From: a virus
Taxonomy: Duplodnaviria; Heunggongvirae; Uroviricota; Caudoviricetes
Reading direction: 5' to 3' (one strand)
Virus record (IMG/VR): IMGVR_UViG_3300021400_004456
Length of the DNA: 64,000 nucleotides
The position numbers were made by a program, and so were the translations under genes. Positions within the stretch are counted from its first letter, which is position 1. The number at the start of each line of letters is the position of its first letter. Below, one piece after another: positions 1 to 64,000 of this stretch. The notes under the pieces are model-generated. The model saw only the letters and a list, made by a program, of their open reading frames with translations. It made no database searches and had not been told where the DNA came from.

Positions 1-601
1 TTATATAAGAGAGACATTAAAACCCTTGGATGTGAATTCAAGGTCAGAGTTAGAGACAAAAGCTTCTTTAGCTTTGAGTGGAACAAAATTAACATATAAT
101 ACTTTCAGAGTATTGTTAAATGTTATAAACTAATAGCCTAATAAATCAGATAGATAATATATGTCTCTAAAAGACAGGATGTAGGCAACTTATCAAATAT
201 ATTATCTATGCCATTATAGTATCTATAATGTTATTAGGAGTTAGAATCTTATGACTTTAGTCGTAAGAGGTTCAAAGAGTAGAATTTAATCCTTTTATAC
301 TTTCATATAAAGGAAAAAGATATTTACTTTCTCACGAACCTCAATGTGAAATTATAAACAAAGATGGACAAAAAATTTCTATTAAAATAAACACTGGTGA
401 TTATATAAATAAATATGGTCATATTCACGATGAAGGTATTGGCGATAAAAATTGTGTATGCTTAGATGCAAATGATATGTGTCCTTGTGAATTAAAGTAA
501 TTTGAGAACTAGTTATCACTCGTATAAAAGATAACTTGGTGGGCCGGGGATCTATGCTCTAGACAAAATTCGATACAACCAGTTAAATGCTGGTATAAAA
601 G

Positions 602-635
602 ATACTCTACTTTTATGGAGTATTTTTTATTTTTA
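602..635 (+). terminator. Rho-independent terminator
   Basis: Stem atactc/gagtat followed by a T-run. Confidence 0.45.
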
Positions 636-645
636 ATTTGAAATT

Positions 646-658
646 AAACACCTAATAT
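646..658 (+). promoter_or_regulatory. class-A motif AAACACCTAATAT (candidate promoter element)
   Basis: Exact 13-mer, 31 nt before ATG 689. Confidence 0.5.
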
Positions 659-688
659 ATAGGGCAAATACAAAAGGAGTGGAAAGTA

Positions 689-1018
689 ATGTTTATTAAA
701 ACACTTTATAATATTTACGAAGTTGAAAATATTACAACAAGTAAAGATGCCTATTACGTTGGTGAAATGGCCGTTATACGTAAAAATCAAGTTATTGCAA
801 AAGCAAAAAAATTAACTGATTTAATAGATGAATTCGCAATTGAGGATAAAATTTTTTCTTGGAGTGAAATAAATAATCCAGTAAGTGCTATTGATTTTTT
901 TAAAGATTGTTCTGAAACTGCTAAATTGTATGGTATTTTAAATATCAACAACAAAAAGAAAAAAATCATAGAATATAATCGCACTTCGCAAACTTGGAAA
1001 TTATTAAAAAAATATTAG
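689..1018 (+). CDS. hypothetical protein
   Basis: 109-aa ORF with a GGAG RBS about 8 nt upstream. A class-A motif lies at 646-658 and a terminator at 602-635 upstream. Confidence 0.5.
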   Translation: MFIKTLYNIYEVENITTSKDAYYVGEMAVIRKNQVIAKAKKLTDLIDEFAIEDKIFSWSEINNPVSAIDFFKDCSETAKLYGILNINNKKKKIIEYNRTSQTWKLLKKY

Positions 1019-1029
1019 GAGGTTTCAAA

Positions 1030-1401
1030 ATGAATAAAGAAATCAAATTACCTGTTTCAAAAGAAACTTTTGTTGAAATTTTTAAACATATCAAAGAAAA
1101 TAGAAAAAAGTATGGTAAATTACAAGAAGCTTTAGAAGATTTATCTCCTGGTAATTATTGTAATTTCTGGCCACATTTTACAGAAGAGAATTTATTTATT
1201 GACTTATTGATAGAGGTTCTTAATTTAAAACCTTCTGTTACAAAAATAGAAGAATATTATGTTAATATAATTGATTATTATATTGAGGAAATAATTGATA
1301 AAAAACCAAATGAAATTAAAGCAGAAGATAAAGAAATATCTACACCTGCTAAATTATATGACTATATCGTAAAGAATTACGACAAAATAAAAAAGGAGTA
1401 A
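1030..1401 (+). CDS. hypothetical protein
   Basis: AGGAGG RBS lies immediately before ATG 1030. The ORF-track start at 994 overlaps the upstream gene and lacks an RBS. Confidence 0.5.
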   Translation: MNKEIKLPVSKETFVEIFKHIKENRKKYGKLQEALEDLSPGNYCNFWPHFTEENLFIDLLIEVLNLKPSVTKIEEYYVNIIDYYIEEIIDKKPNEIKAEDKEISTPAKLYDYIVKNYDKIKKE

Positions 1402-1405
1402 TAAA

Positions 1406-2215
1406 ATGAGTAAAGAAGCTACAAACGCATTAGGAAAAAGAATGAAAGATTATGAAAAAGAGGCAAGAAGTTATTTAGCTTCTAAGACACCTGTTATCAT
1501 TAGAATTGATGGGAAGGCCTTTCATACTTTTACAAGAGATTTAAATAGACCTTATGATGTAACTTTCCACTATTGTATGACTGAAACAGTAAAATACTTA
1601 TGTAAGAATGTTCAAAACTGTAAATTAGGATACACTCAATCTGATGAAATCACTTTAGTTTTATTAGATGATTTAAATGAAAACAGTTCAACATTCTTTG
1701 ATAATCAAATTGAAAAGATTTGTTCAGTAACTGCATCTATGGCAACCCTTGCATTTAATAAGGCTGTTTATGAAAAAGTTCAAGAATTCAAAAATAGATT
1801 ATTCTTATCACCTAATGATAAAGAATTAAAAGAATTACTTGATGTATGGACAAGTAAAATGTTTAAAGCTGAATTTGATGCAAGATGTTTTAATGTTCCA
1901 AATAGAACTGAGGTATTAAATGCTTTGATCAATAGACAACAAGATGCTATTAAAAATAGCATTACAATGTTAGCCTTAGCTCACTTTTCTACAAAAGAAT
2001 TAAATAAAGTTAATAGTTCACAAAAGCTTGAAATGCTATCAAAGAAAAATATTGATTGGAATACTTACTCTACGCATTCTAAAAGTGGAGTAGTAATTTA
2101 TAAAGAATTCTTTGATAAAGAAGGTGCTTTAAGAAGCCGTTGGACGGTCGATGAAAACACACCAATTTTTGCTGAACATCCATCATATATTTTAAATTTT
2201 CTATCTAATAAGTAA
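1406..2215 (+). CDS. Thg1-like protein (tRNA-His guanylyltransferase family, 3'-5' nucleotidyltransferase)
   Basis: The N-terminal region (..VIIRIDGKAFHTFTRDL..PYD..) resembles the Thg1/TLP catalytic core. AAGGAG RBS. A strong terminator lies at 2219-2250. Confidence 0.55.
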   Translation: MSKEATNALGKRMKDYEKEARSYLASKTPVIIRIDGKAFHTFTRDLNRPYDVTFHYCMTETVKYLCKNVQNCKLGYTQSDEITLVLLDDLNENSSTFFDNQIEKICSVTASMATLAFNKAVYEKVQEFKNRLFLSPNDKELKELLDVWTSKMFKAEFDARCFNVPNRTEVLNALINRQQDAIKNSITMLALAHFSTKELNKVNSSQKLEMLSKKNIDWNTYSTHSKSGVVIYKEFFDKEGALRSRWTVDENTPIFAEHPSYILNFLSNK

Positions 2216-2218
2216 AAA

Positions 2219-2250
2219 AGAAACCTGTATTTCACAGGTTTTTTATTTTT
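2219..2250 (+). terminator. Rho-independent terminator
   Basis: Stem aaacctgt/acaggttt (loop atttc) followed by tttttattttt. Confidence 0.7.
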
Positions 2251-2299
2251 AAACATAAAAAAGTTGTTTAATAATATATTTAATGGAGGAAAAATTCAA

Positions 2300-2911
2300 A
2301 TGGAGAAAACAATAAAAACCATAGATAGAAACAAGGAAGAATATATAAACGATTATTATAATTGTCTTACTTATGCTAAAAGAATTACAATATTGCCTTT
2401 TGCCTCTTTAATAAAAATGAGTGCATCAGCAATTCAAAGCTTATATAACCACGTTAGTGGAGTTCGTCAAGCTTTATATTGGACACGTGAAAAAGATCAC
2501 GAATACCATAGATATGACGAAATGGATGATAATAGACGTTATGACGAAACTCTTGGTGAATATGAAGCAGTTCTTGATAATGCATATTTGCTTGTTGCTA
2601 ACAAACTTAAAGGTGCTACTAAGTATAAATCTTTATGGGTAAGAATATCTGAAACTCAAACTAAAAAGATAGCTTATGCTAAAGAACATAGTGTTAGAAA
2701 TTTTAAAGCTAAGTTGGTAGCTTGTCCTAATTGTGAATCAAAAGTTAATAAGAAATTTGTAAAGTATGATAGATGCCCTGTATGTGATAAGGATCTTAGA
2801 TCAAAAACTACAATTAATACTTTAAGAGGTTATGAAAATAAAATAATAGCACTAAAAAATGAAGCTAATATTGAATATCGTAAACTTTATGAACTTAACT
2901 TTAAGAAGTGA
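2300..2911 (+). CDS. zinc-ribbon protein, function unknown
   Basis: C-terminal CPNC..(n)..CPVC pair. GGAGG RBS 9 nt before ATG 2300. The ORF-track start at 2264 is TTG without an RBS. Confidence 0.5.
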   Translation: MEKTIKTIDRNKEEYINDYYNCLTYAKRITILPFASLIKMSASAIQSLYNHVSGVRQALYWTREKDHEYHRYDEMDDNRRYDETLGEYEAVLDNAYLLVANKLKGATKYKSLWVRISETQTKKIAYAKEHSVRNFKAKLVACPNCESKVNKKFVKYDRCPVCDKDLRSKTTINTLRGYENKIIALKNEANIEYRKLYELNFKK

Positions 2912-2929
2912 GCAATGCTCACTTTTTTT
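2908..2929 (+). terminator. Rho-independent terminator
   Basis: Stem gtgagc/gctcac followed by ttttttt. Overlaps the stop codon. Confidence 0.6.
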
Positions 2930-2976
2930 ATTAAACATAAAGAGAATGTCATTAAATTAATATAGGAGGAAAAAAT

Positions 2977-3422
2977 ATGACAAAATATGAGAAAAGAGAA
3001 AATGGAATTTTAGACAATACAGTTCCTAAGATGACAGAAACAACTAAAAAATTTTAAAGGATTTTTTAGAAGACGCTGAAACTTTTTATTTAGCTGTTAA
3101 AACTCCTCGTAAGGATGAGTGGAAAGAATATCACGGTGTTTATAGAGATTGCAGATTAAAAATCGATAGAGATGTTCTTTTATCAGCAGGTATTCACTTC
3201 TATAATTGTCGTGAAACTGATAGTGGCAGTGATTATTTAGGTTCACTTGAAGATTTTGTAGGAGTTAACTTTAGTGGTACTGTTCTATTATTAGAAGAAA
3301 TTGATTATGGAAAGTGGAAAAATTTCCTTCCATTGAACAACGAAAGAATGGTTCAATGGACTTTCAATGATGATGAAACATTTGAAGCATTAAAGGGAAC
3401 AATATTAGAGCTATCTGAATAA
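2977..3422 (+). CDS. hypothetical protein encoded in two frames (26-aa ORF 2977-3057 plus start-less 125-codon ORF 3048-3422); needs a -1 shift at an A6 run or carries a homopolymer error
   Basis: AGGAGG RBS before ATG 2977, with stop at 3055-3057. The -1 frame is open from 3048 to the TAA at 3420-3422 with clean coding character (..LKDFLEDAETFYLAVKTPRKDEWKEYHGVYRDC..), but has no ATG/GTG/TTG for about 95 codons and no RBS. Confidence 0.4.
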
Positions 3423-3446
3423 TTAAATGAAGAGAGGAATGATAAA

Positions 3447-3995
3447 ATGTCTAAGATTAAAGTAAAATGTGTAATGCCTATCTATACCATTGTAGTCAAT
3501 GGTTCTTGTGATAGAGATAGTTTTTCAGAAAATGTAATAACTTTTGCTGGAAATGAAAAGCTTAAAGAAGTTCGTGAAACTTTTTCAAATATCTACAATG
3601 AAAACTTAAAGTATTATGATTTAACTAATACAAGTTTTATTAAAGATTTTAGTGAAACTCCTAACGGATTAAACTATAGTGCTTCTTTTGAAATGTATTA
3701 TGAAGGTTCTTACGATGATAATCACGTTTCTGGAACAGTTAGCACAACGTTTGTTGATGCCGAAATTGAAGTTGATACTAATGATTTAAATTTAAGTGAT
3801 CAATTTTGGTTTAATGAAGCTAAAGTCTATGCAACTAGATATCTAGAGGATAATAAGCTAACATTACCTGTAGAAACAATTAATGAAATTTGTGAAAAGG
3901 TTGCTAAATCAGCTCCTAATAATGAATATTTATGGGATCAAATTGATTTTGCTTTTGGCTCTGATGTTAGAGAGGCTATCGAAAATAAAATTTAA
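3447..3995 (+). CDS. hypothetical protein
   Basis: 182-aa ORF with AGAGAGG RBS. Terminator at 4002-4030. Confidence 0.5.
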   Translation: MSKIKVKCVMPIYTIVVNGSCDRDSFSENVITFAGNEKLKEVRETFSNIYNENLKYYDLTNTSFIKDFSETPNGLNYSASFEMYYEGSYDDNHVSGTVSTTFVDAEIEVDTNDLNLSDQFWFNEAKVYATRYLEDNKLTLPVETINEICEKVAKSAPNNEYLWDQIDFAFGSDVREAIENKI

Positions 3996-4001
3996 TATAC
4001 G

Positions 4002-4030
4002 AAAAGGGATTTATTCCCTTTTTATTTTTT
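4002..4030 (+). terminator. Rho-independent terminator (22-nt core identical to 41541-41563)
   Basis: aaaagggat tta ttccctttt followed by a T-run. Confidence 0.65.
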
Positions 4031-4036
4031 TTTAAT

Positions 4037-4049
4037 AAACACCTAATAT
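4037..4049 (+). promoter_or_regulatory. class-A motif
   Basis: aaacacctaatat, 39 nt before ATG 4088 and directly after the terminator. Confidence 0.5.
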
Positions 4050-4087
4050 ACCTGTCGTAAATAACATAACAAGGAGGACACTAATAA

Positions 4088-5605
4088 ATGTTATATGCAT
4101 TAATTGCAGTCGGAGTCGCTGTGGCTCTTTTACTTATTTTCTTTTTCGCTGGTTATGTTAAAGCTGCTCCAGATGAGGCTTTAATTATTTCTGGTTTTGG
4201 CAAGAGAAAAATTTTAATTGGTAAGGCAGGATTTAGAATTCCGTTCTTACAAAGATTAGACAGACTTTCATTAAAGGTATTCCAAGTAGATATTAAGACA
4301 GATGAAGCAATTCCAACATCTAATTTCATCAATATTAGAGTTGATGGTGTTGCCAATTTAAAGATTTCATCTAACCCAGAATTACTAGGATTAGCAGCAG
4401 AATCTATTCTTAATATGAATGAAAATGAGTTAATCGCTCAAGTTCAGCAAGTATTACAAGGTAATATGCGTGAAATTATCGGTACTGTTGATATTAAGAA
4501 ACTTGTTCAAGATAGACAAGGTGTAGCACAGTCAGTTAAGGAAAACGTAGTTCCTGATATGGCTAAGATGGGTATTGAGGTAGTTAACTTTAATATTCAA
4601 TCATTCTCAGATGATAATCACGTTATTGAAAATCTAGGTATTGATAACATTTCTCAAATTTCAAAGGATGCAGCTATTGCAAAGGCAAATGCTGATAGAG
4701 ATGTAACAATTGCAAAGTCTTTAGCTGAGGAAGCAGCAAACCGTTCAAGAGTAGAAGCAAATCAAAAGATTATTGAACAAAATACTGAACTTTCATTAAA
4801 GGAATCTTCATTAAAGCAAAAGACAGATACTGCAAAGGCAACAGCTGATGCCGCATATGAAATCGAGGAACAAAAGAGAAAGCAAGAAATCAATATTGCT
4901 CAAATCAATGCTGATATTGCTAAGCGTGAACGTGAAGTTGAACTAGGACAAAAGGAAGTTGAACTTCAAGAAAGAAAACTTCAAGCTCAAATCAATAAGC
5001 AAGCTGAAGCTGAAAAGTATGCTACTGAACAAAAAGCACAAGCTGATTTATTCACACGCCAAAAGGCTGCAGAAGCTAGAAAGTATGAATTAGAGCAAGA
5101 AGCCGAAATGCAAAAGATTAGAGCCGAAGCTGATAAAGTTGCTAAAGAAAAAGCAGCAGAAGCTTTAAAAATTGAAGCTTTAGCTAAAAAAGAAGCAGCA
5201 CTTGCGGAAGCTCAAGGTATTGAAGCGAAGGGTAAGGCTGAAGCTGATGCAATCCTAGCTAAAGCAGAAGCTATGAAGCAATATGGTGAGGCTGCAACAT
5301 TGCAATTAATTCTTGATTCTGATGTATTACCAAAGGTTGTTGAGGCATATTCAAAACCAATGGCTGAAGCTTTATCTCATATTGATTCTATCACTATGTA
5401 TGGCGAAGGTAATACTGCTAAGCTTAATGAAGAAATTACTAGAAATGGTACACAAATCTTCTCAGGTCTTGAAAAGGCTACAGGCTTAGATATTAAATCA
5501 TTACTTGCCGGCTATTTAGGCGGAAAATTAATTTCTAAAGATGCTCAACCAGCTGTAATTAATACTGAAACTCCTAAAGTTCCTAAAACTCCTAATAAAA
5601 AGTAA
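4088..5605 (+). CDS. SPFH/band-7 flotillin-like membrane protein
   Basis: N-terminal TM helix, SPFH-like domain, then a long Ala/Glu/Lys-rich coiled coil (EA repeats) as in bacterial flotillins (FloT/YqiK type). AAGGAGG RBS. Confidence 0.75.
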   Translation: MLYALIAVGVAVALLLIFFFAGYVKAAPDEALIISGFGKRKILIGKAGFRIPFLQRLDRLSLKVFQVDIKTDEAIPTSNFINIRVDGVANLKISSNPELLGLAAESILNMNENELIAQVQQVLQGNMREIIGTVDIKKLVQDRQGVAQSVKENVVPDMAKMGIEVVNFNIQSFSDDNHVIENLGIDNISQISKDAAIAKANADRDVTIAKSLAEEAANRSRVEANQKIIEQNTELSLKESSLKQKTDTAKATADAAYEIEEQKRKQEINIAQINADIAKREREVELGQKEVELQERKLQAQINKQAEAEKYATEQKAQADLFTRQKAAEARKYELEQEAEMQKIRAEADKVAKEKAAEALKIEALAKKEAALAEAQGIEAKGKAEADAILAKAEAMKQYGEAATLQLILDSDVLPKVVEAYSKPMAEALSHIDSITMYGEGNTAKLNEEITRNGTQIFSGLEKATGLDIKSLLAGYLGGKLISKDAQPAVINTETPKVPKTPNKK

Positions 5606-5612
5606 TAAAAAT

Positions 5613-5642
5613 AAAGGTTTGGATTAATTCCAAGCCTTTTTT
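5613..5642 (+). terminator. Rho-independent terminator
   Basis: Stem aaaggtttgga/tccaagccttt followed by tttt. Confidence 0.6.
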
Positions 5643-5684
5643 AAAACATAAAAGAAGCATTGAAAAGTTATCGAGGTGATGTAA

Positions 5685-5885
5685 ATGGCTAAATGGCAAT
5701 CTTATAGACAAGATGCAACAAAGAATGGTCGTGTTAAAAAGAAGAAAGTAAAAGAATATTGTGAAGACGAAAAAACGCCGTCGTTATGGTCTAAACTTCC
5801 AATTTGGTCAAAAATCTTAATTGTTTTTGGTGCAACTACTATTATTTGGCTTATTTATTTTTTAATTTTAAATAATAGTTTTTAA
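5685..5885 (+). CDS. small membrane protein
   Basis: 66 aa with basic N-terminus and C-terminal TM helix. GAGGTG RBS. Confidence 0.4.
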   Translation: MAKWQSYRQDATKNGRVKKKKVKEYCEDEKTPSLWSKLPIWSKILIVFGATTIIWLIYFLILNNSF

Positions 5886-5887
5886 TT

Positions 5888-5900
5888 AAACACCTAATAT
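5888..5900 (+). promoter_or_regulatory. class-A motif
   Basis: aaacacctaatat, 20 nt before ATG 5920. Confidence 0.5.
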
Positions 5901-5919
5901 ATTTAAAGAAGGTGACACT

Positions 5920-6390
5920 ATGTTCCGAAAATTAGTTTCATATTGGTTAGGTTTAGGTGCAGTAGTAATTTCAGCTTTAAGTTTAGCTTCTTGCAAAGAA
6001 ACTGAATTAAATACACCAACAAATTTAGTTTATGATAGAGTTGAAAAAGTAAATGATGTAGATGTTCGTATTTACACAAGAGCTTTAAATAATAAACTAG
6101 TTGCAACAGACACTATTGTTCAATGCAATGATGATTTTAAAGAACTATTTTTAAATGATTTTTCTCTTTATAAAGATTATGATTTTCAAAAGAATTCGTT
6201 GTTAATATTTTCATTAGATGAAGTTAATTATACTAATGCTTTAGGACCTCGTGTTACAGCATTGGATGATGGTCATTTACAAATCACTTTTAATAAAGGA
6301 AAATCTTCTAATTATGTTACTTTCGTAGAATTGTATGATTATAAAATAAATAGCTATGATTTTGATATTATTGAAAACGTATTAAATTAA
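5920..6390 (+). CDS. lipoprotein
   Basis: Signal peptide ending in lipobox LASC. AAGGTGA RBS. Confidence 0.55.
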   Translation: MFRKLVSYWLGLGAVVISALSLASCKETELNTPTNLVYDRVEKVNDVDVRIYTRALNNKLVATDTIVQCNDDFKELFLNDFSLYKDYDFQKNSLLIFSLDEVNYTNALGPRVTALDDGHLQITFNKGKSSNYVTFVELYDYKINSYDFDIIENVLN

Positions 6391-6408
6391 AAAAAGAGGT
6401 GTAGTGAA

Positions 6409-6627
6409 ATGTATTTTTTTGAATCTCCAGCTTATTATGCTCCAGCAGGATTAGGGATTGTTACTCAAATTGTCTTTTTAATTTTAAAATTAACAAATGC
6501 AATTAACTGGGCTTGGCCTGTAGTTTTGATTCCTCTTACTGTTCTTGCTTTTTACACTTTTACTTTTATCGTTGCCTTTCCGTTTATATTAGATTTATGT
6601 AGTAATATTTCTGGCGATGATTATTAA
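6409..6627 (+). CDS. small hydrophobic membrane protein
   Basis: 72 aa with two predicted TM helices. AGAGGTG RBS. Confidence 0.4.
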   Translation: MYFFESPAYYAPAGLGIVTQIVFLILKLTNAINWAWPVVLIPLTVLAFYTFTFIVAFPFILDLCSNISGDDY

Positions 6628-6632
6628 TAATT

Positions 6633-6662
6633 AACCTATTTTTATATAGGTTTTTTATTTTT
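6633..6662 (+). terminator. Rho-independent terminator
   Basis: Stem aacctat/ataggtt followed by a T-run. Confidence 0.5.
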
Positions 6663-6683
6663 TAAGATAAAATTTTATCATTT

Positions 6684-6694
6684 TTAAAACATAA
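6684..6694 (+). promoter_or_regulatory. class-B motif TTAAAACATAA (candidate promoter; CATAAT is a -10-like hexamer)
   Basis: 26 nt before nrdG ATG 6720. Confidence 0.5.
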
Positions 6695-6719
6695 TTTATA
6701 ATATAAAAGAGGTGGAATT

Positions 6720-7241
6720 ATGAATTACCATAATATTACAAAAGAAGATATGCTTAATGGTGAAGGACTACGTGTAGTCTTATGGGTTGCAGGATGCGAA
6801 CACAAATGTAAAAAATGTCATAATCCTGAAACTTGGAAATTAGATAGTGGTATTCCTTTTGACGAAGACGCTAAAAAAGAACTTTTTGATGAATTAGAAA
6901 AAGATTATATATCAGGTATTACATTTAGTGGTGGAGATCCATTGCATACTTTTAATAGATTACCAGTGTCAAAGTTAATCGAAGAAATAAAAGAAAAATT
7001 CCCTACAAAAACAATTTGGGTTTATACAGGATATAAATTTGAAGATGTTAAACATCTACCTTTTATAAAAGATATAGACGTTTTATGCGATGGTGAATTT
7101 GAAATTGATAAATATAAGCCTGATATTCCTTGGGTAGGTTCTACAAATCAAAGAGTAATTGATATTAAAAAGACTTTTGAAAATAACGAAATCGTTTTAA
7201 AAGATGATTTTAAGAGCTATATAGAAAGGAAGGATAAGTAA
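6720..7241 (+). CDS. nrdG: anaerobic ribonucleoside-triphosphate reductase activating protein (radical SAM)
   Basis: Cx3Cx2C cluster CEHKCKKC near the N-terminus, plus size and layout typical of NrdG. AGAGGTGG RBS. Confidence 0.75.
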   Translation: MNYHNITKEDMLNGEGLRVVLWVAGCEHKCKKCHNPETWKLDSGIPFDEDAKKELFDELEKDYISGITFSGGDPLHTFNRLPVSKLIEEIKEKFPTKTIWVYTGYKFEDVKHLPFIKDIDVLCDGEFEIDKYKPDIPWVGSTNQRVIDIKKTFENNEIVLKDDFKSYIERKDK

Positions 7242-7242
7242 A

Positions 7243-7560
7243 ATGCAAATTGAATTTAATAAAATTAAACCTGGAATGAAAGTTATGATTTCTCCGAAGG
7301 ATAGTGATGGAGCGATTTTTGTAAGTGTTTTGCAAATGAAGCCTTCTACTCGTTCACTTTCTTGTAAAGATATTTTTGAAGATAAAGTTTATGAAATAAA
7401 AGAAAGTGATCCTTTTGTTTATTATAAAGAGGGAGACCCTTCTTATGAAAAGGTATTCGAAGTTTTTGCTAAATGTTCATATGTAGATAAGAAAATCAAA
7501 GAAGGACTTACTACAAATGAAAAACTAAAAATTTATGAAGCTTTAACAAAGGTGAACTAA
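7243..7560 (+). CDS. hypothetical protein
   Basis: 105-aa ORF with AAGGAAGG RBS, tightly packed after nrdG. Confidence 0.5.
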   Translation: MQIEFNKIKPGMKVMISPKDSDGAIFVSVLQMKPSTRSLSCKDIFEDKVYEIKESDPFVYYKEGDPSYEKVFEVFAKCSYVDKKIKEGLTTNEKLKIYEALTKVN

Positions 7561-7562
7561 TT

Positions 7563-7865
7563 ATGTCAAGGCCTGCTTATAGATTATGGACAAATAAATT
7601 TGAAGATGATTATAAGAATTTAGGTTTTACTGAGGCTGAAACAACCCGTATAATCAATTTTCTTTATGATGTGGATGAAGATTACACCTCAAAGAAAGAA
7701 TACTTAAAATCAGCCAAAGAATATGCTAAAAGCTTAAAAAAAGAAACAGGATTAACTGTAGGAATTGAAACATTATTTGGAATGCCTGTTTCAGATGGTT
7801 ATAGATATTGTTCTAAATGTCAACAATTTTTTTGGGAAGACGAAAATTGTGGATGTGAAGAATAA
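7563..7865 (+). CDS. hypothetical protein with C-terminal Cys cluster
   Basis: 100 aa ending ..CSKCQQFFWEDENCGC. AAGGTGA RBS. Confidence 0.5.
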   Translation: MSRPAYRLWTNKFEDDYKNLGFTEAETTRIINFLYDVDEDYTSKKEYLKSAKEYAKSLKKETGLTVGIETLFGMPVSDGYRYCSKCQQFFWEDENCGCEE

Positions 7866-7940
7866 TTAGAAAACATAATTTTCTTGAAAACTAAAAATAT
7901 ATTTTTAAATATATGATTAATAAAGGAGAAAAGAAAAATT

Positions 7941-8102
7941 ATGAAAAACATTAAAACTAAGCAAAATAAAAAATTGCCAAACCCTATCAATAGACTATTA
8001 ATTGAAAAAAGAGTTCATATGACAATTACTCCAACTAAAAAAGAAAAACAAAAATGTTTAGATAAAATTCAAAAGCAAAAAGGCTATGACCTTTCTTATT
8101 AA
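7941..8102 (+). CDS. small basic protein
   Basis: 53-aa ORF hand-translated (not in the ORF track, which has a 60-aa floor). AAAGGAG RBS. Terminator at 8102-8130. Confidence 0.35.
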   Translation: MKNIKTKQNKKLPNPINRLLIEKRVHMTITPTKKEKQKCLDKIQKQKGYDLSY

Positions 8103-8130
8103 TCCTCCCACAAAGAGGATTTTTATTTTA
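8102..8130 (+). terminator. Rho-independent terminator
   Basis: Stem atcctc/gaggat followed by ttttatttta. Confidence 0.5.
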
Positions 8131-8149
8131 TTATGAAAGGATGATAAAA

Positions 8150-8353
8150 ATGCAACAAATGACACCAACGCCAACTTCAAATAAAAAATTTATTTTATTT
8201 ATTATTTTAAAAGTTTTCTTTTTAGCTTTAATTTCTGTTGCCATTACAATAGGTTTATATTTCTTAATTAAATCCCATTTGCCAACACCTGTTTATCCTG
8301 GCCCAATAATCGATGATCCAGTTCCAGTAATTCCTTATAATTCATTTTTTTAA
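8150..8353 (+). CDS. small membrane protein
   Basis: ATG 8150 has proper GGA spacing; the ORF-track start 8141 abuts the RBS. One TM helix. Confidence 0.4.
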   Translation: MQQMTPTPTSNKKFILFIILKVFFLALISVAITIGLYFLIKSHLPTPVYPGPIIDDPVPVIPYNSFF

Positions 8354-8482
8354 AAAAACATAAGAAAAATGTATCTTATTAAGCTAGAGGGAATTTTAGT
8401 AGTAAATCTTATTGGCTTTAATATTATCATTTAACTTTTTAATCTTTCCTTTCCGTTGAATGATAATATCAAGATAAACAAA

Positions 8483-8516
8483 AGACACTCACTTTTTCTA
8501 TCGAGTGTCTTTTTTA
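8483..8516 (+). terminator. Rho-independent terminator
   Basis: Stem agacactc/gagtgtct followed by ttttt. Confidence 0.55.
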
Positions 8517-8558
8517 GTTTATATAAAACATAATAAAACAGACAGGAGGCCGATAAAA

Positions 8559-10439
8559 ATGCGAAAAAAAACACTATTATTTTCAAGCTTTTTAATACCT
8601 CTTTTTCTTTTGACATCTTGTAATTTTAATGTGTTCGAACAAAATTTTATTACCGAAGAAACTAATGCTTCAAATATTGATATAAATCCACAAACCAACT
8701 TTGAAATAAAATATAGATTTGTTTATAATAATGAAATAATTAACACTTTTGTTCAAGAATTTGAACAAGAAATTGTATTAAAAAAAGCTGATATTCCGTT
8801 TGAACATTTATCTGAACAATATGAAATAGAAGATTGGTATTCTGATCAAGAATTGGCAACTTTATTTTCGGATACAATAGAGATTAAAACGAATTTAGAA
8901 ATTTTCATCAAATTGAATTTGAAACAAAAAGTAGAATGGAGTGTTTTATCTGCTCCAACTACAACATCTTCCGGTTATGTAGCAAAAAAAGAAGGTGCAA
9001 CTATTAAGTCGTACACTTTGCCTAAACTAAATGAAACTGATTATTTTGTATCTAAAGATGCTACGAATTGTAATGCTAGACAAATAATTACTTATAAAAT
9101 ATATATTGAAGGTAATCCTTTTACTTTTACGGCATTAGGAGAACAAAATTCACATTTATTTAATAATTTTGAAATAATAACAATTCCTACCGAAAACACT
9201 TTAGGAAAATATAGAAGATATTGTGCTAATTGTGATTTTTATGAAGATATTAATTTACCTTCTCTTAATAATTCCGATTATTTAGAAACAGAACTAAGTC
9301 AAAAAAGTTGTACAGAAGATGCAATTTCTAATTATACCTACTTAAATAATTTTGGATTAGACTATTATCCTTTATCCTTTAACTATATAAAAGAAAAAGC
9401 CGGTCATACATTAGAAAAGATTTCTGAAAGTGAAGAATATTATTTAAAATCTGATGGAACATTTTTCAAAGAAGCCGTTTATGTGTGTTCAAAGTGTAAT
9501 GAAGTTGTAAAAAAACAAGAAACTTATGTTCCGCCTAAATTATATGACTTACATTTTATATATTCCGATAAAAGAAATGATTCTACTTTTTTAAGTATTC
9601 CTGATAATAGAGAAATAGATTTTTCTAATTATTTAAATATGGAAGAAATTGAAGGAGTTTATATTGATTCGGCTTATACTCAAAAAGTGCCTCAACAAAT
9701 GTATTTAACTAATAATACTACTTTATATGTAAAAATCAGACGAACTTACAGTTCTGACAATCCGTTTGCTCCTACTGAAAATTATATTCCACAAGTTTAT
9801 GATTTTTCAAATCCATCGTTTAACTTTTATAATTTATCTTTAAATACTAAAACGACAGATATTCAAAATCATTATTCTTATTTTTCTTCTACTGGGGATA
9901 CAAATATAACTTCAACGATAGATGTTGAAACAGATAAAATTAAATTGTCTTTTAATACATTTAAAGAAATAGCTAAATCGTCAACTTTCTCTGGTTCTTA
10001 TTCTTCCGTTGATAATAGAACTATGAATGTTAATGGAAAACAATCTGCTAATTTTAAAGATTCTATGACAATAACGGTAAATAATAAATCTAAAATTATT
10101 GATGCAAATTGTCAAATATCTTTTAATGAAAATGCCGTTGGCTATGACACAGAAACAATTTCTTTAGCTTTAAATGGAACCGTTTATTATACTTTTGACT
10201 ATAAAGATAAGGACGACAATTCTTTTGTGGGTTATTTAAATTTAACTTTTACAACTGATGCCAAAACAGGTAAAATTGAAATTAAAGTTTCGGATTTTTC
10301 AATAAAAGCATCAATGTCAAATTTAGATACTTTTAATTGTCATTTAGAAAACAAACTAATTTCTACAACATCATATCAAGTTAATAATATTTTTGAGGAA
10401 GGATATGCTGAAACTTTCCTAAAATTAAATGTTAAATAA
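8559..10439 (+). CDS. large lipoprotein
   Basis: Signal peptide with lipobox LTSC. ACAGGAGG RBS before ATG 8559. The ORF-track 8505 start is upstream of the RBS and terminator. Confidence 0.6.
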   Translation: MRKKTLLFSSFLIPLFLLTSCNFNVFEQNFITEETNASNIDINPQTNFEIKYRFVYNNEIINTFVQEFEQEIVLKKADIPFEHLSEQYEIEDWYSDQELATLFSDTIEIKTNLEIFIKLNLKQKVEWSVLSAPTTTSSGYVAKKEGATIKSYTLPKLNETDYFVSKDATNCNARQIITYKIYIEGNPFTFTALGEQNSHLFNNFEIITIPTENTLGKYRRYCANCDFYEDINLPSLNNSDYLETELSQKSCTEDAISNYTYLNNFGLDYYPLSFNYIKEKAGHTLEKISESEEYYLKSDGTFFKEAVYVCSKCNEVVKKQETYVPPKLYDLHFIYSDKRNDSTFLSIPDNREIDFSNYLNMEEIEGVYIDSAYTQKVPQQMYLTNNTTLYVKIRRTYSSDNPFAPTENYIPQVYDFSNPSFNFYNLSLNTKTTDIQNHYSYFSSTGDTNITSTIDVETDKIKLSFNTFKEIAKSSTFSGSYSSVDNRTMNVNGKQSANFKDSMTITVNNKSKIIDANCQISFNENAVGYDTETISLALNGTVYYTFDYKDKDDNSFVGYLNLTFTTDAKTGKIEIKVSDFSIKASMSNLDTFNCHLENKLISTTSYQVNNIFEEGYAETFLKLNVK

Positions 10440-10453
10440 GGAGGCATTGAAAA

Positions 10454-11455
10454 ATGAAAAAGAAAATTTATAAATTTTTATCATTGCTTTTAGTTTTCAC
10501 TTTCTTTTTTTCTTTAACTTCTTGTTCACTATTTAATTTTGATGAAACTAAATCTGATATTCCATCAACTACTTTTATTAAAAATACAGATCCTGTTATA
10601 GATATTCCGACTACAGAAGATGGTGGATTATCTGAGGAAGAATTACAAATTAAAAAAGAAGAAATGGAGTTAAAACTTCAATATGAAGAACTAGTAGCTC
10701 AAAGAGATGAATTAAAACAACAATTAAAAGCTCTCGAAGAAAAATATCAAGTAAAGGTTTCTGCTATTGATGAATTAAGACAAAAAATTATAGAATTAGA
10801 AAATGAAATAGAAATTAACTTTTCTAATTTTACTTATTTAGAAAACGTTGTTTTAACTTCTTCTCTTTATATTAAGCATACATCTAAAAGAATTGAAAAT
10901 AGAACAACTATCATTTCTACCTCTCAAGGTTCGGGTTCTATTATAAAAGAAGATGGCGAATATTATTATTGCTTAACTAACAATCACGTAATTGCCGACG
11001 AAGTATTAGTTAGTGAAACATCTACCTCTGTTTATGATTTTTATGGCAACGAATATAAAGCTGAAATAATTATGGCATCGCCTTCTTATGATATGGCAAT
11101 TTTAAAAATCCAAAAAAAGCCAAATGTATCTTTAAATGTAATAAAATTTGCTAAAAACAATCCTGTAAAAGATGATATTGTTATTTCTATTGGTAATCCT
11201 TTAGGCTTAATCAATTCTATTCAATATGGTAAAGTTGTTAGATATTCATCAATATCATCAGTGGCTTATGATGTTATTTGCCATAGTGCAATTATAAAAC
11301 AAGGTTCTTCTGGTGGTATGCTTTTAAATAAAAATTTTGAAGTTATAGGTATAAATACTTGGGGACTTTCATCTGAAACTGAAAGCTATGGTGGAGCTTC
11401 CCCTGTTATGCAAATTTATACATTTTTAGATATGGTTGGAATAGAGGTGAACTAA
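10454..11455 (+). CDS. lipoprotein S1-family (trypsin-fold) serine protease with coiled-coil linker
   Basis: Lipobox LTSC. Catalytic motifs TNNHVIADE (His), D, and GSSGGML (Ser). GGAGG RBS. Confidence 0.65.
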   Translation: MKKKIYKFLSLLLVFTFFFSLTSCSLFNFDETKSDIPSTTFIKNTDPVIDIPTTEDGGLSEEELQIKKEEMELKLQYEELVAQRDELKQQLKALEEKYQVKVSAIDELRQKIIELENEIEINFSNFTYLENVVLTSSLYIKHTSKRIENRTTIISTSQGSGSIIKEDGEYYYCLTNNHVIADEVLVSETSTSVYDFYGNEYKAEIIMASPSYDMAILKIQKKPNVSLNVIKFAKNNPVKDDIVISIGNPLGLINSIQYGKVVRYSSISSVAYDVICHSAIIKQGSSGGMLLNKNFEVIGINTWGLSSETESYGGASPVMQIYTFLDMVGIEVN

Positions 11456-11456
11456 T

Positions 11457-12368
11457 ATGAAAAAGAAAATTATTTTTATCTTATCGTTATTTTCATTTAT
11501 TCTACTTTTTATTCCAGGAAAAGTTTATGCTGTAGATGAAACTGATTATAAAACCGATTATAGAGAATATTATCAAGATCAAATTGATATTGTTAGTAAA
11601 GAAATAGATAAACTTGAAAATCAAATTTCAAATTTAGAAAGTGAATTGAAATCACTTGATGCAATTTATCAAGAGCTTTCTCTTTATACTTTTAGCTATA
11701 CAATGGATGATTTAACTAATTGGTTTAATAAATGCAATGATGCTAAAAAATCAGTAGTTTCTATTACTAGGAAAGAATATAATGTTAATTTTGCTTTAAA
11801 AGAAACAACATCTGATTATAATTATTATAGTGGTGCAATTATAAAATATAATTCAAGTAAAAAATATTATTACGTTTTAACTACTTATGATACAACAAAA
11901 GAAAGTGGTTTATATTTTAAAACCGATTATATAATTACAGATGGCTATAACAATGAATATTCAGCTAGTATATATAATTCTAGTTCAAAATATAATTTAG
12001 CAATCTTATATTTTTCTTCTGGCGATAAAATTAGTGAATTAAATACTATAAATTTATCTCAAACTTCTATTCAGGGAAAACAAACAAATGAATTATTATG
12101 TAATCTTTATTACTTAGATGAAACTAAAATGTCTCATTTAAACTTTTCTAAGTTTTTAACTTACAAAACAGATGAAATCTATTCTTATCCTTATTTTGTT
12201 AGTAATATTGATAAAGAAAATGCTTTAGGCTCTATTGTTTTAGACTATTCTGGCCAAATGATAGGAATAACTGTTAAATCTTATTATATAGATGATATTT
12301 GTTATTCTTATAATATGGATGTTTCTAATGTCAATTCTTATTTAAAATCAATCTCATTTGTAATATAA
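11457..12368 (+). CDS. secreted protease-like protein, catalytically inactive paralog of 10454-11455
   Basis: Same architecture (signal peptide, coiled coil, trypsin-like core), but His is replaced (YYVLTTYD) and GxSGG is replaced (DYSGQ). Confidence 0.5.
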   Translation: MKKKIIFILSLFSFILLFIPGKVYAVDETDYKTDYREYYQDQIDIVSKEIDKLENQISNLESELKSLDAIYQELSLYTFSYTMDDLTNWFNKCNDAKKSVVSITRKEYNVNFALKETTSDYNYYSGAIIKYNSSKKYYYVLTTYDTTKESGLYFKTDYIITDGYNNEYSASIYNSSSKYNLAILYFSSGDKISELNTINLSQTSIQGKQTNELLCNLYYLDETKMSHLNFSKFLTYKTDEIYSYPYFVSNIDKENALGSIVLDYSGQMIGITVKSYYIDDICYSYNMDVSNVNSYLKSISFVI

Positions 12369-12421
12369 TTTTTCTAAAACATAATCAAGATTGTTAAAGT
12401 TAATAACTGGAGGAAATTAAT

Positions 12422-12877
12422 ATGGATAAAATTTATGAATTAAAGAAAGATTATGGTTTAAATGAAGAAGAAATTAAGAATTTAACCATTAATGAAAAAA
12501 GAGCCATTATGGAGGTTGAAGACATCTTTGAAAGAGCAACTAACAAAGCTTTTGCAAAGGCACTTTTCAATATTATTCAAGGCGCAGTTCCAGCTTATAG
12601 TCTACAATCAGAAGTATTAAATAGAATTAATTATTCTTATAGTGAAGGTGAAACTTGTACAATTAAAGAGTTAGCTGAATTAGGGGCTAATAATTTATAT
12701 ATAAAAGTTTCTGATGATATAACTCTTAATATTTATGATGAAGATTATAGTGAATTATCAAAATATAATTTAACTCCTGAAACAGAAGTTGTAATTGACG
12801 AAATTCCTGATACTGATGAAGGATTTACTGTTATTTATGCTAATTTAATTGATGGAGATGAGGAGGACGCTGAATAA
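12422..12877 (+). CDS. hypothetical acidic protein
   Basis: 151 aa with acidic C-terminus. GGAGG RBS. Confidence 0.5.
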   Translation: MDKIYELKKDYGLNEEEIKNLTINEKRAIMEVEDIFERATNKAFAKALFNIIQGAVPAYSLQSEVLNRINYSYSEGETCTIKELAELGANNLYIKVSDDITLNIYDEDYSELSKYNLTPETEVVIDEIPDTDEGFTVIYANLIDGDEEDAE

Positions 12878-12878
12878 T

Positions 12879-13052
12879 ATGTTTGAGAATACATTACGAA
12901 ATAAAAAGAAGTCAAATAAATGGGATGAACCTGCATTTGATACTTCTAATATGACACCTGCCGAAAGATTTTTCTGCCCTACTAGATTAGAGTATGAAAT
13001 TGCATCTGAAATGGTCGATGATGATTTAGAAAGAAGTAAAGGAAGCTACTAA
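12879..13052 (+). CDS. small hypothetical protein
   Basis: GAGGAGGA RBS before ATG 12879 (the ORF-track 12849 start overlaps the upstream gene). Terminator hairpin overlaps the stop. Confidence 0.4.
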   Translation: MFENTLRNKKKSNKWDEPAFDTSNMTPAERFFCPTRLEYEIASEMVDDDLERSKGSY

Positions 13053-13066
13053 AAGCTTCCTTTTTT
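13041..13066 (+). terminator. Rho-independent terminator
   Basis: Stem ggaagct/agcttcc followed by tttttt. Confidence 0.6.
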
Positions 13067-13108
13067 GCTATTTATAAAACATAAAATATATAAAAAGGAG
13101 CGTTTAAT

Positions 13109-14107
13109 ATGTGGACTACATTAAAGATAAAATGGGCATTACTTTCTAAAACAATTAAATTTTTTATTTTATTTTTATTGTTTACTATTATTGGCGGAAC
13201 TGTTTTAACGATAGTTTTAGTTAATAATATTAAAACTCCTGAAAAAACTTTAACTCCTGAGGAAAAAATTTCTTACTTTGAAGCGAATAATGAAGCCTTT
13301 ATTCAAACAAATTACAACTTAGAAGAAACTACAATATCTTTTTCTATAAAAAATAATGAAGGCTCTAAATTTCCTTTATTAAAAGGTCGTTATGTAATTT
13401 TTAAAGATGATTCAAATTTAGAAATTGAAGACACTGATTTTTCTTTAATTCCAGCTAATGATTATTTTTTCAAGAGTAGTTATCAAATAGATAACGATAC
13501 ATCTAAATATCAAATAAGATTTATTATTAAATATGAAGAACCTTCTACACTTTACTCTACACTTTGCGCTTATGAATCCCAAAAGTTTTTCATTAAAGAA
13601 CCTGTTGTAGAAAAGGCTAAAGCTCCTGCATTATTAGGAGACTATATGAACAAACTTGGTGATGAAGCTTATGCTACCACTTATTCTTGTTATCAATTAG
13701 AAGATCAAAAATGGCTATTGTTAGTACTTCAATGTAATAGAATTCCTACATTGACGGCTCAATACTATGTAGGTTCTAATGTTGAATGGACTGCTGTTTA
13801 TAATATTACTCAAACTGATGTAACTAACGAAAATGCCTTCCCTAGCGCTGATGATAGTGAAGGACAGCCAACTCCTTATATATGGAAGGGTTTATCTGGA
13901 AGATTAACAAAAGACTCAAAAAAATATACATTAAAAAATGGTGCTAAATTTGAAAATGGCAAATTCATATTAGGTGCAACCACATCTGAATTTGATTTAG
14001 ATTTTAACATTACTTCTAGAGATACTATGAATAATTTTATAAATGCAATTAAAAAAGCATATTATATTTCTTTACAAAACAAAGATATTTATAAAGCTAA
14101 AAATTAA
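13109..14107 (+). CDS. membrane-anchored protein
   Basis: N-terminal TM/signal-anchor. AAAGGAG RBS. Confidence 0.5.
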   Translation: MWTTLKIKWALLSKTIKFFILFLLFTIIGGTVLTIVLVNNIKTPEKTLTPEEKISYFEANNEAFIQTNYNLEETTISFSIKNNEGSKFPLLKGRYVIFKDDSNLEIEDTDFSLIPANDYFFKSSYQIDNDTSKYQIRFIIKYEEPSTLYSTLCAYESQKFFIKEPVVEKAKAPALLGDYMNKLGDEAYATTYSCYQLEDQKWLLLVLQCNRIPTLTAQYYVGSNVEWTAVYNITQTDVTNENAFPSADDSEGQPTPYIWKGLSGRLTKDSKKYTLKNGAKFENGKFILGATTSEFDLDFNITSRDTMNNFINAIKKAYYISLQNKDIYKAKN

Positions 14108-14108
14108 A

Positions 14109-14119
14109 TTAAAACATAA
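14109..14119 (+). promoter_or_regulatory. class-B motif
   Basis: ttaaaacataa, 35 nt before ATG 14154. Confidence 0.5.
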
Positions 14120-14153
14120 TAACAATGGACTTATTTTTATAGGAGGAATTGAT

Positions 14154-14768
14154 ATGAAGAGCAAAATGATTTTACTTGTTGGAAAATGTGCTGTAGGCAA
14201 AACAACATTTGAAACAGCAATTAGATATGATGATGGTATTCCCGTTAATAATATAATGTCATTAACTACTCGACCTATGAGAGCTAATGAAAAACAAGGA
14301 GTAGATTATCATTTTGTTTCCAACGAAGAATTTGATAAAATTATAGAAGAACAAAAGCCTTATGAGCAAACGGCTTATACAGTTAATGGTGAGTTATATA
14401 GATATGCTCTTGTCCCATCTGCTATTTCAGATGATAAAGTTAATATTGCTGTAGTTAATCCACACGGATTAAAACAATTAATGAAAACTGATTTAAAAGA
14501 TAGAATTATAGTTATTCATATAACGTCAACCACACAAGAAAGAATTGAAAGATATTTGTCTCGTGAAGATTTAACTGATACTAATGTTTATAAGCGATTA
14601 GTTGAACGCATTGTTCAAGATGAAAAAGATTTTGGTTCTTTAGATGACTTTGTAGAAAAACTTTGTAAAGAAAATGGCATTGAATACATTAATTATGTTA
14701 ACTCTAACGTTTTGAATGTGAAAGATGCTATTAATAACTTTAAAAGTTTATTTTGTCAATTTTTATAA
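14154..14768 (+). CDS. gmk: guanylate kinase-like nucleoside monophosphate kinase
   Basis: P-loop GKCAVGKTT. The segment TTRPMRANEKQGVDYHFVSNEEF..NGELYRYAL matches the guanylate kinase signature (TTRxxRxGExDGxDYxFVSxEEF..YGT). AGGAGG RBS before ATG 14154. Confidence 0.65.
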   Translation: MKSKMILLVGKCAVGKTTFETAIRYDDGIPVNNIMSLTTRPMRANEKQGVDYHFVSNEEFDKIIEEQKPYEQTAYTVNGELYRYALVPSAISDDKVNIAVVNPHGLKQLMKTDLKDRIIVIHITSTTQERIERYLSREDLTDTNVYKRLVERIVQDEKDFGSLDDFVEKLCKENGIEYINYVNSNVLNVKDAINNFKSLFCQFL

Positions 14769-14769
14769 A

Positions 14770-14798
14770 AAGAGAGCTTAACGTTCTCTTTTTTCTTT
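14770..14798 (+). terminator. Rho-independent terminator
   Basis: Stem agagagc/gttctct followed by tttttctttt. Confidence 0.5.
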
Positions 14799-14866
14799 TG
14801 TCTCGAATAAAAAAATGTGGGGGAAAAACAGGATTAAAAACCTTTTTAACACATTTTTTGTCATTT

Positions 14867-14877
14867 TTAAAACATAA
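14867..14877 (+). promoter_or_regulatory. class-B motif
   Basis: ttaaaacataa, 33 nt before ATG 14910. Confidence 0.5.
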
Positions 14878-14909
14878 TTGTATTGTGATCATAAGAAAGG
14901 AGAATTTAA

Positions 14910-15761
14910 ATGAAATATTCAATTTTACAATTGGAAAAGAAGAGAAAACAAAGCAGAAATTTAATTATCGTTTTAGATATTCTTTCTTTATTTTTTTTAT
15001 TTGTAGGCTTTACTTTTTTACTGATTTCACATATTTTTAAAGATTATAGTTTAGCTTTTATAAGTTTTGGTCTTTATTTGTTTGGAGCTTTAATTTTAGG
15101 CTATGCTTTTATAACTTCACTTATAATAAAAAAAGAAATAACTTCTCAAAAACTTTTTGAAAGTATTTTAAAAACTAGTTTTCCTGACGGTACTTTTGAA
15201 GAGGTAAATAAACTATCATTTGGCGATTTTAGAAAAATGAAAATTCTTGGTGATTTCAATTTTTTAAATAGTCAAATTAATTTCGGTTATAACAATGATG
15301 ATGAAACACTTAAATTTTGTGATATAGAACTTAAAAATACTAATACCGAAAAAGAAGTTTTTAAAGGACTAGCAATTGAATTTTCTAACAAGAAATCAAA
15401 ATCAATAGATAACTCTACTAAAATTTTAATCAAAACCCCTAATTTTAAGGCTGTAAAACAAAAAGCTTTAAAAGAAAAAATAATTGATACTTTGAATTTT
15501 GGTAATACCTTTATCACTTACGCAAATGATGAAAAAAGTTTAGATTTAATTGATGATGAATTCAAAAAAAGAATTTTAAAAATTTATTCAATTGTTCAAA
15601 AAGAAATGGTTTTTTACTTCTATGAAAATAAATTTGTTTTATTAATATCTGATTATTCTTTTTCTAAGATCAAAACTAAGTATAACATTTCAGACCCTTT
15701 ACAACATTTATACGAGAATATTTATTGTGTTATAGATTTTATTAAAGACTTAAACACCTAA
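14910..15761 (+). CDS. membrane protein
   Basis: Two N-terminal TM helices. AAAGGAG RBS. The coding sequence ends ..tta aac acc taa, which reproduces the class-A motif. Confidence 0.5.
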   Translation: MKYSILQLEKKRKQSRNLIIVLDILSLFFLFVGFTFLLISHIFKDYSLAFISFGLYLFGALILGYAFITSLIIKKEITSQKLFESILKTSFPDGTFEEVNKLSFGDFRKMKILGDFNFLNSQINFGYNNDDETLKFCDIELKNTNTEKEVFKGLAIEFSNKKSKSIDNSTKILIKTPNFKAVKQKALKEKIIDTLNFGNTFITYANDEKSLDLIDDEFKKRILKIYSIVQKEMVFYFYENKFVLLISDYSFSKIKTKYNISDPLQHLYENIYCVIDFIKDLNT

Positions 15762-15762
15762 T
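15751..15762 (+). promoter_or_regulatory. class-A-like motif embedded in the last codons of CDS 14910-15761, immediately followed by a class-B motif (15763-15773)
   Basis: taaacacctaat. Confidence 0.3.
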
Positions 15763-15807
15763 TAAAACATAAAGCATTTTGCAAGAGTTGTGAAAATAAA
15801 AGAATAT

Positions 15808-15834
15808 GAGCTCCTTGTGGAGCTTTGTTTTATT
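15808..15834 (+). terminator. Rho-independent terminator
   Basis: Stem gagctcc/ggagctt followed by a T-rich tail. Confidence 0.5.
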
Positions 15835-15852
15835 AATTTGAGGTGACTTTAA

Positions 15853-17091
15853 ATGAAATTTAAAAATATATTATTATCTGGCTTTGCATTAACTACTTCA
15901 TTGCTTACTTTGGTATCCTGTGGTGAAAAAAATATTGATGATGCTAATTTAATTACTGATGAACCAACAGAAGTTCAGCCGATTAGAAATACCGATAATG
16001 AAATAGTAGATGATGTTGATAATCCTATAAATAACAATGAAAACATTTTCGTTAACAAACATATCCCAAACATTACTTTAGCAACAGATGAAGATAAAAC
16101 AGATCATTCAAACGTTGAACAATCTTTAATAAACGTTTCTAATTTTGCCGAATATTCTTGTGTTCAAGTAATAATTGAAGATGAAAATAACGAATCGACG
16201 GGTTGGGGCTCCGGTGTAATTTATGCTTTCGAAAATGAAGAAACCTACTATGTTTTAACTAACACTCACGTAGTCAAAAACTCAAATAATTTTTCAATTA
16301 AAACTGCTTATGAAACAGTAGATGCCCAATTAATTGGTTATTCGAATTTATATGATGTAGGTTTTTTAAAATTTACATCCGATAAAACCTATAACCTTAC
16401 AAAATTCACGACAGATGTAACTAAGGCATCTTATTGTGTTGCAGTAGGAACTCCATTAAAAAATCAATTCTTCAATTATAATACAGTAGGAAATGTTTCT
16501 TGGTATGATGAAGATAGTATTTATCATACAGCTTCTATTAATTCGGGTAATTCCGGTGGTGGCTTATATAACTTAGATGGTATTTGCCTTGGGCTAGATA
16601 ATCTGAAAGAATCAGGAACAACAACATTGAGTGGTACTTTTATTGAGGACGTTTATCACGCTGTTTCAACAAATGCAATTATTAAAGCTGTAAACGAATT
16701 AACAGCTCCTAAATTAGGCATTACTTCAATTGAAATTTCTTCTGTTGTATCTATTGCAACTGAATTTGAAACTTATGATTTATATGAAGCTTATTTAAGA
16801 CAATATCAAGCCGAACCTATTTCAAAGGAGAGGTTTGATTTCTATAAAAAATTTGTTAAAAATCATCCTGATATTACAGCAGGCGAATTAATTGAAAATG
16901 TAGCCGAAAATACAAATTCCTATAATTTAATTCAAAAAGGAGATATTTTATTAAAAGTAGATGATATAGAAATTTCTTCTATTTCAACCGTGAGAAGTGT
17001 TTTAGCAACTAAAAAGCTTGGAGACACTATTACATTTGAAGTTTTAAGAAATGACAAAACTATTACTGTTTCAGTTCCTTTAAATAAATAA
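15853..17091 (+). CDS. HtrA-like lipoprotein serine protease with C-terminal PDZ-like domain
   Basis: Lipobox LVSC. Trypsin-fold motifs TNTHVV (His) and GNSGGGLY (Ser). C-terminal PDZ-like segment (GDILLKVDD..ITFEVLRNDK). AGGTGA RBS. Confidence 0.65.
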   Translation: MKFKNILLSGFALTTSLLTLVSCGEKNIDDANLITDEPTEVQPIRNTDNEIVDDVDNPINNNENIFVNKHIPNITLATDEDKTDHSNVEQSLINVSNFAEYSCVQVIIEDENNESTGWGSGVIYAFENEETYYVLTNTHVVKNSNNFSIKTAYETVDAQLIGYSNLYDVGFLKFTSDKTYNLTKFTTDVTKASYCVAVGTPLKNQFFNYNTVGNVSWYDEDSIYHTASINSGNSGGGLYNLDGICLGLDNLKESGTTTLSGTFIEDVYHAVSTNAIIKAVNELTAPKLGITSIEISSVVSIATEFETYDLYEAYLRQYQAEPISKERFDFYKKFVKNHPDITAGELIENVAENTNSYNLIQKGDILLKVDDIEISSISTVRSVLATKKLGDTITFEVLRNDKTITVSVPLNK

Positions 17092-17104
17092 TTTATAAAA
17101 ACAG

Positions 17105-17135
17105 GTCTTTTTCTTAAATGAAAAAGACTTTTTTC
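17105..17135 (+). terminator. Rho-independent terminator
   Basis: Stem gtctttttc/gaaaaagac followed by tttttt. Confidence 0.7.
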
Positions 17136-17140
17136 TGTAT

Positions 17141-17151
17141 CAAAACATAAA
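17141..17151 (+). promoter_or_regulatory. class-B motif (first of two in tandem, flanking an 18-bp palindrome)
   Basis: caaaacataaa; a second copy lies at 17207-17217, before the sigma-like gene. Confidence 0.45.
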
Positions 17152-17157
17152 AATAAA

Positions 17158-17175
17158 GTATAATTTAAATTATAC
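17158..17175. promoter_or_regulatory. perfect 18-bp palindrome GTATAATTTAAATTATAC (candidate operator / contains TATAAT)
   Basis: Self-complementary 18-mer located between the two class-B motifs upstream of the sigma-like gene. Confidence 0.35.
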
Positions 17176-17250
17176 CCCTTTAATTAATTCTTTTTCATTT
17201 TTTCTTTAAAACATAAAAATGTCGATATAAAAAAATATGGAGGAAATGTG

Positions 17251-18321
17251 ATGAAAAATACCAATGAAAAAGAATATATAGAAAATGAAGCTGAAGATAT
17301 TGAAACTGAAAATAAAAATGAACAGCTTGATAGTAACGATCCTCGTTATTTAAAGTTAAAACAACGTTCATATAATTTTTTAGTTAATACTATCGAAAAC
17401 TTAAAGATTTCTTCTCGTAAAGACGAAAATGCATCAAAGATTGAAATGTTAGAATTAACACGCAAATTGTTTGATGCGAGAGATTCTGGCGACAAAAATG
17501 CTATTTATAAAGCAACTGAAAATTTGTTAATGTGCAAATATTTCTCTGCTTTTATAAACGATCAAGCTATTAAGTGCCGTCAAATCAAGAAGGACGGGAC
17601 TAATTCCACGGTTTCAATTCAAGATTTTAAGTCTGAAATTTATTTAACTTGCTGGACTTGGCTTAAAAAATATACTGGTGTAACAGATTCCGGATATTTT
17701 TGTAGTCCTATCACTTTCGTAACTTATCCAATTTTAGAATCTTGTAGACAATTGGATAATAGCTTAGGACATCCTATCACTATTAAGTCTAATGCTACTC
17801 GTGTTTCAAAATTCTATAAGAAGATTGGAGAAAGCCTTGATAGTGCATTTGAAAGAGCACTTTTAAGTTATAAGAGAACTCTTGAAGCTAAATTTTCTAA
17901 GGAAACTAAGAATTATATTTCATTAGATTCAACAGTATCTGATACTAATAATCGTTCTTATGGAGAGGTTATTGGAGATACAGTTGCTGATACAATTTCA
18001 GATAATAATAAGACAGACATTTTTGCTAGAATGCAACAAGAAGAAATGATTCAAATTTTAACTAAAGACTTTAGTGAAAAAGAATGTATGATTTTTAAAT
18101 CTTGTTTCTTTGATGGCGGTTTATATATACCTGAGTCTGAAAAACAAAAAACAATGACTGCCGAAGAAGTAAATAAGGCCATTCGTCCAAAATACACTCT
18201 TTTGGAAAGCGAATTAGGCATTTCAAAATCTGATATTAAAACGACTTATACTAACTTAATCAAGAAGATTAAGAATGATCCGTATAAAATGGAATATTTA
18301 AATTCTTTAAGAAAGCACTAA
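17251..18321 (+). CDS. possible divergent sigma-70-family factor
   Basis: The C-terminal HTH (MTAEEVNKAIRPKYTLLESELGISKSDIKTTYTNLIKKIK) resembles sigma region 4, and a central aromatic-rich segment resembles region 2. The assignment is tentative. GGAGG RBS before ATG 17251. Confidence 0.4.
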   Translation: MKNTNEKEYIENEAEDIETENKNEQLDSNDPRYLKLKQRSYNFLVNTIENLKISSRKDENASKIEMLELTRKLFDARDSGDKNAIYKATENLLMCKYFSAFINDQAIKCRQIKKDGTNSTVSIQDFKSEIYLTCWTWLKKYTGVTDSGYFCSPITFVTYPILESCRQLDNSLGHPITIKSNATRVSKFYKKIGESLDSAFERALLSYKRTLEAKFSKETKNYISLDSTVSDTNNRSYGEVIGDTVADTISDNNKTDIFARMQQEEMIQILTKDFSEKECMIFKSCFFDGGLYIPESEKQKTMTAEEVNKAIRPKYTLLESELGISKSDIKTTYTNLIKKIKNDPYKMEYLNSLRKH

Positions 18322-18360
18322 ACGTTAAGGGGAAATTTTAATTTCCTCTTTTTCTTTTAT

Positions 18361-18373
18361 AAACACCTAATAT
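18361..18373 (+). promoter_or_regulatory. class-A motif
   Basis: aaacacctaatat, 28 nt before ATG 18401. Confidence 0.5.
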
Positions 18374-18400
18374 TTTTAATTTAAAAAGGAGATTTTGCCA

Positions 18401-20596
18401 ATGAAAAAGAAACATTTATTTTTAGGAGTATCCTTACTTTCGTTAGGATTCTTATCATTAACCTCTTGCGGTGGTAATAGTACACTTTCTAAAACTCAAA
18501 ATGTGGAACCGACTATTGCAGAAACTGATATTCCGTCAATTGAAGATCCATCTACAATAAATTCTGACCAACCTGAAAATGAACTTTGCGTAGTAACTTT
18601 TTATTTAAACGGTGAAAAATATCATACAGAAAGTTTTGTAAAAAATGATTATCTTGTTTTTCCAACAATCACTCCTGCCGAAGGGGAAGTTTTATCTGAT
18701 TGGCAAGATGCAACCGGAAAAATAATTACTGCAAAGCGTATTAGAGTAACTGATGATGCAGAGTATTATATTTTCTCTTATGAAGCAACTGAAACAACCA
18801 AATTTTTAGTAACTTATGTAGTCGATGTTCCTTCAAATACTACTTTAACAAGAAAGATTAAAGAAGGATTATATGCTCCTAAGTTAGTTCCAACAAGACC
18901 ATATTATGAATTAGAAGGTTGGTATACTGATAAAGAATGTACTAAGGCTTATGATTTTGCCACTCCTGTTACTTCTGCTATAACATTGTATGCAAAGTGG
19001 ACACAAACATCTTGGACACTTTTTATGTGTAATGGAACTACTGAAGAAAATGTGGTTGTAGATAAAATTGAACACATTAATAAAATTCCAACTTTAACCG
19101 CTCTTGAAAAAGATGGATACATTTTTAATGGCTGGGTTTATGCAGATGGAACTCCTGTTTTAAAAGATGAAGCCATAACAAAAGATACTTATATTTACGC
19201 CGATTGGCTTGAAATTGTAGAAGGTATGGATGTTTCTTATGACGATTGGCTAAGAGTTTCTTATGATGAAGCAGCAACTACAAATTATTTCAACACTTTA
19301 AATGCTCCTGCTTATAGTTATACTAATTATGAAGTTGCTAATTCAATCACTCCAAAGTTCGAAATAATTAGAAGTGAAATGAAAGTAAGAATATATTTTG
19401 ATGGTGATATTTTAGCAGATAGAATTAAATCTATTACTCAATTAAATTCTAATTCAACAACAAAAATAACAGACTTTAGTGTTTATTCAAATTATATTGA
19501 ATTCATTTCTGATGGAACATCATTAGATTTTACTGTTACATTAAGTAATAACAAATCTAAAACTTATTTCTTACCAGAGCCATCTAAGAATGAAAATATT
19601 TCTTTTGCTATTGAAGATTTAATAGTTAATAATCAAATGGTCAATCAATATCAATATTACACAATTAAAACATCTTTAATTAAAGATTTACCCGATGATG
19701 CTATTTTAACAGTAGAATGTGAAAATGAAAATTTCTCTTATGATATAGAAACACAATCTTTTAAAATCCCGGTTTCTTACTTAATTGAAAATAGTAAAGA
19801 ATTAACTCTAAATTATAAAATGGTTGTTTCTACCAATGATTATTGTATTAAAAAGTCTTGTTCCAATACCTTAAAGAATGTTCCTTATACATTAACTCCG
19901 TCTAAAGCTGTAGTTTCTGATAAAATGTACAGCTCTACAACAGGAAAATATATTGGCAAAACTTTGTCTTATACATTTGACGTTGAATTACCAGCAGATG
20001 CTTTTTCTATTACAGATTTAAAAGTATCTTTAACAATAGATGGTCAAGTTTATACTGAAAATAATATTAAAACAATTTCAATCTCTGATGATAAAAAGAC
20101 TGTTCATCTTACTTTCTATAATTCATTTATTCCTAAATCACACGATGGTAATATTGAATATGAAATAACATCATCTAAATTCAAATTAAATTCGGGAGAT
20201 AATGTTTTTGAATTTGAATTACCTCAAACCTATAAATTTGTAGCATATCCTTATAACGATTATATATATGATATATATAATATTCATTTAGGAACAGATG
20301 GCTATTTATATTTTGATACAACTGTATATGATGAAAATTATATTTTAGCAAAACTCGCAATTTATTTCTATAAAGACGATGATTCAAATCGCATCGTTTA
20401 TATAACTGAATTAAATACTGAATTAAAAAATTTCGAGTTTAATACCGAATATAGAATTTATTCTTCAAAATTTAAAGATACTAGATATTCATCATTCTCA
20501 TTAGGCGATGTCGTTATTTTAAATAAAGAAACTAATGAAACTGTTAAAGTTAATGATACTTATGGTAATTATGGAACAACACTTGAAATAAAATAA
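18401..20596 (+). CDS. large lipoprotein
   Basis: Lipobox LTSC. GGAG RBS 10 nt before ATG 18401; the ORF-track start at 18395 is TTG. Confidence 0.6.
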   Translation: MKKKHLFLGVSLLSLGFLSLTSCGGNSTLSKTQNVEPTIAETDIPSIEDPSTINSDQPENELCVVTFYLNGEKYHTESFVKNDYLVFPTITPAEGEVLSDWQDATGKIITAKRIRVTDDAEYYIFSYEATETTKFLVTYVVDVPSNTTLTRKIKEGLYAPKLVPTRPYYELEGWYTDKECTKAYDFATPVTSAITLYAKWTQTSWTLFMCNGTTEENVVVDKIEHINKIPTLTALEKDGYIFNGWVYADGTPVLKDEAITKDTYIYADWLEIVEGMDVSYDDWLRVSYDEAATTNYFNTLNAPAYSYTNYEVANSITPKFEIIRSEMKVRIYFDGDILADRIKSITQLNSNSTTKITDFSVYSNYIEFISDGTSLDFTVTLSNNKSKTYFLPEPSKNENISFAIEDLIVNNQMVNQYQYYTIKTSLIKDLPDDAILTVECENENFSYDIETQSFKIPVSYLIENSKELTLNYKMVVSTNDYCIKKSCSNTLKNVPYTLTPSKAVVSDKMYSSTTGKYIGKTLSYTFDVELPADAFSITDLKVSLTIDGQVYTENNIKTISISDDKKTVHLTFYNSFIPKSHDGNIEYEITSSKFKLNSGDNVFEFELPQTYKFVAYPYNDYIYDIYNIHLGTDGYLYFDTTVYDENYILAKLAIYFYKDDDSNRIVYITELNTELKNFEFNTEYRIYSSKFKDTRYSSFSLGDVVILNKETNETVKVNDTYGNYGTTLEIK

Positions 20597-20600
20597 TAGA

Positions 20601-20626
20601 AACTCGCTTCTTGCGAGTTTTTTTAT
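20601..20626 (+). terminator. Rho-independent terminator
   Basis: Stem aactcgc/gcgagtt followed by ttttttt. Confidence 0.7.
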
Positions 20627-20711
20627 GCATTAGGAAATTCTATTTGCATATTTATGTAAAACTCTACTAATTTTTCTCAATTTTTTTAAAAAAAGCCATC
20701 ATTTTTACCCT

Positions 20712-20735
20712 ATTTATCATAAATTTGATAAAATT
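20712..20735. promoter_or_regulatory. palindromic site tttatca-taaat-tgataaa in long non-coding region
   Basis: 7-bp arms TTTATCA/TGATAAA around a 5-nt centre. Coordinates are approximate within the 20597-21019 gap. Confidence 0.25.
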
Positions 20736-21019
20736 AAAAAATAGCTTACCTAATGGATTTTATTTTATTTTTGTGATACATAAATGCCGCTTTGAATATA
20801 ATAAAAAAATATAAACGTAACTCAAATGATACTGTAATAAAGTATTTGGTGAGTAGTGGTCTAGCAATGCCTTATAGAGTATATGTAAATATGTAGAAAT
20901 ACATAATTATATATAAATTCGTTAAAATATGAGTATACTCATAGAGTGAATTGAAAATTCACTTTTGTTCTAAAACATAAGATTAATGTATTCAAAATTT
21001 AATGGAGGAAATATTTAAA

Positions 21020-21364
21020 ATGAAGAAATTTATTAACAAGACTAATAAGGGATACTACAATGCTAGAATTGCTGAAATCAAGGAAAAGATTTCTGATGAT
21101 AATGTAGATGCTATGACATTGTTAGATACGCTTGCAGATGAACTCGCTAAAGACGCTCAAAAGGCAACTGCTTCAATGTGGGGCACTTTTGTAGGACAAG
21201 ATCCGACACAGTCTTTTATAGTTGTTGCAAAGAATGAAAAAGAGGCTCAAGAATTAACTCGTAAGTATTTAGGTATTACTGAAAATAGCGAACAAGTTGA
21301 TATTGTTGTAGTTCAAATTAAGGAAACCGTTGTTCCTCGTTCTGAATTAGTTCCTCAAAAGTAA
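21020..21364 (+). CDS. hypothetical protein
   Basis: GGAGG RBS before ATG 21020. Follows a 420-bp non-coding region. Confidence 0.5.
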   Translation: MKKFINKTNKGYYNARIAEIKEKISDDNVDAMTLLDTLADELAKDAQKATASMWGTFVGQDPTQSFIVVAKNEKEAQELTRKYLGITENSEQVDIVVVQIKETVVPRSELVPQK

Positions 21365-21376
21365 TTTAAATAGTTA

Positions 21377-21410
21377 AAAGAGCTTTACGGCTCTTTTTTC
21401 TTTTTTTATT
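21377..21410 (+). terminator. Rho-independent terminator
   Basis: Stem aagagc/gctctt followed by a long T-run. Confidence 0.55.
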
Positions 21411-21451
21411 TTTACTAAACATAATAATAATGAAAAAAGGAGGTTGATATT

Positions 21452-22711
21452 GTGAAAACTGCATTTGCAAAATTATTCTTTGCTACTCTTGTCGCTTCAA
21501 TCGGAACAATAGAAGCAACGACTGTAATGGAAAATTTAAACAATTCAGCAGAAAAAACCTCAGCTTATCTTTCTGAAAATCTTGATATTTTAAATTCGAT
21601 AAACCAACAAATGGGAAACGAAAATTCAATTTCATCTGTTGAAAATATTTTTAAAGTTACAGCTATAAACGAAGATGAAACAACTGAAACAGCGTATTTA
21701 TCAGATTTTAAAAATAATGAAGGATATTATCTTTTAGCTGATGAATATAACTTATTAGATTGGCAAATAAATGTAGAACAACCATTTCATCAATATATGA
21801 ATACCAATTATGAATTTTATTTTGATGTTGCTAATGCAAGCTACTACATAAAAAAAGATGACATCTTTGTTTCGGTTCTAGGAGAAGATGATTCTTTAAA
21901 CACATTAGAAGCAAATAATCCTGTATGGAAGTCTCAAGACACAAATTATGCTGGATACGGTTCATTAATAAATGCTGATGAATATATTAAAGAAGCTTAT
22001 GATGATAAATATAAAATGGTATCTAGTTCTAGTTTAAATTATATACCTAACGAAGGACAATTTGAATTGTCTGTTTATATTCATAAAGGAAAAGACGGAG
22101 TTTATTCTGAAGGAAATTGCGGTGTTGTTAGTGTTTATAACGCTTTAAATTGTTATAAAAGAAACGGTAAAATGAGTCAATTGCCTTCTGAAACCGAAAA
22201 AGTTAAATATGTTGCTTCAAAAGAAGAACCTACTTTATATAATAAATATTTATCAAAAGATAATTATTTTGTGAATACAAGTTCGACTTTTCCTAAATTA
22301 TATTTAGATGCAAGAGCATCTGCTATAGATATAAAAGGCAAAAGTGAAGGCTTGACAATTTTCCAATCAGCAAGAACATTTGAAAAAACTGCCAAAAAAT
22401 ATGGTTATACTGTAGATTGTGATACTTATCCCGGATATTGGAAATTTTATACCAATAAAGTTAAAAAGAAAATAGATGATGGTTACGCTTCTTTGTTCTC
22501 TACAGGAACCGGTTCTTATAATTCTCATACAATGTGTGTAACGGGTTATAAAGTGTATGAAAAAACCGAAAATTTTGCATTTTTAACTTATACTAAAAAA
22601 GTAAATTTATTAGAAATTTCTGATGGACATCACAAAAATCCAAGATATTATGATGTTACTGCCTACAATTCATTAATTGCAGGTTATGTTATTATCTCTA
22701 GTATAAATTAG
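21452..22711 (+). CDS. secreted papain/NlpC-like cysteine peptidase candidate
   Basis: Signal peptide. A GNCGVVSVYNALN segment (candidate catalytic Cys) and a downstream HTMCVTGY segment (candidate His). GTG start with AAAGGAGG RBS. Confidence 0.45.
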   Translation: MKTAFAKLFFATLVASIGTIEATTVMENLNNSAEKTSAYLSENLDILNSINQQMGNENSISSVENIFKVTAINEDETTETAYLSDFKNNEGYYLLADEYNLLDWQINVEQPFHQYMNTNYEFYFDVANASYYIKKDDIFVSVLGEDDSLNTLEANNPVWKSQDTNYAGYGSLINADEYIKEAYDDKYKMVSSSSLNYIPNEGQFELSVYIHKGKDGVYSEGNCGVVSVYNALNCYKRNGKMSQLPSETEKVKYVASKEEPTLYNKYLSKDNYFVNTSSTFPKLYLDARASAIDIKGKSEGLTIFQSARTFEKTAKKYGYTVDCDTYPGYWKFYTNKVKKKIDDGYASLFSTGTGSYNSHTMCVTGYKVYEKTENFAFLTYTKKVNLLEISDGHHKNPRYYDVTAYNSLIAGYVIISSIN

Positions 22712-22761
22712 TTTTAAATGAGATTTTAAATCTCTTTTAAAAAGATAGGAGGAAATAAAAA

Positions 22762-23031
22762 ATGAAAAGAAAACTGTTGATTATATTTTCAATGGTTTTC
22801 GTTTTAGCCGGAGTAGTTCTTACTTTAACTTCTTGCAATTCAGTTGGCGATGGCGCTAATGGATATGTTTCACAAGAGGTTGCAGAAAAAGAATTCGGTC
22901 AAGGAGGAAACCGAGAACCTGCTGTTAATCATATCGCAAAGCTCATTGACAAAAATGACGATGATCCTAAAGACGATGACAATAAAACAATTAAAACAGG
23001 CTCAATTACAACTGAATATAAACAAGATTAA
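22762..23031 (+). CDS. small lipoprotein
   Basis: Lipobox LTSC. AGGAGG RBS. Confidence 0.45.
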   Translation: MKRKLLIIFSMVFVLAGVVLTLTSCNSVGDGANGYVSQEVAEKEFGQGGNREPAVNHIAKLIDKNDDDPKDDDNKTIKTGSITTEYKQD

Positions 23032-23076
23032 ATGGACAAGACGGTCCATTTTTTCTTTAACTTCTAAATATTTTTA

Positions 23077-23088
23077 TTTAAAACATAA
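23077..23088 (+). promoter_or_regulatory. class-B motif
   Basis: tttaaaacataa, 26 nt before ATG 23114. Confidence 0.5.
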
Positions 23089-23113
23089 TTTATTATGAAA
23101 AGGAGTTGATATT

Positions 23114-24655
23114 ATGAAAATTAAAAAAGTTTTATCAGTTGCAGGCTTTGCATTAGCTGGCTTATTTACAATAACACTAGCTTCTTGCAATAGCAAATAT
23201 ATAGGTGATAAAGATACAGCCACTATTCCAATTACTAATGTTGAACCGAGTGGCTCAAATATAACCCCTGTAACTCCACCAGTAGAAGAGCAACCGGTGG
23301 ATAATTCTAATGTTACAGAAACTCCAGTTGTTCAAACAACAGAAAACCATATTCATAAAACTTTCGCTACAATGAAAACCAAGTGGCCTGGATGTGGTGT
23401 TGAGGGTGAAGGTTATAAATATTGTACAACCTGTGGTGCTAGATTAGAAAATGTAACATTCCCAAGTTTAGGAGAACACAATTATCAATATTTAGTGTCT
23501 AAAATTCCTACTAAGACTTCCACTGGTATTTTAACAAAACACTGTACTAAATGTTATGACACAACAACAGTTGTTTTGCCGAAAGTAGATGAAGAAAATT
23601 ATACTTCGTACACAAAATCCGAATCGGTATCGCCTTGTACAACAAGTGGTATTATAGGCTATACTTATGAAGTTGATAATCAAACTATTGATATTGGCTA
23701 TGTTTCAATGGAAACTTTTGATCATCATAATTGGTCAAATTATACAATTGCAATTAATCCATCAAGTTCACTTAATGGTATTGCTCAAAGAAAATGTTTA
23801 ACTTGTGGTGCTTTTGAAAACTATGTATTACCTGCATTTAATGAAGCTGGTAATGATGTTTATGAATTAACAGTTACAGTTGAACCAACTTGTATTTCTA
23901 CCGGTAAAGGTTATTATACTTTAAAAACTGAGACTGGTTTAGAATTTGAAGCCGAATACGAAATTCCGACAAGTGATCACACTTATGGCCCATATTATAT
24001 AATTTCTAAACCTACAATGTTTGAAACAACATCGTTAGAAAATCCTGGAGATACAACTGAAATGCATTCAAATGCTGGTCAAGCTGTAGCATATTGTACA
24101 TATTGTGGCTTTGCAAATGGTATAACTTTACCACCACTTAATAGTGGATATTATACTGTTGAAAATGTTTCAGATGCTACTTGTACAGCAACAGGCTTAG
24201 CTAAGTATTCAATTACACTAAAAGGCGAAACATTTACAATCGATTATGAGGTTCCAAAGTTAGGTCACGAACCTGTGGCTAAATTTGATTATACATTTAC
24301 TTATACATATTCTTATAGTTATACTGATAATGACAATGTTTTAACTGGTTCTAATACTTTCACTGTTGATTTAACCAATGTTAATGAGACAACGGCTAGT
24401 GAATATTTAGCAGTACACGCTGATGAATTAAATGCACTTGCAACTTCTAAGTTAAGCGATGGTCAAACATTAATCAATGTTTCAGTTGCTGATACAAACA
24501 GTGATGAAGCATCTGCTTATGTAATTGTATGCAGTCGCTGTGGTGCAAGTAAAGAACAAATGATTAAAGATATGGACAATCGAGAACTTACAGATTACTT
24601 AAAGAAATGGGTAAATGAAAAATATAAAGAAGCCATCGAAAAAGGCGAAATTTAA
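23114..24655 (+). CDS. lipoprotein with repeated CxxC zinc-ribbon-like modules
   Basis: Lipobox LASC. At least five spaced CxxC(G) pairs (CTTCGA, CTKCYD, CLTCGA, CTYCGF, CSRCGA) suggest repeated Zn-ribbon modules. AGGAG RBS. Confidence 0.55.
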   Translation: MKIKKVLSVAGFALAGLFTITLASCNSKYIGDKDTATIPITNVEPSGSNITPVTPPVEEQPVDNSNVTETPVVQTTENHIHKTFATMKTKWPGCGVEGEGYKYCTTCGARLENVTFPSLGEHNYQYLVSKIPTKTSTGILTKHCTKCYDTTTVVLPKVDEENYTSYTKSESVSPCTTSGIIGYTYEVDNQTIDIGYVSMETFDHHNWSNYTIAINPSSSLNGIAQRKCLTCGAFENYVLPAFNEAGNDVYELTVTVEPTCISTGKGYYTLKTETGLEFEAEYEIPTSDHTYGPYYIISKPTMFETTSLENPGDTTEMHSNAGQAVAYCTYCGFANGITLPPLNSGYYTVENVSDATCTATGLAKYSITLKGETFTIDYEVPKLGHEPVAKFDYTFTYTYSYSYTDNDNVLTGSNTFTVDLTNVNETTASEYLAVHADELNALATSKLSDGQTLINVSVADTNSDEASAYVIVCSRCGASKEQMIKDMDNRELTDYLKKWVNEKYKEAIEKGEI

Positions 24656-24664
24656 TTTTAAAAA

Positions 24665-24692
24665 TAAGGCTATTGAAAAAATAGCCTTTTTT
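24665..24692 (+). terminator. Rho-independent terminator
   Basis: Stem aaggcta/tagcctt followed by tttttt. Confidence 0.65.
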
Positions 24693-24703
24693 CTTTCACT
24701 TAA

Positions 24704-24716
24704 AAAACACCTAATA
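24704..24716 (+). promoter_or_regulatory. class-A motif (variant ..TAATAA) followed by class-B-like aaaaacataa at 24737-24748
   Basis: aaacacctaataa. Confidence 0.45.
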
Positions 24717-24770
24717 AATATTAACACAGGGCGTATTAAAAACATAAAAATTAATAGAGGTGTATAAAAT

Positions 24771-25532
24771 ATGTCAATGAATTATGTAGAACATTTAGAT
24801 AAAAGAAAAGTAAAACCCAAAATTGGAAAAGTAGTTTACGCAATCTATGATAATATTATTATAGAAGAAGAAGTAATTGCTTTAGCCAATGATTTTTTTA
24901 TTAGTAAAAATTACAAAAACACCGATGTAGCACCTGTCGATAAGATATTATATGATGACTTTGAAACTCAATGGTTCAATACTTTAAGCAAAGCTAAAGA
25001 ATATTTATCTCAAAAATTTGATATGAATATTTTCAAAGTAAGTGAACGTGAAGGGGACAAAGGAGAAAGATATTGGATTTTTGTTGATAAAAATGAACGA
25101 AAGCCAAGAAAGACTAAAAATAATGATGCGACTGTTTCTAATACCACAAGTGAACCTCAAGTGGTAGAAAAAGTGGTAGAAAAAATTGTTGAAGTTCCTG
25201 TTGAAAAAATTAAAGAAGTAATCAAGGAAGTTCCAGTTGTTCCTGAAAATATGATTTCGTTAGAAGAGGTAAATGCTAAATTTCAAAATCAGAAAGAATA
25301 TAACATTAAGATTACAGAATTAAAAATTCTTACCGAAAAAGAAACTATTTATACTTCAATCTATAAAGAATATGCAGAACTTTCAAATATGAAGCCTGCT
25401 CAATGCATAGAAACGATTAAGAAAACTATTTTGCCTAAATATCTAAGTTTGCAAGATATAACAATGCAAAATAAAGTTCGAGCTCAAAAAGAATTAAAAG
25501 AAATAACAAATAAAAATAAAAGGAAAAAGTAG
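24771..25532 (+). CDS. hypothetical protein
   Basis: 253 aa with an internal VVEK/VPVEKIKEV repeat. AGAGGTG RBS. Confidence 0.5.
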   Translation: MSMNYVEHLDKRKVKPKIGKVVYAIYDNIIIEEEVIALANDFFISKNYKNTDVAPVDKILYDDFETQWFNTLSKAKEYLSQKFDMNIFKVSEREGDKGERYWIFVDKNERKPRKTKNNDATVSNTTSEPQVVEKVVEKIVEVPVEKIKEVIKEVPVVPENMISLEEVNAKFQNQKEYNIKITELKILTEKETIYTSIYKEYAELSNMKPAQCIETIKKTILPKYLSLQDITMQNKVRAQKELKEITNKNKRKK

Positions 25533-25537
25533 TAATT

Positions 25538-26989
25538 ATGCCATTTAGAATTATAAATATTGCTCCTGAACCTGTAAAAATTGGTGAAGGATTATATCAA
25601 GAAATTGAATATGAGGATTCAAATTTTAAGAAAAGAAATCCAAACTTTGAAACCATTGGATATTATCCGTTTTCAACTTCTTTACAAGAAATGCTTGTTA
25701 CTCCTCCCCTTTTTACAAAAGTTTTCAATAGAAATCAACCTAAAGCTATTAAATTATTTTTTTCTCAATATAATAACTTGTTAGTTTCTTGTAATACTGA
25801 AAATAGAAGTGAACTATCATTTTCTTTCACAAAACCAATAAAGCAAGATGAAATTAATCGTTTTTGTGATTATTTTTTCAAGACGTTAGAAATACTTTCT
25901 GCGTCAAAAATATATTATTCAATTCTTGATTTTGTGAGAAATAAAATTTCAAAAAATGCTGATGAATTACAAGAAATGGTAATTGCTCAATTTCAGGCAA
26001 ATGCTTATTATGTAGAACTTCATTATGCAACCTATACCTTGGGTTATAGTTTAATTGATAATGGTAATGACATTTTAGCAAACGATGAATCTTACTATTC
26101 TAAAATCAAAAATGAATTTAAATATTCTTTTGCAAATGATAATTATACAAGAAAATTCTCAAGTTTCTACAATCGAAAAAAATCTTGCTATGAAGCTATT
26201 TTAACAGTTGCTTCCAAAGATAATAAGCTTAATATTACAAGAAAGTTTTACAATTCAACTGATTTACAAAATCCTGATGCTGATTTCAAAGAAGAAAGAA
26301 CAATTGTTGATGCAGATAATAATTTAATAACCGAAAAAGTTTTCGGAACCATTAAAAGCTTAGAGGGAACTAAAATTTTAACTTCTCATTTTGGTTCTTT
26401 AATAGATTTAGCTCTTAAAAACGATAAAGAACAAAACTTATATTCTCTATTAAGCGCTATAACTCAAGATCCTGAAAAGACATTAACTTACAAATTTGCA
26501 GATGAAAAAAACGTAATGGTTTCTCTTATAGAAAGTGAATTAAAAGCGGATTTTAATCCTATATATAAATCAGAATTAAGATGTGATAAAGAATATACTT
26601 ATTCGCCTTCCGATTTTGATGAACAATGGGTTCAGCAAATAAATGAAAAATATTACAATTTAAAAAATGAATTATGCATAGTAAGAGATGTTTATTTTTA
26701 TGAAAAATCTACTAATGTTTCACGTTTAGTTCAAGTTGATTACAAAAATGTTCCTGATAATGTTGAAAGAATAGAATTTGAAAAAATAGCTGTTTCAAAT
26801 GGTAGAAGTGATCAAAAAGAAACCTATTTCTTTAAGAATGGTTGCTATGAAATCGTTACGTTATCAGAAGGTAATTTTATGTTAAATCATACTATATATG
26901 ATGCTGATGGATTTGAATTAAAAAAATTTCAAACTCCTGTTCCCGGAGATCTTTATCAAGAAGAGCCTTCTGCTGATTTTGTTTCATAG
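25538..26989 (+). CDS. hypothetical protein
   Basis: 483-aa ORF, translationally coupled to the upstream gene. Confidence 0.5.
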   Translation: MPFRIINIAPEPVKIGEGLYQEIEYEDSNFKKRNPNFETIGYYPFSTSLQEMLVTPPLFTKVFNRNQPKAIKLFFSQYNNLLVSCNTENRSELSFSFTKPIKQDEINRFCDYFFKTLEILSASKIYYSILDFVRNKISKNADELQEMVIAQFQANAYYVELHYATYTLGYSLIDNGNDILANDESYYSKIKNEFKYSFANDNYTRKFSSFYNRKKSCYEAILTVASKDNKLNITRKFYNSTDLQNPDADFKEERTIVDADNNLITEKVFGTIKSLEGTKILTSHFGSLIDLALKNDKEQNLYSLLSAITQDPEKTLTYKFADEKNVMVSLIESELKADFNPIYKSELRCDKEYTYSPSDFDEQWVQQINEKYYNLKNELCIVRDVYFYEKSTNVSRLVQVDYKNVPDNVERIEFEKIAVSNGRSDQKETYFFKNGCYEIVTLSEGNFMLNHTIYDADGFELKKFQTPVPGDLYQEEPSADFVS

Positions 26990-27000
26990 GAGGTATAAAT

Positions 27001-27357
27001 ATGAATGATAAAAATTTTAAGTTAGCAAATGATTATTTATTTTTATCAAGGCTGATTTATAACGATTCTAATCCCGATTTAAATCTTTTTACATTAGAAG
27101 AATTAGATGTATGGGAAAATGATATTAAAAATAATTTTGAAAAAGCAAAAGAATTCATAGATTTATACAATGAACGTTTTAATGAAAAAGTAAAAAATGG
27201 CACTTATGTTCAAGTTTGCGCTTCTACCGAAATGCTTGATTCCTTAATTGAAAATATTATTGAAATCAAAGAAACTCCGTTAGAAAATAATGAAAATAAG
27301 CAAGAAAATAAATTAGAACAAAATCTAGAATTCTCAAGTGATAAAATAGAAGGGTAA
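27001..27357 (+). CDS. hypothetical protein
   Basis: AGGAGG RBS. Confidence 0.5.
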   Translation: MNDKNFKLANDYLFLSRLIYNDSNPDLNLFTLEELDVWENDIKNNFEKAKEFIDLYNERFNEKVKNGTYVQVCASTEMLDSLIENIIEIKETPLENNENKQENKLEQNLEFSSDKIEG

Positions 27358-27373
27358 AGCCTTCTTTTTTATT

Positions 27374-27384
27374 TTAAAACATAA
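27374..27384 (+). promoter_or_regulatory. class-B motif
   Basis: ttaaaacataa, before the primase gene. Confidence 0.5.
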
Positions 27385-27423
27385 TCATATTGGTTTAATT
27401 GAAATATGGAGGAAATATTGATT

Positions 27424-28635
27424 ATGGAAAAAAAGAATGAGAAGAATGCTTTTTTTGAAAGCTCTGCTTTTATGGATAATTATATTACCACTCGCTCAAG
27501 ATTTTTTAACGGTAGAGAAAAAAGGATGATGCACTGTTTAAATCCCGCTCACACTGATGATAATCCATCAATGAGTTTTTATGAAAAGAATGGAAAGGCT
27601 AAAGTTCATTGCTTTAGTTGCGGATGTTCTTTTGATATTTATAATGTTGCAGCTCTTGATTTACTTACCAAAAAAGAATTAAAAGATGTTGAAGATGCTG
27701 GTTTAACAGGCGCTCAGCAAAAAATAAAGGAATACACTAAAAATAATTTCAAAAAGATATATAAATATTTAGAGGCTTTAAATACAGATCCAAATGTCAA
27801 AGCTGAAACATTCAAATTTGTGGAAGCAAAAAAAGAGGTTAAGGACTATACTTCTTACTACAAAAAATTAGAAGAAGAAGGTTCTTATGCTATAGATTAT
27901 ATGGCTTCTCGTGGTATTTCAGAAAAAGTAGTGCGTAATGCAAAAATATTCTCTAATAAAGCTAAAAAACTAATAATTATCCCTCAATCACCAACCCATT
28001 ATTCCGTAAGAAATATTACTCCTGGTATTCCTAAGTCCAAGAGATATGTTCATTATGGAACTGGTCTTTACGATCCATCAAATATTTTTGGTGAAGGGAT
28101 TTTAGAGGCAAAACATTCGGGCAATTTATTATTCGATAATGAAAACGATATAGTCGAAAGACTTACATATTCTCAGATGTTGATTGTTCTTAGCGAGGGA
28201 GAAATTAATACACTTTCTATTTTTGAAGCAATTAAAGATGATAATGACTTGAATAAAGGTCAAATAACAGGCTTAGGTATTGGCGGAGCCACTAAAATTC
28301 GTCTTGTTATCGATTTGCTTACAAAAATTTGGAAGTTTGTAAAAAATAAATATGGTTTCAAAGACGACGATAAATCTGAAGCTGTACAAAAAGAATTTTA
28401 TAAGCTGATGTCAAACTTTCATTTTTGTATTGCTTTTGATAATGATGAAGCTGGTCGTGCTGCAACTTTCGAGTTAACAAATTTGTTAAACCATTTTGGT
28501 TGCAATGTATATTCATTATACATACCTTCTAGTTATAACGATACTAATGATTATCTATTGGCTGATAAAAAATCTTTAGCTTTACGTCTTAGAACATTAT
28601 ATATGAGCTTTGTAAAGAAAGAGGAGACTAAATAG
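27424..28635 (+). CDS. DnaG-like DNA primase (CHC2 zinc finger + Toprim)
   Basis: CHC2 finger CLNPAHTD..HCFSCGCSFD, and a Toprim acidic motif FDNDEAGRAA. GGAGG RBS; ATG 27424 is preferred over 27406. Confidence 0.65.
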   Translation: MEKKNEKNAFFESSAFMDNYITTRSRFFNGREKRMMHCLNPAHTDDNPSMSFYEKNGKAKVHCFSCGCSFDIYNVAALDLLTKKELKDVEDAGLTGAQQKIKEYTKNNFKKIYKYLEALNTDPNVKAETFKFVEAKKEVKDYTSYYKKLEEEGSYAIDYMASRGISEKVVRNAKIFSNKAKKLIIIPQSPTHYSVRNITPGIPKSKRYVHYGTGLYDPSNIFGEGILEAKHSGNLLFDNENDIVERLTYSQMLIVLSEGEINTLSIFEAIKDDNDLNKGQITGLGIGGATKIRLVIDLLTKIWKFVKNKYGFKDDDKSEAVQKEFYKLMSNFHFCIAFDNDEAGRAATFELTNLLNHFGCNVYSLYIPSSYNDTNDYLLADKKSLALRLRTLYMSFVKKEETK

Positions 28636-28695
28636 TCTTCTCTTTTATTTTATTTAAACATAAAAAAAGAAATAATATATTAGGAGAGTGATAAT

Positions 28696-30225
28696 ATGGC
28701 GAAGATCAAATTAAGAAACGGAAAAGAATTTGAAGATAGTGATTTAGTTGTTAAAAACGTTTTCAATGTGACACTAGACTTTGCAAAAGAAAATTGTGGT
28801 AAGAGAGTTCCTCAAAATCTTATGGAATATATTGTCAATACCCTTTTAATAAATTCATCCAGCGAAGCATTTGAAAGAACGCATTTATTTAAAAAGCTAA
28901 AAGATAGATTGCCTGAAGCTATTCAATATAAAAATGGTTATCTTGATAAAACAAAAACTTTTGAAACCATTGCGAATATGATATACGAAGGTTCTAAAAA
29001 AGAAATCGCTTATTTCAATACGGATGGTTCTGTTAATGTAGCAATATCAAAAGATAGATATTTTGTAATTGAATTAGAAAAAGAATGTTGGGTATTAAAA
29101 ACATTTAAAGAGCCTTCTTATAATGGCATTGATATATACGAAAAACAAAAGTTAGCTGCTATGGGTATTGGTCGTGACGACAGTAAAGATAAGATGTTCA
29201 AAGATGCAGAGCAAGAAGTTTTTAAAACAAAAAACTTTACTGCTGAAATGACAGAAGATAGAAAGCGACTTTTATCTAAAGTTGAAGCCGAATTTTCAGC
29301 CGAAAAAAATAATTTAATAAGCAATGTTTCAAAACATTATAATGAAAAAATCAATTTTGAAAAAAATAATCGTTTAAAACTATACGATGAAAAAATTAAA
29401 TTTTATAAAGAAAATGAAAAAGAAATTTTCAAAATTTTATTTAAAGATGAATCCGAAGAAAGGAGTGTTTTACAAAAGGAAATAATTAAATTAATTGAAG
29501 AAAAGAAAACACTTCCTGTTGATGGTAAAACAAAAAGTGAAATTATAAATGCTAAAAAAGAATATGAAAACAAGATTGCAGAATTAAATAGTAAAATTGA
29601 AGAAATTAAAAATAATATTACATTAAAATCAAAAGCAAAATATCATTTGTATGATACATCTCCTAAAAATATAGACAAAATCTTTTTTGAAATTGAAAAG
29701 AAAAACCCTTCTTCATCTTTAGTTGAAGCCAATAAACAAACCACTTTACAAATTGAAAACATTACGGCTAATATCGATGAATTATATAAGAATAAAAAAG
29801 TTATCATTCAAGAAATAAGAGATAACCTTTTAGAAGCAAAAACAAAATATTCTTCTTTTTTGGATAGTCTTGTTGAAGAATTCCCATCCGAGGAACCATC
29901 TAAAATGTCAGCTTTGGTTAAAGAATTAAAAACTATCTATTCCACTGAATTTGCTAATGAAGACGAAAAAACGTCCGCTTTAAAAGATAAATACAAAGAA
30001 ATATATGAAGAAAGCAAAACTACAAAATCTAAATTGGATAAACTATGTAATTATTTAAATTTCCTTGATAAAAACGGTGATAAAGATTATGATGATGTTT
30101 ATGCCGATATCGTTATTTTTTTAAATGAAAATAAAGACATTGAAAACAAAGATAAAATCTGGGAAAAATTAAATGAAATAAATGATAGACACACTCGTTA
30201 TGACGACTATGATCCACCGGAATAA
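28696..30225 (+). CDS. coiled-coil protein
   Basis: 509 aa, Lys/Glu-rich with heptad-like stretches. AGGAGAG RBS. Confidence 0.5.
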   Translation: MAKIKLRNGKEFEDSDLVVKNVFNVTLDFAKENCGKRVPQNLMEYIVNTLLINSSSEAFERTHLFKKLKDRLPEAIQYKNGYLDKTKTFETIANMIYEGSKKEIAYFNTDGSVNVAISKDRYFVIELEKECWVLKTFKEPSYNGIDIYEKQKLAAMGIGRDDSKDKMFKDAEQEVFKTKNFTAEMTEDRKRLLSKVEAEFSAEKNNLISNVSKHYNEKINFEKNNRLKLYDEKIKFYKENEKEIFKILFKDESEERSVLQKEIIKLIEEKKTLPVDGKTKSEIINAKKEYENKIAELNSKIEEIKNNITLKSKAKYHLYDTSPKNIDKIFFEIEKKNPSSSLVEANKQTTLQIENITANIDELYKNKKVIIQEIRDNLLEAKTKYSSFLDSLVEEFPSEEPSKMSALVKELKTIYSTEFANEDEKTSALKDKYKEIYEESKTTKSKLDKLCNYLNFLDKNGDKDYDDVYADIVIFLNENKDIENKDKIWEKLNEINDRHTRYDDYDPPE

Positions 30226-30244
30226 AAAAACGACATTTAAAAAG

Positions 30245-30274
30245 CTAGGATAAAAATATCCTAGTTTTTCTTTT
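30245..30274 (+). terminator. Rho-independent terminator
   Basis: Stem ctaggata/tatcctag followed by ttttt. Confidence 0.7.
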
Positions 30275-30278
30275 AAAT

Positions 30279-30290
30279 AAACACCTAATA
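30279..30290 (+). promoter_or_regulatory. class-A motif
   Basis: aaacacctaata(c), 23 nt before ATG 30313. Confidence 0.45.
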
Positions 30291-30312
30291 CAAGCTATAA
30301 GGAGTAGCATCT

Positions 30313-31239
30313 ATGGAATTAAATAACAATTTTACTTTAAGCGAACAAGCAGTAATAGGCTTAATGCTTAAATTTAATGAATATAAATATAAAACAATTG
30401 ACAATACACTTTCTAATGTTGTATTAATTAATAAAAAACTTAGAAAGAAACTTACTTTACAACCAGAAATAGACAAGGTTCTTTTATCTGTATATGAAAA
30501 AGAAAACAAAAAAAGCGATTATGAACTTTCTTTTACAAATGAATACAAATGCTTTAAAGATGGTTCGATGAGAATTTTTAATTATAGCTGTTACGAAAGC
30601 GATGAAAAAACTTTAAATTTACAATATTTTTATCCTGAGAATGAGGATTGTCCTAATAAAATCGTTCTTAATTTTTTTGACGAAGATGAAATTTTTAAAG
30701 GCGAATTTGAATATGATGGTTATTTTCCTAAAGTTAAAGAAACTTTAACATTTTCTAAAAGCCAATTATTAAGTTTGATTGAAAAGTTAGAAGACGAAGA
30801 AAGAAAAGAAATTGCTTGCAAAAAGGTTGCAGAAAGCACTTTAAATAGTTTTTTTCTTGAAAACAATATCTATTATGATGATGATAAATTTGGTATAGTA
30901 TTTGAAAGAAAAATTTCAGAATTAAATTTTATTATAGAAGATGCTGTCTTGAATCGTAATATTTTTGATTATATTACAAAGCAAGCTGAATTTGATGTCA
31001 TTGCACGACACTATGAAAAAGAAATAGAGCTTTTTATGCATCTTTATATGCCGATTTTTCTTATAATTGCTAATTATATTTTAGAAACAAATAATACATT
31101 AGAACAGTCTTTAATTAAAAAGAAAATATATCCGGTTGATGCCGTTAACAAAGTTGCTTTCGTTTGTGATTTCTTTAATTTTTCATCTCCTGATTTTCAT
31201 AAAATCTTAGAAATGGTTGCCGATGAACTTGGCCTCTAA
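30313..31239 (+). CDS. hypothetical protein
   Basis: AAGGAG RBS. Class-A motif at 30279-30290. Confidence 0.5.
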   Translation: MELNNNFTLSEQAVIGLMLKFNEYKYKTIDNTLSNVVLINKKLRKKLTLQPEIDKVLLSVYEKENKKSDYELSFTNEYKCFKDGSMRIFNYSCYESDEKTLNLQYFYPENEDCPNKIVLNFFDEDEIFKGEFEYDGYFPKVKETLTFSKSQLLSLIEKLEDEERKEIACKKVAESTLNSFFLENNIYYDDDKFGIVFERKISELNFIIEDAVLNRNIFDYITKQAEFDVIARHYEKEIELFMHLYMPIFLIIANYILETNNTLEQSLIKKKIYPVDAVNKVAFVCDFFNFSSPDFHKILEMVADELGL

Positions 31240-31250
31240 TTTTTGTAGCA

Positions 31251-31287
31251 AATAAAAAAAGACACACTTTGTGTCTTTTATTTTTTA
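31251..31287. terminator. bidirectional Rho-independent terminator between convergent genes
   Basis: Stem agacac/gtgtct is flanked by an A-run on the 5' side and a T-run on the 3' side, serving both the plus gene ending at 31239 and the minus gene ending at 31285. Confidence 0.6.
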
Positions 31288-31698
31288 AATTACTTCATTC
31301 CAATAATTTGAAATCAAATGGAAATCTCGAGGACTATAATTAGGACAATCATAATTGTCATTAATCATAACATTATATAATTCTTTTTTTAATACACGAC
31401 GAATTTTGCGATTACATTTTTGTCTTATCTTTTTATCGTTACAAGAATACCTTTTTAATCTAATAACTTCATCATTACTATTTCTCAATAATCCCTTAGA
31501 AGTTAAAAATAACTTTTCTATATAATCACGTCTGTAAGGCTCTGGTAAATCATAAACTTTAACATCATTGATATACCAATCGTTAATGTTTTTAAGTTTA
31601 ACACCAGTAAGACTTATATCTCTGTGCTTTGTTTTTAAAAATAATTTCTTTAGTTTGATTTTTTCTACGAGTTTAGATTTTTTATTCATTTTCCTCAC
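31285..31698 (-). CDS. hypothetical basic protein (only minus-strand gene in window)
   Basis: 137 aa, Lys/Arg-rich. GAGGTGAGG RBS on the minus strand. It shares a bidirectional terminator with the upstream plus-strand gene. Confidence 0.5.
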   Translation of the reverse strand: MRKMNKKSKLVEKIKLKKLFLKTKHRDISLTGVKLKNINDWYINDVKVYDLPEPYRRDYIEKLFLTSKGLLRNSNDEVIRLKRYSCNDKKIRQKCNRKIRRVLKKELYNVMINDNYDCPNYSPRDFHLISNYWNEVI

Positions 31699-31730
31699 CT
31701 CTTAAATCTTTCTAATCCTCTTATGTTTTC

Positions 31731-31742
31731 TTTAAAACATAA
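31731..31742 (+). promoter_or_regulatory. class-B motif
   Basis: tttaaaacataa, 38 nt before ligA ATG. Confidence 0.5.
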
Positions 31743-31779
31743 CAATTGTTGTATTTCAAATATATAGAAGGAGAAAAAT

Positions 31780-33759
31780 ATGTTAGAAGAAATTAAACAA
31801 AAAATTGAATTATTAACAAAATATTTAAATAAGGCTGCTATGGATTATTACACTTATGATAATCCGACTATCAGTGATGATGAATATGATAGATGCTATG
31901 CTGAATTAGTGGAACTTGAAAAGAAGTATCCACAATTTAAGGTGCCTGGTTCACCAACTGAACGTGTTGGAGATAAAGTCTTAACAAAGTTTGAAAAGGT
32001 TGAACATAAGCAAAAGATGTTATCTATTTCAGATGTATTTAATACTACTGAAGTTGAAGATTGGCAAAAAAATATGGAAAAGGAATATCCTGATATTACT
32101 TATTGTGCCGAACTTAAAATTGACGGTTTATCAGTATCTGCAATTTATAAGGATGGTGTATTAGTTCAAGCTTCTACAAGAGGTAATGGTGCTGTAGGAG
32201 AAGATATTACTAATAATGTAAAAATGATAAACTCTATTCCATTAGTTTTAAATGAACCTTTAAATATTGAAGTTAGAGGTGAAATTTATATGCCAAAAGC
32301 ATCTTTTGAAGAAGTTAACGCTTCAAGATTCGCTCAAGGTTTAGAATTATTTGCAAATCCTAGAAACTGTGCTTCTGGAACTATTAAGTCTTTAGATCCT
32401 AGAATTGTTAAGGAAAGAAAATTAGATAATTTTATGTATCAAATTATTGATCCTGAAAATTATGGTTTAAAAACTCAACACGATGCTGTAATGTATTTAA
32501 AGAAGTTAGGTTTTAAGATTTCAAGTGAACCATTTGAAACTAAGAACTTAGAAGAGCTTATGAATTATATTGAACGTTTTAGAACAGAAAAAGATACTTT
32601 ATCTTATCCTGTAGATGGTATGGTTGTCAAAGTAAATGAATTCAATGTTTACAATGATATTGGCTATACATCTAAAACTCCAAAGTTTTATATAGCTTAT
32701 AAGTATCCTGCTCCAATGGCTGAAACAATTTTAAATAGTATTACTTATCAAGTTGGAAGAACTGGTAAAGTAACTCCTGTAGCAAACTTTAATACAGTTA
32801 ATATTTCCGGAACTGATGTTTCTCGTGCAACTTTAAATAATGAAGATTATATCATTATGAAAGACATTCGTGTAGGTGATACAATTAGAGTTAGAAAATC
32901 TGGCGAAATTATTCCAGAAGTTGCAGAAGTTGTTTTAGAAAAAAGACCTGTTTCATCTAAACCATTTGAGTTTATAAAAATGTGTCCTTGTTGTAATCAA
33001 CCTCTTCATAAAAAAGAAGATATGTCTGATTATTTTTGCTTGAACGAAAATTGTTCATCAAGAAGAGTAAATTCTTTAATTCATTTTGCTTCTAGAGAGG
33101 CGATGAATATTGAAGGCTTAGGAGATAGAACTTGTGAAATGTTCTATGAACTAGGCTTACTTACAGACATTCTATCTATTTTTAAGTTAAAAGAAAAGCG
33201 TGAAACTTTACTTAGAATAGAAGGCTTTGGTGAAAAGTCTGTTAATAATTTATTACAGGCTATTGAAGATTGTAAGAAGCGTGATGGAGCAAACGTATTA
33301 TTTGCATTAGGAATTAAAAATGTAGGATTATCAACAGCTAAAGACTTATTAGATGTCTTTGAAAATATTCCCGCCTTATCTACTGCAACTTATGATGAAT
33401 TAATTTCAATTGATGGAATTGGTGAAACTGTAGCAAATAGTATTATTGAATATTTCCATAAGAATACTTTTATTTTAGGTGATTTAATGGATTTAAATAT
33501 CAATTTACATCATCAAATTAAAAAGGCTGAAAGTAATGCTTTAAATGGTGCTACATTTGTAATAACTGGAACATTAAGTAAGCCTAGAAAAGAAATTGAA
33601 GATTTAATCACTAGTCACGGTGGTAAGATTTCAGGTTCTGTTTCTAAAAAGACAAATTATTTAGTTTGTGGTGAGGCTGCCGGTTCAAAGCTTGCTAAAG
33701 CTCAAGAGTTAGGAGTTAAAATTCTTTCCGAACAAGAATTACTAGATTTGACTCGATAA
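31780..33759 (+). CDS. ligA: NAD-dependent DNA ligase
   Basis: Adenylation motif ELKIDGLS (KxDG), OB domain, Cys4 zinc finger (CPCC..C..C), HhH repeats and C-terminal BRCT-like domain. 659 aa. Confidence 0.9.
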   Translation: MLEEIKQKIELLTKYLNKAAMDYYTYDNPTISDDEYDRCYAELVELEKKYPQFKVPGSPTERVGDKVLTKFEKVEHKQKMLSISDVFNTTEVEDWQKNMEKEYPDITYCAELKIDGLSVSAIYKDGVLVQASTRGNGAVGEDITNNVKMINSIPLVLNEPLNIEVRGEIYMPKASFEEVNASRFAQGLELFANPRNCASGTIKSLDPRIVKERKLDNFMYQIIDPENYGLKTQHDAVMYLKKLGFKISSEPFETKNLEELMNYIERFRTEKDTLSYPVDGMVVKVNEFNVYNDIGYTSKTPKFYIAYKYPAPMAETILNSITYQVGRTGKVTPVANFNTVNISGTDVSRATLNNEDYIIMKDIRVGDTIRVRKSGEIIPEVAEVVLEKRPVSSKPFEFIKMCPCCNQPLHKKEDMSDYFCLNENCSSRRVNSLIHFASREAMNIEGLGDRTCEMFYELGLLTDILSIFKLKEKRETLLRIEGFGEKSVNNLLQAIEDCKKRDGANVLFALGIKNVGLSTAKDLLDVFENIPALSTATYDELISIDGIGETVANSIIEYFHKNTFILGDLMDLNINLHHQIKKAESNALNGATFVITGTLSKPRKEIEDLITSHGGKISGSVSKKTNYLVCGEAAGSKLAKAQELGVKILSEQELLDLTR

Positions 33760-33765
33760 AAAATT

Positions 33766-33790
33766 AAAGTCCTTTCGAGGACTTTTTTTG
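33766..33790 (+). terminator. Rho-independent terminator after ligA
   Basis: Stem aaagtcct/aggacttt (loop ttcg) followed by ttttttt. Confidence 0.7.
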
Positions 33791-33801
33791 TTAAAACATA
33801 A
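33791..33801 (+). promoter_or_regulatory. class-B motif opening the ORF-free island
   Basis: ttaaaacataa directly after the ligA terminator. There is no protein gene downstream. Confidence 0.45.
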
Positions 33802-33914
33802 TGGTAGTAGATATTTTCTAATAAAGAGGAAATGTTTAGAGAAAACGTTAGTTTATAAAAACAAAGGTTATTTATTTTAAGAGATTCATAAACGTCTTTA
33901 AATAATGTTAGTTT

Positions 33915-33980
33915 CATCTTTGCTGACGCAGCAAAGATGATCCTGCGTAATGGTCGCAGGATCGAGTGGTTTTTCTCGTA
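33915..33980 (+). ncRNA. structured RNA-like module M1 (hairpin A + GATC-closed hairpin B + GAGT)
   Basis: Stem A is catctttgctg/cagcaaagatg (11 bp). Stem B is gatcctgcg/cgcaggatc (9 bp). These are followed by gagtgg and ttttt. Confidence 0.35.
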
Positions 33981-34067
33981 ATTCAAAAAGAAACTTTAAT
34001 TCTACAATGAATGAAAGCTTATTATTATTAAAAAGTTTGTAGAAGCTTATAATAAGTGTTAATTTAA

Positions 34068-34160
34068 AATTCATTTACGCAGAACGTATAAGCTTCCAGC
34101 TTCTACGAGCTGAGTAAATGAATTTGATCTTATCCTTCAGATAAGATCGAGTTCATTTTC
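34068..34160 (+). ncRNA. structured RNA-like module M2
   Basis: Stem A is aattcattta/taaatgaatt (10 bp, long interior). Stem B is gatcttatc/gataagatc (9 bp). These are followed by gagttc and tttt. The terminator at 34181-34209 follows. Confidence 0.35.
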
Positions 34161-34180
34161 TTTTTGAGTTTTAAAAAATA

Positions 34181-34209
34181 AGATTGCTTAACGGCAATCT
34201 TTTTATTTT
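34181..34209 (+). terminator. Rho-independent terminator inside the ORF-free island
   Basis: Stem agattgc/gcaatct (loop ttaacg) followed by ttttatttt. Confidence 0.6.
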
Positions 34210-34214
34210 GTGTA

Positions 34215-34227
34215 AAACACCTAATAT
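34215..34227 (+). promoter_or_regulatory. class-A motif inside the ORF-free island (no protein gene downstream for about 540 nt)
   Basis: aaacacctaatat directly after terminator 34181-34209. Confidence 0.45.
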
Positions 34228-34399
34228 TATATAGAAAACAAACATTTTGTTTAAAAATATTTGCAAAAATGTAAGGGCTTGATATGAAAAAATAAGTGCG
34301 TAAATGCTTTTATCAAGTGTTAACATTAACCCGATCCTTCAAAGAAGGAGTCGGGTTGATTGACCAACGGTCAATCGATTTCCTTTTGTTTTCTAGAAA

Positions 34400-34432
34400 G
34401 TCATCTTTTATTTTTATAAAGGTGACTTTTTT
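34400..34432 (+). terminator. terminator-like hairpin
   Basis: Stem gtcatcttt/aaaggtgac followed by tttttt. Confidence 0.4.
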
Positions 34433-34579
34433 CTTTTTCAAAAATAAAAAATAAACATAATTAAATTGTTAATTTTTCATTTAGAAAAAAATAACTTGAG
34501 AAAAATTTATAATAGTCAAAATGACAAAAGGCATAAAACATTAAATAGGTTCTTGACTACTTGCTTTATGTGTATAGTC

Positions 34580-34670
34580 CAGATTTCAGTAACATATGAA
34601 ATTTATTTCATAAATTTCATAAGTAACAGAAATCTGATCTTTATCATTCTGATAAAGATCGAGTTACTTT
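34580..34670 (+). ncRNA. structured RNA-like module M3 (candidate sRNA about 34585-34711)
   Basis: TTGACT (34553-58) and TATAGT (34573-78) lie upstream. Stem A is cagatttc/gaaatctg. Stem B is gatctttatc/gataaagatc (10 bp). These are followed by gagtta, and a terminator at 34684-34711. Confidence 0.35.
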
Positions 34671-34683
34671 CTCAAAAACAAAA

Positions 34684-34711
34684 AAGATTATCATATGATA
34701 GTCTTTTTTTT
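34684..34711 (+). terminator. Rho-independent terminator closing candidate sRNA unit M3
   Basis: Near-palindrome agattatca-tatgatagtct followed by T8. Confidence 0.55.
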
Positions 34712-34769
34712 ATGAAAACATAACAAAATTGTTTTAAAATAAATTAAGAGAAAAAATACGGAGGAATTT

Positions 34770-35648
34770 ATGAATGGTATTTTAAATATAAAAGAACTTG
34801 AAAAAGTATTTACTAAAAATGGTGCATACACTTTCTTACTATCGTTAAAAAATAAAGGTTTATATGCAGGTTCATTAACTGCATCGATGACAAAAAAGGA
34901 ATTAATATATATTATTTTTGAATCATTCTGCCAAGAGTGGATTCCAACTATAAGGGAAGCATTTGAAGCTTCTGAAAAATACAAGACTTATAGTTCTTCA
35001 TACGTTAAGAGATATATTAATTCGGTTCAAAAGGAATGTAAGAAATTAAATATTGATCTGAATGAAAAATATGCTCAGTTCGATACAATTAATTCTACTT
35101 GTTTCCCGCCAAAAACGATGTCGGTTACAAGAAAGTCATTCAGGGATACAATAAAGAAGACTAAGCGTGAAGCTGAAATTGCTTGTTGTCATAAGAATTG
35201 GGCAATGGCTAGAAGTTTAGCAGCTGAAAGTTTGCTTTATAAAAACATTCCTGACTTAATTCCAAGTTTTGGAAATGTAGCTGGTGCGGATGTTTGGTTA
35301 AACTGTATGTCATTTGATGTAAAGAATTGTGGATATATACCTCAAGATTTTATTGATACACATACAACTAAGGAATTATCCGGAGTTGAATATGCTAAAA
35401 AACATCCTGCTGAATTAGCAAAATTCTTATACGAAAATCAAAATGTTTTAAGAACTAATGGACTTGATCCAAATAAAATTAAGAATTATAGAATTTTTAT
35501 TGTTTCAACTAATCCAGATAAGAATCAGATAGATTTAGATGCTATGAATGAAGCAATTAAAAACACTGATTTTAGTAAATTAATTAATATTAAATTTGAA
35601 TATGCTAATCAGATACATAACACAAGTTGTTACGTAATATTCTACTAA
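34770..35648 (+). CDS. hypothetical protein
   Basis: 292-aa ORF with CGGAGG RBS. Confidence 0.5.
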   Translation: MNGILNIKELEKVFTKNGAYTFLLSLKNKGLYAGSLTASMTKKELIYIIFESFCQEWIPTIREAFEASEKYKTYSSSYVKRYINSVQKECKKLNIDLNEKYAQFDTINSTCFPPKTMSVTRKSFRDTIKKTKREAEIACCHKNWAMARSLAAESLLYKNIPDLIPSFGNVAGADVWLNCMSFDVKNCGYIPQDFIDTHTTKELSGVEYAKKHPAELAKFLYENQNVLRTNGLDPNKIKNYRIFIVSTNPDKNQIDLDAMNEAIKNTDFSKLINIKFEYANQIHNTSCYVIFY

Positions 35649-35654
35649 AAATGA

Positions 35655-35680
35655 ACGAGAGACTTCTCTCGTTTTTCTTT
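35655..35680 (+). terminator. Rho-independent terminator
   Basis: Stem cgagag/ctctcg followed by tttttc. Confidence 0.55.
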
Positions 35681-35706
35681 TCTAAAAAGAAGTTAAAATG
35701 AACTTT

Positions 35707-35717
35707 CAAAAACATAA
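35707..35717 (+). promoter_or_regulatory. class-B motif
   Basis: caaaaacataa, 45 nt before nrdD ATG. Confidence 0.5.
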
Positions 35718-35761
35718 AATGATAGCAAACCGAAAAATAAAACATAGGAGGATTTTAAATT

Positions 35762-37957
35762 ATGAATGACATTTTTGTTATAAAGAAAAATGGTGCTTTA
35801 GAACCTTTTTCTAACGAGAAAATTATTAAAGCGGTTAATAAAGCTCAAGCTAGAGTTGATGTTGAATTAACAAAAGCAGAGCAAGATTTTATTTGTTCTT
35901 ATGTAGTTAAAAAAATTGAAAATAACTGCCCCGAAATAGAAGGACAAATTAGAATGGGCGTGTATGAATTACATCCAATTGTAGAAGAAGCCCTTGAACA
36001 AGTTAATAAAAAAGTTGCAAAATCTTATAAAGAATATCGTGATTATAAAAAGCAAAATAATGAAATGCTTGAAACTATCTTATCTGAAAATGAAACTTTA
36101 GAAACTGAGGGTAATAAAGATAACGCAAATGCGGATTCAAGACTTATTACAACAAAACGTTTCTTAGAGGGTTGTGCTTTATCAAAGGCATCATATCAAA
36201 GATTTTATTTATCTCCAAAAGAAGTTCAAGCTAATAATGATGGATATATTTATATTCACGATTTAGCATTAAGAAAATATACTTTTAACTGTTGTGTTGC
36301 GAATTTTCAAAATATTTTAAATGGCGGATTTATGATGGGTTCCATTCATTATGTAGAACCTAAAACATTAGAGGCATTTTTTAACGTTGCTGGAGACGTT
36401 ACTTTATCTGCCTCATCTCAGCAATACGGTGGTTTCAGTATTCCTGAATTTGATACTCTTTCTGCAAAGTATGCAAAATTAAGTTTTGATAAATATTTTG
36501 AAGAAGAGAAAACAAATATTGAAAAGAAATTAGCTCGTAGAGGGTTATCTTTAACCGAAGAAGATATCGAAGATTGTCGTCAAACGGCTTTAGATAAAGT
36601 TCGTGCTGATTATAGACAAGGTTTCCAAGGATTAGAATGTATGTTAAATTCTTGTGCTAATGCTAAAGGCGACTATTCCTTCGTATCTTTAAGCTTTGGA
36701 CTAGGCGAAGGTATTTTTGAGCAAATGGCAACAGAAGAAATATTAAAAGTAAGAATGGAAGGTCAAGGCCCAAAAGGTCATAAAAAACCTGTATTATTCC
36801 CTAAATTAATTTTCTTATATGATGAAAAGAAACACGCAGAAGGTTGTCCTTTACATCATTTATTCTTAATGGCTCGTGATTGTTCTTGCGTTTGTATGTA
36901 TCCTGACTACTTTAATGTAAGACAAGTTGAAGAAGAAACAGCAAGAAATTATGAAAAATATGGAAAAGCAGTTACCCCAATGGGTTGTCGTTCTGCTGTA
37001 TCACCATTCTATGAAAGTGGAAATTATACTCAAGTAGATGAAAATGATATTCCTGTTACCCAAGGAAGATTTAATATTGGAGTTGTTTCTTTAAATCTAC
37101 CAATGATTTTAGCTAAGGCTCGTAAGAATAAAAAGGATTTCTATCAAGTATTAGACTATTACCTAGATATTATTCGTGGTATTCATAAAAAAACTAGAGC
37201 TCAATTATCTAAACTTAAAGCATCTTCTAACCCATTAATGTTTATGGAAGGTGGTTTATGGCACGGTAATTTACAAGCAAACGATACTATCGAACCTATT
37301 ATGAAAGCGGCAACAGCTTCGTTTGGTATTACGGCTTTAAATGAACTTCAAAGATTATATAATGGTAAATCTTTAATTGAAGATAATCAATTTGCACTTG
37401 AAGTTAGCCAGTATATTTTCAATAAATTAAAGGAATTTAAAGCAGAAGATGGCATAGCTTATTCAATCTACGGTACGCCTGCAGAAAGCCTTTCGGGAAA
37501 ACAAGTTCTTCAATTTAGAAACAAATTTGGAATAATTGAAGGCGTATCAGATAGAGATTATTTCTCTAACTCATTCCATTGTCACGTTTCAGAAAATATT
37601 ACTCCAATTGAAAAGCAAAAATATGAAGAACAATTCTGGCCATATTTTTCTGGTGGTAGAATTCAATACAATAGAATTGCAAGACCTGATATAAACAAGG
37701 ATGCAGTTTTAACTTGTATAAATGAAGCTATGAAAAGAAAATTCTATTATGGTGTAAATTTCCCTGCATCATATTGTGAAAAATGTGGAAAATCGTTTAC
37801 TGAACCAGTTAATTATTGTCCACATTGTGGTGCTCCTGAAAAATTCATTACTACTTATGATAGAGTATGTGGATACTTAGGACAAACTAGAGTTGCTGGT
37901 GATACAAGATTAAATAAAGCAAAATTATGCGAAATCAAAGATCGTAAATCTATGTAA
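35762..37957 (+). CDS. nrdD: anaerobic ribonucleoside-triphosphate reductase (class III)
   Basis: N-terminal ATP-cone (VIKKNGALEPFSNEKI), C-terminal Zn ribbon (CEKCG..CPHCG) and glycyl-radical motif RVCGYLG. 731 aa. Confidence 0.9.
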   Translation: MNDIFVIKKNGALEPFSNEKIIKAVNKAQARVDVELTKAEQDFICSYVVKKIENNCPEIEGQIRMGVYELHPIVEEALEQVNKKVAKSYKEYRDYKKQNNEMLETILSENETLETEGNKDNANADSRLITTKRFLEGCALSKASYQRFYLSPKEVQANNDGYIYIHDLALRKYTFNCCVANFQNILNGGFMMGSIHYVEPKTLEAFFNVAGDVTLSASSQQYGGFSIPEFDTLSAKYAKLSFDKYFEEEKTNIEKKLARRGLSLTEEDIEDCRQTALDKVRADYRQGFQGLECMLNSCANAKGDYSFVSLSFGLGEGIFEQMATEEILKVRMEGQGPKGHKKPVLFPKLIFLYDEKKHAEGCPLHHLFLMARDCSCVCMYPDYFNVRQVEEETARNYEKYGKAVTPMGCRSAVSPFYESGNYTQVDENDIPVTQGRFNIGVVSLNLPMILAKARKNKKDFYQVLDYYLDIIRGIHKKTRAQLSKLKASSNPLMFMEGGLWHGNLQANDTIEPIMKAATASFGITALNELQRLYNGKSLIEDNQFALEVSQYIFNKLKEFKAEDGIAYSIYGTPAESLSGKQVLQFRNKFGIIEGVSDRDYFSNSFHCHVSENITPIEKQKYEEQFWPYFSGGRIQYNRIARPDINKDAVLTCINEAMKRKFYYGVNFPASYCEKCGKSFTEPVNYCPHCGAPEKFITTYDRVCGYLGQTRVAGDTRLNKAKLCEIKDRKSM

Positions 37958-38010
37958 AGGGATAAAAGAGTTGTTTGTTTTAGCAGGCAACTTTTTTATT
38001 CAAAAAAATT

Positions 38011-38023
38011 AAACACCTAATAT
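38011..38023 (+). promoter_or_regulatory. class-A motif
   Basis: aaacacctaatat, 36 nt before ATG 38059. Confidence 0.5.
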
Positions 38024-38058
38024 TTATAATAATTTTTAATATATTCAAGGAGAAAGAA

Positions 38059-38325
38059 ATGAAAGTCAAATATACAGATGAAAATAATTTTGCTTATACT
38101 AAAGGATTAACCTTAAACAAAGAATATGAGGCAACTTTATGCGAAATTCATAACTCTATGTCTTATGTTCACCTTATAAATGATGAAGGAAAAGAAGCGT
38201 CTTACACTAGTGTATTGTTTGACGAAGAATTTCAAAACGAGTTTCATAAAGCAATTTATGATTTCAACAGAAATCAAAGACCTGTCGGCTATCGTTATGG
38301 AATTTTCGAAAAAAATTATTTATGA
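38059..38325 (+). CDS. hypothetical protein
   Basis: 88 aa with AAGGAG RBS. Confidence 0.45.
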   Translation: MKVKYTDENNFAYTKGLTLNKEYEATLCEIHNSMSYVHLINDEGKEASYTSVLFDEEFQNEFHKAIYDFNRNQRPVGYRYGIFEKNYL

Positions 38326-38407
38326 TAAAGTTTGAACTTGAAGAAAACACTGAGAAAAAGCATAGCTAAAATGTAGTAAAGTGAACTATTAAAAAGGAGA
38401 TGTTGTA

Positions 38408-38614
38408 ATGCAAATTACTTTAAAATTTGAAGGCATTGACTGTGCGAGTTGTGCTAGTAAACTGGAAAATAAATTAAATAAAATTAAAGGCGTAGAAGCT
38501 AATATTAGCTTTATTGCAGGCAAGATTTTATTGAATTTAGAAACAGAAGAACTTTTAGAAGTAGTTAAAAAAACTTGTTATAAAGTTGAACCAGATATAA
38601 AATTATCTTTATAA
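38408..38614 (+). CDS. heavy-metal-associated (HMA) domain protein, CopZ-like metallochaperone fold
   Basis: GIDCASCA (the MxCxxC-type metal-binding loop) followed by ..IKGVEANISFIAGKILLNLE.., the ferredoxin-like HMA pattern. 68 aa. Confidence 0.6.
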   Translation: MQITLKFEGIDCASCASKLENKLNKIKGVEANISFIAGKILLNLETEELLEVVKKTCYKVEPDIKLSL

Positions 38615-38637
38615 AATAAAACCAGAGGTAAATATTA

Positions 38638-39270
38638 ATGAGAAAAATGCTTATATATGTTCCTAAAGAAAAACCTTATTTATATGTTAATCCTGATGTG
38701 TTAAAAACATCTTATGATAGATATATTCTTTCTAATGAAAAATATTTTTCTGCATTCGGAGAATCATTAATACCTTTAAATGGAAAAATTATGGGTGAGT
38801 TTGAATATGAAATTGAACACGTTATGACTAATGGATTATATGATAGATTTAGCACTTCTAAAACCGAGCAAGAAGAATTGTTAAAAAAGTCTTGCTTAAC
38901 TTTAGAAGAAATGCACAATTATCTTTTAGGAAATAAAGATGGTGGTTGGTCAATCAAAATTAAAAATCTTAATATATATGACCGGCCTAAAGAATTAAGT
39001 GATTTTTATAAAGACGATAAAGGCTTCCAAACTGCTGTTGAATATTATAATTGGTATTTACCTGCTGATTGTAAATTTATTCATCCTATAGATAGAGCTC
39101 CTCAAAATATGATGTATGCAAGAGATAGGATGCTTAATGAATATATTTTAATCTCAATCAGATCTAAGTGGTCTTATGAAATTGCTAAAGGCAATAAAAC
39201 ATTTGAAATTCGTAGAAAAATTTTAAATGAAATGTATAAACGATATTGTTCAGGAGAGTTTTATGAGTAA
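38638..39270 (+). CDS. hypothetical protein with C-terminal ASCH-like segment
   Basis: ILISIRSKWSYEIAKGNKTFEIRRK resembles the ASCH-domain core (..SIKP.YA..I..G.KT.ELRR). The assignment is tentative. Confidence 0.45.
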   Translation: MRKMLIYVPKEKPYLYVNPDVLKTSYDRYILSNEKYFSAFGESLIPLNGKIMGEFEYEIEHVMTNGLYDRFSTSKTEQEELLKKSCLTLEEMHNYLLGNKDGGWSIKIKNLNIYDRPKELSDFYKDDKGFQTAVEYYNWYLPADCKFIHPIDRAPQNMMYARDRMLNEYILISIRSKWSYEIAKGNKTFEIRRKILNEMYKRYCSGEFYE

Positions 39271-39347
39271 AAAAAATAATTTGTGATATTGATTATGCCG
39301 GTGGTAAACATTTCCCTGTTGGTGAAACTAAAAATAAAATATGGGAA

Positions 39348-39620
39348 ATGTTAGATAACAAACTTGTTAAAGGTGAAGATGTTCATATTACTTTAAATTC
39401 ACCTTTGCAATTATTAGCTGTAGATTATTACGCTATAAAAAATAATTGTATTCTCGAAGTAAAAATTCCTACAGAAACTAATGGTTTTAAAGTAGTTTCT
39501 GGAGAAAATTTGTATGAAGCTCATTATTATTTAAATAAAGAATATATAGATTTAGAAAATGAGTTTTCAAAATTTGAAATTGAATTAGAAGAACAAACTA
39601 AAAAACTAAAAAGGAGTTGA
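39348..39620 (+). CDS. hypothetical protein (may begin upstream at ATG 39263 via a frame change at an A8 run)
   Basis: The reading frame is open from 39267 and coding-like (..IICDIDYAGGKHFPVGETKNKIWE) before the first ATG at 39348. Confidence 0.45.
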   Translation: MLDNKLVKGEDVHITLNSPLQLLAVDYYAIKNNCILEVKIPTETNGFKVVSGENLYEAHYYLNKEYIDLENEFSKFEIELEEQTKKLKRS

Positions 39621-39624
39621 AATA

Positions 39625-40335
39625 ATGAATAAAGAACTTTTTGATTATATCGCTTTTGAACATAAGCGATATTATTTGAATAATCAAGATTATGCTGCCA
39701 ATCTCAAATCAATTGAAGAATATAATAAAGAAATTTATTCTAATTTTGATGAAAATATAACATTAACTGATGAAGAAAAGGCTTTTGCATTATGGAATTG
39801 GAATATAGGCTATGAAAGAATTCAGTCTCTATCTTCTGTTTTAAGATTCCCTATTAAAGATGAAGAATTTCTCGAATCCGAAAAGCAAATTTTAGATATT
39901 TTTTCTAAAATAGATGCAAAGGAAGTTTATATTTATTCTAAAAGAACAGCCAATTATTTTTATCTTTTTTCTTCTGATAATATAAATTTAAATGTTGAAA
40001 ATAAAGAAATTGTCAATGATTTTAAAGAAGAAGTTTCATCTGATAATATTGTAACGTCGAATATAAATTCAAATATAAGTCAAAAAAATAATCAAGCAAT
40101 TTTCAATTCATCCGATTTAGATACTGCTTTACATAACAATGATTACAAATTAGCATTTATTTTAATTCATAAAGAAATCAAAAAAATTGATGAATTAATT
40201 AGTCGTAAAAAGACTTCACAGTTAGTAATAGATGATGTAAAATTTGAGCTTTCTCCTTTAGAAACAGAAATGTATCTTACTAGAAAGAAAAAACTTCTAG
40301 AAAAACAGGCTCAAAATCTTTTAACTAAAATATAA
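39625..40335 (+). CDS. hypothetical protein
   Basis: 236 aa with AAGGAG RBS. Terminator at 40347-40370. Confidence 0.5.
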   Translation: MNKELFDYIAFEHKRYYLNNQDYAANLKSIEEYNKEIYSNFDENITLTDEEKAFALWNWNIGYERIQSLSSVLRFPIKDEEFLESEKQILDIFSKIDAKEVYIYSKRTANYFYLFSSDNINLNVENKEIVNDFKEEVSSDNIVTSNINSNISQKNNQAIFNSSDLDTALHNNDYKLAFILIHKEIKKIDELISRKKTSQLVIDDVKFELSPLETEMYLTRKKKLLEKQAQNLLTKI

Positions 40336-40346
40336 TATTAAAAAAA

Positions 40347-40370
40347 CAGGCTTAATGCCTGCTTTTTTGT
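40347..40370 (+). terminator. Rho-independent terminator
   Basis: Stem caggc/gcctg followed by tttttt. Confidence 0.55.
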
Positions 40371-40419
40371 TTTTAAACATAAAAATTATGAAACATTTTA
40401 AAAGCGAGGGATATTTTAT

Positions 40420-40857
40420 ATGATAAAAACAAGTTATTTTGCTAAATATAAGAAACCTAATGGTGTAGCAATAACTCTTTATCCACCTAAGTGGTATGAT
40501 GGCCCTGTATATAAAGATTTAGCTCCTACTGAAAAAATTTTAGCTTGGTTTAAAGGCTTACCTAAAGAAGAACAAGAAACTCCTAAAACTGCTAGAATTT
40601 ATGAGACTCTTTATAGAAGAGATGTATTAGCTCACTTAGATGTTCATAAAGTTGCTAATGATTTAGAAAATAAAGTTTTACTTTGTTATGAAACATCAGA
40701 TAAATTTTGTCATAGACACGTTGTAGCTAAATGGCTACGTGAAAATGGATATGAATGCCGTGAAACTGAAATGAATGATCAAGATTTATATTTGTATTAT
40801 GGTAAACTTTATGAAATGTTTGGTGATAAATTACAAATCTTAGAAAAAGAAAAATAA
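40420..40857 (+). CDS. DUF488-family protein
   Basis: The C-terminal ..VLLCYETSDKFCHRHVVAKWL matches the DUF488 signature (LLCxE..xxCHR..IA.WL). Confidence 0.55.
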   Translation: MIKTSYFAKYKKPNGVAITLYPPKWYDGPVYKDLAPTEKILAWFKGLPKEEQETPKTARIYETLYRRDVLAHLDVHKVANDLENKVLLCYETSDKFCHRHVVAKWLRENGYECRETEMNDQDLYLYYGKLYEMFGDKLQILEKEK

Positions 40858-40880
40858 GGAAGTTCATCTTCCTTTTTCTT
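40857..40880 (+). terminator. Rho-independent terminator
   Basis: Stem aggaag/cttcct followed by ttttt. Confidence 0.6.
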
Positions 40881-40896
40881 TTGCAATGGTTGTTTT

Positions 40897-40909
40897 AAAT
40901 ACCTAATGT
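40897..40909 (+). promoter_or_regulatory. degenerate class-A motif
   Basis: taaatacctaatg; followed by a class-B motif at 40933-40943. Confidence 0.3.
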
Positions 40910-41088
40910 GGATGCTCAAAAATTATTATTTTTTTAAAACATAATACAAGTGTAATTAATTTTACTGATGAGCTTATCACTCATTAAAAAACACAGATCT
41001 GAGGAAAGGATTCTATTCAAAAAGCTTGATAACCTTTTTCGAATAGACTGTGCCACTTATTTCCAGGCACATCGAGGAATATAAAAAT

Positions 41089-41538
41089 ATGGAAATGAAA
41101 AATTTAATTTTAATTGCAAATATAATTCTTGCAGTAGTTTTATTGATCGCTGGTGCTGTATTACTTTTAAATAAGAAAAGAAAGCATCGTGTTATTAAGA
41201 GAATCGCTGGTGCATTCTCAATTGCTGCTGCTATATGTGCAGTAGCTCTTGGTGTAGTCGGCTCTCGTGCTGCTTCTTACAATACTACAAATGTAGTTAT
41301 TGAAGATGCAGCTGAAGTAGTTCCTACATCAGAACTTTATAGAGGTTCTATCACAGTAGGAACAGAATTGGCCGTTTGTTCTTACAAAGGAAAGACTGTA
41401 GCTGTTGCTGCTTTCACCCCTGTTACTGACGGTTCTAAAACAGTATATTTCGAAGTATTTTCAAATGATACTGTTAAGGTAACAATTGAAGGCACTTCAT
41501 ACACTGCTCCTGCAGAATTAGTAGCATTATTTAGATGA
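41089..41538 (+). CDS. membrane-anchored protein with beta-rich ectodomain; atypical codon usage
   Basis: Two N-terminal TM helices. The C-terminal part is Val/Thr/Ala/Gly-rich and uses GC-richer codons (gct, gta, ggt) than its neighbours. It has a long structured leader. Confidence 0.5.
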   Translation: MEMKNLILIANIILAVVLLIAGAVLLLNKKRKHRVIKRIAGAFSIAAAICAVALGVVGSRAASYNTTNVVIEDAAEVVPTSELYRGSITVGTELAVCSYKGKTVAVAAFTPVTDGSKTVYFEVFSNDTVKVTIEGTSYTAPAELVALFR

Positions 41539-41540
41539 TT

Positions 41541-41570
41541 AAAAGGGATTTATTCCCTTTTTTTCTTTTT
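41541..41570 (+). terminator. Rho-independent terminator (copy of the 4002 hairpin)
   Basis: aaaagggatttattcccttttttt. Confidence 0.65.
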
Positions 41571-41586
41571 TCTCAAAATTTTCCTA

Positions 41587-41599
41587 TTTTAAAACATAA
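41587..41599 (+). promoter_or_regulatory. class-B motif
   Basis: ttttaaaacataa, 31 nt before ATG 41630. Confidence 0.5.
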
Positions 41600-41629
41600 T
41601 TGAATTATTCTGGCAAGAGGTGAATGGAA

Positions 41630-42268
41630 ATGCTTTTGGAACAAACTCAAAAAAATCTACAATATTTTCAAGAAAGATTTTCAAATTTTTTTGATGTAAA
41701 AGAATATTTAAGAATTAAATCTTGTTTTAAAGAAGAAACAGTTATAACTAAAATTGTTTATACCGATTCAGATTTTAATATGGTTACAATTTATTGTTAT
41801 ATAGATGAAGATGATATTTTTCATATTGAAGATGAAAATGGCAATTCTTATATTGACGAATTAAGATTAAATCACTTTAAAGATGAAGATTTGATTCATT
41901 TTATTAAAACAGGTGAAACCAAATTTTATGAAATTAACAAAGTTTTAGGCTTAAAAGTTTATTGTAGAAAAAATGACAATCAAAAATATTATAAAGTATC
42001 TTTTTGTGATTGTGACGGAAAAAGCATTTTATCTTTTAAGCCAAAAGATGATAAACAATGTAATAAAGTAGATGACTTGTGGTATTTTCTTTCTTCGATA
42101 GGTTCTAAAAACGAGTTTATAGATTATTTATCTTGCTTTGGCAAAATCAAAGAAATTTCAAAGCCATCAGAAGCTTCTTTTTCTTACAAGCTTAACGATT
42201 TTTATTTCACTTTTGAATTAGATTTAGAAAAAGCATTCACTAATAATTTTTATTTCGTAGAAAAGTAG
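41630..42268 (+). CDS. hypothetical protein
   Basis: AGAGGTG RBS is properly spaced to ATG 41630. Confidence 0.5.
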   Translation: MLLEQTQKNLQYFQERFSNFFDVKEYLRIKSCFKEETVITKIVYTDSDFNMVTIYCYIDEDDIFHIEDENGNSYIDELRLNHFKDEDLIHFIKTGETKFYEINKVLGLKVYCRKNDNQKYYKVSFCDCDGKSILSFKPKDDKQCNKVDDLWYFLSSIGSKNEFIDYLSCFGKIKEISKPSEASFSYKLNDFYFTFELDLEKAFTNNFYFVEK

Positions 42269-42333
42269 TTATATTCGTAAAACATAAGTTTAAATGTAAA
42301 GTATAAAAATTAGAGGAAGGAATAAATGGAGAA

Positions 42334-42948
42334 ATGATAAAATTTAAACTTAAAAAATACAAAGATGGTTCTGGCATTTTGTGTATTGGAACCAAAGAAG
42401 TTCTTTCTTTTTCTAATGATGGTGAAAAATATGAGTTATTATGTGAAGAAAAATATAACAAACAATTTTTAACGGATTGTTGTTCTAAAATTAAATATAC
42501 TTATGAGCCATCTGTTTACAATTTAATTAATTTCATTTGTAAACTTGAAATAGTAAAAAATAACATCAAGAAATTTAAAGATTCAGATAATCCTGATGAT
42601 AAGCAAAGAAATGGTCATTTTCATTTATTTCATATTGGAAAAGTCTTTCGTAAAAATTTAAATAAAAATGGTTATGCAACTTTTGCTTCAAGAAAGTTTA
42701 CCACTAATACTAAAAATGGAGAAAAAGTAATTACTCAAGTAGATCCTGCTCATTCTAAGCAAGCTTTTGTTGAATGGCTTACTCAAAATAATGCTGAATT
42801 ATTAGAAGACTATATTACTTTTGAAACTAAAGAAGATATTGATGCTTGGTTAACAATTTCTGATGATGTTGAGAATAAAGAACTTAAAACTACTCAACCT
42901 AAAACTGCTCAACCTCAACAAATGAGTTTGTTTGACTGGTTCTTATAG
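42334..42948 (+). CDS. hypothetical protein
   Basis: 204-aa ORF. Confidence 0.5.
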   Translation: MIKFKLKKYKDGSGILCIGTKEVLSFSNDGEKYELLCEEKYNKQFLTDCCSKIKYTYEPSVYNLINFICKLEIVKNNIKKFKDSDNPDDKQRNGHFHLFHIGKVFRKNLNKNGYATFASRKFTTNTKNGEKVITQVDPAHSKQAFVEWLTQNNAELLEDYITFETKEDIDAWLTISDDVENKELKTTQPKTAQPQQMSLFDWFL

Positions 42949-42976
42949 TGGATACTTGGCTATCCACTTTTTTTAT
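42949..42976 (+). terminator. Rho-independent terminator
   Basis: Stem gtggata/tatccac followed by ttttttt. Confidence 0.7.
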
Positions 42977-43012
42977 TATAATCCGCTTTTATTTAGTAAA
43001 ATGATTATATAA

Positions 43013-43025
43013 AAACACCTAATAT
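43013..43025 (+). promoter_or_regulatory. class-A motif
   Basis: aaacacctaatat, 25 nt before ATG 43050. Confidence 0.5.
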
Positions 43026-43049
43026 AATAATAACAAGGAGTTTGTAATA

Positions 43050-43811
43050 ATGTCTAATAATAAGGTTTATACTCATCTAAAAAGATTAATATATTTAAGT
43101 TTCTTCATCACATTAGTTATTTTTTGTTTTAACTTGGATATGTTTTCATCGTATAGTGTGTATCAAAAGATCTTTGAATGTCCATTCTTACTTGTTTTTT
43201 ATGGACTTACTAAGATAATGTCATTCCAGTTAGCATATGTTCTAATGTACATTTTAACATTTATTTTGTTAGCGGATTCATCGTCGCTAATTGGATTGTC
43301 AAAAAAATATGTTGTTCTTTTAAAAAAATTAATAGATATAAAAAAAGAACCAACATCTAGCGATGAAGAATACATAGCTCAAACTAATAAAATGATAGAT
43401 TTAATGGAAAAAGAACAATTTTCTTTAACAACAATCTTTTTATCATTATTGTCAACATTCTTATATGTTAATTTTATGATTGTAATGCTAAGTGAAATAA
43501 AGACTTTCGAACCACTTTCACAAATAGAAAAAACATTCTTATGGTTCAATTTTAATGAAAGTAATTTATTGTTGTTTATCTTAACAATATTTTTTGTTAT
43601 AGTAAGCCATATAGTTTTAATCTTAACTTCCAAAAAAGAAAAGAATATTAAAATATTAAAAATATTATTTTATTTAGCCGGTATTTCTTTATTATTAAAT
43701 CCTATTTATAATTATCCAGCGTTTGATTTATTCTTTATTTTCTTAACTCTAAAAACTATTATTGTAAAACTATTTAACACTTTTATCAAAAAAGGAGGAC
43801 GCTTTAAATGA
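43050..43811 (+). CDS. polytopic membrane protein
   Basis: At least five hydrophobic helices. AAGGAG RBS. Class-A motif at 43013-43025. Confidence 0.5.
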   Translation: MSNNKVYTHLKRLIYLSFFITLVIFCFNLDMFSSYSVYQKIFECPFLLVFYGLTKIMSFQLAYVLMYILTFILLADSSSLIGLSKKYVVLLKKLIDIKKEPTSSDEEYIAQTNKMIDLMEKEQFSLTTIFLSLLSTFLYVNFMIVMLSEIKTFEPLSQIEKTFLWFNFNESNLLLFILTIFFVIVSHIVLILTSKKEKNIKILKILFYLAGISLLLNPIYNYPAFDLFFIFLTLKTIIVKLFNTFIKKGGRFK

Positions 43812-46800
43812 AAAGAATTCTTTCTAAAATTAACAATCCTATTTTAAATACAGTATTTGCTAATGTTCAAGCTTCATATAAAGCTGACACTGAATGTCCA
43901 AATCTTTTCTGTATTAGTTTTGATAGCGATAATATCAATTCTAAAACATTATCTCTATTAGCCACTGAATTATCTAAAACTTTTGATAAAACTAAGTATT
44001 CTTATTTCACTTTTGCTACAAATAATAAATCAATTGAATTGTTAAACACTTTAGTTTCATTAAATTTTCCTGATTATAATACTTATGGAAGCAACAATCA
44101 TTTAAATATTGATTTTAATAATCATTTTACTTCCCCTGATGATAAAGTTATCATTGAAAGAATGGCTGTTTTATTAGGCTTTAAAGCATCCGTTATTAAG
44201 CCATCTAATAGTTACAATAAAGAACAAGAATTTGATAAATGGGTTCCTAATAAATATAACAACAATAATGTTTTCAAAAACTCTAATGCAGGCTATTTTG
44301 CTCTTACAGAATTACCTAGAACAAAACAAGAATTAGAAGATTTTACGTTCTCAAGAGTTACTGTTGAAGGTGAAATCTTTTCTATTGATGCAAGAGAAAC
44401 TAAAAACGGTAAAATTATGACTGTTGTTAAAATTACCAATTATCAAGAAAGTGCTTTAGTTCGTTTCTTTACATCTAAACCATTAAACTTAAAAAATCAT
44501 ATGAATATAAAAGTTGCTGGTAAAATCGTTTATGATGAATATTTGCAAACTATTTGTATTCAAGGAGAAGAAAAAAATCTAGAACTTGACACAATGGGTT
44601 CTTATACTTCTGAACTTGATTTAGAAGGTGAAGACTCTAAATTACAAAGAGTTGAATTAAATGTTCATACAAACTTTTCTACTCAAGATGGTATGTCTCA
44701 CGCCGAAGATTACTTTAAGGTAGCAAAACATTTTGGTATCAATGCATTAACTATTACTGACAATGATGGCGTTCAGGCGTTTCCAGAAGTTGAAAAATTG
44801 GCGAAGAAATATAATATCACTGCCAACTATGGTGTTGAAATGAATGTTATCAACACCGATGAATACAAAATTTTCTATAATAGAACTAATATTAAAGATA
44901 CTTCTAAAGTAAATTTTGTTGCTGTCGATATTGAAACAACAGGCTTCTCTGGTATTTATGATAGAATTATTGAAATTGGTGCAGTTAATTTATCAACAGG
45001 TGAAACATTTGATAAGTTAATTAAAATTGATGATCCTGAAAGATTAACTGATAAAATTATTGAATTAACTGGTATCACTCCAAAGCTATTAGAAGCCGAA
45101 GGTGAAGATTACGAAGAAGTAATGAAAGCCTTTGTTGAATTTGCAGGTGATAGCGTTCTTATTGGTCACAATGCCACATTCGACGTTTATTTTATAGAAA
45201 ATCAATATAAAATTTTATTCAATAAAACTATTAAATATTCATTTGTAGATACATTAAATATGTCTCGTTCTTTATTAAGAGATAAAATGAAATTATTTGG
45301 TCTTGATAAGGTTTGTAAAAAATGTGGTGTTGAATTAGAAACTCACCATAGAGCTTACTGTGATGCTAAGGCCTCTGGTGGCATTTTTACAACTTTAAAG
45401 AAAGAATTAAGCACTACTGAAGGTGAGGTAGGTTCTGCTGATTTGTTAAACTATGAAGTTAGAACAAGTTCAAAGACTTCAAAAGAAGCTATGGAAAATT
45501 ATTTAAATGAAAATAATGTTTCTTATACTGCTGATGGTAATAAAACAATTACTTTCTCTTTTGCTATGAAAAACTTCAATCCAGGAGACTTTAAGTATAA
45601 AGTAGTTTCTTGCTTAAAGCATAGAGAATTCGATTTAAATGAATTAAATGAATTGATTACTATGGAAGATATTTTAAATCACGCTAGAGGAACACATTAT
45701 AATTTTATTGCTAAAAATCAAAAAGGTTTAAAAGCAATGTATAAAATGATTTCATTAGCTAGTACTGAAAGAATTACTTCTCGTGGTGTAGCAATTTTTG
45801 AAAGTGACATTGTTAATAACAAAGAATTATTAGATAACTGTTTCATTGGAACATCTGGTAATTTGGGTATGTTCAAAACATTATTCGAAAAAGGTTTTGA
45901 TCACATTGGTTCTATGCTAAACGTAATCAATTATATTGAATTACAATCATTAGAAGCTTATGCCTCAGTATCCGATTCACCTTTTAAGTATCATCATATT
46001 AAAGATTGTGTATTATCTCTTTATGAATACTCAAAGAAAAATAAAATTCCTATGTGCTATACTTCAAATGTTCACTATGCATATCCTAAAATCGGACAAT
46101 ATAGAAACATTTTAGTTAATACATTAAGAGTAGGTCATATTTCTCACGACTTAAAGGGTGTAGATAATATTGGTTTTGCTGGTTTTATAAAAACTGATGA
46201 TTTAGTAAAAACTTTAAAAGATGATTATGGTTTTATTGCTCCTACTGCTCAAAAAATGATTTTTGATAATCCTCAATCTTTACAATCTCAAATTGAGCCT
46301 ATAGTTATTATTCCTAATAAGTTATTCGTTCCTTCTGATGATTTCTTAAAAGATAAGGTATTGGATGTAGTTGGACATAAAGTAGCATCTATTAAAGAAG
46401 AATTCTTATCTATTCTAGCTGAATCATTAAAGAAATATGAAATTGACGGTAAATTGCCTGAATATATTCAAAATCGTTATGATAAAGAAGTTAACGCTTT
46501 ATTATCTACTGGTTACTATATCATTTATTATATTTGTTACTTATTAGTTAAGAAATCTAATGATGATGGCTATGTTGTAGGTTCAAGAGGCTCTGTTGGT
46601 TCATCATTTATTGCTAACCTTTTACATATTTCTGATGTTAATTCATTAGCTCCTCATTATAGATGTCCTAAATGTAATTATCAAATGTATAAGGGTGTAA
46701 AAGATTTATTTGTTGAAGAAGATATTTTTGGCGATTTAACAAGTAAATATAATGATAGTAAATTAAGAAAGAATATTAATAGTGTTCAAGATGGTTACGA

Positions 46801-48319
46801 TTTACCAAAAGCAAAATGTCCTTGCTGTGGTGAAGAGTTAATTAGAGATGGACACGATATTCCATTTGAAACATTCTTAGGATTTAATGGAGATAAAGTT
46901 CCTGATATCGACTTAAACTTTAGTGGTGAATATCAAGGAAAGGCCCATAATTTCTGTAAAGAGGTTTTTGGTGCCGAATATTCTTTTAGAGCCGGAACTG
47001 TTCAAACTATTGCAGAAAAAACTGCTGAAAATTTTACAAAAGATTATTATGCTTCAATAGGACAAAAAGTATCAGATACTGAATGTTCTCGCAGAAGTGT
47101 TTATATTACTGATATTAAAAAAACAACTGGACAACATCCGGCAGGTATTGTTGTAATTCCAGAAGGATATGAAATTGAAGATTTTACTCCAGTTCAATAT
47201 CCGGCAAATGATCCTAATAATGATTTCAAAACAACTCACTTTGATTATCACGGAGCCTTAGATGAAGTATTATTAAAGTTCGATATTCTAGGACACGATG
47301 ATCCAACATTATTAAAATTTTTAATGGATAATGTAAAAGCTAATCCTTCAAATTATCCTTTTGATAATGTAGCCGATATTCCCGTAGTCGATAAAGAAAC
47401 TTATGACTTCTTACGAACTAATGATAAAGGTAAAGTTAATTCTTGGGGTATTTCTGAATTCGGAACTAATTTCGTTCAAGGTATGTTGAAGAAAACTAAT
47501 CCTCAATCCTTTGCAGAACTAGTTAAAATATCTGGTTTATCACACGGAACTGATGTATGGCAAACCAATGCCGAAGCTTTAGTTGAGGGTTCTACTAAAT
47601 ATGGTAAAATCCCATTTGAGCAAACAATCGGATGTCGTGATGATATTATGGTTCAATTAATCGAATACGGTTTAGAACCTAAAATGGCTTTTGATATTAT
47701 GGAATTTGTAAGAAAAGGTAAATTACACAAAGAACCTGAAACTTCTAAAGAAAAATGGGAAAAGTATCAAACTGTTATGAGAGAACACAAAGTTCCTGAA
47801 TGGTATATTTGGTCTTTATCAAGAATTAAATATATGTTCCCTAAAGGTCACGCTGTTGCTTATGTAACATCGGCATTAAAGATTGCTTGGTTTAAAGCTC
47901 ATAGGCCTATGGATTATTATCAAGCATATTTCTCAATTCGTGCTGAAGGTTCGATGGATGCACATATAATGTCTTCTAATGATGTTGAAAAACTTAAAGC
48001 TGAAATTGAAAGAATTAAAAAAGATAAAAATGCAACTATCACTGAAAAAGATAGAGTTACTTTCCTTGAAGTTGAAATTGAAATGTTAGAGCGTGGTATT
48101 AAATTTGCTGCCCCTGATATTAACAAGAGTCATTATTCTAAATTTATTCCATTAGATGATAATACATTATTAATGCCTTTATCTTCTATTTCTGGAGTTG
48201 GTTTAGCAATTGCTCAAAGTGTATATGAAAACAGACCTTACAATTCTATTGAAGAATTAAAAGAAAAAGGAAAAGCTAATAAAACCTTTATTGAAGGATA
48301 TCAGCAATTAAATCACTAA
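43808..48319 (+). CDS. polC: DNA polymerase III alpha subunit, PolC type
   Basis: 1503 aa. A DEDD 3'-5' exonuclease (VAVDIETTGFS ... HNATFD ... HRAYCD) is inserted in the PHP/polymerase region, which is the PolC-specific layout. OB-like N-terminal region. GGAGG RBS. Confidence 0.9.
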   Translation: MKRILSKINNPILNTVFANVQASYKADTECPNLFCISFDSDNINSKTLSLLATELSKTFDKTKYSYFTFATNNKSIELLNTLVSLNFPDYNTYGSNNHLNIDFNNHFTSPDDKVIIERMAVLLGFKASVIKPSNSYNKEQEFDKWVPNKYNNNNVFKNSNAGYFALTELPRTKQELEDFTFSRVTVEGEIFSIDARETKNGKIMTVVKITNYQESALVRFFTSKPLNLKNHMNIKVAGKIVYDEYLQTICIQGEEKNLELDTMGSYTSELDLEGEDSKLQRVELNVHTNFSTQDGMSHAEDYFKVAKHFGINALTITDNDGVQAFPEVEKLAKKYNITANYGVEMNVINTDEYKIFYNRTNIKDTSKVNFVAVDIETTGFSGIYDRIIEIGAVNLSTGETFDKLIKIDDPERLTDKIIELTGITPKLLEAEGEDYEEVMKAFVEFAGDSVLIGHNATFDVYFIENQYKILFNKTIKYSFVDTLNMSRSLLRDKMKLFGLDKVCKKCGVELETHHRAYCDAKASGGIFTTLKKELSTTEGEVGSADLLNYEVRTSSKTSKEAMENYLNENNVSYTADGNKTITFSFAMKNFNPGDFKYKVVSCLKHREFDLNELNELITMEDILNHARGTHYNFIAKNQKGLKAMYKMISLASTERITSRGVAIFESDIVNNKELLDNCFIGTSGNLGMFKTLFEKGFDHIGSMLNVINYIELQSLEAYASVSDSPFKYHHIKDCVLSLYEYSKKNKIPMCYTSNVHYAYPKIGQYRNILVNTLRVGHISHDLKGVDNIGFAGFIKTDDLVKTLKDDYGFIAPTAQKMIFDNPQSLQSQIEPIVIIPNKLFVPSDDFLKDKVLDVVGHKVASIKEEFLSILAESLKKYEIDGKLPEYIQNRYDKEVNALLSTGYYIIYYICYLLVKKSNDDGYVVGSRGSVGSSFIANLLHISDVNSLAPHYRCPKCNYQMYKGVKDLFVEEDIFGDLTSKYNDSKLRKNINSVQDGYDLPKAKCPCCGEELIRDGHDIPFETFLGFNGDKVPDIDLNFSGEYQGKAHNFCKEVFGAEYSFRAGTVQTIAEKTAENFTKDYYASIGQKVSDTECSRRSVYITDIKKTTGQHPAGIVVIPEGYEIEDFTPVQYPANDPNNDFKTTHFDYHGALDEVLLKFDILGHDDPTLLKFLMDNVKANPSNYPFDNVADIPVVDKETYDFLRTNDKGKVNSWGISEFGTNFVQGMLKKTNPQSFAELVKISGLSHGTDVWQTNAEALVEGSTKYGKIPFEQTIGCRDDIMVQLIEYGLEPKMAFDIMEFVRKGKLHKEPETSKEKWEKYQTVMREHKVPEWYIWSLSRIKYMFPKGHAVAYVTSALKIAWFKAHRPMDYYQAYFSIRAEGSMDAHIMSSNDVEKLKAEIERIKKDKNATITEKDRVTFLEVEIEMLERGIKFAAPDINKSHYSKFIPLDDNTLLMPLSSISGVGLAIAQSVYENRPYNSIEELKEKGKANKTFIEGYQQLNH

Positions 48320-48382
48320 AAATATCACCTTAATTAGTTTTTTCTAAAAATCGCTTTTTAAGGTAATATATTACTTTTAATA

Positions 48383-48395
48383 AACACCTAATATA
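48383..48395 (+). promoter_or_regulatory. class-A motif
   Basis: aaacacctaatat; a class-B motif follows at 48442-48452. Confidence 0.5.
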
Positions 48396-48534
48396 ATCAA
48401 CGATAATTTTTATTATTATCTTTTGTGATATTTTGCCACTTCAAAAACATAAAATAAATAGATTATCAAAAAAACAAAATAGCCTAATTTTTGTTTGATA
48501 ACTATTTTATTATTTTTAAAAGGAGATGGATTTT

Positions 48535-48783
48535 GTGGGTAATTTAAATAAGACAAGTACACCTGAAGATTTAAAGAAAGCGTTGAACAAAGTTACAGCA
48601 TTAAAAGCAAAGTTTACTGCTGAATTAGAGGCTACAAAGAGAGATAAAGAAGCGTTAGTTGTTACAACACCAGCTGACGAGCTATTATTATCTGGTCTTG
48701 AGCAAGAAATTTCCGTTTATCTTTTCACGCTTGAAAGTTTTGATAGAATGATTAAACGCATCAATGAATTATTGAATGCTTAA
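48535..48783 (+). CDS. small hypothetical protein
   Basis: GTG 48535 sits 9 nt after AGGAG; the ATG at 48526 abuts the RBS. Confidence 0.4.
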   Translation: MGNLNKTSTPEDLKKALNKVTALKAKFTAELEATKRDKEALVVTTPADELLLSGLEQEISVYLFTLESFDRMIKRINELLNA

Positions 48784-48798
48784 TAAAGGAGAAAACAA

Positions 48799-49416
48799 AT
48801 GCAATATAAAATAAAACGTACAATACTAAATGATGAATTAGCATATCAAATTGAAAATCTAGAAACAAAAAAAATAGTTGACATTTTCTATGTAGAATAT
48901 GGAAAGGATGTTCCCGTTATTGAACGTGCTTTGATTAACGCTATAGTAGATGAATTCAAAAGCAAGTATGGCTCTGGTGAATTAGTATATGATAAAACTA
49001 ATTTCCGTGTAAGATTATCAGTATTGTTAGGTTTATCTATTGAGGATACTCCTGATGGAACTTCAATAATTAGAACAAGCACTTTTGATCCTATTAGAGA
49101 ATGTTATATGCAACTAAGATATACTGAATTTTCAACTGCTCTATACATTATGAAAAGAACAGTATCTGAAAAATCATTAAAAACAACTTTTAACCTTCTT
49201 TTGAATAAAGATATAAAGGAATTATCACCAAAGGTTAAAGAAACATTTGATAAAGCTTGTTCAAAAATCAAAAATGAAACAGATGAGCAAAAAATATTTA
49301 GAGATATCGCATTTTTAGCCTCAGCTCGTGAATACAAAGAGGGACTTTCTAATTGCAATCTTACATCTTCTATGATTAATGAAATTGACAATGTTTTAAT
49401 TGAAGAAAATCTATAA
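48799..49416 (+). CDS. hypothetical protein
   Basis: AAAGGAG RBS. Confidence 0.5.
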   Translation: MQYKIKRTILNDELAYQIENLETKKIVDIFYVEYGKDVPVIERALINAIVDEFKSKYGSGELVYDKTNFRVRLSVLLGLSIEDTPDGTSIIRTSTFDPIRECYMQLRYTEFSTALYIMKRTVSEKSLKTTFNLLLNKDIKELSPKVKETFDKACSKIKNETDEQKIFRDIAFLASAREYKEGLSNCNLTSSMINEIDNVLIEENL

Positions 49417-49436
49417 AATTCATTTCAAATATATTA

Positions 49437-49472
49437 AGAGACTTATAAAAAGTCTCTTTTTTCTTTTTTTTG
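49437..49472 (+). terminator. Rho-independent terminator
   Basis: Stem aagagactt/aagtctctt followed by a long T-run. Confidence 0.7.
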
Positions 49473-49482
49473 TAAAACATAA
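49472..49482 (+). promoter_or_regulatory. class-B motif
   Basis: gtaaaacataa, directly before the giant ORF. Confidence 0.45.
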
Positions 49483-49487
49483 GGAAA

Positions 49488-52400
49488 ATGAAAATTATGA
49501 AAGGACGTGGTTATATGCCAAAATCAATTTTAAATAAAGAATTAGGAGTTATGATTACTCCATCAAATCCTAATCAAATTGATACACTTGCTGATGGCTC
49601 ACTAGAAGTCGGTAATAAAAAGAATCATATGTATTTAAATGGTGAACATTGGAAGGTAATAGATACTGCATCATTAAGTTTAACAGAAAATAATGGTCAA
49701 AGAATTTCCGCTTCTCATTTTGTTGAAAGTTATTTTGCAAAAGTTTACGAAGTTGATATAAAATCAGTTTTATCAAATGAATTAATGAATGACTTCCAAT
49801 CATCTCCGGAAGTAAATCAAAATTCAAATGATAAAAAAGAAAAAACAATTGAAGTAGGCGCAAAATTTAGTAAAGAATATGACGATTTAATTACTCAAAT
49901 TAAAAAAGAATTGTCTAAATCCGATGATAAAAAAGCTAATTTTCAATTAGAAGAAACTATTATAGCGGGCCTAATTGAAAAAATTGAAAATTCTAATTTC
50001 CCTGCTTATGCTGTTGCTTACGATAAGATTCAAAAAGTTTCCGAAATTGAATTACAAGATTTGCAAGCACCTGAAAACTTTGTTTCTGATGCCATAGATA
50101 ATGCAGTTGAAACTACATCTGCTTCAATTCTTGAAATGGTTGTATCAAAATCTGATGAAGAATGCTCTGAGACTGAAAAAGAATATAAAACATTAAACGC
50201 AATTGTAGATAAAAATGAGCAAGTTACTTCTAAACTTGATACTCTTAAAACAGAAATTTTAAAATTTTATTCAGAAGAAATTCAAGATGCTAAAGATAAA
50301 GCCGAAATCTATGCAAAAGAACATTTGATCGAATTAAAAGACGCTTTAGTCGAAAGAATTAATGACTCTCGTTATGCAGTAGGAACTAGAACAGAAAAAT
50401 TCAATGTTGATGTTGAAGGAACCAATAAAATTAAAGAAGGTAAATTCCAATCTGCTAAAGCACAATATGAACAAGATATAGAAAAAATAAGTAAAAATAT
50501 ACGTGAAAATGGTTCTTCTAAGAGAGTTTCCTTTAGAAGAATGGCATCTGTACTTTTACTTCCAATAGGTCTTGTAACAGGTGTTGCTATTTCATCAGCC
50601 TTCACTCCTTTAGTTGGTTTGCCATTAGGCGCTACAATAGTTGGTATGATTGCTAAAGGCCAAATTCGTAATATGCAAGCTATGAAAGGCGAAAATTTAC
50701 CTAAAACCTTTAAACTTTTAAAATTCTCTAATCCTGATGAAGCTCAAAAAATCAAAGCTGATTTTGTTGCAGCTCAAGCAAATTACGAAGCTAGAACATC
50801 TATTGAAAATGAACGTTATGATGCGCTTCAAGACTGTTTGTATGAAATCGATATGGACGCTTCCGATCTTGGAATCGAAAGTAAAAAAGATTATAGAGAA
50901 TTCTTAGATAATAATGTTGAAAAAAGTCAATTAGACGAAGCTCGTAATAAAATCGCTGCTCGTCATTCTCAGAAATTTGAGAATGTAAAACAAGCATTCA
51001 AATCTATCGATGAAGTTGCTGCTAATTTAGGTGACGAAAAGATTTCTCAAATTCTATCTGAAACTGAAACTGGCCTTGACAAAATGACTGGTGAAAAAGG
51101 TAAAATTGAATATTTACTTGAAGCCGAGTTACGTTTTAGAAAGAAAATTGTAGACTTAAAAGCTGATGCAATAGAAAAAAATACTCACAAAAAAATTGAT
51201 GATAAATTCGTTGAAAAATACAAAGCTACAATTGAAAAGATTTCAGACAAGATTTCTAATTTAAAAAATAAATTAAAAGAAACAACTTCTAAAGAAGACA
51301 AGGATAAGTTTAAGAAACAAATTAAAGAATTGGAAAAAATCGAAAAGAACTGCGAAAATAAAGCTAAACAACTTGAAAAGAGTATAGATAGAAACGATAA
51401 AGACATTTCTAAAAATAAAGCAAAAATCGAAAGATTTGCTGAAGCAATAGAAGGTTTAGGAAGTAAAATAAAAACTGATGCCGATTTCTCTAAAAAATTA
51501 GAGAAAGAAAACGATATCGAAAGCTTAAAGAAAGCAGATGAAAAATATTTTGCTTCTAAAGAAGATGAATTCAATGCTTTAGAAAAAGAAATTGATAATG
51601 TTGAAAAAGGTGAGGCTGTTGATACTGATACTGAAAATCAAGAAGAAGTAGCTTACGAATCATCCGAAGAACAATCAACAGAAGAGGATGCTGAAGAAGA
51701 TGCTGAAACCGAAACTGAAACAGAGACTGAAGACGAAAGTTTAGAAGAAGAAACAACCGATGAAGTACCTGATGAAGCGGTAGAGGAAGCATTTACTGAC
51801 GAAGCTGAAGAAGAGGCTATTGAAGATGTTTCTAACGAATTAGAATCCGAAGTAGAAGATACTCAAGCCGAGGAAACACAAGAGCAACCTCAAGAAGCAC
51901 AAGACGAGTTATTTACTGAAACAACTGATAATTCTAAAGATATAGAAGCAATTAAAGCCGAACTTCGTAAAGAATATGAAGCCAAATTAGAAGAAGCAAA
52001 AGCTGAGATTAGAAAAGAATATGAAGCTAAGCTAGAGGCATACGACAACAAGTTTGCTGAAAAAGAAAAAGAAATTCAGGAATTAAAAGCCGAAAATAAA
52101 GTTGAAAATCAACCAGAACCTACAGTTGAAACAAAACAGCCCGAAAAGCGTAATTTTTCTGATAGTGCCGAAAAGAAATTTACTAATAATATAATTACTA
52201 AAGGTATTATAGCTAAATTGTCCGGTGACGTTTCTACAAGTGAAAATAGTGTATTCAAAATTGCTCAAAATAGTGAAGCTCGTGAAACATTACTAGATGC
52301 TTTCTATCAAACTAAAAGTTTCAAAAATGAAAATGATTTCCCTGGTGAAACATATGCTAACTTCCGTGCAACCTTAGATACTGTAAGTGCCATTCAAGAT

Positions 52401-53657
52401 AGTTATGCAATTCATCAAGGAAATGTAGGAACACAATTTGCTTTAACATCTATGTCTCCTACCGAATTTGCTGGTGAATTAATGTCTGGCGATTTTACAA
52501 GCGAAGGTGAAGCTAGTAGCACTCCAGTGGAAATTAGATTTGAACAAAATCCTGAAACTAGCGAAAAACTTCTTGTTTTCGAAGTAAATGGCAAAGCTAT
52601 AGAAATTCCTATGAGCAAATATGAAAAATTATCTGATGCTCAAGGCAAACTATTAGAAAAAATTAAAGATGGAATTGATAAGGCTGAAAATAATTCAGAA
52701 AATTCAATTGAGCCATTCTACGAAGCAATTAGTGATATGATAATCGATGCTTATCCTGAGGGTTCACCTGAAGCTACAGAAAAACTTGATGAATTTGAAA
52801 AACTTATAGATAACATTGATGCTAAACCTGAAACATTGGAAAATGTCGAAAAGAAAATAGATGATGTTGAAAAAGCCGGAGAACCTCATTATGAAATTAC
52901 TGATGATGGTAATATCGAGTATTCTGAAAAGGGTGAAACAACAACTTATACACCTGAAGAGTTTGCTAAAGAACTTAAAACAGATCCTCAATTACAATCT
53001 GATTTACAATCTTTAGAACAAACTACTGAGCAAGCAAATACTGAACAACAACAAACTCTTGAAGAGCAAAATGTTGCACAACCAGTTGAAGCTCAAAAAT
53101 CAGATATTCCTGTTGCACAAAATCCTATTGAACAACAACCTGCTATGGAAAGACAACCTGGTCACCTTAGAGGATTATTAAATCAAATGGTTGAAAATCA
53201 AAAAGCTGCAATTTTACAACCTGTTGAAGCTTTTAAAACTCAATTTAAGGATGACAAATTTAGTTTTGCACACCCTATCGAAGCTAAGAAAGCATCAAAT
53301 GGTTCTGATTTCCAAAAGATGGGCGCATTACTAGAAGCTCTCGGAAAAGCAATTGGTTCTGATAAACTTCAAGGTATCGGCGAAAAGTTATATAAAAAGG
53401 GTTCTAAAATGAAAGATGAAGTTGATACTTTCAAGAAAGAACTTGCAGAAAAAGGTGCAGATACTGAAGCTAAAGCAGATAATGGTGAAGATATTCAAAA
53501 GGCAGATGCTGAATTACAACAAGATGCTATGGATACTCTTAACGAAATTCCTACTGATACAGACACAGATAATAATGCTGAAAATCAAGTTGAAAGTCCT
53601 ACCGATGTGGACACTGACGACTTTGATGCTGGTGAGTCATTCGCTGCTTTACTATAA
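49488..53657 (+). CDS. giant acidic coiled-coil membrane protein
   Basis: 1389 aa. Two adjacent TM helices (~aa 345-390). Long Lys/Glu coiled coils. Poly-acidic Glu/Asp/Thr block. Tandem protein repeat RKEYEAKLEEAKAEI/RKEYEAKLEAY. The start could be 49515. Confidence 0.55.
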   Translation: MKIMKGRGYMPKSILNKELGVMITPSNPNQIDTLADGSLEVGNKKNHMYLNGEHWKVIDTASLSLTENNGQRISASHFVESYFAKVYEVDIKSVLSNELMNDFQSSPEVNQNSNDKKEKTIEVGAKFSKEYDDLITQIKKELSKSDDKKANFQLEETIIAGLIEKIENSNFPAYAVAYDKIQKVSEIELQDLQAPENFVSDAIDNAVETTSASILEMVVSKSDEECSETEKEYKTLNAIVDKNEQVTSKLDTLKTEILKFYSEEIQDAKDKAEIYAKEHLIELKDALVERINDSRYAVGTRTEKFNVDVEGTNKIKEGKFQSAKAQYEQDIEKISKNIRENGSSKRVSFRRMASVLLLPIGLVTGVAISSAFTPLVGLPLGATIVGMIAKGQIRNMQAMKGENLPKTFKLLKFSNPDEAQKIKADFVAAQANYEARTSIENERYDALQDCLYEIDMDASDLGIESKKDYREFLDNNVEKSQLDEARNKIAARHSQKFENVKQAFKSIDEVAANLGDEKISQILSETETGLDKMTGEKGKIEYLLEAELRFRKKIVDLKADAIEKNTHKKIDDKFVEKYKATIEKISDKISNLKNKLKETTSKEDKDKFKKQIKELEKIEKNCENKAKQLEKSIDRNDKDISKNKAKIERFAEAIEGLGSKIKTDADFSKKLEKENDIESLKKADEKYFASKEDEFNALEKEIDNVEKGEAVDTDTENQEEVAYESSEEQSTEEDAEEDAETETETETEDESLEEETTDEVPDEAVEEAFTDEAEEEAIEDVSNELESEVEDTQAEETQEQPQEAQDELFTETTDNSKDIEAIKAELRKEYEAKLEEAKAEIRKEYEAKLEAYDNKFAEKEKEIQELKAENKVENQPEPTVETKQPEKRNFSDSAEKKFTNNIITKGIIAKLSGDVSTSENSVFKIAQNSEARETLLDAFYQTKSFKNENDFPGETYANFRATLDTVSAIQDSYAIHQGNVGTQFALTSMSPTEFAGELMSGDFTSEGEASSTPVEIRFEQNPETSEKLLVFEVNGKAIEIPMSKYEKLSDAQGKLLEKIKDGIDKAENNSENSIEPFYEAISDMIIDAYPEGSPEATEKLDEFEKLIDNIDAKPETLENVEKKIDDVEKAGEPHYEITDDGNIEYSEKGETTTYTPEEFAKELKTDPQLQSDLQSLEQTTEQANTEQQQTLEEQNVAQPVEAQKSDIPVAQNPIEQQPAMERQPGHLRGLLNQMVENQKAAILQPVEAFKTQFKDDKFSFAHPIEAKKASNGSDFQKMGALLEALGKAIGSDKLQGIGEKLYKKGSKMKDEVDTFKKELAEKGADTEAKADNGEDIQKADAELQQDAMDTLNEIPTDTDTDNNAENQVESPTDVDTDDFDAGESFAALL
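51955..52045 (+). repeat. imperfect tandem repeat (~63 nt unit) inside the giant ORF
   Basis: cgtaaagaatatgaagccaaattagaa..agaaaagaatatgaagctaagctagag encodes RKEYEAKLE twice. Confidence 0.5.
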
Positions 53658-53662
53658 TAAGA

Positions 53663-53695
53663 AAACTTCCCCTAAAAAGGAAGTTTTTTTCTTTT
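53663..53695 (+). terminator. Rho-independent terminator
   Basis: Stem aaacttcc/ggaagttt followed by ttttttt. Confidence 0.7.
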
Positions 53696-53698
53696 GTT

Positions 53699-53711
53699 AA
53701 ACACCTAATAT
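53699..53711 (+). promoter_or_regulatory. class-A motif
   Basis: aaacacctaatat; a class-B motif follows at 53741-53751, before erf. Confidence 0.5.
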
Positions 53712-53787
53712 AAGCATAATAAAAATAATAAGTTTTTTTGTTAAAACATAATAAAAATGACTTCAATAAATATTAGGAGGAAATGTA

Positions 53788-54576
53788 ATGGAAAATAAGG
53801 TAATGGAAAATAAGAAGACGTTTTATGAGAAGTTCAATGAGGTTCAAATGAAGCTTAGCGCTCCAAAGAATCAAACAAACGATTTTGGTAAGTATCAATA
53901 TCGTAGTTGTGAAGATATTTATGAAGGCTTAAAACAAGTTCTACCTGGCACAGGTTTAGTTGTGACTGTATCTGATGACTTAATGATTGAGCGATCAGCT
54001 ACTGATCCTAATAGACTTATATTTATTATTAAGGCTGTAGCAACTGTTTCAGATGGCTCTGATAATTCTTTATCATCAACAAGCTATGCTCAAGTTGATC
54101 AACACAAGGGTATGTCAGCTGAACAAACGTTTGGTACTGCATCATCTTATGCACGTAAATATGCTTTAAATGGTTTATTTATGATCGATGACAATAAAGA
54201 TGCTGATAGCACTGAAGTAACGAAAAATGATGCTGTAAAGAGTAATACTCCTACTAAGCAACCTGCTAAGAATGTTGTTCAAAATAAGAACAATACTCAA
54301 AAACCAGCTAGTGCCCCTGCTCAAAAACCAGCTAGTGCCCCTGCTCAAAAACCAACTAATAATCCTAAAAAGTCTGAAGGTGGAGCAAATAATGCTAAGA
54401 AACCTACTCTTGATAAGGAACTAGTAGCAAAGGCTAAGAAATTAGGAATTGCTGCTGATAAGTTAGCTGCTTTCTTAAAAAAGAAGCCTAATGAATTAAC
54501 AGATGCTGATTTACTATATGCTGTCAATGCTAAGGAACAAGAATTAGCAAAGAAACCTCAAGAAACTAAAAAGTAA
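53788..54576 (+). CDS. erf: ERF-family single-strand annealing protein
   Basis: The N-terminal domain resembles phage Erf proteins (..FYEKFNEVQMKLSAPKNQTNDFGKYQYRSCEDIYEGLK.. and ..SSYARKYALNGLFMIDDNKDAD..). The C-terminal tail is low-complexity with a KPASAPAQ tandem repeat. Confidence 0.7.
   Translation: MENKVMENKKTFYEKFNEVQMKLSAPKNQTNDFGKYQYRSCEDIYEGLKQVLPGTGLVVTVSDDLMIERSATDPNRLIFIIKAVATVSDGSDNSLSSTSYAQVDQHKGMSAEQTFGTASSYARKYALNGLFMIDDNKDADSTEVTKNDAVKSNTPTKQPAKNVVQNKNNTQKPASAPAQKPASAPAQKPTNNPKKSEGGANNAKKPTLDKELVAKAKKLGIAADKLAAFLKKKPNELTDADLLYAVNAKEQELAKKPQETKK
54301..54348 (+). repeat. perfect tandem duplication of a 24-nt unit (aaaccagctagtgcccctgctcaa) inside erf
   Basis: Two identical consecutive copies encode KPASAPAQ twice in the low-complexity tail. 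Confidence 0.7.
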
Positions 54577-54583
54577 TTTTAAA

Positions 54584-54610
54584 GTCTCTCTAATTGAGAG
54601 GCTTTTTTCT
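54584..54610 (+). terminator. Rho-independent terminator
   Basis: Stem ctctc/gagag (extended with a mismatch) followed by tttttt. Confidence 0.5.
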
Positions 54611-54645
54611 TTCAAAAAAATAGGCATTTTAAAACATAAAGTAAT

Positions 54646-54658
54646 AAACACCTAATAA
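54646..54658 (+). promoter_or_regulatory. class-A motif (variant ..TAATAA)
   Basis: Preceded by a class-B motif at 54627-54639, before the topoisomerase gene. Confidence 0.45.
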
Positions 54659-54685
54659 TAGTATTAGTTGTCTTAGGAGGTCTTT

Positions 54686-56818
54686 ATGGGACTTATTTTA
54701 ATTATAGCAGAAAAGCCCAGTGTAGCTAAAAAAATTGCACACGCTTTAAATGTCAAGTTTGATAATAAAGCAAGTTTGTGGCAAGATGATGAATATATTG
54801 TAACAAATTGTGTAGGTCATCTTTTTAGAACTAAAATGCCTGAAAACATTGATGAAAAATATAAAAAATGGAGTTTAGAAACATTACCTTTCTTTTTTGA
54901 AACATTACCATTAGAAATTAATCCAAGTGTTAAAGATCAATGGTCAATTATCAAAAAGTGTATGAAAACTCCTGATATAGAAGAAATAGTTAATGCTTGT
55001 GACCCTGATGATGAAGGCGAACGTATTTTTAGAGAAGTATATTACGAAAGTGGCTTTAATCGTAAAATAAAAGCAACTAGAATGTGGCTAGAATCTGTAG
55101 CATCAGATAATGCTATATTAGATGCTTTCAATAATAGAAAAGCTTTAAATCTTTATGATGGAATGTATAATTATTCTTTAGCTCGTAATAGTGACGATTA
55201 TCATAGAGGTACAAATATTACTCGTGCATTAACTGTCAAAAATGGAAATGGAGTATTGCTTTCTCAAGGACGTGTTCAAACTCCTACTGTTAATCACGTG
55301 GTAGAACTAGAACTAGCGATTAGAAATTTCAAATCCACAAAGTTTTATAAATTATTAGCTAACACTAATAAAGGGTTTGTTGGAAGTTATATAAATTCTA
55401 ATCTTGATAATAATCGTTTTAAAACACTACAAGAAGCTCAAGAAATATCCAAAAAAATTGGAACAGGTGAAGCTTTAGTAACCTTTGCTGAAAATAAAAT
55501 AGTTAAAGAAAGTCCTAAAAATCTATACAATCTTTCAGATTTACAAACAGAAGCAAATAAAAGATTTAAGTATAGTCCATTAGAAGTTTTAAACATTTGT
55601 CAAGCATTATATGAAACTCACGGATTAACTACTTATCCTAGAACAGACGAAAATAGAATTTCTCCTGCGCTTGCAGAAAAGTGTCCGACAATTTTAAAGG
55701 GATTGCCTTCTATTTTTAAAGATAAAATACAACCTATTTTTGACAATTCTTATAAATTAAGAGAGCGTTGTATTGCTAAAAAGGATATTGGAGCCCACGA
55801 AGCAATTACTCCAGTTCCCGAAAAAATTAGCGATGATAAAATTTCTAAGTTATCAACTAAAGAATTAAATATTTATAAAATGATAGTTGAAAGACTATTA
55901 GAAAATTATTATCCTGATGCAGTTTATGAAACTCAAAAAATTAAATTTGTAAGAAATGATGAAACCTTTGAAACTAATAGCAAGGTATTAAAATCTTTAG
56001 GTTTTAAATCCGTTTCTTCTAGTAAAACTGATGATGAAAAGAACGATAATAACACTATTGCTGTTTCACAAGGTGAAAAGATAAATATTACTAAACTCGA
56101 AATTAAAGAAGGCAATACAGAACCACCAAAACGTCTTACAGAAGGTTCTTTAATTGCTTGGATGGCTTCTCCATTGTCTAGCGTTGAAAATAAAGAAGAC
56201 AAAGAAATTTTAAAAGAAATTCAAGGCATTGGAACCGAGGCAACTCGTGGTGCCATTATAGAAGAAATGAAAAATCGTGGTTATATAAAATCTGAAAAAG
56301 GGACTTTATATGCAACTGATTTAGGAATAGATCTTATTGATAGAACACCTGCCTCAATGAAATCAGTTATGCTTACCGTTGAAAACGAAAAAGAGCTAAC
56401 TAAAATTAAAAAAGGTTCTTTAACACTTGAGAAACATTTTGAAAAAACAAAACAAGATGTTACTCAAATTGTGGAAGAAATAAAAAACTCAAGAAAGGAG
56501 GGCATTACAAAAGTGGCCGAAAGCTTATGTAAGTGTCCACATTGCGATGGTAACATTTTAAAAGGTCAATATGGCTTTTATTGTGATAAGAAATGTGGAG
56601 TAAGTATCAATCCTGAAAGAGCCTTTTCTGCGCTTGGTTTAAAGAGATTAACTGACAATCAAGTAAAGCAAATGTTTACAAAGGGAGTTACTTCTAAAAA
56701 AGCTAAATTAGTTTCACCAAAATCTGGTAAAGAATTTGAAGCTTTCCTTACTTATGAATTTAATCCTGATGGCGAAAAGCCTTGGGAGAAAAATAAGACA
56801 GGTTTTAAATTCGACTAA
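54686..56818 (+). CDS. type IA DNA topoisomerase (Topo I/III family)
   Basis: N-terminal Toprim (LILIIAEKPS). Active-site tyrosine motif GLTTYPRTD. C-terminal zinc ribbons (CKCPHC..C..C). Confidence 0.85.
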   Translation: MGLILIIAEKPSVAKKIAHALNVKFDNKASLWQDDEYIVTNCVGHLFRTKMPENIDEKYKKWSLETLPFFFETLPLEINPSVKDQWSIIKKCMKTPDIEEIVNACDPDDEGERIFREVYYESGFNRKIKATRMWLESVASDNAILDAFNNRKALNLYDGMYNYSLARNSDDYHRGTNITRALTVKNGNGVLLSQGRVQTPTVNHVVELELAIRNFKSTKFYKLLANTNKGFVGSYINSNLDNNRFKTLQEAQEISKKIGTGEALVTFAENKIVKESPKNLYNLSDLQTEANKRFKYSPLEVLNICQALYETHGLTTYPRTDENRISPALAEKCPTILKGLPSIFKDKIQPIFDNSYKLRERCIAKKDIGAHEAITPVPEKISDDKISKLSTKELNIYKMIVERLLENYYPDAVYETQKIKFVRNDETFETNSKVLKSLGFKSVSSSKTDDEKNDNNTIAVSQGEKINITKLEIKEGNTEPPKRLTEGSLIAWMASPLSSVENKEDKEILKEIQGIGTEATRGAIIEEMKNRGYIKSEKGTLYATDLGIDLIDRTPASMKSVMLTVENEKELTKIKKGSLTLEKHFEKTKQDVTQIVEEIKNSRKEGITKVAESLCKCPHCDGNILKGQYGFYCDKKCGVSINPERAFSALGLKRLTDNQVKQMFTKGVTSKKAKLVSPKSGKEFEAFLTYEFNPDGEKPWEKNKTGFKFD

Positions 56819-56830
56819 TTTATAAGAAAA

Positions 56831-56856
56831 AGGAGGTTTAATACCTCTTTTTTTAT
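56831..56856 (+). terminator. Rho-independent terminator
   Basis: Stem gaggt/acctc followed by ttttttt. Confidence 0.55.
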
Positions 56857-56964
56857 TGTCTAAACGTTTAATTAACGAAAATATTAGAAAATCTTTTAAT
56901 AAAAAAACATAATTAAAAGCGATTAAATCAATGTGTTTAATTAAGAAAAGTAAAAATGAGGTGA

Positions 56965-57366
56965 ATGAAATTGTCAAGAAAACGTAAAACAAAACAAAGA
57001 ACTGCTAAAGTTGAAATTGACAAATTTTTCGAAGAGCTTCGTGAAACATTAAATATTTATGCATTTCAAAATGAAAGTGATCTTAAATATGATTGTTTGG
57101 TGAAGGCTAAAGTACCTTGTGTTGTTACTAGATTTCCCAAAAGGGATTACTTTGAAAAAGATGATGATAATACTTTAATGTCTAGTGGTTTTACAATCTT
57201 TTATAACAATTTATCTAATGATGTGTTAGATGAATTAAAGACAAAAGTTTATTTTCACTTCAAAAGTGTATTCTGGATAAAGTTTTCAAGTGAAGACATA
57301 AGGAAAAACGAAGACAAGACTTTATGTAGTGGTACAATAACTTTTAAAAATATTATAAAAAAATAA
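56965..57366 (+). CDS. hypothetical protein
   Basis: ORF-track coordinates were kept. My hand translation near the start disagreed by one nucleotide and I could not resolve it. Confidence 0.4.
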   Translation: MKLSRKRKTKQRTAKVEIDKFFEELRETLNIYAFQNESDLKYDCLVKAKVPCVVTRFPKRDYFEKDDDNTLMSSGFTIFYNNLSNDVLDELKTKVYFHFKSVFWIKFSSEDIRKNEDKTLCSGTITFKNIIKK

Positions 57367-57394
57367 AAATTAAGGAAAACGGAGATTAAAAAGA

Positions 57395-57862
57395 ATGAAA
57401 TTAAGAACAATCGATACTCCTAGAGTTGCTAAGGAGTTTATTAGAGTATCAGCAAAAGAAAATTTTGACAGCAACAATGGAAAGGTGGCTTCTCGTATTT
57501 TAAAGTCCCTTATTTGTGAAGATAAGGTAGTATTCTTAAAGTATATTGATGAAGGCCCTGCTGGTGCTACAATTAATACAAAAGTTAAGAAGATTTTAAC
57601 TATTATGGGTAGAATGTTAAATGAACCGCTTTTAAATATTTGTGGTTCAGCCGATAAGATTCCTGCAAAGTATGCAGAACTATATAAGCAAGGTTCTAAA
57701 TTAACAGTATTAGCATTCCCACCTGTATTAAAGGATACAACAATGTCACGCTTCGTTGTAGAAAACGATGAACACGTTAAGGTTGCAACTGAAGATGAAC
57801 AAAGTACAATTAAAAAGGCAACAGTTATCCGATTAGAATTAATGATCCTAGATGAAGATTAA
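57395..57862 (+). CDS. hypothetical protein
   Basis: 155 aa with ACGGAG RBS. Confidence 0.5.
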   Translation: MKLRTIDTPRVAKEFIRVSAKENFDSNNGKVASRILKSLICEDKVVFLKYIDEGPAGATINTKVKKILTIMGRMLNEPLLNICGSADKIPAKYAELYKQGSKLTVLAFPPVLKDTTMSRFVVENDEHVKVATEDEQSTIKKATVIRLELMILDED

Positions 57863-57905
57863 TTTTAATATGGATGTTGTAATACAAGAGAGGAGTTAGA
57901 TATTT

Positions 57906-58568
57906 ATGACAAACAAAGTTTTAACCGATGAAGACATCATCATTCCGGGTGAAGAAAAACAAGAAGCTCCTAAGACTTCTAAAAGAGGCCGTAAATCTAA
58001 GAAAACTGTGTCAGTTGAAGAAATTAAAACTGAAACAACTGAGGCCTCTGCCGAAGAAACTAAAACTGAACCAGTCAAAGAAGAAACTTCTGAAGCTGTT
58101 TCTACCGAAGCTCCTGTGTCTGCAGTAGTTGAAGAAAAGCCTAAAGATGTTGAAAAAGTAGAAGAAAAGGTTGAGGAACCTTCTGCACTTTCAGGTGAAA
58201 GAACAACATCTATTGAAGATTTAACTTTGGAAAAAGATGAAACTGTAGAACAAAAAATCATTAAAATCTATAATGAATTAGATGATATTGATTTACCCGA
58301 ATTACAAGATGAAATTACAAAATTAAAGGAAGGATTACAACAATTAGAAGCAAGATTGGCCGTTGTTAGAGCACAAAAAGAAGCTCTAGCTGAAGAAGAA
58401 TATGACAAGGATAATGTTTCTCCATTAGTTGAAGGTGTTCATAAAGAAGAACCTTTAGTGTATGAAACTGTCCCTAATAACAATCTTTTATCTTGGATTT
58501 TCCTTGGTGTTATTGGTGTGTCCTTAATTGCTCTTATCATCTTGTTATCTATTGTTATTATGAAATAA
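57906..58568 (+). CDS. acidic, tail-anchored membrane protein
   Basis: Glu/Thr/Lys-rich low-complexity N-terminal region, a coiled coil, and a single C-terminal TM helix. Confidence 0.5.
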   Translation: MTNKVLTDEDIIIPGEEKQEAPKTSKRGRKSKKTVSVEEIKTETTEASAEETKTEPVKEETSEAVSTEAPVSAVVEEKPKDVEKVEEKVEEPSALSGERTTSIEDLTLEKDETVEQKIIKIYNELDDIDLPELQDEITKLKEGLQQLEARLAVVRAQKEALAEEEYDKDNVSPLVEGVHKEEPLVYETVPNNNLLSWIFLGVIGVSLIALIILLSIVIMK

Positions 58569-58570
58569 TA

Positions 58571-59065
58571 ATGGAATTTACTAATATTAATTATGACAGT
58601 TATATAAAAACTGATGAAGTTAAATTTGTGCTTACAAAATCAACTCCGTTAACTCATAGCGTAAAGCATATAGTTGATGATGCTAAACGTGTTGGAAAAT
58701 ATATTCCTTCATATGTTAGAAAAGCAACTAATGCTTACGTTGTAACGGACAAGGGTTTTGTATATGAATCTTACCTTTCCATAGAGTTATTATTGAAAAG
58801 ATTTAAGGAATGTGGAAAGGACTTTGTAACGTTGTCAAGCGGAAATTATATTTCTGCTGGACATATAAGTGCTGTTCTGGCTTATACTCAGACTTTAGTG
58901 GTTAAGTATGGGGAAAAGACTGGAATCACAAACAACGTCTTGCAGTTTGTGCGTCAATCAGGAGGAAAAAACAGTGTGATTTTGACAACTGATAATGAAA
59001 TGATTTGTTTGAGTGAAGACACATCAACTGTTGTTAAGGAATTAAAAGCCTTAAGCAAACAATAG
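58571..59065 (+). CDS. hypothetical protein
   Basis: ATG 58571 follows the stop of the upstream gene. The ORF-track 58493 start overlaps it. Confidence 0.5.
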   Translation: MEFTNINYDSYIKTDEVKFVLTKSTPLTHSVKHIVDDAKRVGKYIPSYVRKATNAYVVTDKGFVYESYLSIELLLKRFKECGKDFVTLSSGNYISAGHISAVLAYTQTLVVKYGEKTGITNNVLQFVRQSGGKNSVILTTDNEMICLSEDTSTVVKELKALSKQ

Positions 59066-59334
59066 TTGATCGGTCAAGTCAACTTTCAATGAAATATTAA
59101 GTAAAGTTAGATAAAAAACAATGGGTTTTCTGATAGTTTGGTCGTTGCAATTGTGTAGTGATTAAGTTCGCTATACAAGATAGGTTTCGATTGTTATTAA
59201 GATATTTGAAACATAGTAAGAATAAGCCAAAGCCAGTCAAATAATGATTGATATGGTTTACAAGAGATGTCTTGTTTTTGGACTAAAATTGCCTTGTTTT
59301 GTAATATTTCTTAAATTATTAAAAAGGGTGTGTT

Positions 59335-59347
59335 AAACACCTAATAT
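59335..59347 (+). promoter_or_regulatory. class-A motif
   Basis: aaacacctaatat, 66 nt before ATG 59413. Confidence 0.5.
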
Positions 59348-59412
59348 AGTATATCAATATTTGGTTTTGATAAAAACCACTTATTTTTATTGCCTGAGAA
59401 AAGGAGATTTGT

Positions 59413-59988
59413 ATGTCAAAACAATTTAAAAACTTAAAAACAGCTTTTAATATGCTAGACGCTCTTGAAAAAGAGTTGAATAGCAAAAAAGAATTAAAAA
59501 GACACACTAAAATCAAAGATGCATTCAAACAAAACTTTGATAGACTATACACTCTAGCTTATTATGATTTAAAATTCAATTTAGCGAATACTAATAAGCT
59601 TGTATCTGACCTTGATGATCCTAATATAATTGCAAATAGATTAATTTTTATTGATGCGACTAAATTCTTTGATCAATATTCATTAGGAAACACTCAACCA
59701 TTTACTGATTTTGAAAATAAAATAAAGTCAATTATTAAAAAATATAAAACTAAAAATTTATATATTTGTAATAATTATTTAATTATCTTAGCAGATAAAA
59801 AGATAGTTAAGGAACTTTATTATGATATAAAGAATATGAAAACAAAATCACCGTTTGATTTTGGAATTACATATATTAAGTATAAAAAATTAAGAAAAAC
59901 TCAAAAGAGTTTCAATTTATGCTTAGACCGTGCTACTAAGATTTTTAATGGCACTGAGGAAACTGGAGATGAAGAAAATGATGATTAA
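59413..59988 (+). CDS. hypothetical protein
   Basis: AAAGGAG RBS. Class-A motif at 59335-59347. Confidence 0.5.
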   Translation: MSKQFKNLKTAFNMLDALEKELNSKKELKRHTKIKDAFKQNFDRLYTLAYYDLKFNLANTNKLVSDLDDPNIIANRLIFIDATKFFDQYSLGNTQPFTDFENKIKSIIKKYKTKNLYICNNYLIILADKKIVKELYYDIKNMKTKSPFDFGITYIKYKKLRKTQKSFNLCLDRATKIFNGTEETGDEENDD

Positions 59989-61006
59989 AATACAAACATT
60001 TTTCAAAGAAACATTTATACCTTTTGTTAAAGGAAATCTTTTAAAATTGATAGTTGCTGGGGTAGGTATTATTTCAGCTATCGTTTTATGGATTGTTTTA
60101 GGGGTTAACGATGTTTCTTTTAATTATGTAAATCCTAAAACAGCATCCGATTTATATAATTTGAGTGGAGAGACTTATGTGGTTATCCCTTACACTCCTG
60201 ATATTGACGGTACTGTTTTTTTATTAAATGAGGCTAAAACCTTAAAAAGTAAATATAATGTTAATTATTACTTATTAGATTATTATCTTTATAAGAATGA
60301 TTTAATAAATAATATGGGAATGACAAATGTTCCTTGCTATTATGTATTTCATAGAACTGATAAATCAGATAAGTCTGCTGAATTCATTTATACATCTTAT
60401 GGAGAAATTCCTGCTAAATATTGGAATGAACAAATTAATTTAGCAATTACTTATGGTCTTCCAGTAACAGACAGTGCTACTGGCTCAAAAACAGTAGGAA
60501 ATTACGCTTTTAATTTAACGTCTTATAAAAATCTTAAGGATGAAACGAAAATCGTTTATACGCAAATCACTGATGAAAACGCATTAGTAGAAGAAGGAAA
60601 AGAATATTATGAATTTACAAACAATATTTATCAATTAAAAGAGTTAGAAGTTGGTTCATCCGCTTTAAATTATTATTTAAAAGGAGAACAAACTATTGAT
60701 AACGATGAAAATGATATTGTTTTTACATTTACAACTTCTTCATTAACTATTGTAGAATTAAATGAATTAGGAATATCTGCCGATTGGTTCGAAGTGCATC
60801 GTTACAATTCTACTGAAAAATATGAAATATTAGATGTATCTTATGAAAATAATTCCTCTGGCGGTGCAACCATTTATTTAACAATAGATGGAACATCGGC
60901 TGATGATATTAATCATTGGGTTTTATATTTTTATGCCGATAGTGAAAAACAAGTTTTCCAATATTGGAAATATAATTATTGGAAAGTAAGTGTAGAGAAA
61001 AACTAA
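59969..61006 (+). CDS. membrane-anchored protein
   Basis: GAGGA RBS 8 nt before ATG 59969. One N-terminal TM helix. Overlaps the upstream gene by 20 nt. Confidence 0.5.
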   Translation: MKKMMIKIQTFFKETFIPFVKGNLLKLIVAGVGIISAIVLWIVLGVNDVSFNYVNPKTASDLYNLSGETYVVIPYTPDIDGTVFLLNEAKTLKSKYNVNYYLLDYYLYKNDLINNMGMTNVPCYYVFHRTDKSDKSAEFIYTSYGEIPAKYWNEQINLAITYGLPVTDSATGSKTVGNYAFNLTSYKNLKDETKIVYTQITDENALVEEGKEYYEFTNNIYQLKELEVGSSALNYYLKGEQTIDNDENDIVFTFTTSSLTIVELNELGISADWFEVHRYNSTEKYEILDVSYENNSSGGATIYLTIDGTSADDINHWVLYFYADSEKQVFQYWKYNYWKVSVEKN

Positions 61007-61038
61007 AGTAAGTTTTAATAACTTACTTTTTCTTTTTT
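61006..61038 (+). terminator. Rho-independent terminator
   Basis: Stem aagtaagt/acttactt followed by a T-run. Confidence 0.6.
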
Positions 61039-61042
61039 AATA

Positions 61043-61055
61043 AACACCTAATGTT
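61043..61055 (+). promoter_or_regulatory. class-A motif (variant ..TAATGT)
   Basis: A class-B motif follows at 61081-61091, before ssb. Confidence 0.4.
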
Positions 61056-61158
61056 AATGCAACGAAAAATGTTTTTTATTTAAAAACATAATTCAACTGT
61101 ATATAAAATTATATATAGATAAAATATTCATTTAAAAATAATTTAGGAGGAAATAAAA

Positions 61159-61548
61159 ATGAATAATGTAGTTTTAATTGGAAGAATCACAAAGGATTTA
61201 GAAATCAGAGAAGCTGGTACATCTAAGGTAGTTAATTTTACTTTGGCAGTTGATAGAGGTATTAAGGATAAACAAGGCAACAAGCAAACTGACTTTATTA
61301 ATTGTCAAGCTTGGAATGCAACAGCAACTTATATGGGCACTTATTTAAAGAAGGGCAATTTAGTAGCTTTGGAAGGACGTATTCAAACTCGTCAATATCA
61401 AGATAACCAAGGTCAAACTCGTTATGTAACTGAGGTTGTTGCTGATCAAGTTAATAATTTAACTCCAAGATCAGCTGATGCTGGCTCAGCAAATGAAACT
61501 GAGGCTCCTGCTGATGTCGAAGTTACTGATGATGATTTACCATTCTAA
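61159..61548 (+). CDS. ssb: single-stranded DNA-binding protein
   Basis: OB-fold SSB N-terminus (MNNVVLIGRITKDLEIRE..) and acidic C-terminal tail ending DDDLPF. Confidence 0.85.
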   Translation: MNNVVLIGRITKDLEIREAGTSKVVNFTLAVDRGIKDKQGNKQTDFINCQAWNATATYMGTYLKKGNLVALEGRIQTRQYQDNQGQTRYVTEVVADQVNNLTPRSADAGSANETEAPADVEVTDDDLPF

Positions 61549-61565
61549 TCTTAAACTGAAAAATA

Positions 61566-61593
61566 AAGAACCTTTTAAAAGGTTCTTTTTTTC
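61566..61593 (+). terminator. Rho-independent terminator after ssb
   Basis: Stem agaacc/ggttct followed by tttttt. Confidence 0.7.
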
Positions 61594-61844
61594 TTAAAAA
61601 AAATTTTTTTCTTAAAAACATAAGAGTATCGTATATTCAAAGGGCTTACCGTAAGGAACCCGAATATTTAATATAGAGGAAATTATTAAATGAAGCGAGA
61701 AAATAAATATTTCGTGAAAACTACACTAATGTGTAGATGAATTTTGGTTCAGTCTACACATAACGGAAAGATATGTAGTAGGCTTTTATTATATAGATTA
61801 AAAAACCTATTGCTTTTCTCTCCTTTCGGCAAATAGATTTTTAA

Positions 61845-61876
61845 GAAACATCGTCAAAAGATGTTTCTTTTTTTAT
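61845..61876 (+). terminator. Rho-independent terminator
   Basis: Stem gaaacatc/gatgtttc followed by ttttttt. Confidence 0.7.
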
Positions 61877-61890
61877 TTATACATTTTTAG

Positions 61891-61901
61891 CAAAAACATA
61901 A
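61891..61901 (+). promoter_or_regulatory. class-B motif
   Basis: caaaaacataa, 41 nt before the helicase ATG 61942. Confidence 0.5.
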
Positions 61902-61941
61902 TAGACTTGAAAGAATTTATATAGAAGTGGAGAAAAAAATT

Positions 61942-64000
61942 ATGACTCAAATTAGAGGAAAAATTAAGAAAATTTTCCGTGGAAATGAAATGGAGCTTTG
62001 CTCTAATGTTTTCTTTTCATTGGAAGATGAAAATAAAAAGTTAATAAAATGTAGTGGTTTTGCTACAATTTATCTTGGTGAATATTGCATCATCGAAGGT
62101 GAAATGAATGCCAAAGAAATTTTTCAATTTTCATCATTTATGCCAGATTTCGAAAATATTTCCTCTAAAGAGGATATTTTGAAAAAGATTTTTGGCAAAG
62201 AAGCTAATTATAATTATATTAAAAGTATAATCATTGAAAAGTCTGGTAAGAAATTTGCCAATAAACTTGAACAAAACATTTATGTAATTAGAACAATTGT
62301 TAAAGCTTTTACTGATGGAAATAAAAAATTATTTACATCTACTGGTAAAATAAAAGCAACACTTGTTGACAAATATTTTACTAAGTGGAATAAAAACTTT
62401 GGCTTTTATACTTTCTTTGAAAGAATGTGTTCTTTAAAAATTCAATTGGATACGAAAGCTTGTTATTCTATTTATGCAAATAAAGCATTTCAAAGCAATG
62501 TTGATAATAATTTTGCTAGATTAGAAGCCAATCCATTTGAATTACTTTGCTTATCAAAAGTAAAGTTTGAGGCTATCGATATGTCATTTTGTAAAAATAA
62601 CGGCAATCCTAATGATCCTCGTAGAATTTATGGAGCTATTCTTTCTGTAATTAAAGATGATTTTGAAGCTGGAAATAACTACAATACTTATGATTTCTTT
62701 GTTGAAAAAGCAATGGCCAAATTAAAATCTCCTTTATATCCATCTATTGAAATTTCAAAAGAAGATGTTGCTAATGGTTTCAAAAAACTATATCAAAATC
62801 AAATAATTTCAGTAGATAAAGATAAGAATGTTTATCTTTACGAAAACTTTAAAAAGGAAGAATTTATTCGTTCTTATGTTTTAAAGAATAAGGATATTAC
62901 TTATCCAGGACATAATTATGATAAAATTATTATGGATTATGAAGAAGAAAAACATATAAAATTTGGTCGTGATCAAAAGAAAGGAATTATAAATTGTTTA
63001 AACAACAAATTATCAATTCTTACGGGAGGTGCTGGAACAGGTAAGACATCAACCTTATCTGCAATTTTGTACTTCCTAATTCACAATTTTGGTATTGAAC
63101 CAAAAAGAATTGCTTTAGCTGCCCCTACTGGTAAAGCCGCTCAGCGTATGACAGCAACTATCAGAAAAAATTTAGGAACAGATGAAATGATAGCATCTAC
63201 AATTCACGTTTTGTTAAAACCAAGACTTGAATATGTTGGAGATGAAGACAACTTCTATTACAATGAAAATAATAAATTAGAAAATTATGATTTATTTGTA
63301 GTAGATGAAACTTCAATGTTAGACCATAACATTGCTTATCATTATTTGGCTGCAATTCCCTCACACGCAAGAGTTATTTTTATGGGTGATACTGAACAAT
63401 TACCGCCAGTTAAAAACGGATATTTCTTACGTGATTTAATGGAATCAGGCGTAGCTCAAGTAGACTTAAAGGAAACATTCCGTCAAAAAGGTGATTCAAC
63501 AATTCTCGAAATTGCAACAGGTGTAAGAAATTGTAAACTTACTACTGGTGTATTTAATAAGAAGAGTGATTACTTATTTGTAGAATTTCCTAAAACTATG
63601 ACTTTCCAACAAAAAGTTAGTAAGATTGTTGATTTCTACTGTGCTTCTGTAAAGAAAACATCTACAGAAGAAAAGCCAATGAACTTAGATGATACAATGA
63701 TATTATGTCCAACTAAATCACTTTCAAAAACAAGAGATACTTTTAATACTAAAATCATTAATGCGGAAGTACAAAAACGTCTTCTTCCAGATAAAGAAGG
63801 AGAATACAAATTTCAAAAGAATGATGAATGGTTTAAGGTTGGTAGTAAAGTAATTATTACTAAAAATAATTATGCTATCAACTGTATCAATGGTGATATT
63901 GGATATATCAAAGAAATCAATCAAGAAGAAAAACAAGTTACTATTCAAATTGATGATGGTAGAGTTGTTACTCTTGAAGCTGATGATTTGAACCATTTAC
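61942..64000 (+). CDS. RecD-like SF1 DNA helicase with N-terminal extension (3' end truncated by window)
   Basis: Walker A LTGGAGTGKT, Walker B VVDETSM, and GDTEQLPPV motifs. There is no stop before the window end, so it is absent from the ORF track. Confidence 0.7.
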   Translation, partial: MTQIRGKIKKIFRGNEMELCSNVFFSLEDENKKLIKCSGFATIYLGEYCIIEGEMNAKEIFQFSSFMPDFENISSKEDILKKIFGKEANYNYIKSIIIEKSGKKFANKLEQNIYVIRTIVKAFTDGNKKLFTSTGKIKATLVDKYFTKWNKNFGFYTFFERMCSLKIQLDTKACYSIYANKAFQSNVDNNFARLEANPFELLCLSKVKFEAIDMSFCKNNGNPNDPRRIYGAILSVIKDDFEAGNNYNTYDFFVEKAMAKLKSPLYPSIEISKEDVANGFKKLYQNQIISVDKDKNVYLYENFKKEEFIRSYVLKNKDITYPGHNYDKIIMDYEEEKHIKFGRDQKKGIINCLNNKLSILTGGAGTGKTSTLSAILYFLIHNFGIEPKRIALAAPTGKAAQRMTATIRKNLGTDEMIASTIHVLLKPRLEYVGDEDNFYYNENNKLENYDLFVVDETSMLDHNIAYHYLAAIPSHARVIFMGDTEQLPPVKNGYFLRDLMESGVAQVDLKETFRQKGDSTILEIATGVRNCKLTTGVFNKKSDYLFVEFPKTMTFQQKVSKIVDFYCASVKKTSTEEKPMNLDDTMILCPTKSLSKTRDTFNTKIINAEVQKRLLPDKEGEYKFQKNDEWFKVGSKVIITKNNYAINCINGDIGYIKEINQEEKQVTIQIDDGRVVTLEADDLNHL

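What the first reader, a model, noticed from the sequence alone, without database searches (positions are those of the whole stretch)
646..61901. Two families of conserved intergenic motifs (AAACACCTAATAT and TTAAAACATAA) placed 20-65 nt upstream of start codons: a two-class promoter grammar
Class A (AAACACCTAATAT) occurs at least 15 times:
- exact or near-exact: 646, 4037, 5888, 18361, 24704, 30279, 34215, 38011, 43013, 48383, 53699, 54646, 59335, 61043;
- degenerate: 40897.

Class B (TTAAAACATAA[T/A]) occurs about 37 times, near: 2249, 2931, 5641, 6684, 7869, 8355, 8522, 12375, 13074, 14109, 14867, 15763, 17141, 17207, 20970, 21415, 23077, 24737, 27374, 28654, 31731, 33791, 34714, 35707, 40373, 40933, 41587, 42277, 48442, 49472, 53741, 54627, 56904, 61081, 61612, 61891.

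Both classes sit directly after terminators and 20-65 nt before RBS and ATG, always on the plus strand. Both contain -10-like hexamers (TAATAT and CATAAT) but no recognisable -35.

Several genes carry both classes in tandem: erf, topoisomerase, ssb, 48535, 41089. That suggests two temporal classes or two polymerase/sigma specificities.

Such rigid motifs are typical of phages that redirect host RNAP with their own sigma factor, or that carry their own RNAP. From memory, and not verified, an AACA core is reminiscent of late promoters reported for giant AR9/PBS1-like Bacillus phages that encode multisubunit RNAPs.

The candidate sigma-like gene at 17251-18321 is a possible cognate factor.
Basis: partly seen in the sequence, partly recalled or inferred. 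Interest (0 to 1): 0.7.

Follow-up and report, generated by a model that had tools for sequence, protein, structure and literature searches.

The report
Two phage promoter families lacking -35
Two short DNA words found in front of almost every gene of an uncultured 164-kb phage-like genome from the rumen are almost certainly its transcription start signals: a cut-down form of the ordinary bacterial promoter that its relatives still use, probably read with the element's own sigma factors, which is tidy but not unprecedented.

Summary
AAACACCTAAT occurs 15 times on the + strand (14 intergenic) and never on the - strand. AAACATAA occurs 37 times on + (35 in the 11.7% of the window that is intergenic) and twice on -. 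One of those two - copies sits 34 nt upstream of the only minus-strand gene. 40 of 44 intergenic gaps of at least 45 nt carry a motif, usually just after a terminator.

New findings:
- Class B has a fixed T-G 6 nt downstream (AAACATAA-N6-TG). That matches a CATAAW -10 hexamer with a start at G.
- Collinear distant relatives (27-49% protein identity) carry cTTGAC-N16-(AAC)TATAAA-N5-TG, and also TTGACA-N16-CATAAA, at orthologous positions. These are classical sigma-70-type promoters.
- The window has lost the -35 (TTG in 1/37 class B and 0/15 class A sites, against 24/27 in relatives).
- The sigma-like ORF 17251-18321 is probably a very divergent sigma-70 protein.
- A second, RpoD-derived sigma gene lies just beyond the window.
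- No phage RNA polymerase signature was found in 71.6 kb.
- AR9 promoter geometry does not fit.

Verdict: these are real promoters read by a sigma-70-type holoenzyme, in two specificities. Which factor reads which class is unproven. This is a new member of a known kind.

The parts
646..658 (+). class A promoter motif AAACACCTAATAT, 30 nt before ATG 689 (operon ending with a Thg1-like gene)
4037..4049 (+). class A, exact; follows a terminator; before the SPFH/Band-7 gene at 4088
5888..5900 (+). class A, exact; only 19 nt before ATG 5920
15752..15764 (+). class A variant AAACACCTAATTA, overlapping the class B site at 15765; before the HtrA-like protease gene at 15853
18361..18373 (+). class A, exact; between the terminator of the sigma-like gene and the surface-repeat gene at 18401; kept in relative L125
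24705..24717 (+). class A (last base A), in tandem with class B at 24740; before gene 24771
30279..30291 (+). class A (last base C); before gene 30313
34215..34227 (+). class A, exact; heads an ORF-less unit that ends at a terminator near 34419-34445
38011..38023 (+). class A, exact; before the small-gene operon 38059-40335
40897..40909 (+). class A, degenerate (AAATACCTAATGT), in tandem with class B at 40937; before gene 41050
43013..43025 (+). class A, exact; before the operon of the 253-aa membrane protein and PolC; orthologous to AACTATAAA in L140 and TTTACT-17-TGaTATAAT in L128
48382..48394 (+). class A, exact, in tandem with class B at 48445; before gene 48526
53699..53711 (+). class A, exact, in tandem with class B at 53744; before the ERF gene at 53788
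54646..54658 (+). class A (last base A), 14 nt after the class B site at 54632; before the topoisomerase gene at 54686
59335..59347 (+). class A, exact; before genes 59413 and 59930
61042..61054 (+). class A (AAACACCTAATGT), in tandem with class B at 61084; before the SSB gene at 61159
2251..2258 (+). class B core AAACATAA; before the gene that starts at 2300 (ENA gene call) or 2264
2933..2940 (+). class B; before the ATG at 2975
5644..5651 (+). class B; before gene 5685
6687..6694 (+). class B; before the NrdG-like activase operon at 6720
7871..7878 (+). class B; before gene 7941
8356..8363 (+). class B; heads an ORF-less unit that ends at a terminator near 8480-8515
8526..8533 (+). class B; before the operon at 8561 (625-aa secreted protein and a trypsin-like protease)
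12377..12384 (+). class B; before gene 12422
13077..13084 (+). class B; before gene 13109
14112..14119 (+). class B; before the guanylate-kinase-like gene (ATG 14154)
14870..14877 (+). class B; before gene 14910
15765..15772 (+). class B, overlapping the class A variant at 15752; before gene 15853
17143..17150 (+). class B, the distal of two before the sigma-like gene; kept in relative L125
17209..17216 (+). class B, the proximal one, 34 nt before the ATG of the sigma-like gene; kept in L125
17251..18321 (+). sigma-like ORF ('sigma1', 356 aa): probably a very divergent sigma-70-family protein and a candidate reader of one class
   Evidence: It is an orphan: only two close homologs exist.
20973..20980 (+). 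class B; before gene 21002
21417..21424 (+). class B; before gene 21452
23081..23088 (+). class B; before gene 23114
24740..24747 (+). class B, in tandem after class A at 24705; before gene 24771
27377..27384 (+). class B; before the primase gene at 27406
28656..28663 (+). class B; before gene 28696
31721..31728 (-). class B on the minus strand, 34 nt before the ATG of the only minus-strand gene (31692->31288); a natural control for orientation
31735..31742 (+). class B; before the NAD-ligase gene at 31780; divergent with the minus-strand copy
33794..33801 (+). class B; heads an ORF-less unit that ends at a terminator near 34181-34205
34716..34723 (+). class B; before gene 34770
35710..35717 (+). 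class B; before the NrdD gene at 35762
40375..40382 (+). class B; before the DUF488 gene at 40420
40937..40944 (+). class B, in tandem after the degenerate class A at 40897; before gene 41050
41592..41599 (+). class B; before gene 41624
42280..42287 (+). class B; before gene 42334
48445..48452 (+). class B, in tandem after class A at 48382; before gene 48526
49475..49482 (+). class B; before the 1386-aa gene; L140 has TTGACA-N16-CATAAA (preceded by AAAA) before a 1189-aa ORF at the matching position in the gene order
53744..53751 (+). class B, in tandem after class A at 53699; before the ERF gene
54632..54639 (+). class B, immediately before class A at 54646; before the topoisomerase gene; orthologous to cTTGCT-N16-TATAAA in L140
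56905..56912 (+). class B; before gene 56965; orthologous to TTGATT-N16-TATAAA in L134 and L140
61084..61091 (+). class B, in tandem after class A at 61042; before the SSB gene
61616..61623 (+). class B; before a short ORF or leader at 61700
61894..61901 (+). class B; before the RecD2/UvrD-type helicase gene at 61970; orthologous to TTGACT-N16-TATAAA in L134

Best explanation
Both motif families are promoters of a large phage-like genome. The window is the left 64 kb of a 163,889-bp contig with all genes but one on one strand. The genome is organised as compact terminator-promoter-RBS-gene modules.

The promoters are -35-independent and of the 'extended -10' type. They are used by a bacterial core RNA polymerase carrying a sigma-70-family factor, not by a phage-encoded polymerase.

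Class B, (T)AAAACATAAW-N5-TG, is the local derivative of the promoter used across the lineage, cTTGAC-N16-(AAC)TATAAA-N5-TG. Read in that register it is C-12 A-11 T-10 A-9 A-8 W-7, with an A-tract at -16..-13 and initiation at the G. The -35 TTG has been lost.

Class A, (T)AAACACCTAATAT, is a second, more rigid specificity. It has neither a -35 nor the TG start signal.

The element encodes at least two sigma-like proteins: the orphan ORF 17251-18321 ('sigma1'), and an RpoD-derived ORF ('sigma2') beginning about 7.05 kb beyond the end of the window. I infer that class B is read by an RpoD-type holoenzyme, carrying either the host primary sigma or sigma2. I infer that class A is read by a holoenzyme with a phage sigma, most simply sigma1, whose own gene sits behind two class B promoters. 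Genes with both motifs in tandem would then be expressed under both regimes.

Shown: the motif statistics, the geometry, the positional orthology to classical promoters, and the sigma homology.
Inferred: actual initiation at these sites, which factor reads which class, and any temporal order.
For: 1. Distribution:
- AAACATAA is 37 on + and 2 on -, with 35/37 in the 11.65% of sequence that is intergenic. AAACACCTAAT is 15 on + and 0 on -.
- 40 of 44 gaps of at least 45 nt carry a motif (my count).
- The one minus-strand gene has its own minus-strand class B copy 34 nt upstream.
- Terminators lie just upstream of 11/16 class A and 22/37 class B sites, against 6.4% at random.
- The pattern continues beyond the window in L123.

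2. Start-site signal: TG lies exactly 6 nt after AAACATAA in 17/37 sites, plus 5 more sites one nucleotide further on. The background rate is 6%. This puts G at +1 for a CATAAW hexamer at -12..-7.

3. Canonical TTGACA-17-TATAAT sites are not enriched. There are 110 against 120.8 expected in the first 20 kb, and only 2 of 29 good matches are intergenic. The A and B motifs are therefore the only candidate promoters.

4. Relatives L134, L137, L139, L140 and L128 are collinear with window 43-64 kb at 24-49% protein identity.
- Their intergenic motif is AAC[TC]ATAAA, with TTG at a 15-17-nt spacer in 24/27 sites and TG at -1/+1 in 16/27.
- In the window, TTG is present in 1/37 class B and 0/15 class A sites.
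- Relatives also have TTGACA-N16-CATAAA preceded by AAAA. One such site precedes a 1189-aa ORF of L140 at the place in the gene order that matches the 1386-aa gene behind class B at 49475.
- Class A at 43013 is orthologous to AACTATAAA in L140 and to TTTACT-17-TGaTATAAT in L128.

5. Sigma factors:
- The relatives' 388-396-aa proteins are RpoD-like, with Pfam regions r2, r3 and r4.
- L140 also has a 279-aa sigma with r2 and r4.
- A 120-sequence sigma HMM run against all ORFs of the window plus L123 picks out exactly two: the syntenic ORF at L123 19894 (E=1.4e-7) and window 17248-18321 (E=1.2e-4). The next best ORF scores E=0.3.
- hhalign of sigma1 against the sigma alignment gives E=1.6e-4 over 278 collinear columns covering regions 1.2 to 4.2.

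6. No D.D[GA]D, [HNS]G[QNM]KG or T7-type motifs occur in any frame of the window plus L123.

7. -10-dominated sigma-70 promoters with rare -35 elements are normal in Mollicutes (M. gallisepticum: 1061 start sites, 122 with a -35 box; PMC4245973). One relative sits in an Anaeroplasmataceae MAG.
Against: - No transcription start site has been mapped. Everything rests on sequence and comparison.
- 92 kb of the contig could not be read, so a phage RNA polymerase gene there is not excluded.
- Sigma1 is an orphan. Only two close homologs exist among 5.8 billion and 1.8 billion proteins, there is no PDB hit, and the AlphaFold pLDDT is 43. Each sigma signal is individually weak: hhalign probability is only 51%, and the six-sequence clade HMM did not list it.
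- Only 165 of the 356 residues of sigma2 are visible.
- Position -7 of class B is T in only 17/37 sites (A in 13). Class A, read as CCTAAT in the class B register, lacks A-11.
- Class A shows no start-site signal, so its register is unknown.
- The rigidity of class A (10 identical 13-mers) is more typical of promoters for phage-encoded polymerases than of sigma-dependent ones.
- No relative with class A was found, so class A has positional but not sequence-level comparative support.
Confidence: 0.72

Rival explanations
1. The motifs are promoters for a phage-encoded RNA polymerase. This could be multisubunit as in AR9/PBS1/phiKZ, or single-subunit, delivered with the virion or made early. The rigid class A would correspond to the early 'virion polymerase' type and class B to the AACA late type.
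For: - Class A is a 13-nt, nearly invariant, AT-rich word, like the AR9 early consensus AAATATATATTAT-N6-G. AR9 late promoters contain AACA and a T-A/G start, and AR9 genes expressed throughout infection carry both promoter types (PMC5312081).
- No canonical host-type promoter is present in the left 64 kb.
- 92 kb of the contig is unread.
Against: - The geometry fails. AR9 is AACA-N6-T-R(+1); class B is AACA-N9-TG.
- There is no metal-binding D.D[GA]D motif, no beta-type [HNS]G[QNM]KG motif and no T7-type motif in six frames of 71.6 kb.
- The 1386-aa ORF is an acidic coiled-coil protein, not a polymerase.
- Relatives place classical TTG -35 elements at a fixed 16-nt spacer in front of the same -10 words. 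That is the signature of a sigma-70 holoenzyme.
- The element carries sigma genes.
Confidence: 0.08
2. There is one specificity, not two. Both classes are read by the same holoenzyme (host primary sigma or the RpoD-like phage sigma) and differ only in strength or in an overlapping regulator site. The orphan sigma-like ORF serves other promoters, for example late ones in the unread part, or is not a sigma at all.
For: - The two words align on TAAT with 8 of 11 positions shared (AAACACCTAAT against TAAAACATAAT; my alignment of the matrices).
- Both follow terminators and precede the same kinds of replication genes.
- Relatives use a single promoter family in about 80 kb sampled.
- Mollicute primary sigma works largely without a -35 element.
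Against: - There are no intermediates: 15 sites have ACACCTAAT and 37 have AAACATAA.
- The TG start signal is in 22/37 class B sites but only 0-2/15 class A sites.
- Seven genes carry both classes in a preferred order, A then B about 35-63 nt later. That is hard to explain if the two are redundant.
- Two sigma-like genes exist for two classes.
Confidence: 0.15
3. The motifs are operator sites for a DNA-binding regulator (for example the RemA-like protein at 58493-59065) or RNA-level signals (processing sites, or an anti-Shine-Dalgarno CACCT in class A), rather than promoter cores.
For: - Class A contains CACCT, which is complementary to the AGGTG ribosome-binding sites used in the window.
- A RemA-like DNA-binding protein is encoded in the window.
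Against: - A-only and B-only units sit behind terminators and have no other promoter-like sequence, so the motif must supply the promoter.
- The distance to the RBS varies from 8 to more than 100 nt. That argues against a fixed RNA pairing.
- In tandem A-B arrangements, class A would lie outside a transcript started at class B.
- Orthologous positions in relatives are classical promoters.
Confidence: 0.05

Closest known systems
Sigma cascades of large Bacillus phages (SPO1 gp28 and gp33/34) and phiEco32 gp36. Cited in PMC5312081; the details are from my own knowledge.
   Same: - A large phage keeps the host core polymerase and supplies its own sigma-70-family factors.
- Each factor has its own rigid promoter word.
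- Some genes carry promoters of two classes.
   Different: - Here neither class has a -35 element, whereas SPO1 middle and late promoters have both elements.
- One sigma is derived from RpoD and the other is an orphan.
- No expression data exist.
T4 late promoters (TATAAATA at -10, read by gp55 with gp33 and the sliding clamp). From my own knowledge.
   Same: An 8-9-bp, -35-independent, AT-rich -10 word placed about 6-7 nt from the start and repeated before many genes.
   Different: - The word is different.
- No gp55, gp33 or gp45 homologs were detected.
- The sigma candidates here retain region-4-like sequence.
AR9/PBS1 two-class promoters read by virion and non-virion multisubunit RNA polymerases (PMC5312081)
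   Same: - Two classes, one a 13-nt rigid word and one a short word containing AACA.
- A conserved start dinucleotide.
- Genes with both promoter types.
   Different: - The spacing differs (N9 here, N6 in AR9).
- No split beta/beta' genes in 71.6 kb.
- Relatives use TTG -35 elements.
- Sigma genes are present.
-10-dominated sigma-70 promoters of Mollicutes (M. gallisepticum, PMC4245973) and extended -10 promoters of Gram-positive bacteria
   Same: A -10 hexamer in an AT-rich context with a dispensable -35, plus extra conserved bases directly upstream of the hexamer.
   Different: - The upstream extension is AAAA(C) or AAACACC, not TRTG.
- The hexamer has C at -12.
- Conservation is far more rigid than in cellular promoters.

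Membership tests
sigma-70-type bacterial promoter | -10 hexamer with A at -11 and T at -7, ending 6-7 nt before a purine start | tested here: inconclusive
   - Class B: C A T A A W, with A-11 invariant (by selection), W-7 being T in 17 and A in 13 of 37, and T-G at -1/+1 in 22/37.
- Class A: TAATAT fits as a hexamer, but there is no start signal to fix the register.
- No start sites have been mapped.
sigma-70-type bacterial promoter | -35 element TTGACA 16-18 nt upstream of the -10 | tested here: not met
   TTG at a 15-17-nt spacer occurs in 1/37 class B and 0/15 class A sites (random 6%). It occurs in 24/27 sites of relatives L134, L137 and L139. The window therefore carries -35-independent derivatives.
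sigma-70-type bacterial promoter | a sigma-70-family factor is available | tested here: met
   - Sigma HMM: L123 19894-20390, E=1.4e-7; window 17248-18321, E=1.2e-4.
- hhalign E=1.6e-4.
- TIGR02937 E=0.014.
- Relatives' sigmas pass Pfam r2 and r4.
AR9/PBS1 non-virion RNA polymerase late promoter | AACA-N6-T-A/G(+1) (PMC5312081) | tested here: not met
   Class B is AACA-N9-T-G. Class A is at best AACA-N7-T-A.
AR9/PBS1 non-virion RNA polymerase late promoter | phage genes for split beta/beta'-like subunits (DxDGD catalytic motif) | tested here: not met
   None found in six frames of the window or of L123, up to 71.6 kb of the contig. The remaining 92 kb was not readable.
AR9/PBS1 non-virion RNA polymerase late promoter | uracil-containing DNA, template-strand recognition | not testable with these tools
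   Base modification cannot be seen in an assembled sequence.
T7-type single-subunit RNA polymerase promoter | a 17-23-bp conserved word spanning the start, plus a T7-like polymerase gene | tested here: not met
   The words are 9-14 nt long and end before the inferred start. No HD[SAC][FYW] or DGSCSG-type motifs occur in ORFs, and there are no Pfam polymerase hits.
T4-type late promoter (gp55/gp33/clamp) | TATAAATA at -10 and gp55-like and gp33-like factors | tested here: not met
   The word is different. No PHROG or Pfam hit to gp55 or gp33 among the ten largest unannotated ORFs scanned against PHROGs or the 45 window ORFs scanned against Pfam. The arrangement may work in a similar -35-independent way, but it is not a member of this family.

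The most novel reading that the evidence does not exclude
This may be a natural case of promoter-grammar turnover inside one phage lineage. The lineage is uncultured, associated with Mollicutes, has contigs of up to 164 kb, and was not found in the IMG/VR and INPHARED searches made here.

Relatives keep cTTGAC-N16-TATAAA promoters and an RpoD-like phage sigma. This member has dropped the -35 altogether and split its promoters into two orthogonal -35-independent words. Each word would be served by its own strongly diverged phage sigma: an RpoD derivative, and an orphan that would found a new sigma-70 subfamily. The result would be a self-contained two-channel transcription system running on a host core polymerase.
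Probability: 0.3. Interest if true: 0.55.

Novelty: new member of a known kind. Interest (0 to 1): 0.35.

Why it matters
Practical value:
- The motifs give a near-complete transcription-unit map for the left 64 kb of an otherwise unannotatable genome, in which about 70% of ORFs have no family. The map includes ORF-less units that are probably small RNAs.
- It defines short, rigid, -35-independent promoter words that could serve as orthogonal parts in low-GC or Mollicute hosts.

Conceptual value:
- Comparison with collinear relatives shows a promoter consensus changing within one phage lineage while the promoter positions stay fixed, alongside diverging phage sigma genes.
- That makes co-evolution of sigma and promoter directly testable with a few recombinant proteins.

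This does not overturn anything. Phage-specific promoter sets and phage sigmas are well known.

Tried and rejected
- Megablast of 8 kb, and tblastn of the 1389-aa ORF, against 50,697 phage records found nothing. PolC matched only at under 60% identity.
- An exact-word scan of IMG/VR for AAACACCTAATATA gave only single chance hits. IMG/VR held no relative of PolC or of the relatives' sigma clade.
- The 1389-aa ORF was considered as a hidden RNA polymerase and rejected. It is an acidic coiled-coil protein with a transmembrane segment.
- tRNA and Rfam scans found nothing.
- Sigma1:
  - The word-indexed search found only two close homologs, and the full HMMER search listed only one of them.
  - The PDB sequence search found nothing.
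  - Single-sequence AlphaFold gave pLDDT 43, so no fold search was run.
  - hhalign against E. coli RpoE plus AlgU was uninformative.
  - The six-sequence clade HMM missed it.
- I first read L128 as a host-like bacterium. I revised this to a probable relative after finding the shared membrane-ORF/PolC arrangement. L130 (44% GC, no motifs) was not examined further.
- A literature search for the words themselves returned only unrelated primer-type hits. Nothing was found on Anaeroplasma phages.
- A stop-codon recoding explanation for the ORF-poor stretches was rejected. The 61970 ORF simply runs off the window, and stop usage is ordinary: TAA 48, TAG 8, TGA 5.

Full report
**Source and context**

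The window is positions 42-64041 of a 163,889-bp ENA metagenome scaffold (ERZ1756080). Fragments also occur in Logan SRR873599 and in NCBI assembly AUXO01. It has 26-32% G+C, and every gene but one is on the + strand.

Recognisable genes:
- replication and repair: PolC, NAD-ligase, a type IA topoisomerase, a primase, ERF and SSB;
- nucleotide metabolism: NrdD/NrdG and a guanylate-kinase-like enzyme;
- other: a Thg1-like enzyme, SPFH, trypsin/HtrA-like proteases and a RemA-like protein.

Most ORFs have no family. No cultured phage is close. I call it a large phage-like element. No virion genes were seen in the parts I could read.

All listed sites exist, within 1 nt for class A and 1-5 nt upstream of the AAACATAA core for class B.
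- AAACACCTAAT: 15 on +, 0 on -, 14 intergenic.
- AAACATAA: 37 on +, 2 on -, with 35 in the 11.65% of the window that is intergenic.
- In an unbiased count of intergenic 7-9-mers, these words are the top entries.
- 40 of 44 intergenic gaps of at least 45 nt carry at least one motif (my count).
- Motifs lie mostly 19-76 nt before the start codon.
- They lie just after terminator-like hairpins: 11/16 class A and 22/37 class B, against 6.4% of random positions.
- Terminator-like sites are themselves enriched (17 against 4.9 expected), while sigma-70-type -35/-10 matches are not (110 against 120.8). Only 2 of 29 good canonical matches are intergenic.
- The pattern continues for 7.6 kb beyond the window.

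- a class A variant at 15752;
- a class B site at 34453;
- a minus-strand class B copy at 31728->31721, 34 nt upstream of the ATG of the only minus-strand gene, which also has its own RBS and terminator. This is a natural control showing that the motif follows gene orientation.

**Anatomy**

Class A is (T)AAACACCTAATAT. Ten copies are identical, and nothing is conserved on either side except the terminator T-run.

Class B is (T)AAAACATAAW. TG lies exactly there in 17 sites and one nucleotide later in 5 more, against a 6% background.

If G is +1, the hexamer CATAAW occupies -12 to -7, with an A-tract at -16 to -13. That is ordinary sigma-70 geometry. Neither class has any -35 signal.

**Relatives settle the kind of signal**

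The RecJ-like gene just beyond the window led to a 147-kb contig (L134, 38% identity). The sigma gene of L134 led to L137 and L139. PolC led to L140, a 92-kb contig in an 'uncultured Anaeroplasmataceae' MAG, and to L128.

All are about 28-29% G+C and collinear with window 43-64 kb at 24-49% protein identity.

Their intergenic word is AAC[TC]ATAAA. In L134 the commonest form, AACTATAAA, occurs 13 times on + and never on -. TTG lies at a fixed 15-17-nt spacer in 24 of 27 sites, and TG at -1/+1 in 16 of 27. The full form is cTTGAC-N16-(AAC)TATAAA-N5-TG, a classical sigma-70 promoter with a short upstream extension.

Some sites in relatives read TTGACA-N16-CATAAA preceded by AAAA, which is the class B word plus a -35. 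One of these precedes a 1189-aa ORF of L140 that sits where the 1386-aa gene behind class B at 49475 sits in the window (no sequence similarity was detected between the two).

Window promoters before the topoisomerase gene, gene 56965, the SSB-position gene and the helicase gene have classical counterparts at the orthologous places. So does the class B site before the RecJ-like gene just beyond the window. Class A at 43013 corresponds to AACTATAAA in L140 and to TTTACT-17-TGaTATAAT in L128.

In the window, TTG at the equivalent position occurs in 1/37 class B and 0/15 class A sites. So promoter positions are conserved across the lineage. The window's genome has lost the -35 and uses two -35-independent words instead.

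**Who reads them**

No catalytic motif of multisubunit or T7-type RNA polymerases occurs in any frame of 71.6 kb. The 1386-aa ORF is a coiled-coil protein.

AR9 late promoters are AACA-N6-T-A/G (PMC5312081). Class B is AACA-N9-TG, so the AR9 lead fails on geometry.

The relatives' 388-396-aa proteins are RpoD-like sigmas, and L140 also has a 279-aa sigma. I built a sigma HMM from 120 of these hits and ran it against every ORF of the window plus L123. It singles out two ORFs:
- the truncated ORF at L123 19894-20390 (E=1.4e-7), which is syntenic with the relatives' sigma and preceded by a class A word;

The next best ORF scores E=0.3.

The candidate also gives:
- TIGR02937, E=0.014 across the whole model;
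- BLASTP E=5e-4 to regions 3.2-4.2 of the L134 sigma;
- BLASTP E=0.012 to region 2 of the L140 sigma;
- hhalign E=1.6e-4 over 278 collinear columns, with probability only 51%.

It is otherwise an orphan. I rate it about 80% likely to be a sigma-70-family protein.

The element therefore has at least two sigma-like genes for two promoter classes. Assigning class B to an RpoD-type holoenzyme (host sigma or sigma2) rests on homology of the promoter word. Assigning class A to sigma1 is only the simplest guess (about 30%). The sigma1 gene has two class B promoters, and the sigma2 gene has a class A word upstream.

-10-dominated promoters are normal in Mollicutes (PMC4245973). That fits the single, weak host hint from MAG binning.

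**Limits**

- There are no start-site or expression data.
- 92 kb of the contig is unread.
- Class A has no sequence-level counterpart in relatives and no start signal.
- Temporal classes are conjecture.

**Verdict**

The finding is real. These are promoters of the sigma-70 holoenzyme kind, in two -35-independent classes, in a poorly sampled phage lineage that encodes its own sigmas. That makes it a new member of a known kind, of moderate interest. The interest lies mainly in the within-lineage change of promoter grammar and in the orphan sigma.

Noticed in passing
window 33794-34716: A 1-kb ORF-less stretch is made of three consecutive promoter-motif plus terminator units: class B at 33794, class A at 34215 and class B at 34453. 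Both class B units (two copies in the first, one in the third) hold a 8-10-bp hairpin followed by GATCGAGT (33960, 34145, 34657); the class A unit holds none. These are the only three copies of that word in the window. No Rfam family reaches threshold (weak PyrR-site match, 30 bits, at 34332-34435). They are probably small RNAs.
   Followed up: partly
window 8356-8520 and 20596-20973: A class B motif at 8356 is followed by about 150 nt without an ORF and then a terminator, so it may be another small transcript. The 380-nt stretch 20596-20973 is non-coding and has no motif.
   Followed up: no
window 31288-31692 (- strand): This is the only minus-strand gene (134 aa, no family). It has its own class B motif, RBS and terminator, and is divergent from the ligase promoter.
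   Followed up: yes
window 1-646; L131, L132, L133: Three independent assemblies (ENA, Logan, NCBI) all end 610-730 nt to the left of gene 689. This suggests a physical genome end or a terminal repeat. The first 646 nt carry no motif.
   Followed up: partly
window 2975-3447: A good RBS and ATG open an ORF that stops after 26 codons, and the reading continues in another frame for about 130 codons. This is a frameshift, either programmed or an assembly error. The gap has no promoter motif, which fits a single gene.
   Followed up: no
window 49497-53657: A 1386-aa, highly acidic, coiled-coil protein with one transmembrane segment and no homologs in Pfam, PHROGs or phage records. Relatives carry ORFs of 1189-1432 aa at the same place.
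   Followed up: partly
window 59066-59334; L134 4341-4660; L137 2314-2615; L140 21987-22305: A roughly 300-nt non-coding stretch after the RemA-like gene keeps conserved blocks (for example TCGGTTAAGTTGAC, TTGGTCGAGAYAAAT, AAGATAAGTTTTGATTG) between genomes whose proteins are only about 30% identical. It may be a structured RNA or a replication element.
   Followed up: partly
L123 19894-20390 (contig about 71.1 kb, 7.05 kb beyond the window end): A second sigma gene (356 aa by the ENA gene call, only 165 aa visible). It is syntenic with the RpoD-like sigma of relatives and is preceded by a class A motif at L123 19808.
   Followed up: partly
L134, L137, L139, L140, L128: The lineage comprises large collinear contigs (up to 147-164 kb) from several metagenomes, and none of them turned up in the IMG/VR or INPHARED searches made here. 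One contig is binned in an Anaeroplasmataceae MAG. Downstream of the sigma gene, relatives carry a 3373-3531-aa Ser/Thr-rich ORF. L134 also has ADP-ribosyltransferase-toxin and PARP-domain genes.
   Followed up: partly
window 1406-2215: A Thg1-like (tRNA-His guanylyltransferase family) gene sits in the first class A operon, although the window has no tRNA genes.
   Followed up: no

What the first reader, a model, noticed from the sequence alone, without database searches (positions are those of the whole stretch)
1406..2215. Thg1-like 3'-5' nucleotidyltransferase encoded in a phage-like replication region
The N-terminal region resembles the Thg1/TLP catalytic core. Bacterial and archaeal TLPs repair 5'-truncated tRNAs by templated 3'-5' addition.

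In a virulent-phage context this would fit a tRNA-repair counter-defence. That would be analogous to T4 Pnk/Rnl, which reseals tRNAs cut by host anticodon nucleases, but acting on 5' ends. Alternatively it could prime an unusual nucleic-acid transaction.

It sits in a small operon (689..2911) with two unknowns and a zinc-ribbon protein.
Basis: partly seen in the sequence, partly recalled or inferred. Interest (0 to 1): 0.6.

Follow-up and report, generated by a model that had tools for sequence, protein, structure and literature searches.

The report
Phage Thg1-like tRNA 5'-end repair enzyme
The gene at 1406..2215 really does encode a Thg1-like reverse (3'-5') nucleotidyltransferase in a large, probably phage, genome, but such phage enzymes are common, already annotated and already proposed to repair tRNAs, so this is an ordinary new member of a known kind.

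Summary
ORF 1406..2215 (+, 269 aa) matches Pfam Thg1 (E 4e-30), PHROG 4717 'tRNA-His guanylyltransferase' over its full length (E 7e-82), and the Bacillus thuringiensis Thg1-like protein (TLP) structure (E 2e-52). A confident model finds only Thg1/TLP folds. The metal carboxylates D35, D80 and E81 are present, and the gene is under purifying selection.

It is not new as a kind. Homologues occur in 164 GenBank phage records, at least 589 IMG/VR contigs and more than 7,600 metagenomic proteins. Both functional ideas were published in 2010 and 2021.

Comparative context supports RNA-end repair. The closest relatives sit in an RlaP-TLP-YqeY-CCA-adding-enzyme module. RNA-repair genes are about five times denser within 2 kb of phage TLPs than at 6-10 kb, and some TLPs directly follow tRNA arrays.

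In this window none of those partners, and no tRNA gene, is present.

The proposed operon is only partly right. ORF1 is a strain-specific insert, ORF2 is an orphan, and a conserved terminator hairpin separates the TLP from the zinc-ribbon gene.

Counter-defence is untested, and I found no defence nuclease that trims tRNA 5' ends. Verdict: new member of a known kind, low interest.

The parts
1406..2215 (+). Gene for a 269-aa Thg1-like protein (TLP), a 3'-5' nucleotidyltransferase
   Evidence: Pfam PF04446 E 4.4e-30. PHROG 4717 E 6.7e-82. BtTLP 4KGK E 2.2e-52. The model's fold hits are all Thg1/TLP. 17 synonymous against 8 non-synonymous codon changes relative to sister strain L174.
1394..1398 (+). 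Shine-Dalgarno AGGAG, 7 nt upstream of the TLP ATG and inside the 3' end of ORF2
   Evidence: Read directly from the sequence.
1508..1510 (+). Codon for D35, the first metal-binding carboxylate (BtTLP D30, human THG1 D29), in the motif RIDGKAFH
   Evidence: Alignment to 4KGK. Residue roles from PMC3701042. Conserved in 100% of 204 relatives.
1643..1648 (+). Codons for D80 and E81, the second and third carboxylates (BtTLP D75/E76), in the motif QSDEI
   Evidence: invariant. Roles from PMC3701042.
1931..1933 (+). Codon for N176, which replaces the tryptophan of the WRQQD motif. That tryptophan is present in 99% of 204 relatives and in BtTLP.
   Evidence: The substitution is shared with the 97%-identical strain. 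Its consequence is unknown.
1781..1867 (+). Residues about 126-154, a variable-length helical segment between the two halves that is absent from BtTLP
   Evidence: Gap in the alignment to 4KGK. Length varies in all relatives. Modelled as helices with pLDDT above 90.
2093..2152 (+). Residues 230-249, a beta-hairpin in the C-terminal half. It is the counterpart of the hairpin that reads the tRNA elbow in archaeal TLP.
   Evidence: Strands E230-238 and E241-249 in the model. Aligned to BtTLP. Hairpin role from PMC4820378. The equivalence is inferred.
1030..1401 (+). ORF2, 123 aa, an orphan gene that ends 4 nt before the TLP start. It is probably co-transcribed; its role is unknown.
   Evidence: GGAGG upstream. 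Called as a gene. No homologue in 5.8 billion proteins other than itself. Conserved in L174 with 5 synonymous and 1 non-synonymous change.
2218..2244 (+). Terminator-like hairpin plus T-run immediately after the TLP stop codon
   Evidence: 4 sites found against 0.9 expected. The stem is conserved in L174, and the differences lie only in the loop.

Best explanation
The gene encodes a catalytically competent bacterial-type Thg1-like protein (TLP) carried by a large, probably phage, genome of an anaerobic low-GC host.

Proposed mechanism, by homology to characterised TLPs:
- The enzyme binds a tRNA through its acceptor stem and elbow, independently of the anticodon.
- It activates a 5'-monophosphate end with ATP or GTP.
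- It then adds nucleotides in the 3'-5' direction, using the 3' strand of the acceptor stem as a Watson-Crick template.
- It stops when the stem is full length.

In the infected cell this would restore tRNAs, host or phage, whose 5' ends have been shortened. That keeps translation running and forms the 5'-end arm of the phage RNA-end repair toolkit.

Shown here: family membership, fold, conserved active site, selective constraint, and clustering with RNA-repair genes in related phages.

Inferred: the tRNA substrate, the repair role in vivo, and any link to host defence.
For: Identity:
- establish the family and the fold.
- The protein is far closer to the repair-type BtTLP (E 2e-52) than to archaeal TLP (1e-7) or eukaryotic Thg1 (1e-6 to 3e-3).

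Active site:
- D35, D80 and E81, plus R33, S79, K104 and R160, are all present and 99-100% conserved among 204 relatives.
- R33, S79, K104 and R160 are the counterparts of yeast R27, S75, K96 and R133. Their roles are taken from PMC3701042.

Constraint: 17 synonymous against 8 non-synonymous changes relative to a sister strain.

Context in relatives:
- The three closest relatives (60-61% identity) lie in an RlaP-[HD_4]-TLP-YqeY-CCA-adding-enzyme module.
- Among 47 dereplicated TLP loci, 27 have a tRNA gene or a recognised RNA-repair gene within 6 kb. These are the CCA-adding enzyme (9), T4-Pnk-like (9), RlaP (7), PTH2 (4), YqeY (4) and kinase-phosphatase-RNA ligase (4).
- The density of these genes falls from 9.3 per 100 kb at 0-2 kb to 1.8-1.9 at 6-10 kb.
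- In five loci the TLP directly follows a tRNA array.

Biochemistry of TLP repair: PMC3701042 and PMC4820378.
Against: - In this window the usual partners are absent. There is no CCA-adding enzyme, RlaP, Pnk, RNA ligase, PTH2 or YqeY anywhere in 64 kb (tblastn E<=0.01). There is no tRNA gene up to contig position 71.6 kb.
- The nearly invariant W of the WRQQD motif is N here.
- No phage TLP has been assayed in the papers I could search.
- The defence tRNases described there cut anticodon loops or stems, D-loops, the 3' strand of the acceptor stem, or CCA tails. None cuts the 5' end. The damage this enzyme would repair during infection is therefore unidentified.
- The neighbourhood analysis rests on naive ORF calls, single-linkage clusters and one annotated representative per cluster.
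Confidence: 0.65

Rival explanations
1. A dedicated tRNA-His maturation enzyme. It would add G-1 opposite C73 to tRNA-His, phage-encoded or host, so that histidyl-tRNA synthetase can charge it. This is the reading implied by the database name 'tRNA-His guanylyltransferase'.
For: - The family's founding activity is G-1 addition.
- TLPs can bind tRNA-His in a second, Thg1-like mode (PMC4820378).
- The idea was raised for phage 201phi2-1 (PMC2904730).
- Some TLP loci hold a tRNA-His gene within 10 kb.
Against: - No tRNA-His, and no tRNA at all, is present in the 71.6 kb readable here.
- Only 4 of 107 tRNA genes near phage TLPs are His.
- The tRNA-His genes in L043, L046 and L059 already encode G at -1 opposite C73. 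In bacteria an encoded G-1 is kept by RNase P (established knowledge).
- The protein is of the anticodon-independent repair type (PMC4820378).
- Where partners exist, they are general RNA-end repair genes.
Confidence: 0.12
2. A mitochondrial-type 5' editing enzyme. It would replace mismatched 5' nucleotides that are encoded in tightly packed phage tRNA genes.
For: TLPs do this in Dictyostelium mitochondria (PMC3701042). Phage tRNA arrays next to TLPs are tightly packed, with gaps of 2-5 nt.
Against: Among 90 distinct tRNAs near phage TLPs, only one has a mismatch at acceptor pairs 1-3, a tRNA-Met with A1/A72. There are no tRNA genes in this window.
Confidence: 0.03
3. An enzyme acting on something other than tRNA. 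Possibilities are 5' extension or priming of another phage RNA or DNA, or synthesis of a small nucleotide product.
For: - The palm domain is related to polymerases, GGDEF domains and cyclases (PMC2904730; weak fold hits to Cas10 and cyclases).
- In this phage the gene has no tRNA-related neighbour.
- W176N is a lineage-specific change in a conserved motif.
Against: - The protein is 39-47% identical to TLPs that sit in tRNA and RNA-repair contexts.
- The C-terminal half with the tRNA-elbow hairpin is retained.
- No precedent was found in the literature searches.
Confidence: 0.07
4. A decaying or functionless passenger gene.
For: - The gene sits in a patch with signs of flux. A neighbouring 148-aa gene is broken by a 1-base loss.
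- A 237-aa gene upstream is truncated, and ORF1 is a strain-specific insert.
- W176N.
- The usual partners are missing.
Against: - The reading frame is intact and has a good Shine-Dalgarno.
- All catalytic positions are kept.
- 17 synonymous against 8 non-synonymous changes relative to the sister strain.
- The model is confident.
Confidence: 0.05

Closest known systems
Bacillus thuringiensis Thg1-like protein, BtTLP (PDB 4KGK/4KGM; PMC3701042)
   Same: - Same family and same fold: E 2e-52, model TM 0.84-0.88.
- Same three carboxylates and nucleotide-contacting residues.
- Same C-terminal half, including the beta-hairpin.
- Presumably the same ATP/GTP-activated, templated 3'-5' repair of 5'-truncated tRNAs.
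   Different: - About 39-47% identity only.
- An extra helical segment of about 29 residues lies between the halves.
- N replaces the conserved W of WRQQD.
- R replaces BtTLP K43, the lysine specific to ATP activation.
- It is encoded by a phage-like element rather than a bacterial chromosome.
- Its activity has not been measured.
Phage 'tRNA-His guanylyltransferases' (PHROG 4717), for example Bacillus phage Bcp1 gp164 and Fusobacterium phage Fnu1 gp147
   Same: - Full-length match to the PHROG (E 7e-82).
- 42-47% identity to these proteins.
- Large phage genomes, with the gene among early and nucleotide-metabolism genes.
- In Fnu1 an SPFH/prohibitin gene lies two genes downstream, as it does here.
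   Different: - No GenBank phage is close; the best is below 50% identity.
- The nearest relatives (60-61%) are uncultured contigs.
RlaP-TLP-YqeY-CCA-adding-enzyme module of uncultured phages (L004, L005, L010)
   Same: These TLPs are the closest relatives at 60-61% identity. L004 also shares an SPFH gene (78% over the fragment seen) and an NAD ligase (38%).
   Different: The window lacks RlaP, YqeY and the CCA-adding enzyme throughout its 64 kb. Here the TLP is flanked by orphan genes.
T4 Pnk/Rnl1 tRNA repair
   Same: The logic is the same: a phage enzyme restores tRNAs damaged in the infected cell. Pnk-like and RNA-ligase genes do cluster with TLPs in other phages.
   Different: - The chemistry is unrelated: templated 5' extension rather than end healing and sealing of an anticodon-loop break.
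- No Pnk or Rnl is present in this window.
- The T4 system has a known host nuclease (PrrC). For TLP no 5'-trimming defence nuclease is known.
Eukaryotic Thg1 (human THG1 3OTB, C. albicans 3WBZ)
   Same: Same palm fold and same carboxylates.
   Different: - Only the N-terminal domain aligns, at E 1e-6 to 3e-3.
- Where eukaryotic Thg1 carries its HINNLYN-type motif after WRQ.D (recalled from memory), this protein reads AIKNSITM.
- An anticodon-independent repair type is expected, rather than a tRNA-His-specific one.

Membership tests
Thg1/TLP superfamily (Pfam PF04446) | Significant match to the catalytic-domain profile, above the curated cut-off | tested here: met
   104.7 bits against a cut-off of 29.2, E 4.4e-30, covering profile positions 2-130 of 130.
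Thg1/TLP superfamily (Pfam PF04446) | Three metal-binding carboxylates (human D29/D76/E77; BtTLP D30/D75/E76) | tested here: met
   D35, D80 and E81 align to them and are invariant in relatives. Their roles come from PMC3701042.
Thg1/TLP superfamily (Pfam PF04446) | [quoted passage not shown] | tested here: met
   R33, S79, K104 and R160 are present and 100% conserved. The K44/BtTLP K43 position is R48 here and is K or R in relatives. The residue list comes from PMC3701042.
Thg1/TLP superfamily (Pfam PF04446) | C-terminal domain (Pfam PF14413) | tested here: inconclusive
   No PF14413 hit at E<=1. However, residues 155-266 align to BtTLP 126-237 (E 1e-23), and the model superposes over 257-262 columns.
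Thg1/TLP superfamily (Pfam PF04446) | Thg1 fold (RRM-like palm plus C-terminal domain) | tested here: met
   Model pLDDT 88. The top 32 PDB hits are all Thg1/TLP, with TM up to 0.88.
Thg1/TLP superfamily (Pfam PF04446) | 3'-5' nucleotide addition activity | not testable with these tools
   Needs a biochemical assay.
Thg1/TLP superfamily (Pfam PF04446) | Homotetramer (dimer of dimers), with the active site at the dimer interface | not tested
   Only a monomer was modelled.
Bacterial repair-type TLP (as opposed to eukaryotic tRNA-His-specific Thg1) | Closer to characterised TLPs than to Thg1 | tested here: met
   BtTLP E 2e-52, archaeal MaTLP 1e-7, C. albicans Thg1 1e-6, human and yeast 2-3e-3.
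Bacterial repair-type TLP (as opposed to eukaryotic tRNA-His-specific Thg1) | Beta-hairpin that reads the tRNA elbow and measures acceptor-stem length | tested here: inconclusive
   A hairpin at residues 230-249 is modelled with pLDDT above 90 and aligns to BtTLP. Equivalence to the MaTLP hairpin (PMC4820378) is inferred, not superposed.
Bacterial repair-type TLP (as opposed to eukaryotic tRNA-His-specific Thg1) | Preference for 5'-truncated tRNAs of any identity; ATP or GTP used for activation | not testable with these tools
   Biochemical property described in PMC3701042.
PHROG 4717 (phage tRNA-His guanylyltransferase) | Full-length profile match | tested here: met
   E 6.7e-82, residues 7-265 against profile positions 3-238 of 250.
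Phage RNA-end repair module (RlaP / TLP / YqeY / CCA-adding enzyme, or TLP with Pnk, RNA ligase or PTH2) | At least one partner RNA-repair gene or tRNA gene within a few kb of the TLP | tested here: not met
   No partner family anywhere in the 64-kb window. No tRNA in the window or up to contig position 71.6 kb. The sister strain has only HD_4, CTP_transf_like and a CoaE-like kinase upstream. The remaining 92 kb of the contig could not be read.
T4-type Pnk/Rnl tRNA repair | Polynucleotide kinase-phosphatase plus RNA ligase | tested here: not met
   No match in the window to Pnk-like, Pnkp-like or RNA-ligase clusters or in the Pfam scans.

The most novel reading that the evidence does not exclude
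In this lineage the TLP has been uncoupled from the usual RNA-repair partners and carries a unique W176N change. It may act as a stand-alone counter-measure against a host nuclease, not yet described, that trims the 5' strand of tRNA acceptor stems. Alternatively it may have been retargeted to a non-tRNA 5' end, possibly together with the orphan ORF2 that is translationally adjacent to it.
Probability: 0.08. Interest if true: 0.6.

Novelty: new member of a known kind. Interest (0 to 1): 0.22.

Why it matters
The biological role of bacterial and phage TLPs is still unproven. They repair 5'-truncated tRNAs in vitro, but nobody has shown what makes such tRNAs in a cell.

Phage TLPs are abundant, and in many phages they are embedded in RNA-end repair modules. 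A tractable phage carrying one would therefore be a good place to look for the missing source of damage, possibly a defence nuclease.

This particular copy adds little. It comes from an uncultured phage, stands alone among orphan genes, and its annotation and hypothesis are already in the literature.

Tried and rejected
1. Single-protein scan of IMG/VR found nothing. An alignment-based scan was needed.
2. An exact 38-mer of the gene is not in IMG/VR, so the contig could not be extended that way. Only contig positions 1-71.6 kb were readable.
3. Mitochondrial-type 5' editing is rejected. Only 1 of 90 nearby tRNAs has a mismatch at acceptor pairs 1-3.
4. A tRNA-His-specific role is disfavoured.
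5. I tested whether ORF1, ORF2 or ORF4 are disguised RNA-repair partners.
   - ORF1 and ORF2 have no homologues at all.
   - ORF4 belongs to a family of about 190-aa zinc-ribbon proteins (358 representatives). It has no PDB sequence match, no fold match and no Pfam or NCBIfam match.
   - None of the three recurs next to TLPs elsewhere.
6. The PADLOC scan of the TLP and its neighbours gave nothing meaningful.
7. Rfam and ARAGORN on the whole window gave nothing.
8. Placing the phage by its polymerase failed. It is PolC-like, with only 33-37% identity to unannotated or doubtful 'phage' records. The 1389-aa ORF has no hit.
9. The GTDB scan gave no host clue. The best hits are 46% identical, on gut and rumen MAG contigs of many phyla.
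10. Literature searches found no experimental study of a phage TLP.

Full report

Yes. An ATG-initiated ORF of 269 codons occupies 1406..2215 on the + strand. An AGGAG lies 7 nt upstream of the start.

- Pfam PF04446 (Thg1): 104.7 bits against a gathering score of 29.2, E 4.4e-30, over the entire 130-position model.
- PHROG 4717, 'tRNA-His guanylyltransferase': matched over the full length, E 6.7e-82.
- Best solved structure: the Bacillus thuringiensis Thg1-like protein (BtTLP, 4KGK), E 2.2e-52, with both halves aligned. Next come an archaeal TLP (1e-7) and eukaryotic Thg1 proteins (1e-6 to 3e-3).
- An AlphaFold model built on 33 relatives has mean pLDDT 88. Its 32 significant PDB fold matches are all Thg1/TLP chains. 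The best is 4KGM, with TM 0.84-0.88 on the target.
The C-terminal half is nevertheless clearly homologous to that of BtTLP.

**2. Is it likely to be active?**

BtTLP numbering equals window numbering minus 5 in the N-terminal half.

- The carboxylates D30/D75/E76 of BtTLP (human D29/D76/E77; PMC3701042) correspond to D35, D80 and E81.
- The counterparts of yeast R27, S75, K96 and R133 are R33, S79, K104 and R160.
- All of these are 99-100% conserved in an alignment of 204 relatives.
- The ATP-specific lysine of BtTLP (K43) is R48 here, and K or R in relatives.
- The only strongly conserved position at which this protein departs is W176 of the WRQQD motif, which is N. The same N occurs in a 97%-identical sister strain. 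I cannot say what this does.
- Residues about 126-154, absent from BtTLP, fall in a stretch whose length varies in all relatives. They are modelled as a helical extension.
- Against the sister strain (L174) the gene shows 17 synonymous and 8 non-synonymous codon differences. This is purifying selection.

**3. What is the surrounding element?**

- The window is the first 64 kb of a 163,889-bp ENA metagenome contig.
- GC content is 25-33% and every substantial ORF is on the + strand.
- Recognisable genes are SPFH/flotillin, NrdG, two trypsin-like proteases, guanylate kinase, a primase, an NAD-dependent ligase, NrdD, DUF488, a 1503-aa PolC-like polymerase, ERF, a topoisomerase and SSB.
- Just beyond the window lie a UvrD/RecD-type helicase, MPTase-PolyVal, an AAA protein and a DHH phosphoesterase.
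- Most other ORFs match nothing.
- This pattern, together with the closest TLP relatives lying on IMG/VR viral contigs, makes a large phage of an anaerobe the likely source.
- No virion, terminase or integrase gene lies in the part I could read. 'Phage' is therefore probable and 'virulent' is untested.
- There are no tRNA genes and no Rfam family.

**4. The 'operon'**

- ORF2 (1030..1401) ends 4 nt before the TLP start and has its own GGAGG.
- A hairpin plus T-run at 2218-2244 follows the TLP stop.
- In the sister strain L174 (94.5% nucleotide identity) the hairpin stem is unchanged and only the loop differs. This fits a working terminator.
- The zinc-ribbon gene (2300..2911) is therefore most likely a separate unit.
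- Window 662-968, most of ORF1, is simply absent from L174.
- ORF1 and ORF2 have no homologue other than themselves among 5.8 billion proteins.
- The zinc-ribbon protein belongs to a family of about 190-aa proteins with 358 representatives. The family has a confidently modelled helix / zinc ribbon / helix C-terminal half, but no sequence or fold match in the PDB.
- None of these genes recurs beside TLPs in other phages.

**5. Function from comparative context**

TLP relatives are abundant:
- 164 GenBank phage records, most already annotated as tRNA-His guanylyltransferase. They include Bacillus Herelleviridae, Lak megaphages, Caulobacter, Mycobacterium and Fusobacterium phages.
- At least 589 IMG/VR contigs.
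- At least 457 GTDB genome or MAG contigs.
- More than 7,600 proteins at E<=1e-10.

The three closest relatives (60-61% identity: L004, L005, L010) all carry the order RlaP-[HD_4]-TLP-YqeY-CCA-adding enzyme.

I then took 83 loci and dereplicated them to 47 groups at 90% TLP identity. I called ORFs within 6 kb, clustered them, and annotated one representative of each frequent cluster. The commonest neighbours, counted in groups out of 47, are:

| Neighbour | Groups |
|---|---|
| Metallophosphoesterases (three clusters) | 13, 8 and 6 |
| CCA-adding enzyme | 9 |
| T4-Pnk-like kinase-phosphatase | 9 |
| RlaP | 7 |
| tRNA genes | 7 |
| PTH2 | 4 |
| YqeY | 4 |
| Kinase-phosphatase-RNA ligase fusion | 4 |

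- Twenty-seven of the 47 groups have at least one tRNA or RNA-repair item.
- The density of the core repair families falls from 9.3 per 100 kb at 0-2 kb to 1.8-1.9 per 100 kb at 6-10 kb.
- In five loci the TLP starts within a few hundred bases of the last gene of a tRNA array.
- This is good guilt-by-association evidence that phage TLPs work on RNA ends, most plausibly tRNA ends.
- It is association only. It rests on simple ORF calls and one annotated representative per cluster.

**6. Which tRNA function?**

- Only 4 of 107 tRNA genes near TLPs are tRNA-His.
- Those in L043, L046 and L059 encode G at -1 opposite C73. A dedicated G-1 adding role is therefore unlikely.
- Of 90 distinct nearby tRNAs, only one has a mismatch in acceptor pairs 1-3. 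This speaks against mitochondrial-type 5' editing.

General repair of 5'-shortened tRNAs remains. This is the activity shown for BtTLP and for the archaeal TLP:
- anticodon-independent binding through the acceptor stem and elbow;
- activation of the 5' phosphate by ATP or GTP;
- templated 3'-5' filling;
- termination by measuring the stem (PMC3701042, PMC4820378).

**7. What is special about this copy?**

- None of the partner families is present anywhere in the 64 kb (tblastn E<=0.01).
- The sister strain shows HD_4, a CTP_transf_like nucleotidyltransferase and a CoaE-like kinase a few kb upstream. It has no RlaP, YqeY or CCA-adding enzyme.
- The remaining 92 kb of the contig could not be read.
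- The local region shows gene flux: a truncated 237-aa gene (271-500), the ORF1 insert, and a 148-aa gene broken by loss of one base.

**8. Novelty**

- It was listed again among jumbo-phage RNA-repair genes in 2021 (PMC7824862).
- I found no experimental work on a phage TLP.
- The defence tRNases I found described cut anticodon loops or stems, D-loops, the 3' strand of the acceptor stem, or CCA tails. None trims the 5' end. The counter-defence step remains speculation.

**Verdict.** This is a genuine, probably active TLP and a new and rather divergent member of a known, already annotated phage gene family. The proposed function is plausible and somewhat strengthened by the neighbourhood statistics. 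It is neither new nor tested, and in this genome it lacks its usual companions. Interest is low.

Noticed in passing
window 2977..3422: A 148-aa gene is intact in sister strain L174 (genes at 7688-8134; weak LPD28 hit). In the window it is split into a 26-codon ORF (2977-3057) and a start-less open frame running to 3422. The cause is loss of one base: window ACTAAAAAATTTTAAAGG against L174 ACTAAAAAGATTTTAAAGG. The break is identical in three assemblies (L001-L003), which may all derive from the same sample. It could be a pseudogene or an assembly error.
   Followed up: partly
window 1..1018: Window 271-661 matches L174, and 271-500 is only the 3' remnant of a 237-aa gene. Window 1-270 has no counterpart in L174. 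Window 662-968, most of ORF1 (689..1018), is an insert absent from L174. This may be a rearrangement or a genome end close to the start of the contig.
   Followed up: partly
window 4088..5605: A 505-aa SPFH/flotillin protein lies 1.9 kb downstream of the TLP. SPFH or prohibitin genes also lie near the TLP in L062 (41% identity), L004 (78% over a fragment), L043, L059 and Fusobacterium phage Fnu1 (gp144). Either this is shared synteny of one phage lineage or a recurrent association; I did not resolve which.
   Followed up: partly
window 40420..40857: A DUF488 protein (Pfam 'active DUF488-N3 subclade', E 2e-9) also matches the PADLOC candidate-defence model PDC-M45C (E 2.5e-8). Its homologues lie immediately downstream of the TLP in L043, L046 and L059.
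   Followed up: no
window 2300..2911: The zinc-ribbon protein belongs to an uncharacterised family of about 190-aa proteins (358 representatives at E<=1e-3). The conserved motif is HSV..FKA..GCP.CGSKLNK....CPLC..DLRSKTT. The C-terminal helix / zinc ribbon / long helix is modelled with pLDDT above 90. There is no PDB sequence or fold match.
   Followed up: yes
window 49488..53657: A 1389-aa ORF between the polymerase and ERF genes has no Pfam or PHROG match and no tblastn match in 50,697 phage records.
   Followed up: partly
window 10454..11455, 15853..17091, 18395..20596: Two trypsin-like serine proteases are present, the second with a PDZ domain (HtrA-like). There is also a 733-aa protein with Listeria-Bacteroides repeat domains. 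This is unusual cargo for the early region of a phage.
   Followed up: no
window 43808..48319: The replicative polymerase is a 1503-aa PolC-like enzyme with an exonuclease domain. It is only 33-37% identical to the best entries in the phage collection, several of which look like bacterial fragments.
   Followed up: partly
L025 13713-13786; L043 4258-4332; L059 3855-3929: Phage tRNA-His genes near TLPs have two adjacent U-U mismatches in the middle of the acceptor stem (4:69 and 5:68). This holds in two separate TLP groups. In L043 and L059 a G is encoded at -1 opposite C73.
   Followed up: no
L097, L108, L148 (genome contigs): TLP relatives at 38-45% identity sit on contigs binned into archaeal MAGs (Methanobrevibacter, Pacearchaeota, Altiarchaeales) and into many bacterial MAGs, often on 100-250 kb contigs. 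Many of these may be phage contigs binned with cellular genomes.
   Followed up: no

Follow-up and report, generated by a model that had tools for sequence, protein, structure and literature searches.

One-base indels at A-rich tracts probably disrupt two accessory genes of a sheep-rumen phage-like element

How a reading frame that looks like a gene can exist with no start codon is the question raised by positions 2977-3422 (+ strand) of a 64,000-nt stretch of viral DNA, which is referred to here as the window. An AGGAGG ribosome-binding site (2964-2969, +), read from the sequence, lies 7 nt upstream of ATG 2977, and the frame of this ATG ends after 26 codons at TAA 3055-3057, giving an upstream fragment at 2977-3057 (+) that encodes MTKYEKRENGILDNTVPKMTETTKKF. 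The -1 frame is closed upstream by TAA 3045-3047 and is then open from 3048 to TAA 3420-3422 (+; 125 codons including the stop), with TTG 3333 as its earliest ATG, GTG or TTG; no SD sequence was found upstream of 3048-3054. The two frames meet at an A6 run (3046-3051, +) that is directly followed by T4 (A6T4, 3046-3055). Since TAA 3045-3047 closes the -1 frame and TAA 3055-3057 stops the ATG 2977 frame, any change of frame is confined to 3048-3054. An earlier note on this DNA had described the same ribosome-binding site, start, stop and start-less -1 frame without a ribosome-binding site, all of which were confirmed from the sequence, and had proposed a programmed frameshift, transcriptional slippage or a homopolymer error as the cause.

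A stop-free run as long as 3048-3422 is expected ~0.09 times in the six frames of the window (stop probability 0.09 per codon), and this is the sole + strand stretch of at least 100 codons in the window that lacks an early start codon. The other start-less stretch that reaches 100 codons lies antisense to gene 57395-57862; it spans 57370-57858 on the minus strand, has 162 stop-free codons with no early start, and resembles a shadow frame rather than a gene. Reassignment of the stop codon at TAA 3055 was rejected, as the readthrough frame meets more stops within ~15 codons and is not the homologous frame of the relatives.

Exact-protein matches show that the window corresponds to positions 42 onward of ENA ERZ1756080 scaffold_1312113 (163,889 bp), a ~164-kb uncultivated phage-like element from sheep rumen. 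The window has a GC content of 28%, carries nearly all of its genes on one strand, and encodes a replication and recombination module that includes a PolC-type DNA polymerase III alpha subunit, an NAD-dependent ligase, NrdD, a topoisomerase, an ERF recombinase, a RecD2-like helicase, a Thg1-like protein, a Band_7 protein and a radical-SAM protein. An ORF of 1389 aa at 49488-53657 had no Pfam or PHROG match at E <= 0.001, and its relatives are 1367-1381 aa long. No tRNAs or Rfam families were found in the window. A DNA search with window positions 2000-5000 found no match among GenBank phages, and pattern and protein scans of IMG/VR found no match and no close catalogued relative of the element. 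A first-pass protein scan of metagenome contigs also gave no match, and a junction-pattern scan of such contigs returned a single intact allele and nothing else.

Joining the two frames gives a protein of 148 aa; the fusion foreseen in the earlier note was thus borne out, with its size of about 150 aa corrected. The joined protein matches PF18843 (LPD28) over residues 63-135 (30.8 bits versus a gathering cut-off of 27, E = 2.3e-7), and its close relatives also carry a precomputed PF18843 assignment in the protein database. Nine close relatives, drawn from sheep-rumen and other JGI, ENA and Logan contigs, are 148-156 aa long and 85-96% identical, and each is one uninterrupted ORF that covers 99-100% of the joined query (intact proteins of 148-156 aa include P0001, P0002 and P0010-P0015). 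Residues 1-25 of the upstream fragment match the N-terminus of the intact relatives, residues 1-20 are identical to the window in eight of the nine (P0010 has two differences), and PKMTEATKKILKDFLE, the sequence predicted for the joined window product, is present in most of them. The homologues confirm the earlier proposal that 3048-3422 is coding, and the conserved LPD28-like core lies wholly within this downstream fragment (124 codons plus TAA, without a usable start). The gene order around the LPD28 gene is the same in the longer contigs, with a 203/221-aa gene upstream and a 182-aa gene and a Band_7 gene downstream, and the flanking genes are common to the window and contigs L014-L018. In L014 (ERZ27256846 k141_3937978), an IS605 OrfB/TnpB-like gene of 417 aa (287-1540) lies ~8 kb upstream of the LPD28 gene; the matching region falls outside the window. 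An AlphaFold model of P0001 had a pLDDT of 78, with residues 1-20 poorly defined and a first helix (residues 21-32) that crosses the junction. A Foldseek search of this model against the PDB gave no match with E < 0.39 and no function was gained from it, and PHROGs gave no informative match for this gene or for the second gene described below.

At the DNA level, all seven distinct relative contigs read through site 1 as one continuous ORF, with ACT AAA AAG ATT TTA AAG in six and GAT GAA GAA AAA TTA AAA in the other (L001). The window has ACT AAA AA- ATT TTA AAG, exactly one base fewer than the relatives in the DNA alignment, and the alignments together with the junction census place this 1-nt deletion at the A6 run. 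The run itself is not conserved, being AAAAAGA or GAAGAAAAA in the known relatives, which are few and all at least 78% identical to the window in DNA. Downstream of site 1, the window-specific changes are three synonymous and one conservative. The earlier note had proposed asking whether a single ORF spans the junction in related genomes; in every relative found it does, and no frameshift is needed. Since every relative has one ORF, the break points to a DNA-level one-base indel in this lineage, not to a conserved recoding signal. With intact single-ORF relatives, the same gene order and an indel at the break that is not a multiple of three, the locus shows the pattern expected of a frameshift mutation or pseudogene.

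Programmed frameshifting or transcriptional slippage as the cause was not supported, in view of the intact one-ORF relatives and the lack of a conserved slip site or a stimulator. The 0-frame reading ACT AAA AAA TTT yields the heptamer T_AAA_AAA, which has a mismatch at the first position of the P-site, although an A_AAA tetramer is present. No SD-like motif occurs in the 20 nt upstream of the run. The fold of 3040-3140 has a free energy of -19.7 kcal/mol (z = -1.73; 12 of 200 shuffles fold as well), no better than shuffled sequence, and the sole nearby hairpin is an A6:U6 pairing that includes the run itself. The two-frame arrangement and its slip site are absent from all nine protein relatives and all seven relative contigs, which, along with the opposite corrections required at the two sites, is the strongest argument against recoding. 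With E. coli RNA polymerase, rescue is not detectable on runs below T7 or A8, and efficient bacterial slippage needs a run of ~9 (PMC6260861, PMC5009743). The A6 of site 1 is shorter than all of these lengths, and the A8 of the second site is borderline.

Another way to read site 1 is as two separate genes, with a 26-aa leader peptide followed by a core gene that either has a non-canonical start (e.g., ATT 3051) or is reached by termination-reinitiation at TAA 3055. The distant homologues P0016-P0020 (109-124 aa, 31-55% identity) start near residue 23-26 of the joined protein, so the downstream ORF corresponds to a complete family core, and across nearly all relatives the upstream ORF is invariant over its first 60 nt. 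Since the distant homologues start there, the ~22 residues before that point form a clade-specific extension, and the lesion lies where this extension borders the conserved core. The two-gene idea still fails, because the core ORF has neither a start codon nor a ribosome-binding site (no SD upstream of 3048-3054, no ATG, GTG or TTG before 3333) and because one base is missing relative to intact relatives, the close ones all being translated straight through as one ORF. We regard two genes as extremely improbable; a single missing base separates the window from its close relatives, which shows that the split is derived, not designed. The opening 60 nt of the LPD28 gene (2978-3037) show no differences from L014, L015 and L002 and one from L001, and L002 is only ~78% identical to the window outside this block; the near-invariance could be due to a nucleotide-level constraint or to a recombination block.

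The second site, at 39263-39620 (+), is 36 kb from the first and also involves an A run. Behind GGAGAG (39253-39258), the stub ATG AGT AAA AAA AAT AAT TTG TGA (39263-39286, +) has 7 codons and a stop, so the product of ATG 39263 is MSKKNNL, ending at TGA 39284-39286. Its A8 run is at 39269-39276 (+), one position beyond the 39268-39275 given in the earlier note, which was otherwise accurate as to the run, ATG 39263 and the 27 open codons before ATG 39348. The remainder of the gene occupies 39267-39620 (+); the frame of 39348-39620 opens at 39267 and runs for 27 codons before it reaches ATG 39348. Because this frame is +1 relative to ATG 39263, the loss of one A would be needed to restore it, which is the opposite of site 1. 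The joined product is 118 aa; relatives of 117-120 aa, among them the intact proteins P0003, P0004 and P0006, begin with MSKKIICDIDYAGG, or more generally with M(S/I)KKIICDIDYAGG. The DNA of all six distinct relative contigs read at this site is ATG A(G/T)T AAAAAAA TAATT, an in-frame A7, and the window has A8, which identifies the run as the site of a 1-nt insertion; between strains, the tract is thus A7 or A8. The flanking genes are common to the window and L006-L011.

The second gene carries a further lesion. At an A6 run (39600-39605, +), the window has a third 1-nt deletion relative to all relatives, which have ACTAAAGAAACT or GAAAAAAAC at this locus. Through this deletion the C-terminal residues become KKLKRS instead of KKTKKELK, and the stop shifts from a TAATG that overlaps the next gene to TGA 39618-39620. 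Among canonical start codons, just ATG 39348 (90 aa) remains; it arose by a window-specific Leu29-to-Met change (relatives have TTA or TTG) and has no SD upstream at proper spacing. This change could be coincidental, or an adaptation secondary to the frameshift. The 90-aa truncated form is on record from four contigs, and its sources include Logan. Window-specific substitutions in codons 1-29 are three non-synonymous and one synonymous, and those in codons 30-119 are one non-synonymous and three synonymous, which is a weak hint, from sequence comparison, that the orphaned N-terminus may no longer be constrained.

The earlier note had taken two A-run sites to mean either a recoding habit of the element or systematic homopolymer errors in the assembly. 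A recoding habit is contradicted by the opposite shifts at the two sites, the non-conserved run, the lack of a stimulatory element and the finding that no other gene of the window is interrupted. Other overlapping or abutting ORF pairs in the window have an ordinary internal ATG with a ribosome-binding site at normal gene junctions; candidate broken pairs 689/994, 13109/14043, 14753/14910, 22762/22844, 57906/58493 and 59413/59930 were rejected on the grounds of such an ordinary internal ATG and ribosome-binding site. ORF 34466-34723 (TTG start) lies in a stretch with many indels and without a called gene in relatives.

If the assembly were in error, the true genome would be in frame and the consensus would have miscounted the tracts. 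Homopolymer indels are a classic consensus error, three of the coding indels of the window sit at A runs, and the downstream ORFs are intact with mostly synonymous changes. With PCR-free Illumina sequencing, the homopolymer indel rate at 6-8 nt is low. We compared indels over 31.8 kb of alignment (window 1009-13444 and 30735-49628 versus relatives 93-96% identical; 84%, or ~27 kb, coding). There were 69 indels, 48 of them of one base, and 39 of these 48 fell in the intergenic 16%. Of the nine genic one-base indels, two are the lesions, two lie 11 nt apart in the divergent 3' part of gene 2 and compensate each other, and the remaining five are no more than 20 nt from the end of a gene, so that the two lesions are the sole uncompensated gene-body frameshifts in the aligned 31.8 kb. 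In-gene indels longer than 1 nt are of 3, 6 or 9 nt, except for a 2-nt indel at the start codon of 39625. Such a pattern is what real variation under selection leaves in a clean assembly. Moreover, the window has 191 runs of A6 or longer and 81 of T6 or longer (272 in total), which are otherwise consistently called and leave all other genes intact.

Two different assemblies also agree at site 1. Logan contig SRR873599_211537, an independent assembly, is 100% identical to the window over 4,031 nt including the A6 junction, so that the ENA scaffold and the Logan contig share this A6, although the two may share reads. The Logan contig derives from run SRR873599, a low-methane sheep-rumen metagenome sequenced from an unamplified (PCR-free) library on an Illumina HiSeq 2000 (2x150; PMC4158751), for which matched metatranscriptomes are available (SRR873450-SRR873457). 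Compared with the nearest sequences, site 1 is also most simply explained by a G lost between A's, not by a miscounted homopolymer. A systematic homopolymer error is thus very unlikely in our judgment, given the same A6 in the Logan assembly and the absence of other frame-breaking indels from ~27 kb of coding sequence. A genuine mutation, which was not among the three options of the earlier note, fits best.

Other gene loss was observed in the window. At 38333-38337, ~327 nt are absent that hold most of a 138-aa acetyltransferase gene; the gene is present, between an 88-aa gene and an HMA-domain gene, in all six relatives that cover the locus, and a degraded 3' remnant with three 1-nt gaps extends to ~38410 in the window. 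At ~34425-34432, L006 and L009 have ~890 extra nt; the two genes therein, of 94 aa and 150 aa, are absent from the window, and the region around this insertion point (33759-34770) is mostly non-coding with many small indels. At 43788-43793, the window has A6 and three relatives have A5; this indel precedes the PolC start (43808) by 15-20 nt, falls in its GGAGG region, and alters the last codons of the upstream gene, which is 253 aa in the window and 258 aa in the relatives, where it overlaps polC by 20 nt.

It is also conceivable that the lesions are real and yet compensated, a useful full-length protein being made by RNA polymerase slippage on A6 and A8 or by a -1 slip of tRNA-Lys on A_AAA, with tract length acting as a dimmer or as an on/off switch in the population. 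Both lesions do lie in A runs, a shift at site 1 is permitted nowhere but in the run itself (3048-3054), and the frames downstream show no signs of decay. Documented precedents for such rescue are long poly(A) tracts in endosymbionts and herpesvirus TK (PMC5009743), and a phage-type (T7-type) single-subunit RNA polymerase slips on runs as short as A3 (PMC6260861). Against this, rescue by the E. coli enzyme is undetectable at the length of site 1, and unstimulated -1 slippery motifs in E. coli reach only 2-10 times a background of 0.055% (PMC4066793), with no stimulator here. The arrangement is absent from every relative, and the second gene would require two separate corrections. A Pfam scan of the 20 larger window proteins found no RNA polymerase domain; ~100 kb of the full contig lie beyond the window, and if an unseen phage-type RNA polymerase transcribes the genes, rescue could be substantial. 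Compensation is unlikely overall, and distinctly unlikely is the stronger form in which the A-tract indels are reversible switches or dimmers, slippage on short A runs giving a trickle of full-length protein and tract length toggling between strains. Low-level adventitious rescue may occur.

Taken together, these results suggest that both sites are probably genuine, lineage-specific one-base indels at A-rich tracts, by which two accessory genes have been inactivated or truncated. The comparisons directly show the indels, the intact orthologues, the gene order in common and the lack of a conserved slip site. Replication errors in a genome of 28% GC would have produced both indels. At site 1, an ancestral ACT AAA AAG ATT would have lost one base; loss of the G is the simplest history, and alternatively the G may first have become A, with the resulting A7 then shrinking to A6. 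The deletion would part the 25-residue clade-specific N-terminal extension from the LPD28-like core, so that standard decoding should now give only the 26-aa peptide, and because the core ORF has no start codon or ribosome-binding site it would be essentially unexpressed. At site 2, the in-frame A7 would have become A8, cutting a 119-aa gene after 5 native codons; at best, translation may begin at the new ATG 39348 and give a protein of 90 aa that lacks the N-terminus and ends in a tail altered by the 39600-39605 deletion. In addition to its two frame-breaking lesions, the second gene has three amino-acid changes, specific to the window, within the 29 orphaned codons at its start. Both genes are presumably inactivated, and since the downstream frames are still free of stops, we infer that the events are recent. 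Perfectly intact downstream frames fit a very recent lesion, and they fit an error or a compensated lesion equally.

The outcome is mainly a negative one: an ORF that has no start codon and follows an A run, in a phage-like contig rich in AT, is here a plain, probably recent frameshift mutation and no new recoding signal. For annotation, 2977-3422 and 39263-39620 should be labelled as disrupted genes, and two such sites indicate neither a recoding habit nor a poor assembly.

Several known systems resemble these loci in part. The joined protein scores above the gathering threshold of Pfam PF18843 (LPD28) over residues 63-135; unlike PF18843 as a module of polyvalent proteins, it is a small stand-alone protein with a ~22-aa clade-specific N-terminal extension. 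Site 1 shares with the programmed -1 frameshifting of dnaX and IS elements (A_AAA_AAG plus stimulators) a Lys-codon A run at the junction and a 0-frame stop two codons downstream, but its heptamer is imperfect (T_AAA_AAA), SD-like and structural stimulators are absent, all relatives are in frame, and the stub made without a shift is 26 aa long and has no evident role. With the transcriptional slippage of Thermus dnaX, Shigella mxiE/spa13, IS elements and endosymbiont poly(A) rescue, the sites share a homopolymeric A tract at the junction. However, those cases have runs of ~9 or more or a nascent-RNA hairpin, whereas the A6 and A8 here lack such a context, the arrangement is not conserved, and opposite corrections would be needed at the two sites. 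From the homopolymer-indel pseudogenes of AT-rich genomes nothing material differs: common to both are a one-base change in an A-rich run, intact syntenic orthologues, small accessory genes and other gene loss in the lineage, and the lesions described here look young, their downstream frames being free of secondary stops.
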